Shown here: one piece after another, positions 1 through 64,000 of the stretch
Position numbering within the stretch: the first letter of the stretch is position 1
Layout of the letters: every line of letters starts with the position of its first letter
From: Camelus dromedarius
Taxonomy: Eukaryota
Direction of reading: 5' to 3'
DNA length: 64,000 bases
Assembly (NCBI RefSeq): GCF_036321535.1
Contig: NC_087436.1
Span: forward strand, 372,001 to 436,000
The notes under the pieces: generated by a model
Database searches by the model: none
What the model was told of the DNA's origin: nothing
What the model saw: the letters and a program-made list of their open reading frames with translations, nothing else
Translations under genes and position numbers: made by a program

Positions 1-1049
1 CCTTATAGTGAATGAAATTGAGTACAGAACATTGCATTTCTTCCTTTCTATTTAGAGTTCTCTTACTGCATAAGGCTGCCTGCTTTGGAACATCAGCTCC
101 ACCACCAGGGCGCTGTCTTTGTGTTGGTGTGATTGCATTTACACAGTGCATGTAATCTGGGCTTCCTCAGCCCCAAACACTCCAGTGCAGAATTACGGGC
201 TGTAGCCATCTCTTAGTCACGCAAATACTTCTAAAATTATATGATGCTAGAAAAGAAAAAAGAGAGAGAGAGAGACTGCCCTTATCAAAATTCCTTTCAA
301 TTCTAACTGCAAACTGTTGTTGAGCAGCTCTGGTTTCCTTTGGATATGAATATATACATTTCTTTGCATGTAACCTGGATTTTGGACTAGAACACCAAGC
401 TCTTGCTGTCCACAAGCCACAAAAATAGTAACCATATTGCATACGTGTGAAATATTTTATTCTTTTTTTCTGAGAAAGAATCCTTGAATTTGGGACTTCA
501 GCTGTGATTTTTGCTTTTTGCTTCTCCCACCCCTCTTGTAATCTCTCACTCCTTCACACGTGGCCCCCAAGAGGTCGTGGTCTCAAAGGAGCAGGCAAAC
601 ACCCAGTTGGTCTCCATGCAGTGCTGATGTAGAGGGAGCCCAGTCAAGACCTAAAGGACATTATCAGAGAGGACTTCCTGGAAGAAATGGGCTCTATATT
701 CAGTTGTGAGGACATAGTAAGTGTCAGCCAGGAGAAGGCATGAAGAGGATGGCTCACGTGGCAGGAGCAGCCCGGGCAGAGGCCTGGAGGCTTGTGGGGT
801 GGAAACTCGGGGAGTGTGCCTTGTGTGGTCCAGGGTGGAGGGTGCCCTGCTGGGGAGGACACTGGAGATGACCTTGGGTGGAGGGCTTTGGATGAGTTTG
901 GGTTTTACTAGAACTGACACAGGAGGCAGTGAAGGGTGTCAGCAGGTAGTGACCCTCAGAAAAGGTACTTCTGGTTTTGCTTCTGATATTCTACAGAAAG
1001 AAGGGTCGGGATGGGTGAGAGCAGGAATGTCTGTAACTTGGAGTCCCAC

Positions 1050-1440
1050 CCCGTCATTCATTTATTCATTACACGAGCACTTCTGAGTGGCCAGGGGAGA
1101 GAGAGTGGACCCACATTAGTAAGCAAAATGTATTTGCTTCTTGGGAGCTTAGCAGTGTCAGAAGTTGACAGCCTAGAATGTTCTAGGAACAGAGGAACAA
1201 AGTGTGGAGGTTGGGGGGAGGGAAGGCTTCCTTGAGAAACAGTCAAAATGAGCCTGGAGGCAAGTGGGAAGTAGGAGCAGGTCAGGGGGCCCCTGAGGTT
1301 ACTGGGGACCTGGGAACTGTGGTGAGGCTGGGTGAGCAGTGTCGGGGGTGGGGCTAGAACTCCACCAGGGAGCCTCTGAAGGGTTTGAAGTGGGGGTGAT
1401 GTAATCAAATTTGTGCTTTGGGAAGGCTGCCGTTGCTCTG
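1050..1440 (-). mobile_element. L2 fragment (paralog at ~61775-62155)
   Basis: cattcatttattcat end, gggaaggcttccttgag and gatgtaatcaaatttgtgctttgggaagg blocks. Confidence 0.6.
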
Positions 1441-2623
1441 TGTGTATGTGTGTGTGTGTGTGTAGCGGGGAAGAGCGGGAGGGTGCCACCAACTGGGGGG
1501 GGTCATTAGAAAACCATTCACAGGCTGGGAGGTGACCCGTGGGAGAGGGGCGTCGGGGCTGCTTGGGGACGGCAGGGGCAGTGTGGATGACGGATTTTCT
1601 TATGGGGAGGGCTTGTTAGCGGGGCCGCCCTTGCGGCGCCTTTGGGCTGGAAGAAAACAGATGGAGGCCACCAGGTGGACTTTCCTCTTCTCTCCTTCCC
1701 TGCCTTGTGTGATGATCTTAGCTCAGCCAACATTTGGAACAGAAGAGCTAAGTTCCAGGGTAGCCCAGGACTTTGTTGAGCTCGTTCGAGTGAGATCTGA
1801 TAGGATTTAGGTTTGTGTTCAGATCTGCATATACACTCTGGTAGAAATATCGGTCTTTTGGATTTCCATAGGTGTTTTATTCTTGATAAAAATTGCGTTC
1901 TTGGTGAGAGGAAATTTAATAAAGCTGTTATCTTTCTCAAAATAAATCATATCTTTTAAGAACATTAATATTCAAAAAATAGGAATATTTAAAAATGATA
2001 AGGCTTTGGTGTAGTTTCTTTGGTTTCCTAGTTAATGTGGACTTAGAGCCTTTGCATTACTTAATAGCACATCCTTGTCAGTATTTAAAGAGCTGTTAGG
2101 GAGCGCCCCAGGCCCCACCTCTCAAAGCATCATTAAAGTTTGCTCTGAAATAGTGAGGTCATAAAGGTCTTGTTTGCAGAAACCAAACAGTTGGTTTATA
2201 ATATGCAGCATAGCTCCCTTTATAAAATAATAATAGGATCAACATTAAGAATGTGGAAGATAATTGATTTATTTGAAATCTGAAACATAAACTTTTTTGT
2301 GCTAAAGTTGCAACTGGAAATTTTGAAATGAAAAATCCTACTGTAATATAATCCACGGAATACATATGGGCCTTTCACGATTCAAAAGTAACTGCGCAGT
2401 GGTTTTTGAAGTCAGGAGCATTCCAGCTCAGATACTGGCATTGATGGTTGCTGGTTTTCAATGGAAGAGCCTAAATTTGCCTTCTTAGCTGTTTTTGTTG
2501 TTGTTGTTGTTGTTGTTTGTAGTAAGAGGGTTGAGTAATACTTTGACAGCATGATTTTGGGGAAATTTAGGGTTAGATGTCGTGTAACAGCAGTGAGATA
2601 TTTCCATGCATTTTATTTTCCGG

Positions 2624-2744
2624 ACATCACCAGGGCACATGTGTGGTTTGTGCTTGCAGGCAGGGATGCTGCAGTACTCCCTGATACATCACCGTTATGT
2701 CCTGGAGCTGCTCCGGTCAGTGAATGATTTTCTGTGGCTTGGAG
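2624..2744 (+). pseudogene. TRAPPC9: TRAPPC9 second coding exon (exon 3) remnant, copy A
   Basis: Encodes [32 protein letters not shown] vs recalled [32 protein letters not shown]. Donor GAG|gtaagg intact; acceptor reads ttttccgg (AG lost); 5' part deleted. Confidence 0.93.
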
Positions 2745-3084
2745 GTAAGGTGGTCTGATGCAGATGATCAGATGTGTAGTTAAAGTGCTATTACTTGAAA
2801 TAAGAGAAACCAAGAAACATGGCTCTAACAATACAGGATGAGGGAGGAGAACTGGCTGAGCTACTTGCAGTGGGGCGTCTTCTCAGGTGATTCCCTCCCC
2901 GTGATTCCTGCCAATATCCTCCCCAGCCCTGCACGGTAATGCTGCCAAAGCAAGCATGCACTTTGCTCAGAAACGCAGTGAATTTCCTTGTGCCTCCATT
3001 GGTTGGCTTTTTTTTAAAAGCACATCTTGCCCTTTGTTTAATGTCATCCCTGCTAGTCACCTCTTAAACTCATTCTTCTGGACC

Positions 3085-3640
3085 TCGTCCATACATAGCT
3101 GCTGAATGGATGAACAGAATGTAGTATCTCCATGTATTGGAACATTATTCAGACGTAAGAGTGAATAAAAAAGAAAAAAAGATAAAGGGGAAGATGAAAA
3201 AGTCCACCTGTTCTGGGAAGTCCACCCTGACTGCTCAACCCGACTTTTTCCCTTTGAAACACAATATCTTATGCTCCAATCTACTCTTTTTGATAGTACT
3301 TACCACCTTCTAATAAACTTTAACGTTTTCAAAAAAAAAAAAAAACAGAGCGAGATGCTGATACCACTTCAACATCTACGAGCCTTGATAACAGCATGTT
3401 AAGTGAAAGGAACCAGACACAAACGGCCACATATTGTTGATTTCAGTGATCTGAAATGCCCAGAATAGGCACATGCAGAGGCAGAGAGCAGGTGATGGTT
3501 GCAAGGGGCTGGGTGGAGGGGGGATGGGGTGTGACTACTAGTGGACAGGGGGTTTCTTTTTGGATGATGGAGTGTTCTGGAGATAGATGGTGGTGAGGGC
3601 TGCACAACCGTGAGTGTGCAGAAGACTGCTGAGCGCTGTC
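3085..3640 (+). mobile_element. L1MB-like 3' end interrupted by another repeat fragment (~3200-3340)
   Basis: gaatggatgaacagaatgtagtat...atgttaagtgaaaggaaccagacacaaacggccacatattg...gatggtggtgagggctgcacaac. Confidence 0.85.
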
Positions 3641-4705
3641 TCTGGGAGTGCCTGTGGTTGGGGCTGCTTTATTTTGGCCTCATCCTGCAATGTGAAGAGT
3701 CATATTCTGCTGTGGCCTTTCTACTCCTGTGAGTGGTGAGGCTCAGACACTTTGCAGAGTCATGTTTCATTTTTCCCCTTTGCTAAGTGTAGGCAAAAAA
3801 GGTTTAAGCCTGAGAAATTACTCCATCTGCAGAAATGTCTTTCAGATTTGCATGGTGTAAAAATATTGAGAGCTTTTAAATCATTGAGGACAGTCTGTGA
3901 GGGGAAAGAGCCCGTGAAGCCTGGGTGCGACCTGGAAGAGCCACGCTTCCCTCCCAGACACGGGTGGGGACTTCACCCCCGTTCAGGCAGTGAAGGGCCC
4001 AGACCCGAGAGCGGAGTTGACACTCGTGAATATTTACGTGTATCCGCTGCTTCATCTTGGATATTAATTTCAAGCTGAGTCAGTTTGTGGCGGCAGCCTC
4101 ATCCTACATCAGGAATTTATAGTATCTGCTCTTTGAGGTGAAGACCAGACAGACTTGATTATTTAACAGTCTCTCTTGAATTGATATCTCAGATTCCTTT
4201 GTCAAAAGCAAAACAGCAGAAATACAGACGTCCTTTAATGCCGATGTGACCTGGAACGGGTTTAGTCTCAGTGCCTCAGTGGCCTTGTCTGCGGGTGGAG
4301 AACATGATAACAATGCTTCCCTCAGAGGGGCTGGGGAGGGGGGAGTGAGAAGCACAAATGTAGGACTTACACGTGATGCTCATGAATGACCGAATTTAGT
4401 GCTCTCAGCCTGGTGAGGCCTCAGGGGCAGAGATGTCAGAACAGAGCAGTCCTAGCCGGAGCTCGATCCGTGTTGGCAGCTGTTAAGATCACTATCACCA
4501 CTGTGGGTTATCAGGTAGTTTTAAGACTTGGTAATATGAATTCTTGAATAATGTTAAAAGACTAGACATCTCAGACCCAGTTTACATAGTTCTCAAGAAT
4601 TCCTCTGAGAAATGGATGTTTTTTTCCCCATCTTAAATCTGAGTTGAGTCTCTAAAAAAATTCTGTATTCCTCCATCATTTTGCTTTAATTCTCCATTTC
4701 TTAAA

Positions 4706-4794
4706 ATTTTTTTAAATGGAGTTACTGGGGACTGAACTTAGGGCCTCATGCATGCTAAGCACATACTCTCCCAAATGAGGTATAATCTCCTCCC
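4706..4794 (-). mobile_element. tRNA-derived SINE (Vic-1-like)
   Basis: tactggggactgaacttagggcctcatgcatgctaagc. Confidence 0.75.
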
Positions 4795-7700
4795 TTTTTT
4801 TTTTTAAACTTTAGTTTCTTAATATTCAGAGTTTAGAGGCCTCTAATTCTTTTTCTGGAGACTTGTCCATGAACCTGTAAATCTCTAATTAATGGACAAA
4901 ACTTGTTTTATTAAAAAAATCAATAGAATATTCTGCAATCCATCCAAAAGGAAATGCTCATTGACATAAAATGTTTCTCCTTTATGGTGATTTCTCCTTT
5001 TTGGTCTAGCTTAATTTATTAACAGCCATCCTCATCATCATAATGACCAAACTCGCTGTGAGTGGACACCTGCCTAAGGCTAAAGTGCTTTCCTCATGTT
5101 TTATTTCATAGCAGGTGTTTGAGCGTAAGTATCATTGTCTCCTTTTTTGCAGCTGAGGATTTTCAGATGGAGCAGCTTGTCCCAAATCATACGCAGCTGG
5201 TGGTGGCTACCTGTGTTCTGGAACCCTGGCTGCACAGGATGCATTTTTAATTGCTCCTCTAATCAGCCTCCCATTGAGTGCATTCCCGAACACCTCTAAG
5301 TCCATAAATGGCCGATTTTAGTGATCTCAGCCTGATGAGGCCTTGAAAGGAGAGACACCAGTGAGAATGTGAGACAGAGTGGCATAAATTAAAATTGCAC
5401 ATTTTCAGAAATGATTTATTCTCAGGTAATGACTTAAAAATTTAGTATTTTTTTATTTTAGTGCCCTGTAAGCATTAAAACAAAACATTTAAAATAATTA
5501 TTGTGCAAAAGAGAAGTGGACTTTGAAAGTCCAACCATTGCTTATGATGTTACATGTTTTTCTCTAGTGGCCCTTATTGACAGATATACTTACAAAGACT
5601 GAATTGGTTTTATGTAGTCTTAGTATTGAAGAAAAGATTGTCAGTGAATATTGTAACTAAAATCTTTACTGTTTTCTTTCCTGATGATGAATAGGTAATT
5701 TGTTTTCATGACTTAAGTACATTTCCTCATTTGTGAAATTTGAGTAATATTGTTTAAGTTGTCTGACTGTGAGAGTTAGACGCCTTGTATACAAATCACC
5801 CAAGGTGTGCTTAATAAAAATATGCTGTCACAACGCCAGATAGTTTAGAAGGATCAACTCTGAATACTAAAGAATGTGGCTTATTTCTGATGCATATTCA
5901 ATATGTTTATATATGATATATATGAATATGGTTTAAGGTAACAAGGATTCTTTTTATTTTTGTGTGCAGTATGAAGTTTTAATGAAATCTGTATCATTCT
6001 AATGAGACAGGGACTAGTTAAATTGCCTTAAGCAGACGACCTTGAAGATTATTTACTCAGAATATGTATTGTTACATCTCAGAATTCATGTTGCCGTGTA
6101 ACCACCCCCTCAGACATTTAAATTCGTCTGATTCTGAACAGATCCATTAAATTTAGAAAAATCCACATTGATCATTTTCAGGGAGTAAGCTTCTCAATTT
6201 TGTGATTAAAGAAAATTTTGATTTTTTTTCCTGCACTCTTAACAGGTTTAAAATATCAAAACATTGATTTGACGTGTCACTTTTTAATAGAGAGAATAAA
6301 GCTCATGCTGTTTTACTATGTAAATAAATGTTTTTGTATTTCAACAAACTTATATGATTTCTGGCTCTTTGAGAAGTATTTTGCAAGATACTTAGATTAT
6401 CTGCTTTTGGATAAATACAGACGTGACTTTTATGAATATAGGCCTAGTACAGATCTGTTGGGTTTTGCTACAGTTCAAGACATGAGGCCTAGGGGAACTT
6501 TGCTCCGGATTGACAGGAGGACAGATCCCAGGTCTCAGTCTCCCCTCCTGTAAAATGAAGTGGCTGGACTGGATTCTTTCCTCTTCTAAGATGAGTTTCC
6601 ATGAGCCTGTGTCTTTTGTTTATATTCAGGAGTATTAGCAATATCAGATTAAATACTGACTACCCCTCCCTTCCCCTGAAGCAAAGTGCAGTATGTGGTA
6701 CACAAGCTTTTAGTTACCTGATTCTCGTTTCTCATCCTACAGGCAATTTTTGTGTTGCATGTTTCCCGGCAACCTGGAAGGTCTTTTTAGCCATAGGTGG
6801 CACTGTTGCACCTTCTTACAGTCTTAATTTTCCTGTTTTTAAAAGAAGGCTTAAACAACGTGATTTTATTTTGATTACATTGCTTAATGCTTCAGAATAC
6901 CACAATGTCCATTGTGTCTGTCTGCCTGGAAAAATTATTCTGCTTATATCTTAGTTTTATTCTGTCATCTCGCTGTGAACTTTTCAGACTTGCTGTGCAA
7001 ACAATGGCAAAATCGGACTTTTCTTCCAGTGTTAGAAACCAGTGAGCGTGAATTTTATAAAACAGCTCTAAGCGCACTCTGGAACACCTTAAAGGTGAAA
7101 AGTGTATTGAGTTCCCTGAGTATTGACCCCGCTGCTGTGTGCTTATTGGTGGGAGATGATTTGGTACATATAAGAAGGGGTGTAGTGTTTTGACTTGGGT
7201 TTGTCTGCACGTGCTGCCACTGAGCCACTTGAGCCTGAGTCAGTTCGTTCTGAGTCTTCCCCTCGTCTGTGAGATGGGGACCCTCGTATCTGCTTTGTAG
7301 AATTCTGAGAATTAGAAGTTATGTAAAATGTTTACCACAGTGGGTATGTCAAGAGGGCTCTTAAACTTTTGCTGCTGTTTTGTGTGAAGCCATCATTTGA
7401 CTGTCTTTGGCAACTACTAAGAAGCACGAAAATAAGAAAAGCTGGTTTTATGATGAAAGATATTTGAGGAGGTTCCATAGATCCTATACCCATAATTTAG
7501 CATCAGCAGAGTCAGAACTGTTACACAGTGGCCCTGAAACAATGTTAAGCCACAGAATTTTTTGTTACTTCATATATGTTGGGGCTTAAGGGGATCCAAT
7601 ACTTATACACATGTTGTCTCCAGCAGCCAACTGAGAGATGACACAAAAGAGTAGGCAGGCGTTAAATGTCTTATTTGTTACTGATGAAGCCACGTTCTCC

Positions 7701-8189
7701 ATGAAATTCAGGGCTGTGGGTAAATGAGTGTCGTGATACTGTGTCCCAGAAGTAGAGACTTACCCTGTCCCAGGTATCTCTGTGCCACAGCGAGCCTTCC
7801 CTTGAAAGGATCTGCCCCATCATGCACAGGGATATCCTGCCATGGAGCTGAGCATCCCGGGTGCTTCCCAAGGGTGGCCAAACCTGGAGGGAAAGGAAGG
7901 GTTTCACATGCCCTGCTTGTCTCCCTGGAATCACACCTCACTCTGTTAGTGTGAGGAGGGCTAGCTGTGGGCAAGGTGTCAGGGGTGTGAAGGGGGAAGC
8001 ACTCTCCATGGCCCAGAGGAGTGGGGAGGAGGCATCCCCTCCCTCAGTTTAAAGACATGGTGGGATCAACAGAAGGGTGCACCCCAAGTGTTTATAAAAG
8101 GAGAAATAAGGATTTTCTTTGGGAACTAGTCTAGACAGGAAACACAGAAGATGATTAGAAGGGAGACTTGTAAACCACTGTAATATTAA

Positions 8190-8410
8190 GTTGACATTTG
8201 TTGAGCACCATAAAAGTGCTACATTCTTTTCTGAGCGTTTTACAGAAGTGTATCCTTCAATCTTCTCAACAAGCGAGTAAGGAAGGTTTGATTTTTACCC
8301 AGCTTTACAGTGTGGAAATTGAGGCACACAGAGGGTATGTTGGCCAAGGTCACAGAGCTAGTAAGTGGCAGAGCTTGCATTTAAACCCTGGCTGTCTGGT
8401 TTTGAGGCTC
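8190..8410. mobile_element. MIR SINE (further MIR-like fragments near 5050-5240, 7190-7370, 17280-17480, 22020-22240, 23300-23420, 36620-36830, 44290-44420)
   Basis: Core tttacagtgtggaaattgaggcacacagag...gccaaggtcacagagctagtaagtggcagagc. Confidence 0.85.
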
Positions 8411-8944
8411 ACAGAGACGGGCTTTGGGTGTTTAGATCTATCTGCATGCCTTGATCACTGTACTTCTGTGCATCCGTTAGCCCAGAAAGGACAGGGAAAG
8501 GAGAGTCACACAGTTGCTCACAGTCGTGTCTCGGCCACTGTCCATGAAGAGTGCACCGTGATTAGCGTTATTTTCCAGGCAGTAGATCTGTTGGTATAAC
8601 AGAAATTTAGTCCATTGAGTTAATCTAAAAACCCTTCCTGCTCTACTTCTGTCCATGCTTGCCATGTGACTGCCTGCCCGTGATTGGTACATTGAGGAGA
8701 AAATGTACTCATGGTTGAACTCTGATATTTCAGTCTGGTTCATAGTTTCACGTCTTCTGTTACATTAATAAGTTAAGTTTCTGGTTTTCTTGCATCAGTG
8801 TCTCATGCGTTTGGTTAATGTGAAATCAGTCCATGGGAGCCCAGGGGTGCTGACTGCATAATTTTTGAGCACGTTGTGGCACTTCTACCCGTGCAGACCT
8901 GACTGGATGATGTCCGCCTTCAGCACTTTTTTACCCAATATCAG

Positions 8945-9070
8945 GGTCCTATCCCATCCCCGGATGTGAGGCTGGAAGCTTTCTGAGAAGGCCAGTCAGA
9001 GGCCAAGTCCACCAATCAGAAAATGATGAACTACCTCAAAGTGGGTTTAATAGAAGAAAAGGGCTTCCAG
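8945..9070 (+). other. Candidate decayed coding exon of an unidentified gene
   Basis: tcag|...CAG|gtaatc, 126 nt, phase 0-0, 42 codons with a single TGA. Confidence 0.45.
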
Positions 9071-9834
9071 GTAATCCGATGGGCTGTTCAAATCCCTTTG
9101 GTGAGAAGCTGTCCACTGTCTGTGGTTGAGCTGATTCTTTGCTGTTGAAAAGTCTGGAGTAGATGAAGGGACTTTAAAAAGCAGAAAGGAGCGATTTCAG
9201 GTGGTACATCCACACCGGGGAGAAGTGATGGATGACCGCCTGTGTGAGGCATAGACAGAGTCCTACAAACTTCATAAAACAGCTTCAAATGATCTTCCAT
9301 CTGAGTGCACTTCATATGGGGTCCAGTTCATCACTGGTCGCGCTGAGAGGGCAAATATTAATGATGGCAGAAAGGACACAGAGGCATCAAAAATTCTCAG
9401 TCATGTTCCCTGTTTAAAGGATGTGGCACAGTGTAATATATTTGAGCTGGTTTTTCACTGAACAATTTTTGTGTTTTCTGGGACTCCCCAGTGCCCCAAA
9501 GTTCCATACAGCTGGGTGTCCCCTCAGAGCACGTCTGTCAGAGCTTGCCCTGGGCAGACGCGGTGTCATTGGGAGCAGGACGGTCAGCGTCCCCGGCTCC
9601 TCCGAGCCCCGTCTCCTCATCCGCAGTGCCGGGTTTCTCATCCATGTCTACTTAGTAGTGTTGCTGAGAATCACACGTGATGGTTATCAGGTGTGATTTG
9701 TGGTTGTCTCTGTGATTGGCATATAGTCAATATTTGATAGAAACACTTTTTTTTTTATTCCAATTGTGGCTCCTAGATTGCAGTGGTTTTTAGTCTGCAT
9801 TTTTTATATCTTTACTCATTTTTAAATATGCACT

Positions 9835-9930
9835 TATTTTTATTTATTTTTTTGGAGGTACTGGGGACTGAAGCCAGGATATTTTGCATGCTAAGCAGGT
9901 GGCCTACAACTGAGTAACACCCACCCTCCT
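9835..9930 (-). mobile_element. tRNA-derived SINE (Vic-1-like)
   Basis: ggaggtactggggactgaagccagga...gcatgctaagc. Confidence 0.75.
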
Positions 9931-12121
9931 TGTCTGCACTTAAAAATAAATATTGTAATACACAAAAGAGCTCTTAAACACCATCATGGGACATAGTCTC
10001 TGTATAGGCATTTGAACACGTATACTATATCAAGAAGAATAAATGTTGTTGGGACAAACCTTTCTGAATCTGTTAATGTGCTTAAAAACGATCATAGCTA
10101 GTGATAAACACGAGACTTGGATCCAGTACTTCTTAGGGTCTGTTTTGTCATCATGGGAAATTACATTCTACAGAGAAGGCTAATTGGGTCTCTTTGATAA
10201 TTGGATGGTTTAGCAGATGATCAAGGCTTTCAAAAGCTGACAGTTTTGTATTTTAAACTAATTACAAATTTATCTTCTAGAAGTTGGAAGTCCTAAGCTT
10301 GTGAAGTGCCCAGTAATCCAGGGGGAATATGTTTGTGTCTCTGTGAACGATTGTGTGTGTGATTTCAGGAAGGTAGAAATAAGTTCCATATAGACTTCTG
10401 ATACCTTTCTCCTCCAGTTCAAGGTGTAGGCATATATTTACACAAATAAATTGATGTTCTTTTGTCATTTGGCATATTGGGAATAAGAGGTTCTCATACT
10501 TGTTTCAGAAGGGTTGGGGAGCATGAGCTTAGAAAACGGGAGGAGAAAGAGGCAGGGAGGCACTTCACACTTTGTGCAGGATTTGAGGAACAGTAGCTTT
10601 TCTTTTCTCTTTTATTCTAAAGCAAACTGGCACTGAATCGTAACTTACTATTACTCAGAATTGCTTTTCTAATAAGATATAAGTGCCTCAGATTTTTCAA
10701 GGCAACATGAATGATGAAATGTGTTTTAACATTTATCTTTAAAAGTAGTTTTATTTTTCAAGGAAAAGGCTATAGCCTGTTCTTTCTTCCAGCGGCAAAA
10801 GAAATTCTCATTGATCTATGTACATGATCTATGTGCTTAGTTTCTTTGGGGTTTTTTGGTTTTTTTAAGTGCTTGTTTCATTGTGGTGTGAATGAATGTT
10901 TAAAATTTTTGGATTTTCATCTTTAGAACATGCTGATTTATCAGAACTGTTAAAAACTTGATTGTTCTTTGGTCGTTGTTTGGTGGAGCACCCTATTGAT
11001 TTCTGCTGTGTGTTAAAGAGGGAAATTCTTCCTCTAGCCTGCATATCATTAAGTGAATGGCTTGCCGTGTGCCTTTAAAATTCATTGAATGCATTGAGCA
11101 TGTTTGTCCAGTGAATTTTGAAATGACTCATAGTATTACTTTGTTTTTTTTTCTGTGGCTTTTGCTCCTCTCCACAAGAATTTGAATTCCCTGTTGCATT
11201 TTGTATACGTGTTCTTAACAGGGGAAGATATTTTGAATTTTTTAAAGAGGTGGGTTTTCCTATCCCCTCTGAATGCCTTCTGTAATTGATACAACAAAAA
11301 TCTGTTATTGCAGTGCTAAATAATTTCATAAACTATTTTTTGGCTTAATCAGAAGCAATGAGAAAGAGTGATAATAAAAAATACGAAAACCTTCCTTCCT
11401 TTGAAGAATATAAATCAGGTGGTTAGGCTGACGCATGCTTTGTGCCTGACATACTTACTCTCATGTCATTGTGTATCATGATTCGGAGATGGAGATACTT
11501 CAGGTTTATAGATTTTTGTTTTAACATTTGTGTTGAATTCTTTCTTCAGGCTGATGTTTCCTGTTTGGTTTGTGGAATGTGTAGAAGAAGGGAAACAAAT
11601 GCTTTTTTTTTTGTTTGTTTTCAGGAGGCCTGAGTTGCTGATGAGAAAACAGTTGAGGGTGGGCTGAGGAACAGAGTGACACTCCCTCTCCTCCCGGCTG
11701 AAACTGATGAACAATAAAATCAATTAAGTGTATCGATATTTGACCAATTGAAGTTAACGAGCTCAAACTGGCTAGTTATGCCCAATGGAAAGTATTGAAT
11801 TCACCTGCAGATTTAGGTGCTTTACCAAGTAGAAGCAGCTTAGAGCAATCAGAAATATCAATCCTATGATGAGCTATAAAAAGTATATAATATCTTTTAT
11901 TTTTGAAACTTTTCTAAGTTAAGTTGTGTAGAGCTAAAATTAAGTTTCAAGCACCAGGAGTTATGAGTGTGGGTGGTTCTGTGGGATCGTTATTCAGGGA
12001 TGTGCATAGACACTTCTAGAGTGGCTGAAGCTGGCAGGAAAAGACCCAAAACCAGGATTTGTCATCCCAGGATATTCTCCATAATGGTTCAATGTGGGAG
12101 CCCTTGATTGGGTTAACAAAT

Positions 12122-12688
12122 TGTAGCAGACCCAGGCCGCCTGTCAACTTTAAGAAGAAAAACTATGCTTAGTAACTGCTTTGCAAGCAAGCGCCTGTGC
12201 ATCCACACTCCTGTCTCCTTGCCTTAAAAAGCAGAGACAATGCTTTGCTTGCGTAGTTGAGGTTTTAGATAGCACTCTGCTCATTGCAAAGCAAGGACCC
12301 AGGACCTCAGCTATAAAAGCTGGGCTTGTGTGCTGTTAGATAGTCTGTTATCCGCAAAACAAGGAACTGGCAGGTTTGGTGGTCTGCTTTGAAATTCACA
12401 TATCTAAAGAATGTATTTTGTTCCCCTCACCCCATGACTTCCCTAAAGATACACTAAGACTTTGAACTCATGGTGGATTCTGTAATCTCTGTCTCACCCA
12501 CTTTTCCCAAGTTTCTGCTTACTATCACACAACTGTTAATGACTATTTCCTTTGATTATACACAATAAATATGGGAGCATTTGATAGGCTCGTGGAGTTG
12601 GCTCCCTACTCCCTATCGATTGCTGGACTTTTTCCAGTCTTGAATAATCATTCCGTGTCTGTAAGATTTCTGCCAGCCAGAACCCACA
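12122..12688 (+). mobile_element. Probable solo LTR
   Basis: TGTAG...CCACA, AATAAA near 12563, LTR-like composition; no TSD seen. Confidence 0.5.
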
Positions 12689-13477
12689 GTTCCAGGTGAG
12701 AAAGATGCAGGTTTATCTCTCCTACCCGAGGGAGAGAGAGTAGAGTATTGAGATCTGCTTCCTTGTGGTCCCTTCCTGCCCCAGGGCAACTCCAGTTCAC
12801 CTGCAGCCTTCTGGCCTCTGCTCACAGGGCCTCTGTCCCAGGACTGACTGCAGCCTTTTCTTCCCCGGTCAACATTTCCTGTGCCTTTCAGTACTTGGTC
12901 TCTTGTCTGCAATTGAATCCTGGCAGATGTGATGGTGGTCTGCGTGCTGGTGGGCAGTCACTTGGGGCTCCCAGGAACCATGCTGATTCTCCTGAGTCTC
13001 TCATTCGGGGTTACAGAACTGTCGAGCACCGTAGGAAGCCCATTCACGTGAGGTCAACACAGCATTGCGTCGCTTTCATTTTATATTTGAATTTTCAGTG
13101 GAGAAATTATTTGTAGCTAACTGTTCTAGATTTTCGGCCTCCTGCTTTCCTCACCACCATTTCCTTGTTGGCTCTGGTGCTTGTTTTAAGAACCAGGTTT
13201 CTTCTCTGGTCATTTTTAGCAGCTGGGCTTGCCGAATCCTTGATCTTCATTTGAAGCAGAATGCTTCCTCGTGATGTCAAACTGATTTTCCTATTTCTGA
13301 ATATTTCGTGTAAACTCAGCAAGTGTTTCAAGTGAAATGCTCTTGTCCAATTTCTGTTTACCCACATTTGAAGATCTCCTGCTTTCATGCTGAGGGCAGT
13401 TTCTTCTTCCTGTAATAAAATTAGCAATTTGCGTTTACTATGGGAAGGTACTGGCCCTAGGTGCTTTTGTTCTTAAC

Positions 13478-14510
13478 AGTTTTAATACAATTCACTCATT
13501 AAAATGTACAGCGGTTTTTACTCTATGCCCAGAATTGTGCATTCCAGTCAATCTTAGAACATTTTCATCCCCCAACAGGAAGCCCCGTATACATAAGCAG
13601 TTATTCACATCTTCCCCATCCTCCCCCAGCCCCAAGGAGCCACTGTTCTCTCTATGAGGATTTGCCTGTGCTGGACATTTTCATGTAAATCGAGTCATTT
13701 CAAGTAAATGAAACCGTCTATTATGACTGACTTCTTTCACACTGAGTAATGTTTTCAATGTTTGTCAAACTTGTGGCCTGGGTCAGTACTCTATGCTTTG
13801 CAATTGCTGAATAATATTCCACTGTATGACTGGGCCCCACTGTTTACCCATTCATCAGGTGATAGGCATTTTCTTTGTTTCTGCTTTTTGTCTGTGATGA
13901 ATAATGGCGCCGTGAACATTCCTGTAGGAGTTTTTATGTGGACACTTGTTTTCAGTTCTCTTACGTGTATGCCCAGAGAGCAGAAAGGCTGGGTCATTCA
14001 TAAACCAAATGTTTAACTCTCTGAGGACCTTCCAGGCTGTTTTCCAAAGTGGCCTCGCTGTGTTAAGTCCTCACCAGCAAGGGCTGGGATCTCCGCTTCC
14101 TCTGTGGCCTCATTACTGTTTGTTATTCTCTTTTTGAGTATATACTACTGTAGTGAGTGTGAAGCAGTTTCTCCTAGTGGTTTTGACTTGCTTTCAATTA
14201 TAGCTAATGATATTGAACATCGTTTCTTTGTGCTTATTGGCCATTTGTATATTTTCCTTGAAAAATACCTTTTCAGATCCATTATTCAATTTTTAATTGA
14301 GTTGCCTTTGTATTGTTTAGTTGTAGGAGATTTTTTTTTTTTTTTGGAGATACAAATTCCTAATCAGATAAATGATTTGAAAAAATTTTCTCCTGTGTGT
14401 TGTTTTATCACTTTCTGGATTGTGGCATTTGAAGCAAAGTTTTCACTTTTGATGAACTCCAATTTATCTCTGTTTTCTTTGTTCCTTGTGCTTTTGGGGT
14501 AATATTTAAA
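13478..14510 (-). mobile_element. Old L1M 3' end
   Basis: MFTAPLFIT.K..KQ.KCLS.DEWVN (ORF2 C-terminus) plus typical L1MB 3' UTR. Confidence 0.9.
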
Positions 14511-16149
14511 ATCTGAGGTATTTTATTTAAACTTTTATATATAAAATAACTTAATTTAGGACTGTTCTAGGAGACGGGTGCTGTTGTTGTCCCCAGTCTA
14601 TGGACAGGAGACTGAGATGCAGAAAATTTCACTGTCATATCAGTGTCACAGCTACCCAGTGCTGTGGGAGTTCAGACCCTCATGTTTGTCCCCAACATCT
14701 GTGCTTTTCATCAACATGCTCCACTCCTTCCTGGAATCGTTAATGAAAAAGTGTTTCCGTTTTTGATTTCTTGTTTGTTTTCTCTTTGGGGACCTCATCT
14801 CCTCATTTTCCTTGCAGAGGTCAGTGTAGGTTTATTTTAGGTCTCATGTAGGCAGAAGCATTGCTATCAGTTAACTTCTTTATTACTCACTCTCCAGTGA
14901 TGATTGTTGCTAGTTGACCTAATCAAGTCATGCTTAAGTCTTTCCTGCTCATGACACTAAAAACACAGTCATGACTTACAGAATGCTCAAAGAAGAAAGT
15001 ACTTGAGTGATTTTATTTTTCTAACAAATCAAACCAATCAAATAAAAACCCCTGTGTTGACACATATATAAGCCCTCCAGAATAGGGTCACTGTCTTCCT
15101 TGTGTTTCATTGGTTTGGTCACATTGTCTGGATAGTGCCTTGCTGTCCAGCAGTTTTTTTTAGGATACAGTGCTCGTGAACCATTTTAAGGACAGAATTT
15201 TGACAACAGACTGTGTTCATTTCACGAGGAAAAAGATCATATAGAAATACTGCTCTGATCTATTTTAAAATTTAGCTTGGAATTTTGAGAAGAGTTCAGG
15301 GAACCATAAAAAGATTTTTTCACTAATTTTAGAACTATCTTAGACACATTATGGTTACATAGCAGAGTAACTTATCAACTAGATTTGACAAGAGGATTGT
15401 ATTATTTATTATTTGTTTTAGTTGAAATATTCTACCTGGGAAAAAGTAATCAGTGTCCATAAATGAACAAATATGTTTGTATTTCTATGCAACATGGGAG
15501 CAGACTTCATATGTTTCTGTATAATATATATGACTGTGTTTTAATATGCCTGTCAATGTTTTTATAGTTTTTCAGCAATGTTGTAGCCTTAGAGTTCGTC
15601 TAAGAAAATCACCCCTGATTCTAGTGCAGTTTGTACTGTGTATCCTGTCTTATGCATGGGATTCCACTGTCCTCTCAGTGAGGAATTTCCTCTCCTACTG
15701 AGGTAGTAGCAGAGTTAAAGGAACTGTGATTTCTAGGACTTTGCTCTCCATGTGTTTGCAGTTGGCTGTCAAACATGATTTTACCTTTCTTGAGTTTTCA
15801 TTGTTAAATTAGAATTTTGGAAATAAATATTAATATGTTGCATCGGTCTCCTTAGAATCTTGATGTGTTTGTGCTTTCAGATTTCAATTTATGAAAAATG
15901 AAAATGCACTCTTGTTTTTAAGTAGTCCTTTTTCACTAGATATTTTTTTACCTCTTTATAATTAAAATATTTTTTTCCCAATGAATGAATCGGTGTGCAT
16001 GTTTTAAAAGATACCTTACTTTCTATTTTTCTTATTGTAAAAGATATATTCATTTTAGAGAATTTGGAAAATAAGGATAAACACAATAATAACTTAAAAA
16101 TGGCCTCAAATATCACTTGGAGATACAGTTGTAAGGTTTGAAATTGAGA

Positions 16150-16410
16150 ATTACAAGTCCTCTCATGTTGTTTTTCTTTTACAAGTACGTTTTGGTTACT
16201 GAGACCCTCGAATTCCCATATGAATTGTAGTAGCAGCTAGTCAGTTTTTGCAGAGGAGCCTGCTGGGATTGTAATCGAAACCACGTTGTATGTATGGATC
16301 GCTCTGGGGAGCACTGCCACTCCAAGAACACTGTCTTCTGATCCAGGAATGTGCGTGGTGTGTCTGTCCAGGTATTTAGGACTTCTTTAATTTTTTTCAG
16401 CAATGCATTT
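16150..16410 (-). mobile_element. Old L1 ORF2 fragment
   Basis: LKKIKEVLNTW.D.P, similar to L1 ORF2 LKEIKEDLNKW.DIP. Confidence 0.8.
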
Positions 16411-16925
16411 TGTTTATAGAGTATTATTTTACTTTTTTTTCTTTGCCTTTATACTGAGTAAAAGTGTGCAAGTTACCGGGATCAGAAGTGTATTTGAGCC
16501 CTGCCAATTGCTGCCACCATGTAGGCTGCGCTCTTTCTTTGCCCTGTGAAAAATCTTGCACAAAATAGGACCTCAGTAACCCTCTGTTGAATGAATGATT
16601 ATATGATTGTTGGATGATGCTTGAGAGTCCTTCTGATGATGTCTTTTTCCCAGCCTTTCCCCTCCTCTTAACTATGCCCTTTGTCTTCCTTTCATCTAGT
16701 CTGGTTTTCAGCCTGCCTGTGGCATTGATTTTCCCTCTCTGTACACTCTTCCTTTCACTGGTACATGATAATGTTACATGTGGGCTGTGGAAACTTGCTA
16801 GATGTCAAGAAAGCGCAAATCCATGGCATGGTAGTATTTTCAAACTGTGGTATTCTTTTATCAATTGAAATTAAATCAGGCTGAGCCCCTGAGCCCTCCC
16901 GTGAGCTCTTTTCTCCTTCCTACAG

Positions 16926-18328
16926 GTGATACTGCTCTGGTTGCTGCCTGTGCCCTACCCCCAGCCTTGGTTTTGGAGTTGAGTAAGTCACCATCACTGG
17001 AGCCCTCTCTTTAAAAGATGAAAACATTTGCTCCTTCTCCCTGGTTGGGGACTTGGATGAGATGAGGTACCAGATAAAGAATGCAACCCCTCTTATTATG
17101 ACCCCTGCTCTTTCCGTTGTACTCTTTTTGAAATAGTACAGTTCAACTGTATAAAGATTGATTGTGAGCTAATGAGATAGACAAGACAACCGAAAATTTA
17201 TTAAATATCCTTTCATGCCAGAAACAAATGTGTTATACACACAAAAAGCACATAAAGCACGGTAGTACTGTGGTTACAAACATGGGTCTGAGATCGAGTC
17301 CTGCTCTGGAGTGACCAGTCCTGTGAGATGGAGAACTGGTAGGTCGGCTTAGCCTCTCCCATACTTGTTTCCTGTCCTGCAGAGACGGGTCTCGCTAGGC
17401 GTCCCTCCCCCTTAGAGGTGCTGTGGGGTGTAAATGACGCACGTGGGCAGCCCGAGCACAGCTGTTCATTCCTCGTAAGTGCAGGATAGAATGGATTTGC
17501 GGAGACAGCTTTATGACCACCCCGTGTAGACTCTCAGTGTGCCAAAGGGATGTCTTCTGGTTTGGATGTGGGATTCTCACTTCTCTAAATACCCAAAAAT
17601 TGTGTTATTGGGCCTTGCTGATTTGAATCTATTCTTTAGAAAGTACATATTGTAGATATATTTTTCAAGCATGCATACATTTTTTCTTTTATTATTTATA
17701 GTTCTACCCTCTCATCTCTTGTTGTGGCTTTTCATGGAATCCAGGGAAACAGCCCTAAGCCACCTGCCTCTTCACACGTCTCCGTGGCGGTTTTCTTCCC
17801 TGACTAGAAGAGGGTTCTGCATAGGAAATTTTCTTTGTTCCCCTTTTCTTGGAGTCTCTCTGTCTGTCTGCCCACCTCTCACCTGTCCATCTGTCCAGTT
17901 CTCTACCCACTCATTCTTCTGACTTGTTCCAAAAAGCATTTCAGGCAGCTTACAGAAGAACAGATACCAAAAAACAGGTGAGAAAATGTGGCCAAGTTCA
18001 GACAGTGAGGCTAGGAGGCGAGCTTGTGTGAGGGTTGCAGGCGTGAGAAATATAAGACTTATAAGATTGCTGTGACTTATAAGATCGACAGCAACAGTGT
18101 GCCTGAGGCTCCCAGCAGACACAGGGAAACAGGGTTTGTGGGAGATTCTCTCTGGATGTGAAATAAATAAGTGGATGAGGAGAAGCCCAGCCTTTCCAGC
18201 TACTAAGGCTTAGGAGAATATTTTGAGTGTCTTCCAAAATCACAGTATTTCATCTTTTCCTTTGTCAGAGTTCTATGTATAGTTGGTTACATTCTATACC
18301 TGGAAATTTCTCCAAAACTGCTTCCCAC
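16926..18328 (+). other. Cluster of three candidate exons (16926-16982, 17945-17977, 18269-18328)
   Basis: Pyrimidine-tract/CAG acceptors; donors gtaagt, gtgaga, gtgagt; lengths 57, 33 and 60 nt. Confidence 0.4.
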
Positions 18329-20379
18329 GTGAGTCTCATGGCTCGGAATGGGGTGGTTCGGCTCATTGACTGGTGTTGGCCAGAAACAGAAAATGACATC
18401 CTCCAAGAAGCCTGGGATTTGTCAGTTATGTTTTGTCAGTTCTGTTGACTTCAGAAAATGCTTTCACAGTTCCTCTCCATCTGAGGAGGCAGCGTGCTCT
18501 CTTTGCAGCATCAGGAGCTCAGGGCCACGGGATGGTGGAGGCTGACTTCACTGCCGTCAAGACAGCTGAGGTAGTCACTGCAGGCGTGGTGCTTTCACGT
18601 AGTGCATTTCATGTTCTTTAATAGGTTTCAACAGGGAGTTAATTGAGTTAATTAACATTTAATAAATATGATGCTTTGTTGTAAAGACAGTTATAGGCAG
18701 TATATAAGCTGTGAAGACTTAAAAAACGGTTTCATTACTTAAATTTCAGCAGGGAAGATTTAGTTTATCTTATTTATGCCTCTCTTTTACAGTAACAAAG
18801 AAACAAGACAGAAAAAGCAGAGGATGATTTCTGTTCTTCCTCTCGGCTTGCAGGTGCCCTCACCTCCAGTGGCATCTATCCAGACACCAGCACTGACACT
18901 GGCCGTGCTCAGATCTGCCTCAGCCCTGAAGACACAACTGACAAATAGAAGGGGGCCATGCCCTGTTACAGCAGGTGCTCTCACTTTGTGGGTCCTTATG
19001 TAACTGCGCATTGTTATTCAGGATCGCCCATTCTACATTGTTTGAAGCTGCTGCGGTGTCTCCTAGTTATTTGTTTCTGTAAGTACTCATGTATTTTCTC
19101 CAATGCATGGTACTAGACATCTAAAAATGCTTTTTTCAGATGAAAAGTAATGTGTATTTAATATAATAAGTCTGAAAAAAGGGGCAAAAGGGGGTATCCT
19201 TGTCCCACTACTCAGAGACAGTAATTAACACTTTAACATCTATTTTCTGTCCTTTTCGTCAGTGTGTATCACCTCTGTCATAAAAAGCAGCGATCACTCT
19301 GTGCCTGTTTATTGTGTGGAGACCTCCATTTTCCATTCGGCTTATTACATGTTTTTCTGCAATATTCTATCTCCGCTGACATGATTTTTAATGACCAGTA
19401 TAGCATTATGTCTTGTGGAGGCATCGTCCATTTTACTTCGGACTTAAATAAACTTTTAAATTCAAGTATACTTAACTGAAATACTGAAAAGAGAACTGTG
19501 GTGGTACCGAAAGGCCCCTAAATCCCTTCCCCTTATTTCCTGAGTGTAAAAGCTGTTGACAATGTGGTGTATATATTTCATGACCTTTATGCCTATGACA
19601 TATATATATACCCATAAATACATACATACCTACATACATACACTTATATGAGAAATCTATGTATATGTGTGTGTATATATGCTTTATTGAAAAATAAGAC
19701 CGTACTATATGTGTTCTGCAGCTCGCTTTATTCACTCACGGGTATATCATAGACGTCCTCCCACTCCAGACTCACCCGGTCCTTTCAGATAGAGAGGAGG
19801 GGTCTCCTGATGTGCAGGTGTGGTCTCTTGTGGAAGGACACCTTTGGTGGGAGAGTGATGTGGACAAGGCCCTGGACAATGCCGAATCGCCGGCCCCTTC
19901 AGAGCCCACATCTTGCCGTGATTTACCGCATCATTTTCTTGATGTTGGACCCTTAAGTTTTCTCCATTTTCCACTTTCAGAAAGGATGTTTGACTGGCAT
20001 CCCTCTTGTACAAACATACCTGTGATCTTGTATGAGTATTCCTTTAGTTAAGGCTTCTGGAAATTTAGTCCCTGGATGTGACATTTACATTCATCACAGG
20101 CTCCTTTCAAGTGACTCTAGAAATTGCTCCTCCAGTGGGGAATGAAAAGCTGTAGAATAATTTATGTAACCAATTCTCAATCACTGGATATGATTTCACT
20201 TCAGCTTTTCATCCCACCATTGTAAACAGTGCTGTGTAAATGCTCTGATGAGTACATCTTTTGAACTGATTTTTTTCTAAATGAAATGATTCCTAGAAGT
20301 TGAGTTGAGTCTGTGTGTACACACGTTTTTCAGAGTTTACATATCCATTGACATGTCGTCCTCCAAAATGTCACTCACA

Positions 20380-21545
20380 GTTTGTTCTCTCACAGATGGA
20401 CACTAGCTAGATTATCGTTTATAAATATTTGCCAATATGATGAACAAAAGTGCTTTTTCATTGTTTTAGTTTGTATTTGATGACCAGTGAGGTATTGAGC
20501 ATTTTTCACTCATTAGCCATCTGACTTTTTAAAAGTGAATGATCCCTTTTGTCCTTTGCACACATTTAAGTGAGGGAGCTTCTTGTTGCTTTGTGACAGC
20601 TCTTTGTATGTTATGAACATTAAACCCTTGTCTTCATCAACATGTATCACAGAGCTTTTTCTTGTCATTTCTTGCCTTTCATTTTGTTCAGTAGTTTTTT
20701 TTATTTTCTTTGTGGCCCAAAATATTTTTAAGATTGTAAATGTCTTCCTTTTGGGTTTTATCTTTGGTATTATTCTTAGAAACACTTTCTTATAATGATA
20801 TAAATCTCTTCTGTAAGTTTTTTTAATCTCTAAGATGGAGATGATAATAGTACTTGTTATAGTGAGGAGAAGTTGAATTAATATGAGCAAAGAGTTGCAT
20901 TTGTTGTTATTAGTATTTTAATATTTACATCACTATCTGTAATTTTTCTTGTGGTCATTAGCACAGGAATAGAATTTGTTCTTTCCAGGTGATTCTCTGA
21001 TTGTCCCAGGAAAATTATTGAATTCATACTTTGCTCTTTGATTTGAAATCCCAACTGTACAATATACTTATGTACACTAGAGTCTCTTTTTGAGCTCATG
21101 GTTTATTTCTGTCAATTTTACTTTCTTACTCCAGCGCTATATCTTACATATTGTAAAAATTTATTTAATAACTGAAAGTGTGATTTTTTTGATTCTTTTC
21201 TTCCATCACAAATTTTCTTGGCTAGTATGAATTTATTATTCCTGAAGAATTCTAAAATACTTTGTTCAAGTTAAAAAACACAGATAAGGGTTTTCATGGG
21301 ATTTTTTAGTAAGTTTTGAATTATCTTTAGGAGAACGTACATCTTTACAAAACTGCTTTCCTCCATGCAATATGTTGATGTCTCTACATTCACACCTCTT
21401 ACTTTACTCCTCAGTAGAGTCCAGTAGTTTTCTCCATGTAGAACATGGGCTTTAATTTTGAGTTTATTCCAGATTATTGTTGATGTCTTTGTTAATTCTG
21501 TAAGTGAGAATTTTTTGCTATTATATTTTGTAACTGTTAAAACTG
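20380..21545 (-). mobile_element. Highly diverged L1 fragments
   Basis: DKGL..ITYKEL.Q.NKK and ENY.TLLR motifs of L1 ORF2. Confidence 0.7.
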
Positions 21546-22543
21546 ACACCTAGGAAGGCAGAATCGGTTTGTAAATACTCACTTTGTAAATTGTCATTTA
21601 AAATTGTAAGTATTAAGTACTTGTTCCAGAATCCTTTCTTTTCTGTTTTTAAAAATTTGTTTCCAAGATTATCAAAATGGTCATAGCTAAGTAGTATATA
21701 TGGGGAGACAGATGGAGAGAGGTAGTGTGGCTTATGTACAAACTCTGAGCAGTTTCATGGCTGCCTTTAGGCTGGAGAAGCCGCAGAAGAGCCCAGGTTA
21801 GACCAGGGATGGCTTTGTATGCACTGGAAAGCCAGCTTTCCTGCCTTTGTGGAGAAGCCTGTTGGGCGTGACAGGTAGATGATCAAGGTCCGATGGAGGC
21901 CATTGGCTGCACAGAGCGCTGTGACTGTGAGAACTTGCGACCATTAACATGGGAAATGCTTGGGGCCAGGAACACTGCAGGGGAGCTAGGCAGCCTGTGT
22001 GTTAAGGATTTTCCAGTCCTGGGAGTGGGAAGAGCAGACTCTGGATTCAGATCTGAGTTTGAATTAATCCTCTCTTGTTTACTGGTCCTCTGACTTTTGT
22101 CAAGTTATATATCCGCTTTGAACTCCTGTTTTCTTGTCTCTCAAAACAGGAGAATTACGGCCTGCTGCTAGAGTGTTTGATCAGCGTAAATGATTTGTGT
22201 CTATGAGATGCCACGTACAATCACAAGCTCAGTAAGAAATGGGCTGTCACCTTTCTTCTGCAACTCAGTGCTTGACAAGACTTGGGGGAAAGCCAGTCCA
22301 TAATTTGTGTATGATGTAATTAGGAAAAAAATTAATGTCTTGCCTTTCCCTAGCAGTATTCGTACTCCTTTGCTTCATTTACTTCTTTCCTCCTTTCCTT
22401 TCCCCTTTCCCTCTTTCACTATAAGAGCCTGAGACTCTCTCAGAACACTAGATTCAAATAACTTTAAAGGTTGTCTCATCCTCATGAAATGACTGTAAGA
22501 TAAAAAAATCTGTAAATATCCCAGAATTCATTGTATTTCATTT

Positions 22544-22582
22544 ACACACACACGCACACACACACGCACACACACACACACA
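22544..22582. repeat. Interrupted (AC)n microsatellite
   Basis: Directly visible. Confidence 0.95.
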
Positions 22583-23976
22583 ATCAGGCTATCTCCCACT
22601 TGCTGAGGGAGAAGGAACACTTTTTCTGTGTTTCCATTCACTGAGCGTGAGAACAAAGTCTCTTATGCAGAATTTCTCCCGGCTTCTTGCATGGTGTTTT
22701 TAATTGGATTTCTGCTTTGTTGCCATAGAAATATTCTCCTATTAGAAGAGAGGAAGTGGAGATATAGACATTCTGCTGAGATATTGGTTTAATCATATTT
22801 GAGTTGGAAAGTACTTAAGATCATAGAGCCGTAAATATTTATGGTTGAGAATCCATGATGTTGTAACTTGGACAAGAACCTGGGTCTTCTGCCATCGTGT
22901 CCATGCGGGCGAAGAGGCAACTGGGCAGGGGATGGCAGGGGTCCTTCTTGCTTGAGTTCCAGGGTCTTGCTAGTTTTCATTGCTCACCTGCCTTTAGTTT
23001 ATGTCCATGTGGCCTCTCATGGGAAGGCCACTATGTCCTGTTAGACTGAGTTTCTAATCAGCAAAAAGCTCTGGATCCACTCATATTTCCCAGAGTTTTT
23101 CTGCTGACCTGCTGACACTTTATATAAATGAGGCCTAAGAAACTACTGAATACAAAATCCTTATTGATATCACTTGCCCTCGAGTTCCAAAGGAATGGGG
23201 TGCTGTCTCAGGCTGTCTAAGGCTAGATCTGAACAAAGATATGGTGATAGGCTGTGCTGCTGGACCCTCCACAGTCAAATGGGATTTCCACCTGGTTTTT
23301 AGAATCAGGCAGATGAGTTCAAATCTTGCGTTTACCAGTTATTAGCTTTGTGACCTTGGGGAAGAAACTGTACTTCTTTGTGTCCAATTTTCTTTGTCTG
23401 TAAGTAAGTTCAGTAAATATTTTAAGGTTTTTCTTTTTATACAATTGAATGAGCTAATTCCCTCATTTATACCTAAAGTACTGATCACGTGGTTCTATGT
23501 TGGTGCTTTGGTAGTTGATTACTAAGGAACTCGGCAGTGAGAATGTGGGTGGTGGACCCCTGGATCATAGAGTTTATATTCCAGGATATGATTGTAAAAG
23601 ACTGGATGTGCAGTGGATTTTTAGTAAATATCCATACCTTTCCTAATCCACATTGATTGTTTATATATCTTTACACTAATATATGAACAATTTTTTATCG
23701 CAATTTAAATATCTTTTTAGTATTTAAAATATGCAGCTATAACAAAAATACGTGAAATAAATAGATTTGACTTTTATTTTCTTTTCAATAAGCAAAACAA
23801 AATAAAATAGAAAAGAAAAAAGATTTGAAGGAGTAGAAATAATTTTATTTCCATGGAATCAATTCCCTATGTTAGGTTTTTTGGTTGTGTTGCTAAACAG
23901 CATATAAAATTTATAGGTTGTGACATATTGGAAATGGGGAAACAGTGGAGACATACTACCTCCAATGAAGTCATTT

Positions 23977-24519
23977 AGTTACCACGTCAAAGCTAGTTCT
24001 GCCTCCTGAATGACAGGCCAGTAAATTGGGAGATGAGGTGTTAGAGCAAGGAATAGTGACTTTATTTGAAAAGCTGGCAGACCCAGAAGATGGCATACTG
24101 ATATCCTGGAGAACCCTCTTCCCCAAGTCAGAATTCAGTCTCCTTTTTTACTAAACAGGGGTGGGGATGTGGTTGGTTGTTGCAAACATCTTGCTGTACG
24201 AATTGATTTCCTTGGAATCCTTTGTTCTTGCAGCTGTCCATGTGGGTCAAATCACGGTGACCCTTTAAAACCTCCAAAAAAAAAAAAAAACAGGTTATTC
24301 TCTATTTTGCAAATTGCCATCTCTACATAAGTGTAGAAGAGCTAACATCCTTAAAGATCAGAGCCCGCAGAATAGGCCCTCCTGGATATTTCAGGCTAAA
24401 GGCAACTTTCTTTTACAAAAGGTGCAGAGCTAGCATGTCTAAGCCTAGAAAACAGGGCACAGGTTTAAAGCCAAAGGAAAACATCTAACATTAAGTCAAA
24501 TTTTTTCTTTTCTATTACA
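23977..24519 (-). mobile_element. Solo LTR (ERV1-like)
   Basis: Reverse-complement homolog of 48549-49032; - strand AATAAA at ~24061; candidate TSD ATTT/ATTC. Confidence 0.8.
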
Positions 24520-25177
24520 ATTCCTTTTTCCACCTCATAAATAATTTTAGTAAGGAACATGAACAATTTTTAATTTTTTTTCTCAATAATGGATAAATGA
24601 GCCAACTACATTTTTGTGAGCAGCAATGCTGTGCGTGCCTTGGGGTCACAGCAAACTCTTGTTGGGGGTGGTCGACCCTGCAACAAGTCTGATGCCCTGT
24701 GAGTGTTGGTGAGGGTCTCCCTAACCTGGGGCTCTCTTCAAGAACCAGCATATGGGCATTGACCTCTGGAGACCACTTTTTCAGCTGCAGAAAATTTTTT
24801 CAGATACTGTGATTGAAAAATCACTCCAGCTGGGGATAAGTAGGGAATAAAGGAAGAGGAAAAGGGCTTGGAGTAAAGTAGAAGAGAAGGACAGAAGATT
24901 AGGGAGCCTGGGGGCTTGGAAGCGGGGCTTCGGGAGAGAGACGAGCAGAGGTGGGGAGGTGCCCGGCTCCGGAACCAGCTCCTGCACCTGTCCGTGCGCC
25001 CAAGCCACACAGCATTTAATTGGCCCAGGACGCTATCCTGTCTGGATGTCACCCTGGGCAGAACCTTGAGAATCGAAGGTAAGGGGTGGGCAGCACTCAC
25101 CTAGGGGACACTGAAGGCTTTAGTCAAGTCCACAGTGCCTTTTATACTCATGTGTCTTCACTTGCCATTTATCTTAG

Positions 25178-25323
25178 GATCTGAGAAGCAGGAGCAAGGA
25201 ATTCAGGGAGAGATCCAGGAAGACATCTGACTCTGTTAAGAGACGACATTCACAGCGACAAGGGGAGCGAAGACACTTGCAGCAAAGCAAAATGAATTCA
25301 CAACGATTGCATCAGAGCTGCAG
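25178..25323 (+). other. Candidate decayed exon, coiled-coil-like coding potential
   Basis: ttatcttag|...CTGCAG|gtgtga; purine-rich 146 nt. Confidence 0.4.
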
Positions 25324-28300
25324 GTGTGAGAGAGCCTAAGCCTGTCTCAGAGTGCAGGGGACAAGTGGAAAGGAATGGTAAAATTTCCACTGACAATTGA
25401 AATTTTGTTAAATAGCCTGCTACTCTTAATTGTATCACTTCATTGTATGTAGGTGTATTTCTGTGAGCATTTATAGGTTCACACAACCCCACCAGCACCT
25501 CTTGCCCACATCGGGGATGGGCTTTCTCAAGCACAGTGCACCTCATGCTTGATTGGCCACGCTACGGGTCCTGGCCTGGGGCCGGGTTGCTGCAGGGCAC
25601 TGAGTCCCCGAGGCACGGGCAGTGAGACAAGACAGGAACATCTCAGCTCATGACTGAGGGCCTCCGTTTCCCCCTGCAGTGTAAGAATGCCGGTGACTCA
25701 GTTAGAAGCATGCTTCGAAGCTGTCCGTGTACTTGCCACCCAGAAGCAGAGCCTGGGAGCTACCGAATTTCTCCAGAATGCAGTTTACATTCACCTTGAC
25801 AAGTGAATTATGTCCTTTTACAAGTGGAGGAATTGCTGCCGTTTCCCTGGAACTTACTCACCACTAGTGTATATGATTTTCCTTTGCTAGGATTCAGTAT
25901 AGCCTGCTAAAAATTCTGGAGTCAGATCTTGAAACCCTGATGAAGAGGATTATTTATTTTATTTCTTTATATGATAGTATTTTACTTTCAAAATTCAGAG
26001 TTTTCAGTTCATTGAGGAATTTTTTCGGGGGTTGGAGAATCAACGTTTCTCTTACCATCTTTGTGACCTGTTGCTATATGCCTCTCACCTGTCTTCTGTC
26101 ACTTGTGAGGCGGTTCCATTTGTGACCCTGTGCGGGTTGTTCATGTTATAAAATATAAATTCTGTAAAACTACAGTCCCTTTTACTCCGAAGACATTCCA
26201 CAAGTACTACTTAAATCTGGGTGTGGTTTTTAGAAGACAGAATCATTAGAACATGTACTTGCAGGTTGCTAGTGCAAAATCCCCAAATCAATAGTCTAGA
26301 TCAACATCTAAAATCTTTCTAATCTACCTTGGATTTGTATGGATAAGTGAAGCAGTTTGCTAAGAAATCAAGACCAGGTTTAGAATACAGGCTGGTGTAG
26401 CTCAGCAGGTCCTCCCATGCTGATGCTCTGCCAGAGGGTGGTGCCAAGGGGAGAGGGCGTGTCCTGCCCTCCCTGAGCTGACAGTTTGATGGCAAAGACC
26501 TTCACCAGGTGAAGAACTGGGAGTTTCTTCTAAGAAAAGTGGGTTTGAAAAGAGTCCTAAAAGCGCGGGAGTGACACAATCCCATTTGTCTCAAGTAGGG
26601 GAGAGCGGCTGTAGGGCCAATTGGGAGACTCGTGAGTCCAGGAGTGCAGTGTTGGTGGCTTCCACTTGAGCGGTGGGACGGTCAGTGTGTTAAAGCGAAC
26701 AGATTGAAGACATGTTTCGATGGTAAAAAGGAAAGGATGAATGCTGTCTGTGAAGTTAGAATGGAGTAAGGCCCAGGTTTCTGGGTGGATTAATGAGGTA
26801 AATGATAGCCCTGCTGTGCTGTGATGAGGGAAACCTGCAGAGGGAGTTCTGGGGAAAATCTGATGAGTTCAGCTGTGGGTAAATGAAAGGCTGTTAGATG
26901 TGTGGACATGGAGCTCTGGTGAGAGCCAGTAGTGAGTAGGGGGAGGGGAGAGAGTCTTTCAAATCATTTTGTCTTGTGAACATACAAATAAGGATGAGCA
27001 ATGACACACTTAACACCTCTATATTCTGGATTTAAAACCCAGTAACATTTTGCATTATTGACTGCAGAGGTTCTTAATTTTTTAAGAGAAATAAAATAAA
27101 TAGAAACAAAATAGTGGAGTTAATCAACATCTAAACAACATTAGATTTGATGTGTGTCCTTGTGTATATTTTGATAACTCATCTGTTTATAACTATAATC
27201 TACAAAAAGTTAACTTGCTTAGCATAAGAGTTAAACAGAGGGACGTGACACACAATGTTAGGGGTGGAAGCTGATCACCTTGGGCAAATTATGTCGCCTC
27301 TCTGTGCCTTAGTTGCATCTTCTGTGACTGCCCCTGGGCCCCTCATCACAGCTGATTTCCTAGACTTGATGTTGGGAGGGAGGCTGCTGAAGGGATTAAG
27401 AAGTGGCAACTGCTAGGGATACTGAAGAGTGAGACAAAAGCAGATTAAAGCCTATAAACTTAGTACAAATACCCTCAAAAGAGAAAGAACCTTGCAGTGT
27501 TTTGAGCCACCTAGCGTAAGGAAAACAAAATCACGTGGACCCAATTCTCTTGAACATTTGAGTATTGTGGGTGGGAGGGTGTCATCAAAAAAGTGTCAAG
27601 AAAAGGCCTTTTGGTTTCCCTTGACGTTTCCAGTAAGGGTGAGTAGCATAAGCAAAACCCCTCCCGGTTCACAGTGGAAGGTCCTTTTTGTGCAAAACTG
27701 ACCAAAGGTTGGAAACCAATCTTCAGCGGTGCTGGCAAATGAAGAGACTTCTGGATTGGGTGGGGCACTTGCTGTGACTTCCAGGTGACCTGCTGGCTGG
27801 GGACTGTTAGGCGGGCAGTAGGTTTGCAGGGAGACCCGGGCATAATCCCTGCCTCTGAGGCTGCTAGTCTGATTAGTCCCCTGGGCACATGCAGTCCTAA
27901 TGGGGCAGCCCGGGATGTGGCCTGGGACACCTGCAATGCTGAGGGCGAAAAGAGGGCTTCCCTGAGGGGGTGTCCCTGCAGAGAGTGGAAACGTCCTCCT
28001 GCAGGTGAGGAAGAGCCTCTGAGCAGGGGGAAGGATGCACAGGCAAGACCAGCCTGAGCACGGAGTGTTTGGGAAGCCAGAAGTCATACAGTGGCCCGAG
28101 CAGCCTTGTTCCTGAGAGACTGGAGGTAAAAGATGCTGAAAAGGCAGGCTAGGTTCAGACCGTGTGGTGTTTTATGAGTGACAGGTAAGGACTGGTCAGG
28201 CAGGCATGAGAGAACCCTGTGGGCATCCCAGCTGGGGCGTCACGCCGGAGGGAGGAGCAGAGTTATAGACTTTGCCACTTATTAGCTGTGTGACTTTGAG

Positions 28301-29057
28301 CAAGATCACCCCAGTTCTCTCTATATATATCTTCAACTGTAAAGTGACACAGTGACAAGCTCGTGTCATCAGAAGGCTTAGTTTAGATCTGATCCTCTGT
28401 GTCCAGTCCTGTCAGTGCTGCCCTGTGAGGTTCTGTAGCGGCTGCTCTTACCCTGAGATGGGAGGGCGTAGAGGGACATTGTAGCACCCGAGGGCAGGAT
28501 GGGTTTGCTTTAAAAGCAGACATGTTGCCGCCTGCAGCTGCAGACCTGCAGGGAGCTTGGTTGATCGTCGTGGAGAGAACTTTGGAGTCCTTAGCATCGT
28601 CTTAAGACTTGTTTTCACTTAGGGACCAGATATGCCTTTGCAGATTAATGTTGAATATTTGGGCTTCTGGCAAAGCTGTTTTCAGAGATGGGTATATACG
28701 TAACATATCATATAAAATAAAATGATTTTATTAACGTGTGGGACTTTGCAGCTGTTGGGAACATCTCTGTTGCCCTGGTCTCCACAGAGGACACTAGGGG
28801 TCAGCAGAGCGTGCGGGAGGGCAGGCAGCCCACAGTGCTTTTGCCGGCTGTTCTCCCCAGTAGGGCAGTCTGCTGAGTTGACTCTTCTCTGAGTTTGGTT
28901 ACCAGATGAGCAGACAGCAAAGTAATGAGTTCTGGTGGGACTGTATAATGACAGGAAGAAAGAGGAACCAGTAGTTTTTCAGGACTAGAACACGCTTTTG
29001 GTTCCTGATCCAGTGTATTCCATTACAGAAGTGATGAGTTGTGTCTATTCTGGGACT

Positions 29058-29545
29058 TGATTGAAATAAACGTTCAGCCTAAAATTAAGAGTTGTGTTTC
29101 ATTTGGCGGGAGGACTCGAGCCGGGATGACAGTCTCTCAGATCACTCTGAGGAACTGCTCCCAAGAGGTATGGGAAGAGCTAGGATATACAGGAGCTTTA
29201 CAACAAAGACAAGGTAGTTGGAACAATAAAAGATTGCTTGTTATCTAAAGAAAGCCAGGTATCTCAAGTTCAAGAATTTAGTGGTTTTCTATGTATGGGG
29301 GGAAGCAAACATTTGGACTCACTGAATTCATACTTTAACAAGCACCTAGCTATCTAGGGCAAGTATCCTGTCCTTTCTTATTCTGAGTCTGCTCAGAGGG
29401 CACCAATATGAGTGGCTGAGAGGCTGGGTTTCAGGCATGTACTCGCTGGGGTGTGGCAGCGGCTGCTGATGGCTTGGCTTCAGGATTCTTTGTTTACTGA
29501 CGTGGTTGCAGTATTTTCTTTCACATTGTACTACTTTCATTCACA
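29058..29545 (-). mobile_element. 3' LTR of the provirus
   Basis: TG...CA ends; homologous over its full length to 35776-36266; adjoins the PPT. Confidence 0.92.
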
Positions 29546-30439
29546 GTGCTCCCCCTTGGTCCTAAATTCGACCAATATTTTGAGAGAGGTTTCATGACCA
29601 ATTTTGTCCCACGGTGCTAGGATGGCTCATTCCTACTTCTGGTGAAGTATCTTCTGAGCTGCCATTCAAGGTGTTAGTTTTTTATCAGACCCTATTGATA
29701 CTAAAAGTTCTCTGGATCGCCTGTCTTACTAGTCTATTATGATCCAGGAATTGTTTACCCTTCGTTGCTCATTACCATAACTAGAATCGCACTATTACAA
29801 TTATTTTATACAGGGTTATAAATTTTACCTATTCCTTCAAGATGTTTAGCCATCATCAATCTTGTAGGCCTAGTTACACATTGGGAAATGTAACAGACAA
29901 CAATTTTATTATATAGACAGGATATAAGTAATTCAGATAGTAACGTTTATAAAGTCATGAGTAAGAATTTAATAGTCGAGAAGTTATATTTTTGGGTTAA
30001 AATTTTCCTTGTGTTCCTGATTGAGTTTGAGTGATCTTATGAGAAATTTCATATTTATGGTCAGGGTCAGAGCAGGTATTAATTGGCCAGGTGAAGTCTC
30101 CCACCTTGTAAGATCAACAGTGGCCTAAACAGAACTATTATTTCTTTTTAGAGTAACGTTTCTGAGGGCTATCTAGTTAGAGCCTTGGAGTAGGGAAACC
30201 CACCAAGGTAACACAGAAGTACTAGACATAGGTAATTTACCATAAACTTAACAGTTGGAGTAGTTCATAATCAAAGGTAGGAGAAATTATCAAAGTAATT
30301 GGCATACAGGCCTGGTTCGGTGTCTTGGGTCTGCAGTCTTCTTCAGATGTTGTCTTCTTCTCATCCTGACCTGGTAGATTTTTCTCCATTTGGGCATTGT
30401 TTTAAGGTGAGCAGTGCTCTATAGGCCAGTGCACTGCAG

Positions 30440-30620
30440 GGGCTGTTTCTGATAGGAAATGAATCTGAAAGTCCGTTTCCTTCAGCTTTGGTGTGTATGG
30501 TCTTGTTAAGAGTACCTGATAAAGGGTCCTTCCATTCAGGTTGGAGACAGTTCTTTAAGTCATGCCTGTTCCAGTATTTATAATACCCTGGCTGCTGGTC
30601 ATGGGGCATTGGAACTTTAC
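30440..30620 (-). pseudogene. Retroviral integrase C-terminal (GPY/F) remnant
   Basis: - strand ctccaacctgaatggaaggaccctttatcaggtactcttaac reads as a frameshifted LQPEWKGP-YQVLLT motif typical of gamma-like ERV integrase. Confidence 0.7.
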
Positions 30621-33600
30621 CAAGGATAGATTACTGAGCCTCAGAAACAAACCTAGAGTATTCTTTTCATAATTCAATTAACCTTTACAGCAATGTGACA
30701 TAACAGCAAGGAATGATCTGGGAAATGTCTAAGTAAATATAGACCTCAATCAACAAAACTAGAAATTAATATCCACTAAAATATAATCTTTTTTCTCTCT
30801 AAAGTTACCCTCAGTTTTCTCAAATATAGTCAAATCAAGATTAATTTATTTACAAGCTAAGTCTGATTATTTGATTATATAGGCGTTTTTTAAATTGGCT
30901 GTGTTGGAACTTTTAATTAGGAGTCTCAGGGTAGAATGTTAATAAGGTTTTCTTAGGCCCGGAATGCCTCGTCAAGGGCTTGTCATGGATTTCTGCCTTA
31001 CAGATTTAGGTAAATTCTTTTCTCTTTAAAATCCTTAAAATACTTTGAGATTGCTATATCTGTTAGGAGATGATCTTCCTCATTTGTCTGATAGACCCAC
31101 TGGGGACCTTAGAGTTTTTAGTCTCTTGAGGGATCAGATAGAGAGAAAAGATAACTGTTCCAAGTCTGCTTACATAGGTATAATTTATCAAATTTCTGTG
31201 AATCATAACTAGCTTAAGGAGAAGAGTTTCTTTATGTCTGGGAAACAGTTTAAAAGCCAGTAGTATGTCAGACAAAATCAAAAATTATAACCATATTCAC
31301 CAGTGTACTCAGTCCCATGTAACTAATTCTTTTACTCAGAGTTTTCATTAGACCTTTAAAATTTCTTACCCAGTTTAGTTCAGTGCTATAGTTCGAAATT
31401 TATTTGAAATCAATAAATCTCCTTGAAGAGAAAGCAATTTGCAAAATCATCAGAAGGAAACAATTAACTGTATATAAATGACAAGTGATTTAAAAGCATG
31501 GTTAAACAACGTCACACTATAATCGATAAAGAAAGCTGGTCACTATAACTAGAATTATGACTGGTAACATTTCAGATATACCAGAATTTTAGGGAATCCA
31601 TATAATTTATAGAATATCTATATTAATAATATTTTCTCATACAGTATAACCTAGGAAGATCTATTATTCATTTGACAATACCATGTTATTTAGCATGCCA
31701 AATGAAACTTACTACTTTAAAATCTCTCTTTGGGATGTTTCAGGGGCCCTCTGTAGCATCCCAAACTTAACTGGAGATTAAAAGAACTTTAATTAAAAAT
31801 TGATATTTGGGGAGCTTTTTAAAGGTTTTCAGAACACTTGGTCAGATAAACATATAGATCACTGTAAAGTAGTTCTTTTTCATTAACAAGAAAATACGTT
31901 AAAGTAAAAGCAGAACAGGTCAGTTATGTGGTATAAGAAGCTTTACAATTTGTTACTGAAAGTGGATTAACATTTTTAGAAAATTTTGTCATCTTAACAG
32001 AGAGAAAACCAAATCTAGTCTTGTACCAGATTACTTCTAAGATTCATTTACTTTGCCCAAGTTGATTCTAAACTTAGACAATTCTGACAACGTACAAAAC
32101 TCTTTCCTCAGGGTTCCTCTTCCACAAGCGTTCCACAGCCTTCTATACTCACATTAGTGTGTCCTTTATTTTCTCTTCCATTCAGAAGTAACCAGCTTCA
32201 GAAGAAAGTCACTATTTTTTATTAACAAAATATAATTACATTCATATATCTTCCTTTACACATTTATCTTACTTTCCTAGGATACTGAGATTATACCCTT
32301 AATAATAGAGTTTATTTCAGGGTAGCACCAACCATTTATTAATATTTCTAAACACCTTTACTTTCTTTGTAAGGGTAAGTTAAATGTTAAATAATTCATA
32401 TTTCAATCTTATTTTATCTGAAAGTGTCATAGCTATTTAATAAAATCCTATCATTTAACTTAATTTAGCACAACTCTAGAATTTAAAGATACCAAACATT
32501 TAGAGATTATCTTAACCATACATTTTAAAAATATATTTTAAAAATTTACCCAAAGCTCTCATCTCATTTGCATTTAATTTACTTAAAATTTTACTACACC
32601 ACATTACTATTTTTTTTTCTTGACAATTCTGCAACAGATATAACAGGATCTTATTTGACTTTCATTAAAACTAGGTACAGTAAAGGTATTGTACTTAATA
32701 TTGATGACTTTAAAGATGTCTATATTAATTAGAACATACTTAAACTAAACAATATCAAATATTATCTTAATATTGAATATTTTCCAGTTCACGTGACGCT
32801 GAAAGTCAACTTGGTCAGTTTTTATTTTAAAAATACTTAATTTGTAAGCTCTTATTTTTTTTTACGTCAATTAAGCAGAGATCTTTGACTTTGATTTTTT
32901 TTTTCAGCTGTAGAAATATCTCACATCTATAATGTGTACGCAGGCTTATAAACAGACAAAAGCTAGAGATCTCATAGGTTCACTTTAAAACTTACTTATA
33001 AGATAGGTATAATAATAGTTGGAGTAAGCTGAATTTGCTTGCTCAGATCACTAAGGCTTACTATTTATGAAACCGACATTTAAGATTTCTTGACAATTGC
33101 TGAAGGACGCGTCAGAATTCTGAGTTCTAAAATGCCAAAAATTTCTTGGCCTTAAGTATTATCTCATTGAGCTAATTAGGCTCAGTCCTAGGTCACTGTT
33201 TGCTGTATTTATATTTCTGATCTGCAAGACAAAGACAGAAGCTTCCAGTTCCCCAGAGAACTGCTCTGTCATCTAGGCCCAATTGTATCTCCTAATTTGG
33301 CTTTTTTGTATCAGTGAGAAGAGCTGTACACAAAGAATTCCATGTTTTAAAACTTTAAGATTTACTTTAGCATGTCTTCCAAAGCTTGCATAAGGTATTT
33401 AGTGAGGTCTCTTTTCCTTGAGTTATAAGTTAAACCCAGGATAAACCTCTTATTTTATTGTCTATTAGCCACTGAATATTAGTTTTTAATTTTACGTTAT
33501 ATTGGAAGGCTCACGATACTCTATTGGTTTCCTTTACTTTGTTCAATTAATATTTTCTAAGGGACAGATATGTGCCCAGCCTTATAATACCAAGAAGGGG

Positions 33601-34474
33601 AAGCGTTTTTCCATTGAAATATATCTATCCCACAATATAATTAAGCAAAAGTTTTATATAAAGTCCATTTAATATACCAATTTTACAAATTTTATCTCAA
33701 TTTTATTAAATCTTGTACCCTTAATTTTTATATATATTAGGTTTAATCAGTAATTCCTATTTCTAGAAGGAGTGTCAGAAGCTTTTTTTTTTTTTTTTTT
33801 TGTGCATTGTATCTAATTATATAGAAAAGTCTCTGGGATTCCCAAGTTTCAGCCAAAGAGCTTAGGCCCTTCTCAATTTTCAATTTGATTAATAGGTCTG
33901 TTGTCCCAATCATTGATCAAGTATTTCAGTCTATAATTATGTATTTTTTTTAGCTCTATAAATACATATATTTTAAACTGTGCTAAAGCGGACTTGTTTG
34001 AACTTTAATGTTAGGGGGCAGTAGGTGATCTCTTTGGCCCCTTTTTTTTACTTTACATAGTGTAGTATCAAAACCTTGTATCTAAATCCAAAAATGTCCA
34101 TTTTATTTATCTCATTCAAAATAACCATATAAAAATATTTATCCATTTGGGATAAGCCCCTTATCTTTTTTTTTTTCCGACATTTTTACAATCCTTTTTC
34201 CAGTTATTCAGCCTAATTAACATTAATTATTCTAAGTATTTATTAGCATCTCTAAAACCATTGATCGGAAAGGGAAAACACAAATGTAGCTTTTCAAACA
34301 AGTTTTTTTTTTTTTTAACTAATTTCTTAGGTTAAACATTAGATATATTTTCCTACCTTTAAACTTGATTTTAATAGGTACCAATAAAACTGCTGTTTAT
34401 AATGAGAGCTCTTTCAACTTTCACCAATTTAAAAGTTTTCCCAAATTAAAGGATCCATCATATGGCCATCAATT

Positions 34475-34528
34475 TATATATATATATATAATAATATATA
34501 TATTATTATTATATAATATATATATATA
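34475..34528. repeat. (TA)n-rich quasi-palindrome inside the ERV
   Basis: Directly visible. Confidence 0.9.
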
Positions 34529-35775
34529 GTGATTTTAAACCAATAAGATGAAGAGACTTTTCCACATGAGAGTGGGGGTGTTGCTTAAATAAAATTCAAA
34601 ATTTACTTTCCAAAAGCTAAAAGCCTTTGTGGTCCAGGCTGATGCAACAACGGTTAAGATGGCAAAATATCTGAAAATTGGTACAATCAAAGGATTTTTG
34701 AGAATCCCAATTTATTTGCTTGGCCACAATATGTACACAATACTTGTACCTTTTGTATGACAGAGTCCAAGGTTTCGTTTAAAATAAAAGAAACACATAT
34801 ATACACACACATAAAACACCCAGAGAAAGATAAAACGTTTACATTTCAAGGACACAGGAAGAGAAATCCAAGTTCCCCCTAAATGGGATTTTGTTCCTAT
34901 AAGTTCAGAATTCCAAAAAATATTTTATCAGGCCTGGTTAGTTACTTTCAGGGTGAGTTTTTTTTTTTCTAATTCCTAATTAATGTTGTAAGTTTTGTAC
35001 GTATATAAACCAGGCTAGTGTATTAGTTGGAGGCTGGCAATCTGTCATTTCTTTTTCTTTTCTGTTCTGTGTTTTTTTTTTTTTAAATTTTTTTTTTGAA
35101 AGTTCTATTCCCCATTGTAAGGTCGGGTTTTCAGAATAAAATTGCTGGTAAGATTTCCCGCAGGGACAACAATATGGCATGAAGCCTTTGCATCTACCAT
35201 TCCTGTAAGTTTCTCCATCACCCAAGAAAGCTGTTACCAGCCAGGAGGAGGGTCCCATTTTTGGAGTTGAAAGGTTCCTCATAGGAGTTTTACTTTTATT
35301 CCAAAAAATTCAGTGGAGGTAACCAAATCGAGGACAACATTAGACCAGCCTCTTACATAACCACTCAGTCCTGAACCCAGTGTCTTTCAACTTGGACCCA
35401 CTCAGGACGTTTTCCCTGGGTGAGTATTTTCCTGGTATGTTTCCACCAGCCCCACTTCAGACGTCTCCTCAAGGTGGGTGTTTCCTGTTATCTTTCAACC
35501 AGGCCCCACCCAGTATGTCTCCACTTGGTGGGTAATTCCGCCCAGTCTCTTTCAACTGGAGGGCCAGGTACCTGGATACACCGCAAAATAAAACTCAGGA
35601 TCATCAACCAATATGGGAGATCCGAGAACCAGGAGAGACTCGCCCAAATTCATCTGGATTCCCCAAGGAGGCAGATGGGCACAAAGTGCCAATGCTGGTA
35701 CCAAGGCTCCGGTAATTCGGAGAGTTCAGCTGGAGAGAAGTCTGCTCTGGGTCCCTTCCTGGTGTCCAAAACTTT

Positions 35776-36266
35776 TGACTGAAATACATGTGCAGCCTAA
35801 AAGTTAAGAGTTATGTTTTATTTGGCGGGAGGACTCGAGCCGGGATGACAGCCTCTCAGATCGCTCGGAGGGACTGTTCCAAAGTGGTTGAGGAGGAGCT
35901 AGGATATATAGGAGCTTTACAACAAAGACAAGGTTGTTGGAAGAATAAAAGATTGCTTGTTATCTAAAGAAAGCCAGGTATCTCAAGTTCAAGAATTTAG
36001 TGCTTTTCCATATATGGGAGGAAGCAAACATTTTTACTCACTGAATTCATTCTTTAGACAAGCACCTAGCTATCTAGGGCAAGTATCCTGTCCTTTCTTA
36101 TTCTGAGTCTGCTCAGAGGGCACCGTTGTGAGTGGCTGTAGAGGCTGGGCTGCAGGCCTGTCCTCGCTGGGGTGTGTTGGCAGCCACTGATGATTTGGTT
36201 TCAGCATTCTTTGTTTACTGACATGGTTGCAGTATTTTCATTCACACTGTAGTATTTTCGGTCACA
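35776..36266 (-). mobile_element. 5' LTR of the provirus
   Basis: TG...CA ends; followed on the - strand by the PBS. Confidence 0.92.
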
Positions 36267-38695
36267 GAATGATTATGGATAATCTGCAAACTTGGAAAGC
36301 AACCGAGATGGAATTACTTCAGGTACCTTCTAATTTAATAAGCCGTGTGCAAACATAAACATGGAGGAAGCTTACAAAAGAATTTGGTGGTGTAGGGAAG
36401 GTGTTCTGCACATTACAGGAGAAGGCAGAATTCCTTTTCTTTGTGGGCAGGGACGTAAGCCCACCTTTCTTTTCTGTAGTGGCTTCTGAGAACACTTTAT
36501 GGTAATTAATGAACATTGAGAAACGGTGGCAAACATTGCATTCAAGAGCTGGCCGGCTGCAAACTTGTGTATTGGACAGGTGGAATTCATAGGCAAGTGG
36601 TCAGGTGGATGGGAGAGAAATGAAGCCCAGGCCTGGGCCCAGATTCAGGTTTAAATCGCCATTTCCTCACCATGGGGCCTTGGACTACAATGTAACCACT
36701 CCTAACCTGTTGGTGAATCTGTGAAATGGGCATGATAATATTCGTTTGTTCCTGGGATTGTTGTAAGTTGTAAAGACTATTATAGCACACATGAAGCACT
36801 TAACACACTGGCACTTAGCAGTGTTCACTGTGTGTGGACGTCCCCTTCGCGTGTGTCAGAGCCGTAAAGGCAGCATTTGTCTGTTGAGGATGCACTGGTA
36901 GCCCCTTGAATACGTTGTGAATTTGGTGATTTCCTTTTATCTTGGTAAATCTGTGTGCCATGGGCAGTTATTTTCATGGACAGATGAGGAATCTCAGGGT
37001 AAAGAAGACTGTGTAATTTGCCCAAAGTCAGACCATAATTTTGGGTGCAGGGGCCTCAGTTCAGCATGGGTCCCTGGGACTTCTGCCCTCTCCTTTCAGC
37101 ACCTGAGACAGATGTGTGCTCGGCTGTCTCCCAGCCCAGAATATCTAGCAGGGAGCAAGACATACCTGGCCCTGTGCTGCTTGAGCAAAACTCCAGGGTG
37201 GAGGCAGTTACAAAAAGGATAAACATAAAAAAAGATGACTGCAAACTGTGATCAGCTCTGAGAAGGAAAGGAACACGCCTCGCCGTGCAGCGCTTGGAAC
37301 TTTCCCGTCACGGCTGCTCTGGGGGCGTTCATCTCAGCTAAACAAGCTCTGCTGCTGCACAAAGGCAGGAAGGCAGGGCGCGTGTGACCAGGTAGACTGG
37401 GCCTCGTTGGTCATACTCATTCCCCATTAAGCGGCAGCTGTCATTGGCACTTACCTAGTAAACAGATGTTGGCCATAATCATCACGCACTTTGCTTGGTA
37501 GTTTTATTGGCCCCACCTTTGAGATGAGGTAATTGAAGCTGGGGAGTTTGCTGCATGCCCGTGATCACCATGGAAATACCCCCACTGGTCTTTCAACCTA
37601 GACTGGTGTGGCTGTCATGCCCCAGCCCTGTGAATGGCATCGTGTAGCTTCTCCCAAGTGGCCCAAATGACTGATATTGATTTTCTTAATTCGTAGGAAA
37701 TGGTATGTGACAATAGGAGAAAAAGGTAGTAAGAAATTGTTTGGAAAACTAGAAAAAAATTCAATTCTTCCCAAGCTGGGGGAGCGTAAGCTCTGTCACA
37801 CACTCCACTCACTGCCTGTCACCTCCTCCCTGCCAATTCCGTGTTCAGAAGCCACTCTGAGCCTTTGAAGAACATTTTGCCTCATGACACAGTTGACTAG
37901 GACCTGCGACCTCTCTGTCCCTGGTTAACAGTCTATTCAAAGCCATTTAAATTTTATGCTGGCTCCTCCGCTCAGATGTAAGAATAGCCTCTTTAAACTT
38001 CTTGATGCAGCTCCTTAATGAGGATCTTGTGAAGGAAACCTAGTCAAAACCTGGGATGTATGCACATAGTGACCGTAAACTCAGCACTTTGTGAAGTTCA
38101 GAATCAGATGGGTGGGAGACTCAGGAAAGGCTTTTTAAGGTAGAAAGGGGAAAGTGAAAGGACTTAGGCTGTGTAAGACTGAAACATCTCGGTCCCAGCC
38201 AGCAAGGCACCTGCGTTCAGGATGGTGGGTGGGGAGTGCAGAGTTGTCACAAAGAAAGAAGTGGTGGGATGGGAGGGAGGACAGTTACGTACTTTACTGG
38301 GGAGGGAAATAGTGGGCTGAACATTTCCTGGTTGAACAAGAGGACTGTGACATGATGTGCTTGTATTTTGGAGAGAAGGGTTTTGTGGGGACAGGCCTAG
38401 GGAGAACGCTCTGTGGCTGGGGATTCAGCACAACAAAGAAACACAGAGAACCGGGCAGACCCCAGGGCCCCTGCTGGGGGAGAGGCTGCCCGCCAATTCG
38501 AGCCCTTGGGGCTGCTTCTGTCCCTTAGCCGGGGCCTTAGAGCTCCCTTCACAACCCAGTCCTGTTGATACAAGAAAAAAAAAGTGGGGCATGAGAAGGG
38601 CTGTGTGCCAGGCTTTGGTTGAGCCCCTTGGATGTGCCCTGCCAGATGTGGGTACTTGGCTTCATGCAGGAAAGTATTCAAGCACAAGCCACTGT

Positions 38696-39185
38696 TGAGT
38701 AAAGGTAGACTTATTCAGAGAGATTCATTGAAAGGCAAGAGAAATTCCACGATGTGTGGGGGTTTGATGCTCAGATTAAAAGTAGGTACACACTCCACAG
38801 AGTGTGGGCCTTCTCTGAAGCGGGAGAGAGAGGTGTGACCCCTAGGTGGTGCTGTGTTGCTTGTATTCATGGGCTTGGTGGTTTCATATGCTAATAAGTA
38901 GAAGGACCAGCCTAAGGGCAAGGGGCTGGAATTCACAGGGAGTTGGCCATTTCCCACCATTTGACTTTTTTGGCTAGCCTTTGGACTGCCATGGTGCCTG
39001 GGGGCGTGTTATTCACCATGTTACTATTACAATGGGTGTATAATGAAGCTCAAGATCTGCTAGAACTTAAATCTCTTCATCCTGAGCCTCAAGGCCTATT
39101 GGGGGTTGAATCCTTCACCATTTTGATGTTAATTGCTGTGGCCTTCCTTGAATGGCTGTGCTCTGCCCCCTTCCATCCTGTCTCA
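38696..39185 (-). mobile_element. Solo LTR
   Basis: TG...CA, perfect 4-bp TSD CTGT; strand tentative. Confidence 0.75.
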
Positions 39186-39486
39186 CTGTGATGACACAGA
39201 GAGAACAAAGGCCCGGCCCTGGCTGTGCTCCTGCATTTAACAGGGGGAGGGGTGGGGTGGGCTGAGGATGACTCTGGGTGGTGTGAAGGATGTTTCAGAT
39301 TTTCCCACGTGGGACATGAGGACCTGCCAGCTGCCACCGCAGAATTATCTCATGGGCATTATCGCTTGTGTCACTCATTTGTTTCTATTTTTCTTTTTTT
39401 TTTTTAAGTATTTAATCTAAATTTAATATCAGATTATTTTAGGAAACAAATTTCTCTTTTTCTTTTCTTTGGGGCTCTTTTCTTTT

Positions 39487-39598
39487 GGGGGGGTAGGTAA
39501 TTAAGTGTATTTATCTGTTAGTGGAGGCCCTGGGGCTTGAACCCAGACCCCGCGTATGCTATACACACGCTCTAACACTGAGCTTTACCACCCGCCCC
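39487..39598 (-). mobile_element. tRNA-derived SINE (Vic-1-like)
   Basis: Homologous to 53948-54074, including the ggtaatta.g tail motif. Confidence 0.8.
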
Positions 39599-40567
39599 TT
39601 CATCTTTTTCTTTTTGCTTTAGCTGCCAAAAATCTTACAGCTGAATTTCTAGTCGGCCTTTAACACTTGCCCTGACTCCAGGGAATCCATTTTTATGACT
39701 TTACGTCCCCCTGGTTTCATTTAAGTATTGAATCTCCAATTTCTCTTCACTCTCAGTTTTGCCTTTTTGTTGTTATGGTTGTTAAGCTGTGTTTAAAAAA
39801 TTGTTTAAATTCTCTTTTAGCAGGAGGCTGAAAGTAAATAAATATGTAAATAAACATCACACTTAAATGCTTTTATACATTCTAAGCTGTTTAGTAGTTA
39901 CTTAAAAACTGGACTGATATTAAAGTTATAATATTTTTACATTATTTTTTAATTTTTTCTAAATGTATAGCTGATTTACAATATGATATGTTTCAGGTTT
40001 ACAACAGTTGCTCCATTTATACTTATTGTAAAACATTGACTGTATTACCTATGTTGTAAGATACATCCCTCTAGCGTGTTTACGTTACATGTAGCAGTTT
40101 GTATAAGAAAGTTGGGTAACACAGAGTCTGTGGCGTGGCTGTGTCTGACTCAGGTTCCAGGTCACCTTGCCTGTCAGACCTCAGGCCCTCACACCTGTCT
40201 GCAGGGCAGCGAGTGGAGGCAGCTCTCATCAGCGCTGGTACAAACCTCTGAGTGGCAGTGACAGCAGTGACTGTGGACGTGCAAAGTTTTGTTCCAGGAG
40301 ATTTACATGCATTTCTTCATTTATTATTTAAAGCCCTCCTGTGAGGAATCGTTTTATGTTTTTAATGAATAATACACTTTATTTTTAATTTGATAGACTT
40401 CAAACTTCCGGAAAATTTACAGGAGTAGTACAAAGAACACTTAGATACACTTCACATAAAAGGGCAGTATTTGTCCTTTTGTGTCTGGCTTATTTCAGCA
40501 TACATTTTTAAGGTTCATCCATGTTGTAGCCTGAAACAGTAATTTATTCTTTTGGTTTAATAATATC

Positions 40568-42030
40568 TTTTTTCTTTTTTTTTTTTTTGTTTTTGGTCTA
40601 TTTAAAAATGGTTTCATTGAAGTCTAGTCAGTTTATAATGTTGCATCAGTTTCTTGTTTACAGCACAACACTTCAGTTATATAGGAATATACATGTATTC
40701 ATTTTCATATTCTTTTTCAACATAAGTTACTATAAGATATTAAACATATTTCCCTGTACTATACAGTATAAACTTGCTGTTTATTCTATACATAATCAGT
40801 ATCTGCAAACCCTCAACTCGCAAGTTATCCCTTCCCACACCATCTCCCCTCTGGTAACCATAGTTTGGTTTCTATGTCTCTGTGGTTCTGTTCTGTAGAT
40901 AAGTTTATCTTTTTGTTTGTTGGTTGTTTTATTTTTTTTTAGATCCCACATGTGAGCGATCTCATATGGTATATTTCTTTCTCTTTCTGGCTTACTTCTC
41001 TTAGAATGACATTCTCCAGGTCCATTCATGTTACTGCAAATGGCATTATTTTATTATTTTTTATGCCTGAGTAGTAGTTTATGGTATAAATATACTGCAA
41101 CCTCCTTTTCCAGTCATCTGTCAGTGGACATTTAGGTTGTTTCCATATATTGGCTATTGTAAATAGTGCTGCTGTGAACATTTGGGGGAAGGGGTCTTTT
41201 TGAATTAGGGTTACTTCTGGATATATGCCCAGGAGTGGGATTGCTGGGTCATAGGGGAAGTCAATTTTTTGTCTTTTGGTGAATCTCCATACTGTTTTCC
41301 ACAATGGCTCCACCAAACTGCATTCCCAGCACAGTGTAGGAGTGTTCCATTTTCTCCACAGCCTCTCCAGCATTTATGGTTTGTGAACTTCTGAATGATG
41401 GCTATTCTGACTGCTGTGAGGTGATACTTGATTGTAGTTTTGATTTGCATTTCTCTGATAATGATATTGAGCATTTTTTCATGTGCCTATTGGCCATTTG
41501 TATGTCTCCATTGGAGAAAAGTTTCTTTAGCACTTCTGCCCATTTTTGGATTGAGTTGTTTGTTTTTCTTTCTTATGAAGTGTAAAAGCTGTTTATATAT
41601 TCTGGGAATTAACCCCTTGACAGTCTCATTTATTGTAAATATTTTCTCCCATTCCATAGGTTGTCTTTTTGTTTTGCTTACTGTTTCCTTTGCTGTGCAA
41701 AAGCTTGTAAGTTTAATTAAACCCCACTTGTATATTTTTGCTTGTATTTCTATTGCTTGAGTAGACTGCTCTAGGAGAACATTGCTGAGATGCATGTCAG
41801 ATGTTTTGCCTACGTTTTCTTCTAAGAGGTTTGTAGTGTCTTGTCTACATGTTTAAGTCTTTAAGCCATTTTGAATTTATTTTTGTGTGTGCTGTGAGGG
41901 AGTAGTCTAACTTCATTGATTTACATGTAGCTGTCCAGTTTTCCCTACACCATTTTCTGAAGAGGCTGTCTTTACTCCATTGTATGTTCTCACCTCCTTT
42001 GTCAAAGATTCAATGACCAAAAGTTTTTGG
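40568..42030 (-). mobile_element. 5'-truncated LINE-1 (ORF2 C-terminus, 3' UTR, polyA), relatively young
   Basis: ORF fragments EWEKIF..., [14 protein letters not shown]..., PYDPAIPLLGIYP..., MFTAALFTIA..WKQPKCP; T tract at 40568-40595; frameshifted. Confidence 0.95.
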
Positions 42031-42165
42031 GACTATTCTTGATAATTTTTTTACCGATTCATTGATGGATGGATATTGTTTGTAACTTTTGGCTACTCTG
42101 AATGATACTGCTATGAATATTGATGTGCAAATTTTTGTGAGAATATGTTTTCATTCTGTTGGCTG

Positions 42166-42311
42166 TACAGTTGGCCCGCCATATCTGTAGTTTCCACTTC
42201 ATGGATCCAGATGGCTGATTGTAAAGGGACTCAAACATCCTTGGATTATGGAATCCAGGGTGGTGGGTTCCTGAAACCTATCCCCCGAGGATACTGAGGG
42301 ATGACCCTATA
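42166..42311. mobile_element. MER2/Tigger-like TcMar DNA transposon fragment
   Basis: tacagttggcccgccatatc...ggatactgagggatgaccctata, imperfect inverted ends with TA flanks. Confidence 0.7.
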
Positions 42312-42757
42312 TGTAGGAGTAGAATTGCTGAGCCATATGATAACACTAAACTTTTGAGGAAACACCAGGCTTTTCCAAAGAAGCTGCACCATTGCCCCTT
42401 TCCAATGGCTGCATAGTGAGGGTTCCCATTCTTTTGCCTCCTGACCGACACTTGTTATTGTCCGTGTTTTCATTATAACCATCCTAGTGGGTGTAAAATG
42501 AGATCTCATTTTAATTTTGATTTGACTAGTGATGCTGAGCAACTTTTCATATGCTTATTGGCCATTTGTGTATCTATTTAATTCCTTGGTAAATTTAAAA
42601 GTTGGGTCGATTTTCTTTGTATTGGTCAGTTGTAAGCATTTGATTTATATCCTGGATATTAGTCTCTTATTAGATATATGCTTTGCAAGTTTTTTCTACT
42701 ATTCTGCAGATTGTCTTTCCACTTTACTTTTTTTAAACATTAAGACAATTTCTTTAT

Positions 42758-42849
42758 AGGGGAGGTAATTAGATTTATTCATTTATTTTCTTAATTTATT
42801 TATTTATTGCCAGGCATGCACTCTATCACTTGAGCTACCTCCTTCCCCT
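42758..42849 (-). mobile_element. Internally deleted Vic-1-like SINE
   Basis: ggggaggtaattaga tail joined to gcatgcactctatcacttgagcta head. Confidence 0.6.
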
Positions 42850-45800
42850 TTCATTTCACGTTCTTGATGATTTCTTTTGTAACAATTGGTTTTAATTTTG
42901 ATGAAGTCCAGTTTATCTGGTTTTTTTTTTTTTATCACTTCTGCTCTTGGTATTGTATCTAGGAAACCATAACCTATGCTAGGACCACAAAGATTTATAC
43001 TATGTCTTCTTTTAGAAAGTTTATAGGTTTAGATTTTATGTTTCTGTCTGTGATCCATTTTCAATTAATTTTTATTTGTTATATACAATAGGGGGTTTCA
43101 GATTCTAAATTCATTCTTTTGCCTGCAGATACCCAGCTTTCCCTGCACCATTTGTTGGATAGACTATTCTTTCAATGGAGTGTTGTTGGCACCCTTGTTG
43201 AAAACTGACTGTAAATGTAAGATTCCCCCCTGGAATTTTTACTGTGTCTCATAGATTTATGTATCCAAACTTATGACAGTACCATAATGACTTGAGTACT
43301 ATAGATTTGTAGTAACCATTAAAGTGAGCCCTCCAACTTTGCTCTTCTTTTTCAAGATTGTTTTGGCTGACCTGGGTCCCTTGCACTTCCATATGAATTT
43401 TGGGATCAGTTTTTCAATTTTTGAAAAGAAGTCAGCTGGAATTTTGATAGCGATTCCACTGAATTTGTAGATCACTTTGGGGAGTCTTAACATTTTTAAC
43501 AATATTGTCTACTATTCCATGAACATGGGATGTCTTCCGTATATGTTGATCTTCTAAAACTTTTTCAGTGATACTTCAAATTGTTTAATGTACAAATCTT
43601 GTAAATTTTTGTTAAATGTATCTCCCATTTTATTTTTAATGCTGTTGTAAATGGAAAGGCTGAGCTTCTTAAGGGTGGGACTATATATCAATTTGTTTAT
43701 TTCTAGGATTCCTACACATCAAATACACTAGGTTTATATTTGCTACATAAATCTATCCACAACTCTTCCCTCCCCTGTGTTATAAGAAACCAAGACCCAG
43801 GTTAAGCTACCTGAACACCTATGTGGAAGTGAGAAATGAGACCCTTGGGTGGGGCTCTGTGCAGATGATACTGAGAGCTTATGTAGGATGGCTTCATCTT
43901 AATTTCTTTTAAACAATCCTTTCAGTGTATATAGTCAGATACATTAAGAACATGCCCTTTTGATGTACAGAGGAGCTAAGACTATCATTTTCAAGTAATT
44001 TCTAGTGAGAACGTTGTACTTGAAACCTAATTTGTATCTATCTTTGAAGATTTATGTTTCAGGAGCTTTGACTAAAGAACACCTGTCTTTATTCAATAAC
44101 AACAACTAAATGCTCAAACAACATGTAAGAGTTTGAGCTGTAACTGGAGGCAGTGCTTACCTCTCCCAATACACATGTGCTGATCTGCTCAAAGGGGTTC
44201 GTCCAACTATTTGTCATTAGTCTGTTGGACAAAGCCTTAAAACATTGATTTAAGGTTGCTGGAATGCAACATATTCTTATTAATACTAAGTAAGCCCATA
44301 TTGAGTGCTTACTGAATGTTGGGAATTGTCCCTCAGACTCACATGAATTTTATTTCTCTGAAAACCGTACATATTTCCTTGTTATTCCCACTTTACAGAT
44401 AAGGAGACTGAGGATTAAGTCTTCTCTCTTTTTGGGGGAGCTCATTATCAATGACTGGAAGTTGTAAGAAATAAAGATATTGATTCATCCTGAGAAAACA
44501 TTTTTCTGAGAGTCAGCATTGAAGAAGGTGACCACTGAAGAGGGTGATCATTGTTCGAGTGAGACGAGCCCCGTGTGGTACGGAGTCAGCATCCCAGTCC
44601 TGGACACGGCACTGTGCTGCATGGTGGGTGAGGCGGCGTGGCCGTGCAGGGAACGAGGATGCCGGGCCGTTGGGCTGTGCTCAGGCCTGGTGAGGCTTTC
44701 TCTGAAGAGCAGTGGACCGTCATTGACAGATTTTAAGTAGGGGAGTGGGGTGCTCTCTTAGATCACATTTGTGTTTGTAGAATGCTTGCAAACATTCAGT
44801 AGGCTCGGCAGAAAGTGATGTGACGAATCAGAGTAGGGTGGCTGCGAGGTGTAGCAGTGTTCAGTTTTCAAGTGGTTTTCAGTCCCAGGTTTGTGGCTCA
44901 GTAGCCGTGGCACTTTGGATGATGCACTCAAGGAAGTGAAACAATTTATCTAATCAATTAAAGCAGTGATGTACCGACTTCCCAAGACTGCTGTGGCAAT
45001 CCAGTGAGATTACGTGTGCGCAGTGTGCAGCGTGGTCCCCAGCACAAAGACAGTGCTGAGTGAGTGCCATTGAGTACCTGGTAGGACAGGTGTGGGTGGT
45101 GGGACTCCATGACTGAGGAAATCTGGGCCCTGAACGAGGGGTCCAGTCACATCTGTGAGTGATGGGCCTGAGCTGGGGTAGGGAGGGAGACCTTGTCCCC
45201 CGACCAGGGGCCCTGGGCAGGACTGCTATTGGAGGAGAACCGTGAAGTCAGCTCTTTGCAGGAGGAGTTTGAGGTGCCCTTGAGACATCTAAGTGCAATG
45301 TCACGAGCTCAAAGAGGAGGTCTGGGCCCGGGCTGTGCATTTTCCTATAATCTCAATCCCTGAGGATGCTGAGGTTTTATCACTGAACGTGAAGGCATAC
45401 TTTACAGGACAAGTGAATAGTAGTATCATCTCTGTCATCAAAGCTCACGTCTTTTTATTCATCACTCACTTTGTTAATTGGGTACTTACAGAGCTCACTT
45501 TACCACCCTCACTTGGGTTCAGGCTCCACAGTAAAGAGCTGGTGAGCCTCCCTCTTTTCCAGAAGAAGACACATTTAGCTGGTAGCCTTCTGTACCTCGC
45601 CAGACTTAGAATTTTAGTTTGTTGTATTAATTCTATTTTCTGTTGGCCATCTCCTGACAGGAGAGACGTTTTACCTCATGATCATGTTTCAATTAGCTGT
45701 TACTGAGAATTGCTGATCTAATCCATAGTGTATGTATTATATTAATTTTATACAGTATTTATCATTTTTCTGTCTTTGTCCTTTAATTTTGTATGCCCCT

Positions 45801-46631
45801 TCAATGTTCTATCCTATTTGGGGCGTTATTTTTTTTAATTAAAAAATGTCTGTTAGCAGTTAAGAAAACAAAAACAAAGAAAAATGCACATGATACCTAA
45901 ATTTAGAAAATATCTAGTGTGTTTTCTGTCTCGGCAATGGAGTGTTCTAGAATCTCGTGAAAACCTTCATTACACAAGTTCCTTGAAATGCTGATTAAGA
46001 AATAAGACCTTCCTTCCTCATCTTTCAAGCTACACAGCTAATTGTCAAGAAAGTGAGGGGAAATCCTCAGAAGCCAAGACAAACCAGAAAGCAGGGATTC
46101 TGGGAGATAAGCGAGCCTTAGAAGCCCTGGGGTGCCTGTTGGCTCCTGAACTGAGTTTTAGTTGCCCTGACAGGAGGGCAGGAGGTGAGCCCAAGTCCTC
46201 TCACACTGGGAGTTGGATGGCTGATCATATGTAAGGCCAAGCCCATCCCGAGAAGCCTGGTTTACTAAAGGTTGAACTTGGGAAAAAAATCCTCAAGGCA
46301 AGAAAGTAAGGAATGTCAATATTTTTGGAAGAGTGGAAAAATAACAAATCCAAAGTAAGGATATAGTTTAAATCTGTTCTGGCATGAGAGTGACCACAAA
46401 CTCCTGGCAGAAAAGCACAGCTATTCCTGGAATGAGAAGTTGTGTTTTGAGTGGATCAGTGAACAGCCATTCCGAAAAAGGCCTCCAGAGTATTGTGGAT
46501 CAAGATACTGGACCACAAACACATCTCTTCCAAAGGTCATTTAAATAACCAGAAATTTTTTAAAGGAAAGAAGCCACAATCATATTTCTATTTATTGACA
46601 TTACTATATGCTAGGAATTCAGAGGTAACTA

Positions 46632-47000
46632 TGTGAAGGAAACTTAGCATAGAAGCTGTGGATGTGCCTGCACGCAGGACATTTCACAGAAGTGGCCGGA
46701 CTTGTCTGCAAACAGAAATTCCTTCCAAGGGACTCTGCCCGTTCCCAGGGGAAACATTGCTTGCAGACAAGAATGTTTAGTAGTTCCTCAAAAGGAACAG
46801 GCCTGGGAACAGGAGAGTCTGAGTGTAATTAAGATAAGGAAGCCTTAGATGTAGTGCACATGTGTCAACCTAAAAAATGTTTACTCTCTGTGCTTGGCAA
46901 GAGTTACTCCTTTGTGTAGATGGTATAAAAAATAAAGGAACCCGAATCTCGGGAGACATTTTGCACCACAGCAGCTCTCTGATTCATTTCGTCGGCAACA
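46632..47000 (+). mobile_element. Solo LTR
   Basis: TG...CA, perfect 4-bp TSD ACTA, TATAAAA/AATAAA near 46924-46936. Confidence 0.85.
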
Positions 47001-47086
47001 ACTATGGAGTTGTCTCCTATTTTATGGACCTTACTTTCTCTTTGGGGAGACAAACTGACATAGTCGGGGAGCTTGGTAGAGGGAGG

Positions 47087-47795
47087 TGTTAGTCTGTTGC
47101 AATTAGCCAGGAGAGGAGATTAAGAAAGCAGTGAAGGGTGGGTGAACTTTTTAGCTGAGGACAGACAGTCTTGTTCAGTTGGCTTTTAATTGCAGGCTCA
47201 ATGAGTAGTCACTGGAGGGAATAGATCTTACGGAGGATGGACTTAGCTCAGGCCTCTTTAGAATGGACAAGTGAACCTGGAGAAAGACAGTCAAATCTGT
47301 GCAGACATTGAAGTTCACTTGAACGTGCTGTATCCCTGAGCCAAATATCGGACAAGAAGAAAGCACTTCTTGAGGACAGAGGAGTGGTTTTTAAGGTTCT
47401 CCAAGAATGAATCCCAGGGAACCGAGATGGCCAGTTGTCAAACTGTGACTTTGCAATTTGGAAGGTGTATCCACCAAGGTTATTGGCATTTTATGGGTTT
47501 CCATTTCTCGTTAATACATGTCAGGTGATGAGGACGTGGACACACGTGTTTGACACCTTGTCGAGGTGACTTTGGGTTCCTGCCTAGAAGCATGGGCACA
47601 GCTGCGGCTGCGTCATACATCTTGCCGCCCATCCCGCTCCCCGGCTCCGTGATCACTGCAGAGTCGTCCCTTGTTAACCTGTCCATCTCCTCTGTGACAT
47701 CATAACCCATGAAAAGACCAGAGCGTATTAACTTGACTTTCTTAAAGTCAAAAGAACAGATCTAATATGGAGTCAGATTTGTTTTTCCTATTTCA
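47087..47795 (-). mobile_element. Probable solo LTR related to the 24-kb and 48.5-kb LTRs
   Basis: - strand start tgaaataggaaaaacaaatctgactccatattagat matches the 5' end of 48549-49032; left boundary tentative, no TSD. Confidence 0.55.
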
Positions 47796-48051
47796 GTAGT
47801 GCCATGGAGAAGGAAGTTTGGGCAGCTTTTTGTAGGGTCCTGGAGGATTTCTCTCTCAGCGTCTGGGTGCCTCTATTGAAAACCCTTCATAGCTGTCTGG
47901 CATGCTGTAAAACCACTCCACCTGTTTTGCCCTGAAGATGTGTTCAGTTTATAACTCATCTCTACTCCTTGGAAAACAACTCAATAAAAACTCAGTTGGT
48001 TTTCCACCAGCCATGGGCAGGGATGAGGGATAGCATGTTACTATTTTATAA

Positions 48052-48093
<42 letters not shown>

Positions 48094-48161
48094 TAATAAT
48101 AATAATAATATTAATAAATAACAACAACAACAACAATAATAATAATAAAATTAATAATAAT
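48052..48161. repeat. (AAT)n/(AAC)n compound microsatellite
   Basis: Directly visible. Confidence 0.97.
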
Positions 48162-48548
48162 AAAAGAAGTTTTAAAACAGCACTGGGCACATAGGAGAGA
48201 GTCAATAAATGCTTCCTGGCTGAAATCAAAAGTGATGGCTCAGTGATTCCATGGCTGCTGTATTTGCTGAACTTGTTACTCCTTTGCTCCATTACACTTT
48301 TTTTAAACTGAAAAAGAAACACATGCATATGGTTAAAAACAATTCAAACAGCACAAAAATACACAAGTGAAAGAAGTTTTCCCTCATCCTCTGTTCTTCC
48401 AGCCGTCCCTGGAGATGCCACTGTTTACTATCCTTTGGGTGCTTTTCCAGATATGCTATGCACATTCCCACCTATGCATGTAAATTCCTTTAAAGTTTTA
48501 GTTATTTTTAACTTAAAGGGATTTAAATCCTCAAGTGGCTTCTGCCCG

Positions 48549-49032
48549 GGTAATGGAACAGAACAAATCTGACTGCATATTAGATTTTTTCATTTGACTT
48601 TAACCGTATGCTCTTTCTCCTAGGCTTCATCTTGCTTGTAAAATAGTGTTGCCTATAGCCTGAAATATACAGAAGAGCCTATTCTGAAGGCTCTGACCTT
48701 TAAGGATATTTAACACTTTTCCTTTCATAAAATGATAACAAGTTACAGAATAGAAAATAACTTTTGTTTTGTTGGAGGTTTACAGAGATTTGACCCAGGC
48801 AGATAGCTGCAAGAACAAAGGATTCTAACAACAAGGAATTCCTACACCAAGAAGTTTGCAACAACCAAGCACGTAGGAAACGAGCCTGAATTCTGACTTG
48901 GGGAGATGGTTTTCCAGGACATTAGTTTGCCATCTAGCTCTACAGAAACTTGCTTTTCCATGCCGCAGCAGCGGGTCTTCCAACTTATTGGCCTGTCCTG
49001 CACTGAGGAGAATGAATTTGGACTCGGTAACA
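48549..49032 (+). mobile_element. Solo LTR just upstream of the TRAPPC9-like promoter
   Basis: Shares gcctgaaatat..gcctattctg..ggctctga.ctttaaggat and gaattctgacttgggga blocks with the 24-kb LTR; ends GGTAACA. Confidence 0.8.
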
Positions 49033-49369
49033 CTCCTATCTACCTAGCAAGCTGGGCACTGGAACTGAGGACAGCTCTCCCACACCCAGGAACCTACTGT
49101 GAGCCCTTGATGGTTACACTTGGGTTAGGTGTGTTTTACCCAGGAGGGATGGGACTATGCACCAAAAATCAGGCAGTCTGCTCTGTCTGGGGCTCTGATC
49201 GTGTACCTCCCGCTCCCCGCAAGGCCAACACCTGGGACAGTGGAGCTAAGGCAGAGATCGTGCCTGCCTGTTTCCCAGCCTGTAAAAGGGGAATATGTAC
49301 ACTTCCCAAGGTAGTTCTGAGAGACAACACCTGCGGGTGCTTGGTTCCCAGAGCTAAAGGAAACCCAGC

Positions 49370-50450
49370 TCCGCGTGGGGACAACGGGTGTGATCCCCGT
49401 AGGGGTTCTGCAGAGGCATCGGCTGGAGGGCTGGACCAGGGAGGTAAAACTTGAGCTGCGGGCCTTGAAGGGTTACAGAATGGTACAGAGGCAGGACTGC
49501 CGCCTCCTTCGGGGTGCCCCAGAAGTAAAGCTTTTTATTTACATCTCCGCTACTCCCCTCCCCTCTCCAGATCCCTACCTACTCTCTGCTCCTCCTGTCC
49601 ATCTGTCTCCCTCCACTTTTCCCCTCCTCTCCTCCTCCCCCATCTTCACCCTCCATCGATGCCCCAGCCTCTATCACAGAAACTAGAGGATCTCTGGCCT
49701 TCCTACGCATGCGCAGTCGGTGCCAGCTGGACCGCGGGTTGAAAGCTCCAGCTCCGAGCTGGGAATCGGCCACAAAGTCTTCTCAGCTCTGTCGCTCGGT
49801 AGGCCTTTGGCTCCTGCCCGAGGCCGGGGCCTCTGGCTGTGGAAATGCAAGGTGGGGGCTCCCGGGAAAGGGCTCAGGCGGCTGCGGGAGGGCGGTCCTC
49901 GTGTCAAAGCCCGCGAGGGAGCGAGTCTGCGTGTGTTCAGCTGAATTGCTCGGGCCAGACCCCTCTGCTCGCGCCACCTACCCCGGCGCCCCGGCCACAG
50001 CTGTCCAGTGCCAGGTGTGCACCTGCCGCTTCTCGCCCCAGCCAGGCTCCCCTCAGTCCGCGGCTGGCGACACCTTCCCCTCTCCCGCCCACGAGTCCTA
50101 TCCTCCCGGGCTTCCTCTCCTTGGACGCCGGCTTGTCCCTGCCCCTGTGAGGGCTGTGTCCCGGGTGGGCGGGTTCTGCGGACCCGATCTGGGGGGCGGG
50201 CGGCTGGGGCTCGGGCTGGCCTCCGAGCAGGGCTGCAGCCCGCGCCCCCCCACGCTTTCCCTGCCCTGTGACCACGGGGCTGCCCTCCTCTCCCTTTCCA
50301 GCTCCCTGAGGACAAGCTCAGCGGCATGCGCCCTGCACCACGGGCTTAGAGCCTCCGGCTGTAAAGCCCAGTTTCTCCTGGTGGAGTCTGGAAAAGGGAG
50401 CGCCAGTGCTGAGGGAGTTTCCGTCTCCCCCCTCAGTGTTTCTGCCCCAG
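49370..50450 (+). promoter_or_regulatory. TRAPPC9: CpG island / duplicated TRAPPC9 promoter and exon-1 region
   Basis: Largest GC/CpG-rich block in the window. NRF1-type CGCATGCGCA at 49706-49715, GC box near 50195, donor-like CAG|gtgtgc (~50013) and CAG|gtaagt (50450). 49441-49470 encodes EVKLELRALK, matching recalled EVKFELRALK of the long human TRAPPC9 isoform. Lies 4 kb upstream of the coding exon. Confidence 0.8.
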
Positions 50451-50844
50451 GTAAGTACCTTGAACAATTTCAGGTGTTATGATGGCGGTGCTTGTTGATG
50501 TCACGTGTTTTTATAGTGCCAGGAATTACAGTGTTGAAAGCAGGGCTTGGTTCAGTTAAAAATGAGCTGAAGGCATGAGGCTGTGTCATGCTCCTTCCTT
50601 CCCTTTCCCAGGGTGAAACGTGTGACAGTCGATTTTAAAAACATAGTTACAGTCCCTAACTAGCCCAGCCCAGCTAGTGTGTGTTAACAGGAACAGCACC
50701 ACCAGAGGCGTTGGAGACCCAGGGACATTGCAGTCCTAAAAAGCTCCTGGCACAGTTTAGTTTGTTTTGGTTTTTTGTTTTTATTAAATTGTGGGGTAGA
50801 CTAGTTGTATATAGGGAAAAATAATTGTCAAGGAATATTTTTTC

Positions 50845-50990
50845 ATATAACAGCTTTATTGTGATATTGTTCACACACCATGAAGTCCACCCATTTAAAT
50901 GGTACAATTCAGCAGCTTTTAGCATATTCACAGTGGTGCAACCATTATTATTCCAGAACGTTTTCATCACTTCAGAAAGAACAGTGGAAA
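50845..50990 (-). mobile_element. L1 3' end fragment
   Basis: cagctttattgtgatat...cccatttaaatggtacaattcag...ttccagaacgttttcatcac. Confidence 0.75.
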
Positions 50991-51479
50991 TGAATGACCT
51001 ATCCACCCCTCCCCAGTGGTGGTTCTAAAGAAGTTTCTTGGCTGTTCCTGACCATAAATTAACTTGTTACATTCCATGAAAAGCCTGGTAGGAATTCTAA
51101 TCAGAATTGCATTGAATCTGTCTATCAAAACAGGAAGAATAAATGTCTTTATGGCATAAACTTCTTCTACCTATGAATATATCTGGGACCCTATCTTTTC
51201 ATCTCTCCAGATCCTGGCCCATGGGAAGTCCTCACTAATTGTTGGGCTTGTGAATGATGAGATTCTATACATCATTAGTTGCCACTGTAGCCTTTTACAG
51301 AAGAGAAAAGTAACCTCAGTGAAGCCAAGTGACTGTCTGATGGTCAGAAAGAGTGACAGTCATTGCTGGAGTGATCCAGTGGACTTGGTGCTTGTAACCA
51401 GAATTCTCCACCACCTACAGCTAAGGGGATAAGAGTGTTCTTTAATTTTATCTTAATGGCGTTGATTTTATTTATACTT

Positions 51480-51750
51480 ATTTTTTAAAATTATTTTTAT
51501 TGAAGTGTAGTCAATTTACAATGTTAGTTTCAGGTGTACAGCAGAGATTCAGTTATAAACATATGCATATGTATATACATTTGTTTTAGATTGTTTTTAG
51601 CACAACTCATTACAAGAAATTGAATATAGTTCCCTGTGCTATATAGTAGGTCCTTGTCATTTATTTTATATTTATTAATGTGTATCTGTTAATCCCCCCT
51701 TTCCTGCCTGCTAACCACAGTTGGCTTTCTATGCCCATGAGTCCATTTCT
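51480..51750 (-). mobile_element. L1 3' UTR fragment related to the 40.6-kb L1
   Basis: ttgaagtgtagtcaatttacaatgtt...ttccctgtgctatata shared with 40616-40770. Confidence 0.75.
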
Positions 51751-53947
51751 AGCAGCATCGTTTTTCCTAGTAACATACGCTGGTTGACTGCTTTCAGCTT
51801 CAGTAATTCCATCTTATCTGTGGGCACTTTTCTTCTGGTGGGGCTTTATGTGGTTTGCACACATGATAATAGAGATTTGTACTTGGGAGAACTCCAGGCC
51901 TCGTGTAGTTCCTGGAACAGAGTGCCCACTGAGTTGATGCTTGAACTGGGAAAAAAGCAGAGTAAGTGTTGGAATTTGCACAATGGTTGAGACTTCCAGG
52001 TTTCTATAACCTGTTTAGCCCACATTAATATTGGCTGCACCCATACTGGGTAATTTGGTGGAACTTCATGTTATGGTGGTGTAGAGACAGGGCCTTGTAT
52101 GCTTATTCTCTTTCCTTTTTCTAACACTCATTCTCCTGGGTCTCCCAGATCCTCCCCCAGCAGTGCCCAGGGCTGGCTTGATGCTGCGCTGAAGCAATAA
52201 TTGTTAATAAGGCCCTTTCCTCATCTCTTCTGAACTTCCGTTTCTTTCTCTGCACAATGAGGGCTTAGACTAGATAAGTGCTTTTCAGTTTCTTTTAAAG
52301 CCATGTTTCCTTTGAGAAACAGAAAATGCAAATCTCTCCTCCCATCCCAACCCTTTAGATTTTGATATGTCCTCCAGGGAGTGACATAGCTCTTTGTGGA
52401 AAATTGATGTGATTGTGATTCCAGGTGGCACAGAAAAGACTCTTCAGAAATTTATTGCAGGGAGAGGGCAGGAAAGGGGCAGCGTGTCACACTTTCTAGT
52501 GTGAGCACTGGAACAGGGACTTGGGTTTAAATACGGTGTCTGAGGTGGCCTCTAATCTTGTACAATATGATAAACTTCTCTACCTCAGTTTCTTAATGTG
52601 TCAAGTTGGGGTGATAATATTTTAAGGCTTTTGTGAAACATTATACACATAAGCCATCTGTGTCTCGGTAGAAACAAGACCTGCTAGGGAGTCAGGGATT
52701 TCTTTAAGAAAAAATCTTGTCCATAGCACTCTGTCGGTGTGTATTTTGAATTACCTGGAGGGCGAGGGTTGAGTCTAAAGTCCATCGTGGGGCAGGTGGC
52801 CGATAGTTCTCTGTGCCCCAGATTGCCCCCTCCTCCCCAGTCCTCTTCCTCAGTCCAGGATGAAGTTCCCTAGTAGATTTACACAGAGGTCTTGTGGAAA
52901 TGGCTTTTCATTTTATTGTTTCACGAAGGAGGGCTGCCATCATGATCTCTGTGGTCAGGTTTTGGTGACCTGAAGGCTATGCAATTGGGGGTTTCTATTA
53001 AATAAAAAAATATTACAAATAGAAAATTAGAACAAGGGTGGTGACAGGGGCTCTTGGAAGTGGGGACCATTAGCTTTGTTAGCTTCAGGTGTAGTGGCCT
53101 TTGGCCACGAGGACCCATCCTCGTGCTCTGAAGTTGGAGGGATTAGTGGGTTCAGTGGGAATGTTAACTGAGTGTATCTCATGGGCTAGGCATTGTCGTA
53201 CTTGTACTGTGTGTTCCTTATTTGAGACAATGAGCTCATTTAACCTCAATAGCCTCTTTAAAATATTAGACTTTTTATTTTGAGATGTAATGTAGGTTCC
53301 CCTGTACTTGTAGGAGATAATATGCGGAGGACCTATGGACACTTTGCCCAATTTTCCTTAATGGTTCCATCTTGCAAAGTTGGGGTACAATTCATTACTG
53401 ACTTACTAACCCTTTCAGGTTTGTGTTATTGCCCTCATTTCTATCTATGATTAAACTGGGGCTTAGAGAAGCACACAGGCCTGCCCAGGTCACCCACATG
53501 TTTAGTGTGTAGTCGGGTGTAACGTGGGCTTGGGATTTCCAGGAAGTACCATTATGATGGTCTGTGGCAGGGAGCAGCATTCACTTTGCTTGTTTATTCA
53601 TTCATTGAACATTTATTGAGTAACCTCTGTGGGTCAGATGCTTTCACAGGCTTATCTGATTCTTCAGCAGTACTGAGAATCAAGTATTGTTTTGTTTTTT
53701 TAATCTGAGAAAATTAGCTCTGAGAGTTTATAACACCCCTCAAAGGAAATATAGCTCATAAAGGAGGGATAGTAAATTTGTACAGTCCCCCCTCTTTATG
53801 CAGGTGGTACCCTAGGCAATTTACATTTGCAAACTTCCGTAATCCAGATATATTCTTGTAAGGCAGGGATTTTTTTTTAATTGAAGTATAGTCGTTTACA
53901 ATGTTGTGTCAATTGCAAGGTGTTTTTTGAATTTTGAATTAAAAAAT

Positions 53948-54074
53948 ATTTTTTGAGAAGGGTAATTAGGTTTATTCATTTGTTTCATTTTTTAAAATGA
54001 GGTACAGGGGATTGAACCCAGGACCTCGTACATGCTATGTATGTGCTCTACCACTGAACTGTACCCTCTTCCCC
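53948..54074 (-). mobile_element. tRNA-Ala-derived SINE (Vic-1-like)
   Basis: - strand ggggaagagggtacagttcagtggtagagc...gaggtcctgggttcaatcccc (A and B boxes) with A-rich tail. Confidence 0.85.
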
Positions 54075-54507
54075 AAGGCAAGTTTTCTTATCCATTATTC
54101 TGCAGTTAAGGAGTTCAAATAAATTGGTGTTGAAATCCAGATCTTTTGATCCTACTGCGGTTCTTTTCTTTATAATCTGCTGAAGGGGGGTGGGGAAAGC
54201 AGTTCCTTTGTTCATTTCTTTATTCAGCAGTGTTGAGCACTGACTTTGCATCAGGGTCTTGCTAGGTGCTTGGAAACAGTAAACAAGAGATGACCCTTCT
54301 GTGCAGGGGCAGGAAGCCTAGACCAAAAGCTGGGTAATGTGATTCGAGCTACGGTATCCATGTACAGACTCTGAGGACAAACTGTACCCCCGGCTTTGCT
54401 TGTGCTTCCCTTTCCTTCTGGCTGGTACACACCAGGTCACCGCAACCCAGAGGCGCCCGCAGCCCACAGCACAGTATTTACCTCGATCTCCTCTCCCCTC
54501 TCTGCAG

Positions 54508-55079
54508 GGCCTGCAACATGAGCATCCCTGACTACGTGCAGTGTGCTGAGGAATACGAGACTCTCCCCGTGGTCTTCCAACCCGTGGGGATCATTTCAGA
54601 CGACAATTTCTTTTGCATCTATAAACGAATCTCCTTGGTGAGCCAGATCAGCCCGTGCGGCTCCCAGTGGGCACTCTGTATCCACTACAGGCACCACTAT
54701 GCGTTCGAGAATGCGTGGAGTGACTTCCAGACCCACCGCACGGTCGTGGGCCTTGTCACCATTACCGACTGCCTCTCGGCCAAGGCCTTCGAGAAGCTCC
54801 ATGTGCAGAGGAGCTGTATGGCACCTCGCTTAATGACTCTCAGCTCTTTGTCTTTGTGCTGCATGGGGAGGTAGCCGAGCAGCCGCGCACCGACGTGGAC
54901 TTCAAACTACGAGGACTGCAGGATGGTGGAGAAGAGGATCAAGGACTTCACTGAGTCACTCTTCATCTTGCTCAAGTCCAAGTGGCTGGATGGGACCCCA
55001 ACAAGTCTGGGGAAAGGATCCCCCTCCTCTGCACCTTGTTTGAGAAGGAGGACTTCATGGGACTGGACACAGACAGCAG
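54508..55079 (+). pseudogene. TRAPPC9: TRAPPC9 (NIBP) first coding exon, duplicated unprocessed pseudogene copy
   Basis: [38 protein letters not shown]...[17 protein letters not shown] matches the recalled TRAPPC9 N-terminus ([38 protein letters not shown]). Homology continues across frameshifts to ...[11 protein letters not shown]. Acceptor ctctctgcag|, ATG at 54518, donor CAG|gtaagt. Frameshifts near 54809, 54903 and 55000; stop at 54872-54874. Confidence 0.96.
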
Positions 55080-55315
55080 GTAAGTCTACCTGGAGGCCCG
55101 GCCACCCTGGCTGTGTGCCGGGTTCCTTCCCTACATCCAGGAAGGGATCAGCAAGGAAGAGGGCTGTCTTGTACCCAAGGGCGGAGGGAGGTGCAGCCCG
55201 ACGGTTTACAGACATTTAAAAGTGAATCTGCCTTTGTTTCAGAGAGATCCTTTTAGGGTCAGTGTGGAGACTTCCTCCAGCTTTTCAGCCAGGACCCCTG
55301 GTGGGACCCCTGGAG

Positions 55316-55642
55316 TTGCTGTCCAATAGAGTAGCCACAGCCACTGATGCTATGAGCGCTGGGGAAGAGGCTGGTCTGAGCTGAGATGTGCTGTAGGTCA
55401 AATGCACATCAGACGCTGAGACTTGTCTAGTAAAAAGTATGTAAACTATCTTGTTACTTTCATATATTGATTACATGTCAAAATGATACTATTTTACATA
55501 CAGCAGATTAAGTAAGATCTGTTCTTAAAATCAGTTTCTAGTATCTGTTTTTTGTTTGTTTGATTGGTTCTTTGTTTACCGTTTTAAATGTGGCAACTGA
55601 AGCTTTCTTTAAATGGCTCTCATTTCAATTTTGTTAGGCAGC
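55316..55642. mobile_element. MER33/MER3-like hAT-Charlie element
   Basis: gctgtccaatag..tagccac...tgagatgtgctgta...ttaaatgtggc. Confidence 0.7.
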
Positions 55643-58600
55643 CTGTCCTGGGACATTCTCATCCCTTTGCTTATAGATGAGATGCTGAATCCCGAGAGGC
55701 CGAACGAGTCACTGGTTGTGCTGGGTCTGGAGCCGGTGTCTCCTGCCTCCCAGGCCCAGCACCTGCTGGGTTCAGGCCCTCTCTTCCTCCCCGACAGCCA
55801 TCATGCCAAGTTAGGACATCAGAAACACCTCCAGGGAATTCCGGATGAACTCCTTATGCAGGGAAAGGCGTATCACGGAGTATGAGACAAAGCAGGGAAA
55901 GATTCATCCTCACTTTGTCCCTGTGATTAAGTCAACGGCCCCACTTTTGCCTTGGAAGTGCAGACGAGCTCTCCTGGGCTTACTACCCCCCACCTTCTGC
56001 TCTGTTTCCCCGTGTATCTATCATGCTTTCCCTCGGTCAGAAGAGGTGAGATGCCTTTGCCCAGAAGTCGTCCCCCTTTGCTGGGGAGATTGAGGGAAGC
56101 TGTGCCCCCACGGCCAACGGCCTCGGGCCTTGAGTCTGGAGGGCACTCATGGCGGTACCACAGGTGACGGTCGGAGGACCTGGCACGTGCTGCCGGGCCC
56201 GCTGTGGAGGCAGTGCTCTGTGATTCATGAACTTACCTAAGATCAAATCCTACTTTCTGGTTGTTGGTAAGTTGGAGGAGAAAATGCCAGAGAATTGATA
56301 AAAAGAAAGTCCAGACCAGCCCTGTGAGTGAGAGGCACACGGGGCCCGAGTCCCACTTGCGTGTGGTGCCTGGCGGGCTCTGGATGAATTTTCTGTTCCT
56401 CCCGGACATACCTCTATGACTTTAGTAATGGGTGAGACATGTAGTGGCCATGATCTGTATTTGTCCTCGCAGGGCCCTGTGATCTACACGCCCGCACCCC
56501 CTTCTGCTCCTTGGGGATGAGGTGGCAGGTTTAGGTGCTTGGGCACTGCTATGGGCACAGCTGCCAGCATAGGGCTACACCGAGGCTGGCTCCGTTCACC
56601 TCAAATGTCACCTCCTGCTGAGCCCCCAGGCTTTAGTCAAGGTAGCTGCATCAGTGCAACGTAAGCAGGGACCATGTTCTCTCCCTGGACAGACTGGTGG
56701 GTGAGCAGTGGAAGCCTGGAGTCCTGCCCAAGCCCCATGGCTAGTGCCTCCTCTTTGTCATAGGAGGCACTGGTGACATTTTTGCTCAGCAACTGTTTGG
56801 TTCTGAGTCTCCAGACCCACCAGAGAATGCCAGCTTGTTTTTGCCTTTTCAACTCTGCCCTTGGGATTTGGCGGAGTAGCTGGATGTGTGCTTAGCCCAT
56901 AGTGTTGACACTGTCACCATTGTTTACCCAGAACCTCGTGTACCAGGCATGGCTCTCGGCATCAAAATACAGCAGCCAATTAAACTCCCTCCTGATGGAT
57001 CTGTCTGTTTTGGTACCATAAGGGTTTAGCCAGCATCTGAACGTCAGTGAGATAACGCGGCCAGTGAGCTCGGGTCAAGCACGTTCTCCTCCAGTCACTT
57101 TTACTCCATTGTTGCTTTTACTATTCCACAGTCATTAATTTTTAAAACAATGCTTTGGTGCAGGAGCAGAGACTAATTCTCTCCTGCTACTCTCGTTGGG
57201 AGTGAGTAAAACTGTCCAGCCTGTAATGCGACCACATTTTGTGGCTTAAAAGCTGCCTAGATGCATGTATGTGGAGTTTTGGTTAGGGGCACTGACGACG
57301 TTGGGATCCCCAAGCAGCGTTGCTCCCCTCAGGCCCCTGCCTTCCCTGGAGCAGGAGGTGAGGGTGGGTCTCACCATCCCCGCGTTCCTGGCCTCACGCA
57401 CTCACGTAAATTCTTGTACTTGCTGTCAAAGTCATTCTTGTTCTTGTGTGTTTCTAATTTTCGCTTGTTCCTCTTTTCCTTTTTCTTTATTCCTTTTTCT
57501 CTTGTACCGTGCAGTTGCGTCTGAAAAGGTGGCTGTGCATATCCTGCATTGGAAATAGCTAGATCGCCCTCCGTGCTGTCTCCATTGCTTTAAGGAGCAG
57601 AAACATTTCAGCTGCCTTGATCCATGCATTATCCTAGTCATCTTGTTATTCTCTAATTTTTTGGAATATTGCTTTGTTAGCACATCACCCACTGGTGTTT
57701 GATACCTGTGAAAATCTTTGCTTTGAGGAACCTCTTTGGTCCTCCTTATATTTGGTGACAAATGCACCCTTATTCAATTAGTTTGATTGTTTTGAAGAAG
57801 TGAGATGCGAATTGATTTAGGCGGCTGTTGAGGGATTCTTTTCATGGAGTATTTAATCTTGTCAAGTCAAAGTCTGCAGCATCTTGCTCGATTCCTGCTT
57901 TTACACAAACGTGCTCAGCACGCGGTTCCTGGCTGTCTCTGTGTGAAGTGCGTGACGGCGCTTCCTGACCGGCAGTCACTGGTGAGGAAGCGGCAGGCTC
58001 GGGGGTGAGCAGCTGCAGGGGACATTGTTGGAGGAATCAGTCACCGTTTGGTTATTTTTTTTTTTTGCATTCAACTTCCCCGTGCCATTTACTTTATTTT
58101 TCCTTCATAAAGGGGCAGAAGTGGGTCTAAAATCCATGCCACTCTTTTGTTCCCTTTACGAGGCTGGTTTTTCTGAGTACCAGGACAACATGGCCTTCTT
58201 CTAAGTAGCTGGCTCACATGGATCTGGTGGACACAGGGACTATTAAAGGGACCGTAGCTTCCTCTCTGCTCCAGCCAGTGGGCATTCAGAGCCGGGTCTG
58301 TGGTTTGCCTCAGCAGCCGTGCAGGCCTCCCTGCACCTGCCTTTACTTTTAACCCATGTTGGCATTAAAGAGCTGACTCCATGTTTGTTGCAGCTGACGT
58401 CCCCCACTGACGGCCGTGTCGTTAGTTTGCGGTAGTGAGTCTCCAACCCCAAGTCAGCCATGAAGGAAGATGTTTTGGCCAATCTAAGACCTTGGATTCT
58501 CACCCCTACCCTTGTTCATCTCACCCAGGGGAAGGGTTTGGCCACCACCATCATGCTGATCATGAGGCCTTGTTTCTCCTTTCATGCTCTAGTCCAAATG

Positions 58601-61600
58601 TGGACACTTCATCCTTCACTGACTTGGTCTCGCTTGATACAGGCCAGACATTCTGAAAGAGTCCATCACATTCTCGGGGGGAACAGAACAGAAGTAAGTC
58701 TCGCAAGTAGAAGGAGTCTAGGCTGTCCGGGTTGGCAAATGCAGGCTGGGATCTGTGATTGGTGGGCTGTGCCCTGGACACAGGTCTTTCCCGTGGCTCA
58801 CGAGCGCCCAGGGGTCGGAGTGAAGACAGCCTTGCTTGGGCTTCTCCATCCTCATCTGCTCAGTGGCAAGTGTGTCTGCTAATAGGAGCTCCAACAGACC
58901 TCGGGACCTTCAAAGCTCAGATCACGGGAGAACTTTGAGTCCCTTCTCCAGGGCCTCCTTTGTGAGAATCCAGTGCCTTCTGAGGTGACCGGTGGCAGGA
59001 GATGCCTCCCCCTCCAGGGAGCACCCTTCGGAGGACTGTGACTCAGTGCACCTTGCTGTGAGCTTGTGGGGATCCGGCCGTCGTCCCTGCAGAACCAGTC
59101 TTGAGATGGGCTTAGCGACGGAAATGACAGGACTAATAATCCAGGCCAGGGCTGGAGGGAGGGAACAGGGGAAATTGAATGTGACCTCAAACACCTAGGT
59201 GAGTGCTGGGTCTGTTACTAAAATGGGGAGCATGGGAGGTACCTTCCATAAATTGAATTCCAGAGTAAATCTTGGACATGAGGCATTTTTAAGATGCGAT
59301 TTTTCGTCCAAGTTTGGACTTCATAGAGGCACTCGGGTCAATGAGCCTGGGGCTGAGTTGAAGGAGCCGGACTAGAGATACACGTTGGGAGTCGTCATTC
59401 TTAGCTGGTGTTCACAGCCGCGCATGTGAATTAGATCATCTTGAGAGCTGCAGACTGAGGCTGAGGGGGGGCAGGGCTGTGCCTGGGTTGGAGGAAAGCC
59501 CAGACCATGCAGCTTTCGTGTGTCAGTCAGCGGCGTTTGGGATTTTCAGGGCAATGTCATTTATCCTTAAGGGGCCGGGGGGTGGGCAGGGCCAGTCAGG
59601 AAGAAATCTGAATGGAGGGTCGTGGCCACGTGTGTGTCTTGGGAAGTTGCAGAGTCTGCAGGGTCCGGGAGGGTAGACTCCTCAGAAGCTGGAGTTGGAT
59701 TGGGGCGTGGGTTGAAGATAGTCACACTAACATATCAGGGAGGGAAGAAGGCCTAGGGAGTCCCCGCTCTTCCTGACTCGCTTTCCAATGAACAGAAGGC
59801 AGACAGAGGATCTGAGGTGAGAAGGGATGGGCGCTGGGAGAGGAGCCAACCTGGAGAATGGTGCTTGAAAAATTCTGGAATAGTCTCCCTGCAAAATAGA
59901 GGTTAAAAAAATCCAGAGTCTTAAGAACATTGATAGTGACTGGGGAGGAGGCAGTTGTTTTTCTGGCCTCCTAAGGGTAAGGCATGTATCCAGGGATACA
60001 CAGAATATTCGGGCAGTCTATTCCGGGCATTTGGTACCGGGTAAACAGCACAAGTTTAAAGGGGGACAAGGGCAGCGGAGGGAAACTAGCCAGGCCCCGT
60101 GTCAGGTACCAGTCGGCCGCCCTACTTGCGTGTTGCATTCACATCCATGCCTCCCAGGTGGGCGGTGGCAGCCCCCTTTTGCGGATTGGCAAGCCTTCTC
60201 AGAGGGGTTAAGTTATTGGTCCATTTAGAGGGTAGTAAATGCTGTAACAGGATTCAAGCAGGGTCTTGTCAGACTTCAAGGGTGTGTTTTCTCTACTAAT
60301 TCCGGTACCTCACTGTTGTACGTAAAATTGTGAAGTGGGTCAGTTTTGGGGCCTTTCAGAAAAAGTACGATTTAAATGCCTCAGGACTGATTCACAAAGC
60401 TCTGTGTTCTTTGATTGTTCTGAAGCACCGCAGTGTTTTACGCCCCACAGAGGTAAGGTCTTACTCCTTTGACGATGAAGTGGTTGCAAATGATGTACAG
60501 GTTCAAAACCAGACTTAGCAGCTTCTGAAGGGAAACTTTCCAATTCTCCCTTGATAGACTTTCTTCTACGGGATGTAGCTGTGCTGCAGCATAGGCCTGA
60601 GCTGTCCGTATGGATTGTGGGTTTGATATCCAAATTTAGCATAAAACAGTCAGATGAAGAAAATCAACGTTCACAATTTATTTTTGGGTTTCATTAGACA
60701 AGATATACTATCAGGTAATGGCCCATATAGCTAATGAAATTGAGGACAGAACATTGAATTTCTTACTTCTTATTTAGAGTTTTCTTACTGCATAAGTTTG
60801 CCTGCTTTGGAACATCAGCTCCTCCACAAGGGCGCTTGTCAGTTTGTTGGTGTGATTGCATTTACACAGTGAATGTAATCTGGGCTTCCTCAGCCCAAAC
60901 TCTCCAGTGCAGAATCACGGGCTGTAGCCATCTCTTAGTCACGCAAAAACTTCTAAAATTATATGATGCCAGAAAAGAAAGAAGAGAGAGAGAGAGAGAT
61001 TGCCTTTATCAAAATTCCTTTCAATTCTGACTGCAAACTGTTGTTGAGCAGCTCTGGTTTCCTTTGGATATGAATATATACATTTCTTTGCATGTAACCT
61101 GGGTTTTGGACTAGAACACCAAGTCCTTGCTTTCCGCAAGCCACAATAATAGTAGCCAAATTGCACACATGTGAAATATTTTATTATTTTTCTGAGAAAG
61201 AATCCTTGAATTTGGGACTTCAGGTGTTATTTTTGCTTTTTGCTTCTCCCACCCCTCTTGTAATATCTCACTCCTTCCCAAGTGGCCCCCAATAGGTCGT
61301 GGTCCCAAAGGAGCAAGCAAACACCCAGTTGGTCCCCATGCAGTGCTGCTATAGAGGGAGCCCTGCCAAGACCTAAAGGATATTATCAGAGAGGGCTTCC
61401 TGGAAGAAATGGGCTCTACATTCATTTGTGAAGACAGAGTAAGGGTCAGCCAGTAGAAAGCATGAAGACTGTGGCTCATGTGGCAGAGCAGCCCGGGTAG
61501 AGGCCTGGAGGCTTGTGCGGTGGGGACTCGGGGAGAGTGCCATGTGTGGTCCAGGGTTGTGGGTGCCCCTGCTGGGGAGGACACTGATGAGGGCCTGGGG

Positions 61601-62155
61601 TGGAGGGCTTTCGAAGAGCTTGGGTTTTACTAGAACTGACAGAGGAGGCAGTGAAGGGTGTCAGCAGGAAGTGACCCTCAGGAAAGGTACTTCTGGATTT
61701 GCTTCTGATATTCTACAGTAAGAAAGGTCGGGGCGGACGAGAGCAGGTCTTGCTGTCCCTTTGAGACCCACCCCATCATTCATTTATTCATAACATGCAC
61801 ACTTCTGAGTGTCTAGGGGAGAGAGGTTGGACCCACATTAGTAAGCAAAATATTCCTTGGGAGCTTAGCAGTGTCAGAGGTTGACTTAGCCTAGAATGTT
61901 CTAGGAACAGAGGAACAAATTGCGGAGGTTGGAGGGAGGGAAGGCTTCCTTGAGAAACAGTCAAAATGAGCCTGGAGGCAAGTGGGAAGTAGGAGCAGAT
62001 CAGGGGGCCCCTGAGGTCACTGGGGACCTGGGTACTGAGGTGAGGATGGGCGAGCAGGTTCGGGGGTGGGGCTAGAACTCTACCAGGGAGCCTCTGAAGG
62101 GTTTGAAGTGGGGTGATGTAATCAAATTTATGCTTTGGGAAGGCTGCCTTGGCTC

Positions 62156-62158
<3 letters not shown>

Positions 62159-62202
<44 letters not shown>
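62159..62202. repeat. (GT)22 microsatellite
   Basis: Directly visible; paralog at 1439-1463 is shorter and interrupted. Confidence 0.97.
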
Positions 62203-62204
<2 letters not shown>

Positions 62205-63347
62205 CGGGGAAGGGGGGGGTTGCCACCAACTGGGGAGTGACATTAGAAGACCATTCACAGGCTGGGAGGCCACAAGTGGGAGAGGGTCGTTGGGGCTGCT
62301 TGGGGACGGCAGGGGCCGTGTGGATGCCGGATTTCCTTATGGGGAGGGCTTGTTAGCTGGGCCGCCCTTGCGGCGCCTTTTGGCTTGAAGAAAACAGATG
62401 GAGGCCGCCAGGTGGACTTTCCTCTTCTCTTCTTCCCTGCCTTGTGTGATGATCTTAGCTCAGCCAAATTTGGAAGAGAAGAGCTAAGTTCCAGGGTAGC
62501 CCAGGACTTTGTTGAGCTCGTCCGAGTGAGATCTGATAGGATTTATGTTTGTGTTCAGATCTGCATGTTCACTTAGCTAGAAACGTCCTATCTTTTGAAT
62601 TTCCATAGGGGTTTTTACTCTTGATAAAGATTGCTTTCTTGGTGAGAGGAAATTTAATACAGCTGTTGTCTTTCTCAAAAAAATCATATCTTTTAAGAAA
62701 TTTAATATTCAAAAAATAGGAATATTTAAAAATGATAAAGTAAGGCTTTGGTGTAGTTTCTTTGGTTTCCTAGTTAATGTGGACTTAGAGCCTTTGCATT
62801 ACTTAATAGCACATCCTTGTCAGTATTTAAAGGGCTGTTAGCGCCCCAGGCCCCACCTCTCAAAACATCATTAAAGTTTGCTCTGAAATAGTGAGGTCAT
62901 AAAAGTTTTGTTTGCAGAAGCCAAACACTTGGTTTATAATATGAAGCATAGCTCCATTTTTAAAATAATAATAGGTTCAAAATTAAGAAAGTGGAAGATA
63001 ATTGAGTTTTTTAAAAGCTGAAACATAATCTTTCTTGTGCTAATGTTGAACTGGAAATTTCGAAAATAAAAATCCTACTGTAATAACATCTACGTGGAAT
63101 ACATATATGCTTTCCCGTTTGAAAAATAAGTGCGCAGTGGTTTTCGAAGTCAGGAGCATTCCAGCTCAGATACTGGCATTGATGGTTGCTGGTTTTCAAT
63201 GGCAGAGCCTAAATTTGCCTTCTTAGCTTTTTTTTTTTTTTTGTAGTGAGAGGGTTGAGTAGTGCTTTGCCAGCATGATTTTGGGGCAATTTGGGGGCAG
63301 ATGTTGTGAACCAGCAGTGAGATATTTCCATGCATTTTATTTTCTGG

Positions 63348-63468
63348 ACATCACCAAGGCACATGTGGGGTTTGTGCCTGCAGGCTGGGATGCTGTAGGA
63401 CTCCCTGGTCCATCACAGTTTTGTCCTGGAGCTGCTCCGGTCAGTGAATGATTTTCTGTGGCTTCGAG
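63348..63468 (+). pseudogene. TRAPPC9: TRAPPC9 exon 3 remnant, copy B
   Basis: [31 protein letters not shown] with an in-frame TAG; acceptor ttttctgg; donor gtaagg; same 121-nt length as copy A. Confidence 0.93.
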
Positions 63469-64000
63469 GTAAGGTGGTCTGATGCACATGATCAGATGTG
63501 TAGTTAAAGTGCTATTACATGAAATAAGAGAAACCTAGAAACATGAGGGAGGAGAATTGGCTGAGCTGATATCGGTGGGGAGTCTTCTTAGGTGACTCCC
63601 TCCCCGTGATTCCTGCCAATATCCTCCCCAGCCCTGCACGGTAGTCCTGCCGAAGCAAGCATGCACTTTGCTCAGAAACGGACTGAATTTCCTTGTGCCT
63701 CTGTTTGTTGGCTTTTTTTTTAAAGCACATCTTGCCCTTTGCTTAAATGCCACCCCTGCTAGTCACATCTTACACTCATTCTTCTGGAAGTCGTCCATAT
63801 ATAGCTGCTGAATGGATGAACTGAATGTAGTATCTTCATGTAGTGGAACATTATTCATACGTAAGGGTGAATAAAAAGGAAAAAAAAATAAAGGGGAAGA
63901 TGAAAAAGGCCACCTGTCCTGGGAAGTCCACCCTGACTGCTCAACCCACCCTTTTCCCTTTGAATCCCCACCCCTTATGCTCCACTCTAGTCTTTTTGAT

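Follow-up and report, generated by a model that had tools for sequence, protein, structure and literature searches.

A tandem and dispersed family of TRAPPC9 5' pseudogenes in camelids

The 64,000-nucleotide stretch of the dromedary genome analyzed here (the window) very probably comprises a single unit and a further 3.3 kb from the following one, both belonging to a family of unprocessed pseudogenes that is specific to camelids and derives from the 5' part of TRAPPC9. The unit itself is an unprocessed (duplicated) TRAPPC9 5' pseudogene that carries introns and a promoter, and the family is both tandem and dispersed and predates the divergence of camels and alpaca. This large duplicon family, apparently present in all camelids, seems not to have been described before and bears on genome finishing and karyotype evolution. 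No description of a TRAPPC9 duplicon family was found in the openly accessible literature.

Self-BLAST of the 64-kb window yields a single long direct repeat, between positions 1-3294 and 60723-64000, at an offset of 60,722 and with 2965 of 3332 positions identical (89.0%). Its arms reach both ends of the window, as stated in the original prediction of a direct repeat at an offset of ~60.72 kb. The first arm (1..3294, plus strand) is the visible part of unit A that is shared with unit B and comprises the end of TRAPPC9 intron 2, exon 3, and the start of intron 3; the second (60723..64000, plus strand) is the matching part of unit B, making about 1.05 head-to-tail units visible, with an overlap of 3.3 kb. 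In a global alignment, copies A and B differ by 273 substitutions and 25 indel events over 3240 columns, i.e., by 8.4% (identity of 89.0% with gaps and 91.6% over ungapped columns). The differences are evenly scattered, at 5 to 10% per 250 columns, and the longest identical run is 126. Segmental duplications are defined by a length of over 1 kb and an identity of at least 90%; here, the duplicated length is at least 3.3 kb, with repeats and introns included. The two adjacent units in the window and the cross-unit gene models elsewhere may reflect the head-to-tail, multi-kilobase layout of macrosatellites; this divergence and the short identical runs differ from their near-identical, homogenized neighbors.

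The 60,722-nucleotide spacing stands as predicted, but 7.2 kb of it is a decayed, provirus-like LTR element (29058..36266, no strand assigned), recognized by its LTR pair and flanks. Its LTRs (29058-29545 and 35776-36266) are 89% alike and differ by 30 transitions and 22 transversions, a ratio that, with so few differences, does not depart from 2:1. The flanks, GACT and GAAT, likely represent a 4-bp target duplication, and the AT-rich interior contains no open reading frames (ORFs) of 130 amino acids. The basic unit is therefore probably about 53.5 to 54 kb long without the provirus, rather than 60.7 kb.

The unit contains the promoter region of TRAPPC9 together with what is left of exons 2, 3, 6, and 7 and, probably, exon 5, all on the plus strand, in the same order as in the parent gene TRAPPC9 (NIBP, a TRAPPII subunit; PF08626), with which it shares sequence for residues 1-376. 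The exon 3 remnant of copy A (2608..2744; score of 136, 0 of 50 shuffles as high) keeps its GT donor, and its presumed acceptor, at an inferred exon start, is AT instead of AG. Copy B of exon 3 (63332..63468), found by tblastn, has lost the acceptor in the same way and carries an in-frame TAG at 63396-63398. The predicted presence of this exon in the repeated part is borne out by tblastn matches at 2636-2743 and 63357-63464 (E of about 1e-10). A probable exon 5 remnant (10793..10819) consists of 27 nucleotides between AG and GT, and reads AKEILIDL; no other place within 16 kb matches residues 287-295 better, although this match is weak on score (9 of 200 shuffles as high) and is helped by its splice sites and length. 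Exon 6 (18854..18974; E of 2e-9) has an in-frame TAG at 18946-18948, and exon 7 (25680..25802; E of 8e-9) is the last TRAPPC9 coding piece of the unit. Successive exons are separated by 8, 16, and 6.7 kb, with their introns kept.

Exon 4, sought in the unit with a frameshift-aware aligner, scored no better than shuffled sequence (27 of 50 shuffles as high), and the same held for exons 8-9 (residues 378-500) in the 25.8- to 49.6-kb interval (18 of 30 and 19 of 30). Nothing in the unit rose above noise for residues after 376, and none of the later 40-residue pieces scored 55 or more. The junction that joins intron 7 to DNA upstream of the promoter should, judging from the exon order, lie within 25803..49400 (no strand assigned), where gene models P0007, P0127, and P0136 run from exon 6/7 to sequences at 42-44 kb.

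The TRAPPC9-derived promoter/first-exon region (49400..50450, plus strand) is CpG-richer (GC content of 0.53 to 0.59 and CpG observed/expected ratio of 0.48 at 49-51 kb) and is followed by a GT donor after 50450. The 5' ends of camelid gene models map to this region. The upstream extension of a human isoform matches 49432-49476 weakly (10 of 15 residues; E of 0.095), and the N-terminal extensions of the other orthologues (6 of 7) have no match at the promoter. Exon 2 of unit B (54508..55079, plus strand) has intact AG and GT sites and an ATG at 54518. The parent frame is kept for 98 codons, interrupted by deletions of 1 and of 4 codons, before frameshifts set in. The predicted location of the promoter and exon 2 upstream of copy B, with introns intact, thus stands, except that exon 4 is undetectable and every exon is damaged. 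Exon 2 has no match among solved structures. No ORF of 130 or more amino acids in the window looks genic by eye, and an Rfam search of the window returned two tRNA-like matches only, both at SINE-like elements.

Functional TRAPPC9 has an open frame of about 1140 amino acids with the PF08626 domain, and an intact parent gene is presumably present elsewhere in the same genome. The unit has no full-length open frame, carries frameshifts and stops in exons 2, 3, and 6, and has no Pfam match; these lesions, the lack of PF08626, and the missing exons 8 onward rule out a functional TRAPPC9 gene, and the kept introns rule out a processed pseudogene formed by retrotransposition. Over the first 98 residues, it is 66 to 68% identical to mammalian TRAPPC9 orthologues, from which it differs in its truncation after exon 7, missing exon 4, frameshifts and stops, many copies, and lack of visible purifying selection. 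The lesions of exon 2 are shared: among sampled camel and alpaca copies, the 1-codon deletion is found in all 57 family sequences and the 4-codon deletion in all 56 that reach the site. Of these 56, 41 enter one and the same shifted frame and none stays in the parent frame past codon 98. In a protein-level test only, the median pairwise identity within the family was 0.79, versus 0.82 expected without selection, and, again at the protein level, sites invariant in orthologues vary among the copies as much as other sites do. The residues of the family drift neutrally, with no sign of purifying selection.

All 32 short homologues are from camelids. Family models are found on at least 8 chromosome-scale sequences of 41 to 164 Mb in the Bactrian camel and on at least 11 such sequences over 20 Mb in the alpaca; in the dromedary, a 1.47-Mb contig carries five models and an 81.8-kb contig carries two. 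Among 124 camelid gene models, 25 run from the back part of one unit on into the following unit, at its exon 1 or 2 (26 less P0267, a coordinate-cut artifact), and none uses exon 3. All but one of these 25 are from alpaca (the other is from dromedary); one wild-camel model was also seen by eye, and the cross-unit support in Camelus consists of draft gene predictions. The alpaca models P0146 and P0022 span three units. In the family tree, which includes no camelid full-length TRAPPC9, i.e., not the true parent (none was among the orthologue cluster members listed, at most 15 per cluster), the family forms one side of a 100/100 branch and contains two well-supported clades that mix Camelus and Vicugna. 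The homologues and cross-unit models support the original prediction of camelid-specific, tandem partial TRAPPC9 duplicons; the family is, however, old and made of pseudogenes, not a young uniform amplicon, and besides its tandem order it is scattered across many chromosomes.

The shared lesions show that a single genomic copy, extending from the promoter to intron 7, decayed first, when its exon 2 lost codons in frame at two places and acquired a frameshift. The gene models show that the decayed copy was then joined head to tail and multiplied, as probably also holds for the window locus. The database records and the tree show a spread to many chromosomes from before the camel/alpaca split, with later bursts in each lineage. 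This spread may have proceeded at the DNA level, with unequal crossing over inside arrays and with ectopic exchange linking repeat-rich regions of different chromosomes, probably pericentromeric or short-arm ones. The kept promoter and strong exon 2 splice sites probably give rise to read-through transcripts that are annotated as TRAPPC9-like genes.

The copies have mutated under a transversion-rich, C>A-heavy process after amplification. Copies A and B differ by 119 transitions and 154 transversions (ratio of 0.77, versus about 2.3:1 genome-wide), and isolated mismatches alone give 65 and 75, respectively. Protein changes in the family correspond to 82 transitions and 83 transversions, against a transition share of 0.63 to 0.68 in simulations with normal rates; the share is low both in the Vicugna records (0.52) and in the Camelus records (0.49) when each genus is taken by itself. 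The shared stem, before amplification, has 16 transitions and 1 transversion (Fisher P of 0.0005 versus later changes). C>A, at 0.43 events per opportunity, exceeds A>G (0.30) and A>C (0.04). The LTR pair inside the unit, with its less unusual spectrum, speaks against such a process. Saturation or misalignment as a cause of the low ratio is ruled out by the 9% distance and the isolated sites.

Could the family instead be a set of selected new genes of the core-duplicon type, with the first 98 to 190 codons, or the read-through RNAs, functional and driving the spread? The kept promoter region and exon 2 splice sites would fit this improbable alternative, as would the open state of codons 1-98, seen in copy B and dozens of annotated copies, and the many RefSeq isoforms per locus. 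However, annotated copies are biased toward open frames, having been picked for them, and a neutral lineage is estimated to keep its frame roughly a quarter of the time; identity among the copies does not exceed the neutral level, and conserved sites vary like the others. P0001, P0007, P0018, and P0022 have no Pfam match, and the C termini of the models differ from copy to copy. Among the best 20 of 24 sequencing runs that match part of an 8-kb promoter-exon 2 stretch, the best DNA runs contain only 0.46 to 0.57 of the sampled words. Six RNA runs, three of them labeled reproductive system, contain 0.10 to 0.31; these small shares would fit a function but do not indicate a tissue.

Slightly less probable still is a local duplication of just two units at the window locus, with the rest of the family consisting of dispersed single units. 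Such a layout is compatible with the 3.3 kb of visible overlap and with an A/B distance as large as that between subfamilies, from which it follows that A and B have not been homogenized recently; the three-unit alpaca models and the dromedary contigs with five and two models argue against it. An assembly artifact, either a false duplication or a noisy consensus that also faked the transversion excess, was among the caveats attached to the original prediction, and multi-copy regions do misassemble easily. The even 8.4% divergence excludes it as the source of the repeat, the indel share is ordinary (25 events to 273 substitutions), and the low transition share persists at isolated mismatches and in each genus separately, which makes an artifact very improbable overall.

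Primate pericentromeric and core duplicons (NPIP/morpheus, TBC1D3, and GOLGA8) are lineage-specific, intron-bearing, promoter-carrying partial gene copies that have spread between chromosomes and produce chimeric transcripts. The TRAPPC9 family resembles them in being lineage specific, carrying introns and a promoter, and spreading between chromosomes over many loci. Unlike them, it shows no conserved or positively selected reading frame at the protein level, its founder was already frameshifted, and its 54- to 61-kb units are in tandem. Pseudogene-rich repetitive blocks of the alpaca (NEK10-, ATF5-, and FMN2-like) are reported to be dispersed rather than organized as simple tandem arrays and to be missing from camel assemblies; the text and one supplement of that study contain no mention of TRAPPC9 (PMC13751797). 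Like the TRAPPC9 family, these blocks consist of decayed gene fragments that occur in many copies in repeat-rich parts of camelid genomes, whereas the TRAPPC9 family is arranged head to tail and is common to Camelus and Vicugna. Human segmental duplications have a Ti/Tv of 1.78 with a C>G excess, and acrocentric short arms have C>G and A>C excesses (PMC10172114, PMC12724521). The TRAPPC9 family similarly has more transversions than unique DNA, but its ratio is 0.77, the excess appears to be of C>A, and it accumulated as fixed differences. This shift in spectrum far exceeds the one known from human duplications and lends itself to a simple genome-wide test.

The best guess at its cause is poor repair of oxidized guanine in heterochromatin. 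Tentatively, the family might mark a camelid chromosome compartment that has been shared by nonhomologous chromosomes for >11 million years and in which germline mutation differs (transition/transversion ratio of <1, C>A-dominated, and probably faster), with the TRAPPC9 promoter forming a transcribed core from which chimeric RNAs arise. If so, the array would offer a natural comparison, before and after, of how relocation into heterochromatin alters the repair of oxidative damage, since the same exon records transitions to transversions at 16:1 before amplification and at 1:1 after it.

TRAPPC9 is located on human 8q24. Human chromosome 8 corresponds to dromedary chromosomes 25, 26, 29, and 31 (PMC9547437, Table 1). 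Two dromedary genome-wide association studies list TRAPPC9 among their candidate genes, placing it at Chr14:31.08 Mb and 31.37 Mb (PMC10357240, PMC8027435). These Chr14 signals probably represent pseudogene copies, and the underlying single-nucleotide polymorphisms may be differences between copies, a way in which the family can mislead gene mapping.

The window DNA belongs to an old camelid family of TRAPPC9 pseudogene duplicons and is ordinary in kind; the original prediction is correct in outline. Self-BLAST shows a single long direct repeat, which aligns positions 1-3294 (copy A) with 60723-64000 (copy B) at an offset of 60,722 and 89.0% identity, in agreement with the ~60.72-kb offset first noted in the sequence. 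The repeat reaches both window ends and is open there. The two copies differ by 273 substitutions and 25 indel events, spread evenly along 3240 alignment columns. Chance similarity and a duplicated contig overlap are ruled out as sources of the repeat.

Searches with tblastn, using the full-length bear TRAPPC9 orthologue (P0062) as a query, find exon 3 in each repeat copy, where it had been predicted, as well as exon 2 (54518-55080), exon 6 (18853-18975) and exon 7 (25693-25797). Exon numbers follow the human gene. A weakly matching piece of 27 nt between AG and GT (10793-10819) is probably exon 5. Exon 4 and TRAPPC9 sequence past residue 376 give only noise-level scores within the window. The promoter region is assigned to the CpG-richer stretch at 49-51 kb, where the 5' ends of camelid models map; its similarity to the upstream extension of a human isoform is weak (10/15 residues, E 0.095). 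Thus, the promoter and exon 2 do lie upstream of copy B, but the gene part is not complete, with exon 4 at noise level. The order of exons 3, 5, 6 and 7, unit junction (somewhere in 25.8-49.4 kb), promoter, exon 2 and exon 3 indicates that the window holds one unit and 3.3 kb of the next. The presumed acceptor of exon 3 reads AT in both copies. An (ATA)38 microsatellite (48048-48163) precedes the promoter region by ~1.5 kb.

The 113 longer matches comprise 23 camelid TRAPPC9-like models with 71-95% identity and 90 orthologues with 58-68%; all 32 short matches are camelid. The closest relatives are Bactrian camel models (94-95% identity), which makes Camelus the most likely source of the window. 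Bactrian models are spread over 8 different sequences, 41-164 Mb long, that belong to a single accession series. Alpaca models occupy at least 11 sequences longer than 20 Mb from a single series, or 17 sequences over all records, where different assemblies may lead to double counting. Mapped back on the window, camelid models keep the unit order and include intronic pieces at 12.9, 16.2, 17.7, 24.0, 42-44 and 56.5 kb, which shows that much of the unit is present in other copies. Among the 124 models, 25 (24 from alpaca, 1 from dromedary) pass from the later part of a unit to exon 1 or 2 in the unit that follows, and two cover three units; none of the 124 uses exon 3. What is compared here are computed gene models and not reads. 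The camelid-specific tandem array of partial duplicons is thereby supported. Duplication occurred at the DNA level, introns included, in head-to-tail order and with spread over chromosomes. In repeat-rich regions, it presumably proceeded by unequal crossing over and ectopic exchange, and the kept promoter would drive read-through transcription. The first head-to-tail joint could also have come from a circular intermediate, with the same outcome here as crossing over.

A one-codon deletion is common to all 57 family rows, and a four-codon deletion to all 56 rows that extend as far as it. After codon 98, 41 of 56 rows enter the same shifted frame and the remaining 15 stop or bypass it by splicing; the parent frame is kept by none of the 56. 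The tree holds 58 distinct rows after removal of 11 duplicates (98 columns; no camelid parent TRAPPC9 among the rows). A branch with 100/100 support sets the family apart, and Camelus and Vicugna are mixed in two supported clades. The shared deletions and mixed clades show a single, already broken founder, amplified before the camel-alpaca split, which is dated to more than 11 million years ago (PMC13751797). Eight alpaca rows on several contigs are identical across the tree stretch, which suggests recent spread in addition. In exon 2, codons 46-49 (54653-54664) read PCGS instead of VRDS family-wide, where one step needs more than one substitution; two short indels that compensate each other may explain it.

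The unit also contains a decayed 7.2-kb LTR element (29058-36266), with LTRs 89% alike and GACT/GAAT at its flanks. Its interior is AT-rich (at 30-35 kb, GC of 0.28-0.38 in each kb), and with a solo LTR instead the calculated unit spacing would be 54.0 kb. The LTRs are as diverged as units A and B or more (K2P 0.114 versus 0.090); therefore, the element may be older than the split of these units. An inverted pair (24088-24518 and 48550-48935; 72% identity) appears LTR-like by eye, and its first arm serves as exon sequence in the alpaca models P0016 and P0022. Weak Rfam tRNA matches at 39522-39592, 53998-54068 (minus strand) and near 4708-4773 resemble heads of tRNA-derived SINEs. Judged by eye, the AT-rich, CpG-poor stretch at ~40400-43650 is L1-like and looks as if an older L1 had taken in a younger L1 piece.

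The family is of interest because it seems to be missing from the literature, because it affects candidate-gene calls and, most of all, because its mutation spectrum differs before and after amplification. Our literature search found no published description of it; the pseudogene-rich alpaca blocks described in PMC13751797 are different ones, and the text and one supplement of that paper do not name TRAPPC9. Two dromedary GWAS place TRAPPC9 on Chr14 (PMC10357240, PMC8027435), which, according to Table 1 of PMC9547437, is not the counterpart of human chromosome 8; these signals therefore probably fall on family copies. Other signals at Chr14 30.8-31.1 Mb are labelled POFUT2, DDX27, ARFGEF1 and CSE1L (PMC10357240, Table 2). 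This table or synteny assigns these genes to other chromosomes, and the region is likely a mosaic hub of duplications that underlies several GWAS signals.

The mutation spectrum of the family is shifted. Of the 273 substitutions between copies A and B, 119 are transitions and 154 transversions (ratio 0.77; p 3e-15 versus 2:1), with the A/C-G/T class accounting for 90 of them; isolated mismatches alone give 65 and 75. Published ratios are 2.29-2.44 for camel SNPs (PMC6946651) and 1.78 in human duplications (PMC10172114). Amino-acid changes on the family tree (85 of 94 sites) comprise 82 transitions, 83 transversions and 53 unclassified events, the codons of other copies being inferred from the window. 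The transition share is 0.52 in Vicugna and 0.49 in Camelus rows; simulated shares on that tree are 0.63-0.68 at kappa 3-4 if CpG x8 is included, or 0.60 at kappa 4 if CpG is left out, and only kappa near 2 reproduces the observed changes. Family-wide changes relative to the pig orthologue comprise 16 transitions, 1 transversion and 4 unclassified (Fisher p 0.0005); a caveat to this before/after comparison is that CpG sites were already spent on the stem. The LTR pair (30 transitions, 22 transversions) does not differ from 2:1 at that sample size. For human acrocentric short arms, the published rate is tenfold and transversions of other classes than in the camelid family are in excess (PMC12724521). 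Events per opportunity are 0.84 for C>T, 0.43 for C>A, 0.30 for A>G, 0.20 for C>G, 0.17 for A>T and 0.04 for A>C. An excess of C>A is a mark of unrepaired 8-oxoguanine, and a heterochromatic position with weak oxidative repair might underlie the shift. If the mutation rate is raised, the 8.4% A-B divergence overstates the age of the A-B split.

Family sequences appear to drift neutrally, as judged at the protein level on copies that annotators picked for open frames. Median pairwise identity is 0.79 among 49 distinct rows, versus 0.82 in a neutral simulation at the A-B distance, and alternative residues per site number 2.04 at orthologue-invariant and 1.65 at variable sites (p 0.09). Pfam gives no match for the family sequences P0001, P0007, P0018 and P0022. 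Six alpaca copies (P0170, P0174, P0177, P0179, P0181 and P0182) end at the same last residue (..AKAF or ..AKTF), where the window has GAG; this common end is likely a G>T stop, in agreement with the C>A/G>T excess.

Follow-up and report, generated by a model that had tools for sequence, protein, structure and literature searches.

The window analysed here (the whole 64,000-nucleotide stretch of Camelus dromedarius DNA) holds a copy of the TRAPPC9 promoter CpG island, copies of exons 2, 3, 5 and 6 of this gene, and several pieces of former TRAPPC9 introns that annotated camelid gene models read as exons. The model counts given with the features below refer to 68 annotated models from Camelus bactrianus, C. 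ferus, C. dromedarius and Vicugna pacos. The models are predictions, many of them isoforms of few loci and some of them older ab initio calls, and are therefore not 68 independent observations. No model among the 68 stems from the tandem unit in the window, to whose exon 2 the best match is 89%.

1..3294, + strand: tail of the preceding tandem unit, found by self-BLAST as a repeat of 60723-64000
2624..2744, + strand: decayed TRAPPC9 exon-3 copy A; acceptor GG at 2622-2623 (ttttccGG|ACAT)
3632..3640, no strand: deletion point; the unit lacks some 3.1 kb of parent sequence with exon 4 in it (parent offsets 21057 to 24163)
8945..9070, + strand: segment of former intron 4 put forward as an exon by an earlier, sequence-only reading; AG...GT signals, parent without the donor GT
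12892..13047, + strand: E12.9, exonised piece of former intron 4; acceptor tttcAG, donor CAC|GTGAGG; 13/68 models
13579..13704, + strand: E13.6, exonised piece of former intron 4; donor CAA|GTAAAT; 10/68 models
16926..16982, + strand: another segment put forward by the sequence-only reading; acceptor ctacAG, donor TGA|GTAAGT, parent without GT; 1/68 models
17702..17824, + strand: E17.7, exonised piece; acceptor intact, donor GA in unit and parent; 3/68 models
18509..18583, + strand: E18.5, exonised piece; GC donor in unit and parent; 6/68 models
18854..18974, + strand: TRAPPC9 exon-5 copy, located by tblastn with horse and pig TRAPPC9 and by alignment to the parent; 35/68 models
25680..25803, + strand: TRAPPC9 exon-6 copy; AG and GT retained; 9/68 models
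47744..47796, no strand: point where tandem units meet head to tail; filler of about 50 bases between the parent intron-6 edge and the parent upstream edge
49501..50300, + strand: CpG island copied from the TRAPPC9 promoter island, to which it aligns; GC 0.63-0.72, o/e 0.61-0.69
49690..49851, + strand: exon 1a-like segment (E1a); start undefined, donor GCAAG|GTGGGG; 20/68 models
50301..50450, + strand: exon 1b-like segment (E1b); acceptor approximate, donor CCCCAG|GTAAGT; 15/68 models
54508..55079, + strand: TRAPPC9 exon-2 copy, 83.5% identical to the parent exon
55929..56737, + strand: two exonised stretches of former intron 2, about 55929-56045 and about 56516-56737, boundaries approximate; 14/68 and 20/68 models
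63348..63468, + strand: decayed TRAPPC9 exon-3 copy B; acceptor GG at 63346-63347 (ttttctGG|ACAT)

Positions 1-3294 repeat positions 60723-64000 at 88.99% identity over 3332 columns. This repeat sets the length of the tandem unit at about 60.7 kb and explains why the exon-3 copy is present twice in the window. Throughout its length the unit is collinear with the real TRAPPC9 locus, which lies on contig C20 of this genome (C20:2909001-2980680) and has an intact exon 3; the copied parent span of 53 kb begins about 1.9 kb before the promoter CpG island and reaches into intron 6. In unit and parent alike, exons 1, 2, 3, 5 and 6 follow in this order, with blocks of up to 10 kb at 77-80% identity, and introns 1-6 are retained in the unit at parent-like lengths. 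The head-to-tail junction is flanked by parent offsets 56341-57050 (window 47005-47743) and 3962-4229 (window 47797-48068). Parent exon 4 lies at offsets 22925-23056, inside the stretch deleted from this unit. Collinearity is broken by a large insert at 29062-36267, by an 8.5-kb stretch at 38316-46630 that is interrupted by repeat-like inserts, and by smaller gaps. An Rfam search returned two tRNA-like matches only, which are probably SINEs.

With introns and promoter copied together with the exons in parental order, the unit classifies as a duplicated (unprocessed) pseudogene; a processed (retro-) pseudogene is ruled out by the presence of those introns and that promoter. The family also qualifies as a segmental duplication and tandem array, which requires head-to-tail units and copies no shorter than 1 kb with 90% identity or above; neighbouring units within the window are 89% identical. 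The unit is not a functional TRAPPC9 gene: no frame is open through its exons and it holds no match to Pfam PF08626 (TRAPPC9-Trs120) above the cut-off. In a genome-wide search that used a stricter first look and may miss weak matches, PF08626 scored above the cut-off solely at C20:2929037-2929180, the real exon 3. The alignment is best read as showing an array of partial, unprocessed TRAPPC9 duplicates arranged head to tail, and the region from the CpG island to exon-3 copy B as the 5' end of one of its units. Since the founder stage, this unit has also lost exon 4. Set against the parent gene, the unit keeps promoter island, exons and introns in the same order at 77-84% DNA identity, but it holds only the first 53 kb of the gene, with a broken exon-2 frame, a dead exon-3 acceptor and deletions, and without exon 4; the family stands in tandem, with hundreds of candidate copies.

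The sequence-only reading had described the CpG island and the exon-2 acceptor, ATG and consensus donor as intact, and the exon-3 acceptor as GG in both copies. All of these observations hold. The acceptor (ctctgcAG, 54506-54507), the ATG (54518-54520) and the donor (CAG|GTAAGT, with GT at 55080-55081) of the exon-2 copy are identical to those of the parent gene. Its frame is broken, with a stop after 118 codons and five deletions relative to the parent. Both exon-3 copies read GG at the position where the parent acceptor is ttcccAG|ACATTAC; copy B contains an in-frame TAG and deletions and retains its donor (GAG|GTAAGG). The exon-5 copy retains AG and GT and carries an in-frame TAG and a 1-base deletion.

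A CpG island is commonly defined by a length of at least 200 bases, a GC content of at least 0.5 and an o/e of at least 0.6. Positions 49701-50200 have this composition (GC 0.69, CpG o/e 0.69, 41 CpGs) against an o/e of 0.31 for the whole window, and form the sole strong CpG island within its 64 kb. The parent TRAPPC9 island has a GC content of 0.8 and an o/e of 0.85. A GCGCATGCGC-like palindrome in the promoter, which we take to be an NRF1-type motif, is perfect in just 1 of the 6 copies examined. The E1a donor is retained in the parent and in 4/5 other copies; at the E1b donor position the parent has CCAC|GTAAAT.

The family to which the unit belongs is large. Probe searches, in each of which 40 places were scored, gave 353 candidate places for exon 2, 407 for intron 2, 351 for the promoter, 357 for exon 3 and 346 for E12.9, that is, about 350-400 candidate copies. 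The copies lie on many contigs, are present in camels and alpaca, and are 76-84% identical to parent TRAPPC9; with parent probes, all hits outside the parent are at 67-81% identity. The 40 scored of the 353 exon-2 copies are at least 95% identical, and copies of exon 2 and E12.9 at 99-100% identity recur on C3, C6 and C84 with a spacing of about 42 kb. Two lesions run through the family. A frameshifting 1-base deletion in exon 2 is common to 29/29 diverse copies and the window, and a 13-base deletion in exon 3 was found in 18/18 copies. The exon-3 acceptor is GG in 16/18 copies, and since 14 of the 16 beyond the two window copies carry it, it is inherited and not a coincidence of those two. 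To judge from these shared lesions, all copies derive from one founder that already had the exon-2 frameshift and a broken exon 3. The common exon-2 deletion also excludes an mRNA with the TRAPPC9 frame.

Annotated models show how the remaining signals may be used. Exon 2 is contained in 62/68 models, and 0/68 camelid models map to either copy of exon 3 in the window, in line with the proposal that this exon is dead and skipped. The models join exon 1 or 2 to exons at 12.9-25.8 kb of the unit and often continue into exon 2 of the next tandem unit. Junctions can be read in the model proteins: DTDSR|SWSLL marks exon 2 to E12.9 (in P0007, P0145, P0107 and P0156), and two further junctions are seen, one joining exon 2 to exon 5 and one leading from exon 5 into exon 2 of the following unit. 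The models support the proposal that exon 2 is spliced to downstream segments, but the segments are not non-TRAPPC9. In the collinear alignment they are TRAPPC9 exons 5 and 6 and pieces of former introns 2 and 4, and every model-used exon maps to TRAPPC9-derived DNA. Because 18854-18974 and 25680-25803 are exons 5 and 6 and the rest lies in former introns, a gene fusion as in primate core duplicons, which had also been suggested, does not apply. The 8945 segment is used as an exon in no model on the + strand; the 16926 segment is the last coding exon of one Bactrian-camel isoform (P0129).

The exonised pieces differ in the origin of their signals. Both E12.9 splice sites are already present in the parent intron. 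The parent has no E13.6 donor: where the unit has CAA|GTAAAT, the parent reads CTAAAT. A donor GAAGAG|gtgaga directly follows position 56045 in former intron 2. Neither E17.7 nor E24.0 has a GT donor in this unit, and the donor of E18.5 is GC.

The explanation we favour, and consider likely, is an amplified TRAPPC9 pseudogene array in which the CpG promoter would still be active and splicing would be rerouted past the dead exon 3, yielding mostly non-coding RNAs. In the founder copy, the TRAPPC9 frame had already been lost by the 1-base deletion in exon 2, and exon 3 by the AG-to-GG change of its acceptor together with the 13-base deletion. The surviving CpG-island promoter would still fire. 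With exon 3 unusable, the strong donors of exons 1 and 2 would pair with the next usable acceptors, those of the exon-5 and exon-6 copies and of cryptic exons within what were introns 2 and 4. Frequently, transcription would read through to exon 2 of the next unit. The product would be a set of related pseudogene RNAs, alternatively spliced and for the most part non-coding. Their chimerism would lie in exons newly combined inside TRAPPC9-derived DNA and from one tandem unit to the next, with no other gene involved. The family probably spreads through unequal exchange inside arrays and through multi-unit blocks recently copied from one chromosome to another, without detectable selection on RNA or protein.

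The main rival is a silent, decaying pseudogene array, in which the signals persist by descent, the models are multi-mapping or ab initio artefacts, and the words found in RNA runs come from genomic DNA. Several results agree with such an array. Acceptor, ATG and donor are kept together in 7/29 diverse exon-2 copies, and the expected joint survival of seven given bases at 16.5-20% divergence from the parent is 0.21-0.28; survival of the exon-2 signals is at chance level, with nothing beyond it. The exon-2 donor is dead in 17/29 diverse copies, so that many units cannot splice via exon 2. Among 30 close copies, diversity is 0.0267 in exon 2 and 0.0264 in its flanks, and the frame from the ATG is interrupted by stops in all 30 of these and in 24/29 diverse copies. 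The family shows no sign of being kept by selection, on RNA or on any protein. No transcript-assembly protein spans the junction of exon 2 to E12.9 among the 23 matches (20 of near length and 3 shorter, all of them genome annotations).

Other results speak against silence. The CpG island is the only part of the unit that decays more slowly than its surroundings, at about half the rate of the rest: parent CpGs have turned into TG or CA at 18/70 island sites versus 202/412 sites in introns 2, 4 and 5 (Fisher p = 2.6e-4). Island character is also present in 5/5 other diverse promoter copies (GC 0.68-0.73, o/e 0.56-0.84). The boundaries of E12.9, E13.6 and E16.2, which are without protein homology, recur in models of three to four species. 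For the Bactrian-camel gene LOC141577670, about 50 accessions give at least 14 protein isoforms, and as a rule NCBI Gnomon builds alternative isoforms from transcript alignments only. Six runs recorded as RNA, from two studies, contain 0.40-0.47 of 55 sampled 31-letter exon-2 words, which is a hint of transcription. The parent mRNA, being only 83.5% identical, presumably cannot supply these words, but with some 350-400 genomic copies the same contigs could arise from slight carry-over of genomic DNA into an RNA library. Taken with the models, these data suggest that the unit probably still yields spliced non-coding RNA, and we give a silent array a minor chance.

A bolder version of transcription would make the family the camelid counterpart of a primate core duplicon. 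It would occupy about 1% of the genome, a share that rests on about 350-400 copies of 54-60 kb, with islands unmethylated in the germline and abundant multi-unit RNAs or short proteins of the TRAPPC9 N-terminus, from the few open copies, that serve some function themselves, for instance in the germline or in chromosome-end chromatin. Primate core duplicons carry transcribed, often fused gene families such as NBPF, NPIP, LRRC37, TBC1D3 and GOLGA. The TRAPPC9 family resembles them as a promoter-bearing gene fragment at high copy in one lineage, with large duplicated blocks on many chromosomes and annotated models with many splice forms. Unlike them, it is joined to no other gene's exons, has no open frame under selection, and is arranged mostly in regular head-to-tail arrays (unit of about 54-60 kb) and not in mosaics. 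We regard a counterpart with such a role as improbable.

More doubtful still is a new protein-coding family of short proteins with the first ~100 TRAPPC9 residues, which would act on the TRAPPII complex or otherwise. In the window's clade, a 1-base and a 5-base deletion jointly restore the TRAPPC9 frame after 32 codons. Exon 2 is open from the ATG in 5/29 diverse copies, but all five have a dead donor, GA. Between clades, pN/pS is 0.54 in the TRAPPC9 frame versus 0.90-0.99 in the shifted frames, but it is likewise low (0.56) after the frameshift, in a comparison with a clade whose frame was never restored, which marks the low value as an effect of composition and CpG and not of selection. Codon constraint (pN/pS 0.43-0.77 in the TRAPPC9 frame) was rejected in the same way, as values are equally low downstream of the common frameshift. 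The stops in diverse and close copies and the equal diversity of exon and flanks also stand against a coding role, and we hold it to be very improbable. A true chimera of the TRAPPC9 promoter and exon 2 with exons taken from other genes would agree with one result, that exon 2 is combined in spliced models with sequence matching no TRAPPC9 protein. Against it, all blocks of the unit align to the real TRAPPC9 locus without change of order, the novel exons sit in former introns 2 and 4, the E12.9 acceptor and donor are identical in the parent intron, and only the insert, the interrupted stretch, the smaller gaps and the junction filler fall outside this collinearity. The collinearity refutes the idea to the point where we give it hardly any credence, unless an insert such as 29062-36267 carries another gene's transcribed exons.

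The transcribed array of TRAPPC9 pseudogene units that we favour can be set beside other camelid expansions. The main text of PMC13751797 reports multicopy pseudogene-like expansions of NEK10, uS3m, ACTB and ABHD17A in repeat-rich regions of the alpaca, which it gives as absent or reduced in camels. Like the expansions described there, the TRAPPC9 family is camelid, gene-derived, fragmented, multi-copy and located in repeat-rich chromosome regions; unlike them, it has models in both camels and alpaca. TRAPPC9 has 0 occurrences in that main text. In the table of PMC10568864, the family is listed just as a copy-number difference between camel annotations, with 0, 4 and 8 genes. The structure of the family or its RNAs were described in no paper found in the literature on camelid TRAPPC9, its LOC genes and camel segmental duplications. 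The annotated camelid TRAPPC9-like models belong to the same family, as they show 76-89% protein identity to the exon-2 frame of the unit and their exons can be placed on the window. The annotation calls them protein-coding by automatic prediction; here their frames are read as remnants.

Taken together, the family is probably a transcribed-pseudogene duplicon. Dozens of RefSeq camel and alpaca protein genes named "TRAPPC9-like" or "uncharacterized" are most likely spliced pseudogene RNAs. Gene-family counts that include TRAPPC9-like models, as in the table of PMC10568864, would reflect annotation depth and not biology. Caution is also needed where camelid studies attribute reads or SNPs to TRAPPC9 or to its look-alikes. 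The amplification of a 53-kb gene fragment to several hundred candidate copies on many chromosomes makes the family a clear example of a promoter-carrying duplicon outside primates, in which old, diverged tandem units were later recopied as blocks at 99-100% identity. If its RNAs are confirmed, the family would offer a natural experiment on how splicing is re-routed after the loss of an acceptor, repeated across hundreds of variants of the same fragment.

The region is an unprocessed partial duplicate of TRAPPC9 that lies in tandem arrays and has been massively amplified in camelids. In the sequence analyzed (G000:C1:372001-436000 of a 2.3-Gb camelid assembly), positions 1-3294 match 60723-64000 with 89.0% identity, and the window accordingly spans one ~60.7-kb tandem unit plus 3.3 kb of the next. 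The real TRAPPC9 gene, here called the parent, was located on contig C20 by a genome-wide search for Pfam PF08626, and its exon 3 is intact. When 71.7 kb of this locus was aligned to the window, the two were found to be collinear in blocks of 0.3-10 kb with 68-88% identity (77-80% in the long blocks). In gene order, the unit opens with the upstream flank (47797-48547) and the promoter island (49232-50981), which are followed by intron 1 and by exons 2 and 3 with intron 2 between them. The rest lies from the window start onwards, first former introns 3 and 4, then exons 5 and 6, then intron 6 as far as 47743, where the end of intron 6 joins the upstream flank via ~50 bases of filler and closes the unit. 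The copied parent segment spans ~53 kb (parent offsets 3962-57050). The sequence-only reading had taken the segments downstream of exon 2 for non-TRAPPC9 sequence. Because the unit is collinear with TRAPPC9 end to end, these supposed foreign modules are exons 5 and 6 of TRAPPC9 together with parts of its introns, with no second gene. The main features are:

49.5-50.3 kb, CpG island, the sole strong island of the window
after 49851, exon 1a-like donor (E1a), GCAAG|GTGGGG, downstream of the CpG island
after 50450, exon 1b-like donor (E1b), CCCCAG|GTAAGT, downstream of the CpG island
54508-55079, exon 2, acceptor AG at 54506-7, start codon ATG at 54518, donor CAG|GTAAGT
63348-63468 and 2624-2744, exon 3, acceptor GG in both copies and AG in the parent
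18854-18974, copy of TRAPPC9 exon 5, from alignment to the parent locus
25680-25803, copy of TRAPPC9 exon 6, from alignment to the parent locus

Several rearrangements interrupt this collinearity. At window 3632/3640 (3632-3640), ~3.1 kb of the parent is deleted, exon 4 included. Exon-4-like residues are retained in at least one annotated C. ferus protein model (P0107/P0156), so other units retain exon 4. An insert of ~7.2 kb at 29057-36267 (29062-36267 by collinearity) is without counterpart in the parent. Direct repeats of ~490 bases, 89% alike (29057-29546 and 35775-36267), flank its AT-rich core (GC 0.28-0.32), an arrangement resembling an old LTR-type insertion. Open frames at 41026-41852 (-), in a stretch that breaks collinearity, presumably resemble LINE-1 ORF2 remnants. 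Two tRNA-like Rfam matches, at 39522-39592 (-) and 53998-54068 (-) with 35.2 and 31.1 bits, are probably tRNA-derived SINEs within former introns. An inverted repeat (24088-24518 against 48935-48550, 72% alike) probably represents two copies of one interspersed repeat.

The family was sized with five genome probes, each returning ~350-400 candidate places: 353 for exon 2, 407 for parent intron 2, 351 for the parent promoter, 357 for parent exon 3 and 346 for E12.9, an exon-like piece named by its position in kb. Among the 40 matches scored per search, parent probes matched the parent itself at 100% and all others at 67-81%; all copies are about equally distant from the parent. In exon 2, a 3-base deletion and a frameshifting 1-base deletion are common to the window and 29/29 diverse copies, and in exon 3 a 13-base deletion is common to 18/18 copies. 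By these common deletions the family traces to a single founder, a pseudogene from the outset with its coding capacity gone. Exon 3 is unusable in nearly all copies. Its acceptor reads CTGG or CCGG in 16/18 copies and CCAG in 2/18. CCGG holds a CpG, so both CTGG and reversion to CCAG would be expected decay products. The CCAG acceptors, L085 (C26:25673884-25673964) and L089 (C72:1477853-1477933), 2/16 sampled copies, still carry the 13-base deletion and probably arose by such reversion.

Two deep clades differ by ~20% in exon 2. The window's subfamily counts at least 40 members with 95-100% identity and a mean pairwise difference of 2.6%. On C3, C6 and C84, exon 2 and E12.9 lie ~42 kb apart and are both 99-100% identical to the window (C3:118.79-118.83 Mb; C6:82.19-82.29 and 84.13-84.23 Mb; C84:0.40-0.45 Mb). 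On C6 the adjacent unit, ~60.9 kb off, is 93% identical, as in the window. Near-identical probe pairs beside a diverged neighbour unit indicate that old tandem arrays were recently recopied as multi-unit blocks, also between chromosomes. Such copying makes reads specific to one paralog very hard to assign. On contigs of known size, many copies are found no more than a few Mb from a contig end, and some are internal. Among 105 proteins matching the exon-2 frame, short look-alikes were restricted to Camelus bactrianus, C. ferus, C. dromedarius and Vicugna pacos; other species had ordinary TRAPPC9 at no more than 68% identity.

The promoter island decays more slowly than its surroundings. Parent CpGs have become TG or CA at 18/70 island sites vs 202/412 sites in introns 2, 4 and 5 (p = 2.6e-4), and 32/70 aligned parent CpGs are retained in the island vs 106/412 in the introns. 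Positions 49701-50200 have a GC of 0.69, 41 CpGs and a CpG o/e of 0.69 (0.31 across the whole window), and five further diverse island copies have a GC of 0.68-0.73 and an o/e of 0.56-0.84. Erosion is visible as well, with 59 CpGs over 1,000 bases of the window's island region vs 98 over 1,100 bases of the parent's. The slow decay is compatible with a largely unmethylated germline state over much of the island's history. A GCGCATGCGC-like palindrome at 49700-49725, which we take to be an NRF1-type motif, has one mismatch in the window and four other copies (L069-L073 sampled) and is perfect in the parent and one copy on C12 (1/6 copies).

Splicing was examined through 68 annotated models from four camelid species, found via the exon-2 frame and mapped onto the window. 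Their use of each segment was:

exon 2, 62/68 models
exon 5, 35/68
E1a, 20/68
former intron 2 at 56.5-56.7 kb, 20/68
E1b, 15/68
former intron 2 at 55.9-56.05 kb, 14/68
E12.9, 13/68
E13.6, 10/68
exon 6, 9/68
E18.5, 6/68
E16.2, 5/68
E17.7, 3/68
E24.0, 3/68
segment 16926, 1/68 (P0129)
segment 8945, + strand, 0/68
exon 3, either copy, 0/68

The sequence-only reading had described an intact CpG island, exon-2 acceptor, ATG and CAG|gtaagt donor beside a dead GG acceptor in both exon-3 copies, where the parent has AG, and all are as described. It had also predicted that exon 3 is skipped, in agreement with these predicted models, and that splicing reaches downstream segments such as 8945 or 16926, which holds for 16926 in a single model and fails for 8945. 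Exon 2 is joined to E12.9 (…DTDSR|SWSLL…) in P0007, P0145, P0107 and P0156 and to exon 5 in P0147, and exon 1a is joined to E12.9 in P0108-P0110 and P0010. Furthermore, exon 5 or E24.0 leads into …ACNMSIPDY…, the next unit's exon-2 acceptor, in P0009-P0013 and P0147. In the unit, AG and GT are present at the boundaries of E1a, E1b, exon 2, E12.9, E13.6, 8945, 16926, exon 5 and exon 6; the donor is GC at E18.5, and E17.7 and E24.0 are without GT. Both E12.9 splice sites already exist in the parent intron. For E13.6, 8945 and 16926, the parent has no GT donor, through a change on one side or the other.

The main rival explanation is a silent array whose gene models are artefacts, which we regard as rather unlikely. 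The 68 models are predictions, many being isoforms of few loci, some coming from older ab initio annotation and none from the window's unit. At least 14 protein isoforms are annotated for one Bactrian-camel gene; the NCBI pipeline generally builds alternative isoforms solely from transcript alignments. The share of sampled exon-2 words present was 0.40-0.47 in six runs recorded as RNA (two studies) and 0.53-0.69 in the best probable DNA runs. Parent mRNA is too divergent to account for the words in RNA runs, which could stem from carried-over genomic DNA, given ~350-400 candidate copies of the repeat.

A coding role for the short TRAPPC9-N-terminal proteins is very improbable. Exon 2 showed no trace of selection in identity, diversity, signal survival or stops across 30 close and 29 diverse copies. 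Identity to the parent is 83.5% in exon 2 and 84.3% in the first kilobase of intron 2, and the close copies have a diversity of 0.0267 within the exon against 0.0264 for its flanks. All 30 close copies, only ~3% apart, keep AG, ATG and GT, and all have premature stops. Among the diverse copies, 25/29 retain the acceptor AG, 27/29 the ATG and just 12/29 the donor GT, with GA in one subfamily and AT in another. All three signals occur together in 7/29 copies (in line with 0.21-0.28 for seven neutral bases at that divergence), and 24/29 have stops in the ATG frame. Between clades, pN/pS is 0.54 in the TRAPPC9 frame and 0.90-0.99 in shifted frames. Codon constraint was rejected as the cause, in favour of third positions rich in GC and CpG, since the pattern persists downstream of the common frameshift (0.56 against 0.86-1.06). 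Across window 54518-55079 and loci L040-L068, a return to the TRAPPC9 frame after 32 codons marks the window's clade, where a 5-base deletion followed the common 1-base one; in its place, two 3-base deletions occur in the other deep clade. Five copies have a fully open exon 2, and the donor is dead (GA) in 5/5. Neither the family's RNAs nor any protein gave evidence of selection.

The sequence-only reading had also proposed a fusion transcript like those of primate core duplicons, and a fusion gene is refuted by the unit's collinearity with the TRAPPC9 locus and can be set aside almost entirely. The TRAPPC9 family resembles core duplicons in scale and spread but lacks their defining feature, exons captured from other genes, and also lacks a selected frame. 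One published comparison gives the family as 0, 4 and 8 genes in different camel annotations, purely as a difference in copy number (PMC10568864). Alpaca satellite and multicopy pseudogene-like regions have been described, without mention of TRAPPC9 in the main text (PMC13751797). Nothing on the family's structure or RNAs was found in literature searches.

Taken together, the gene models and sequence make it likely for the family, and less so for the window's unit, that the camelid TRAPPC9 unit works like a transcribed duplicated pseudogene. Transcripts would still start at the CpG islands. Since exon 3 is lost and exon 4 is deleted from the window's unit, the strong donors of exons 1 and 2 would be joined to exon 5, to exon 6 and to cryptic exons of former introns, and transcription would continue into the next unit. 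The output of the family would be a large set of non-coding pseudogene RNAs.
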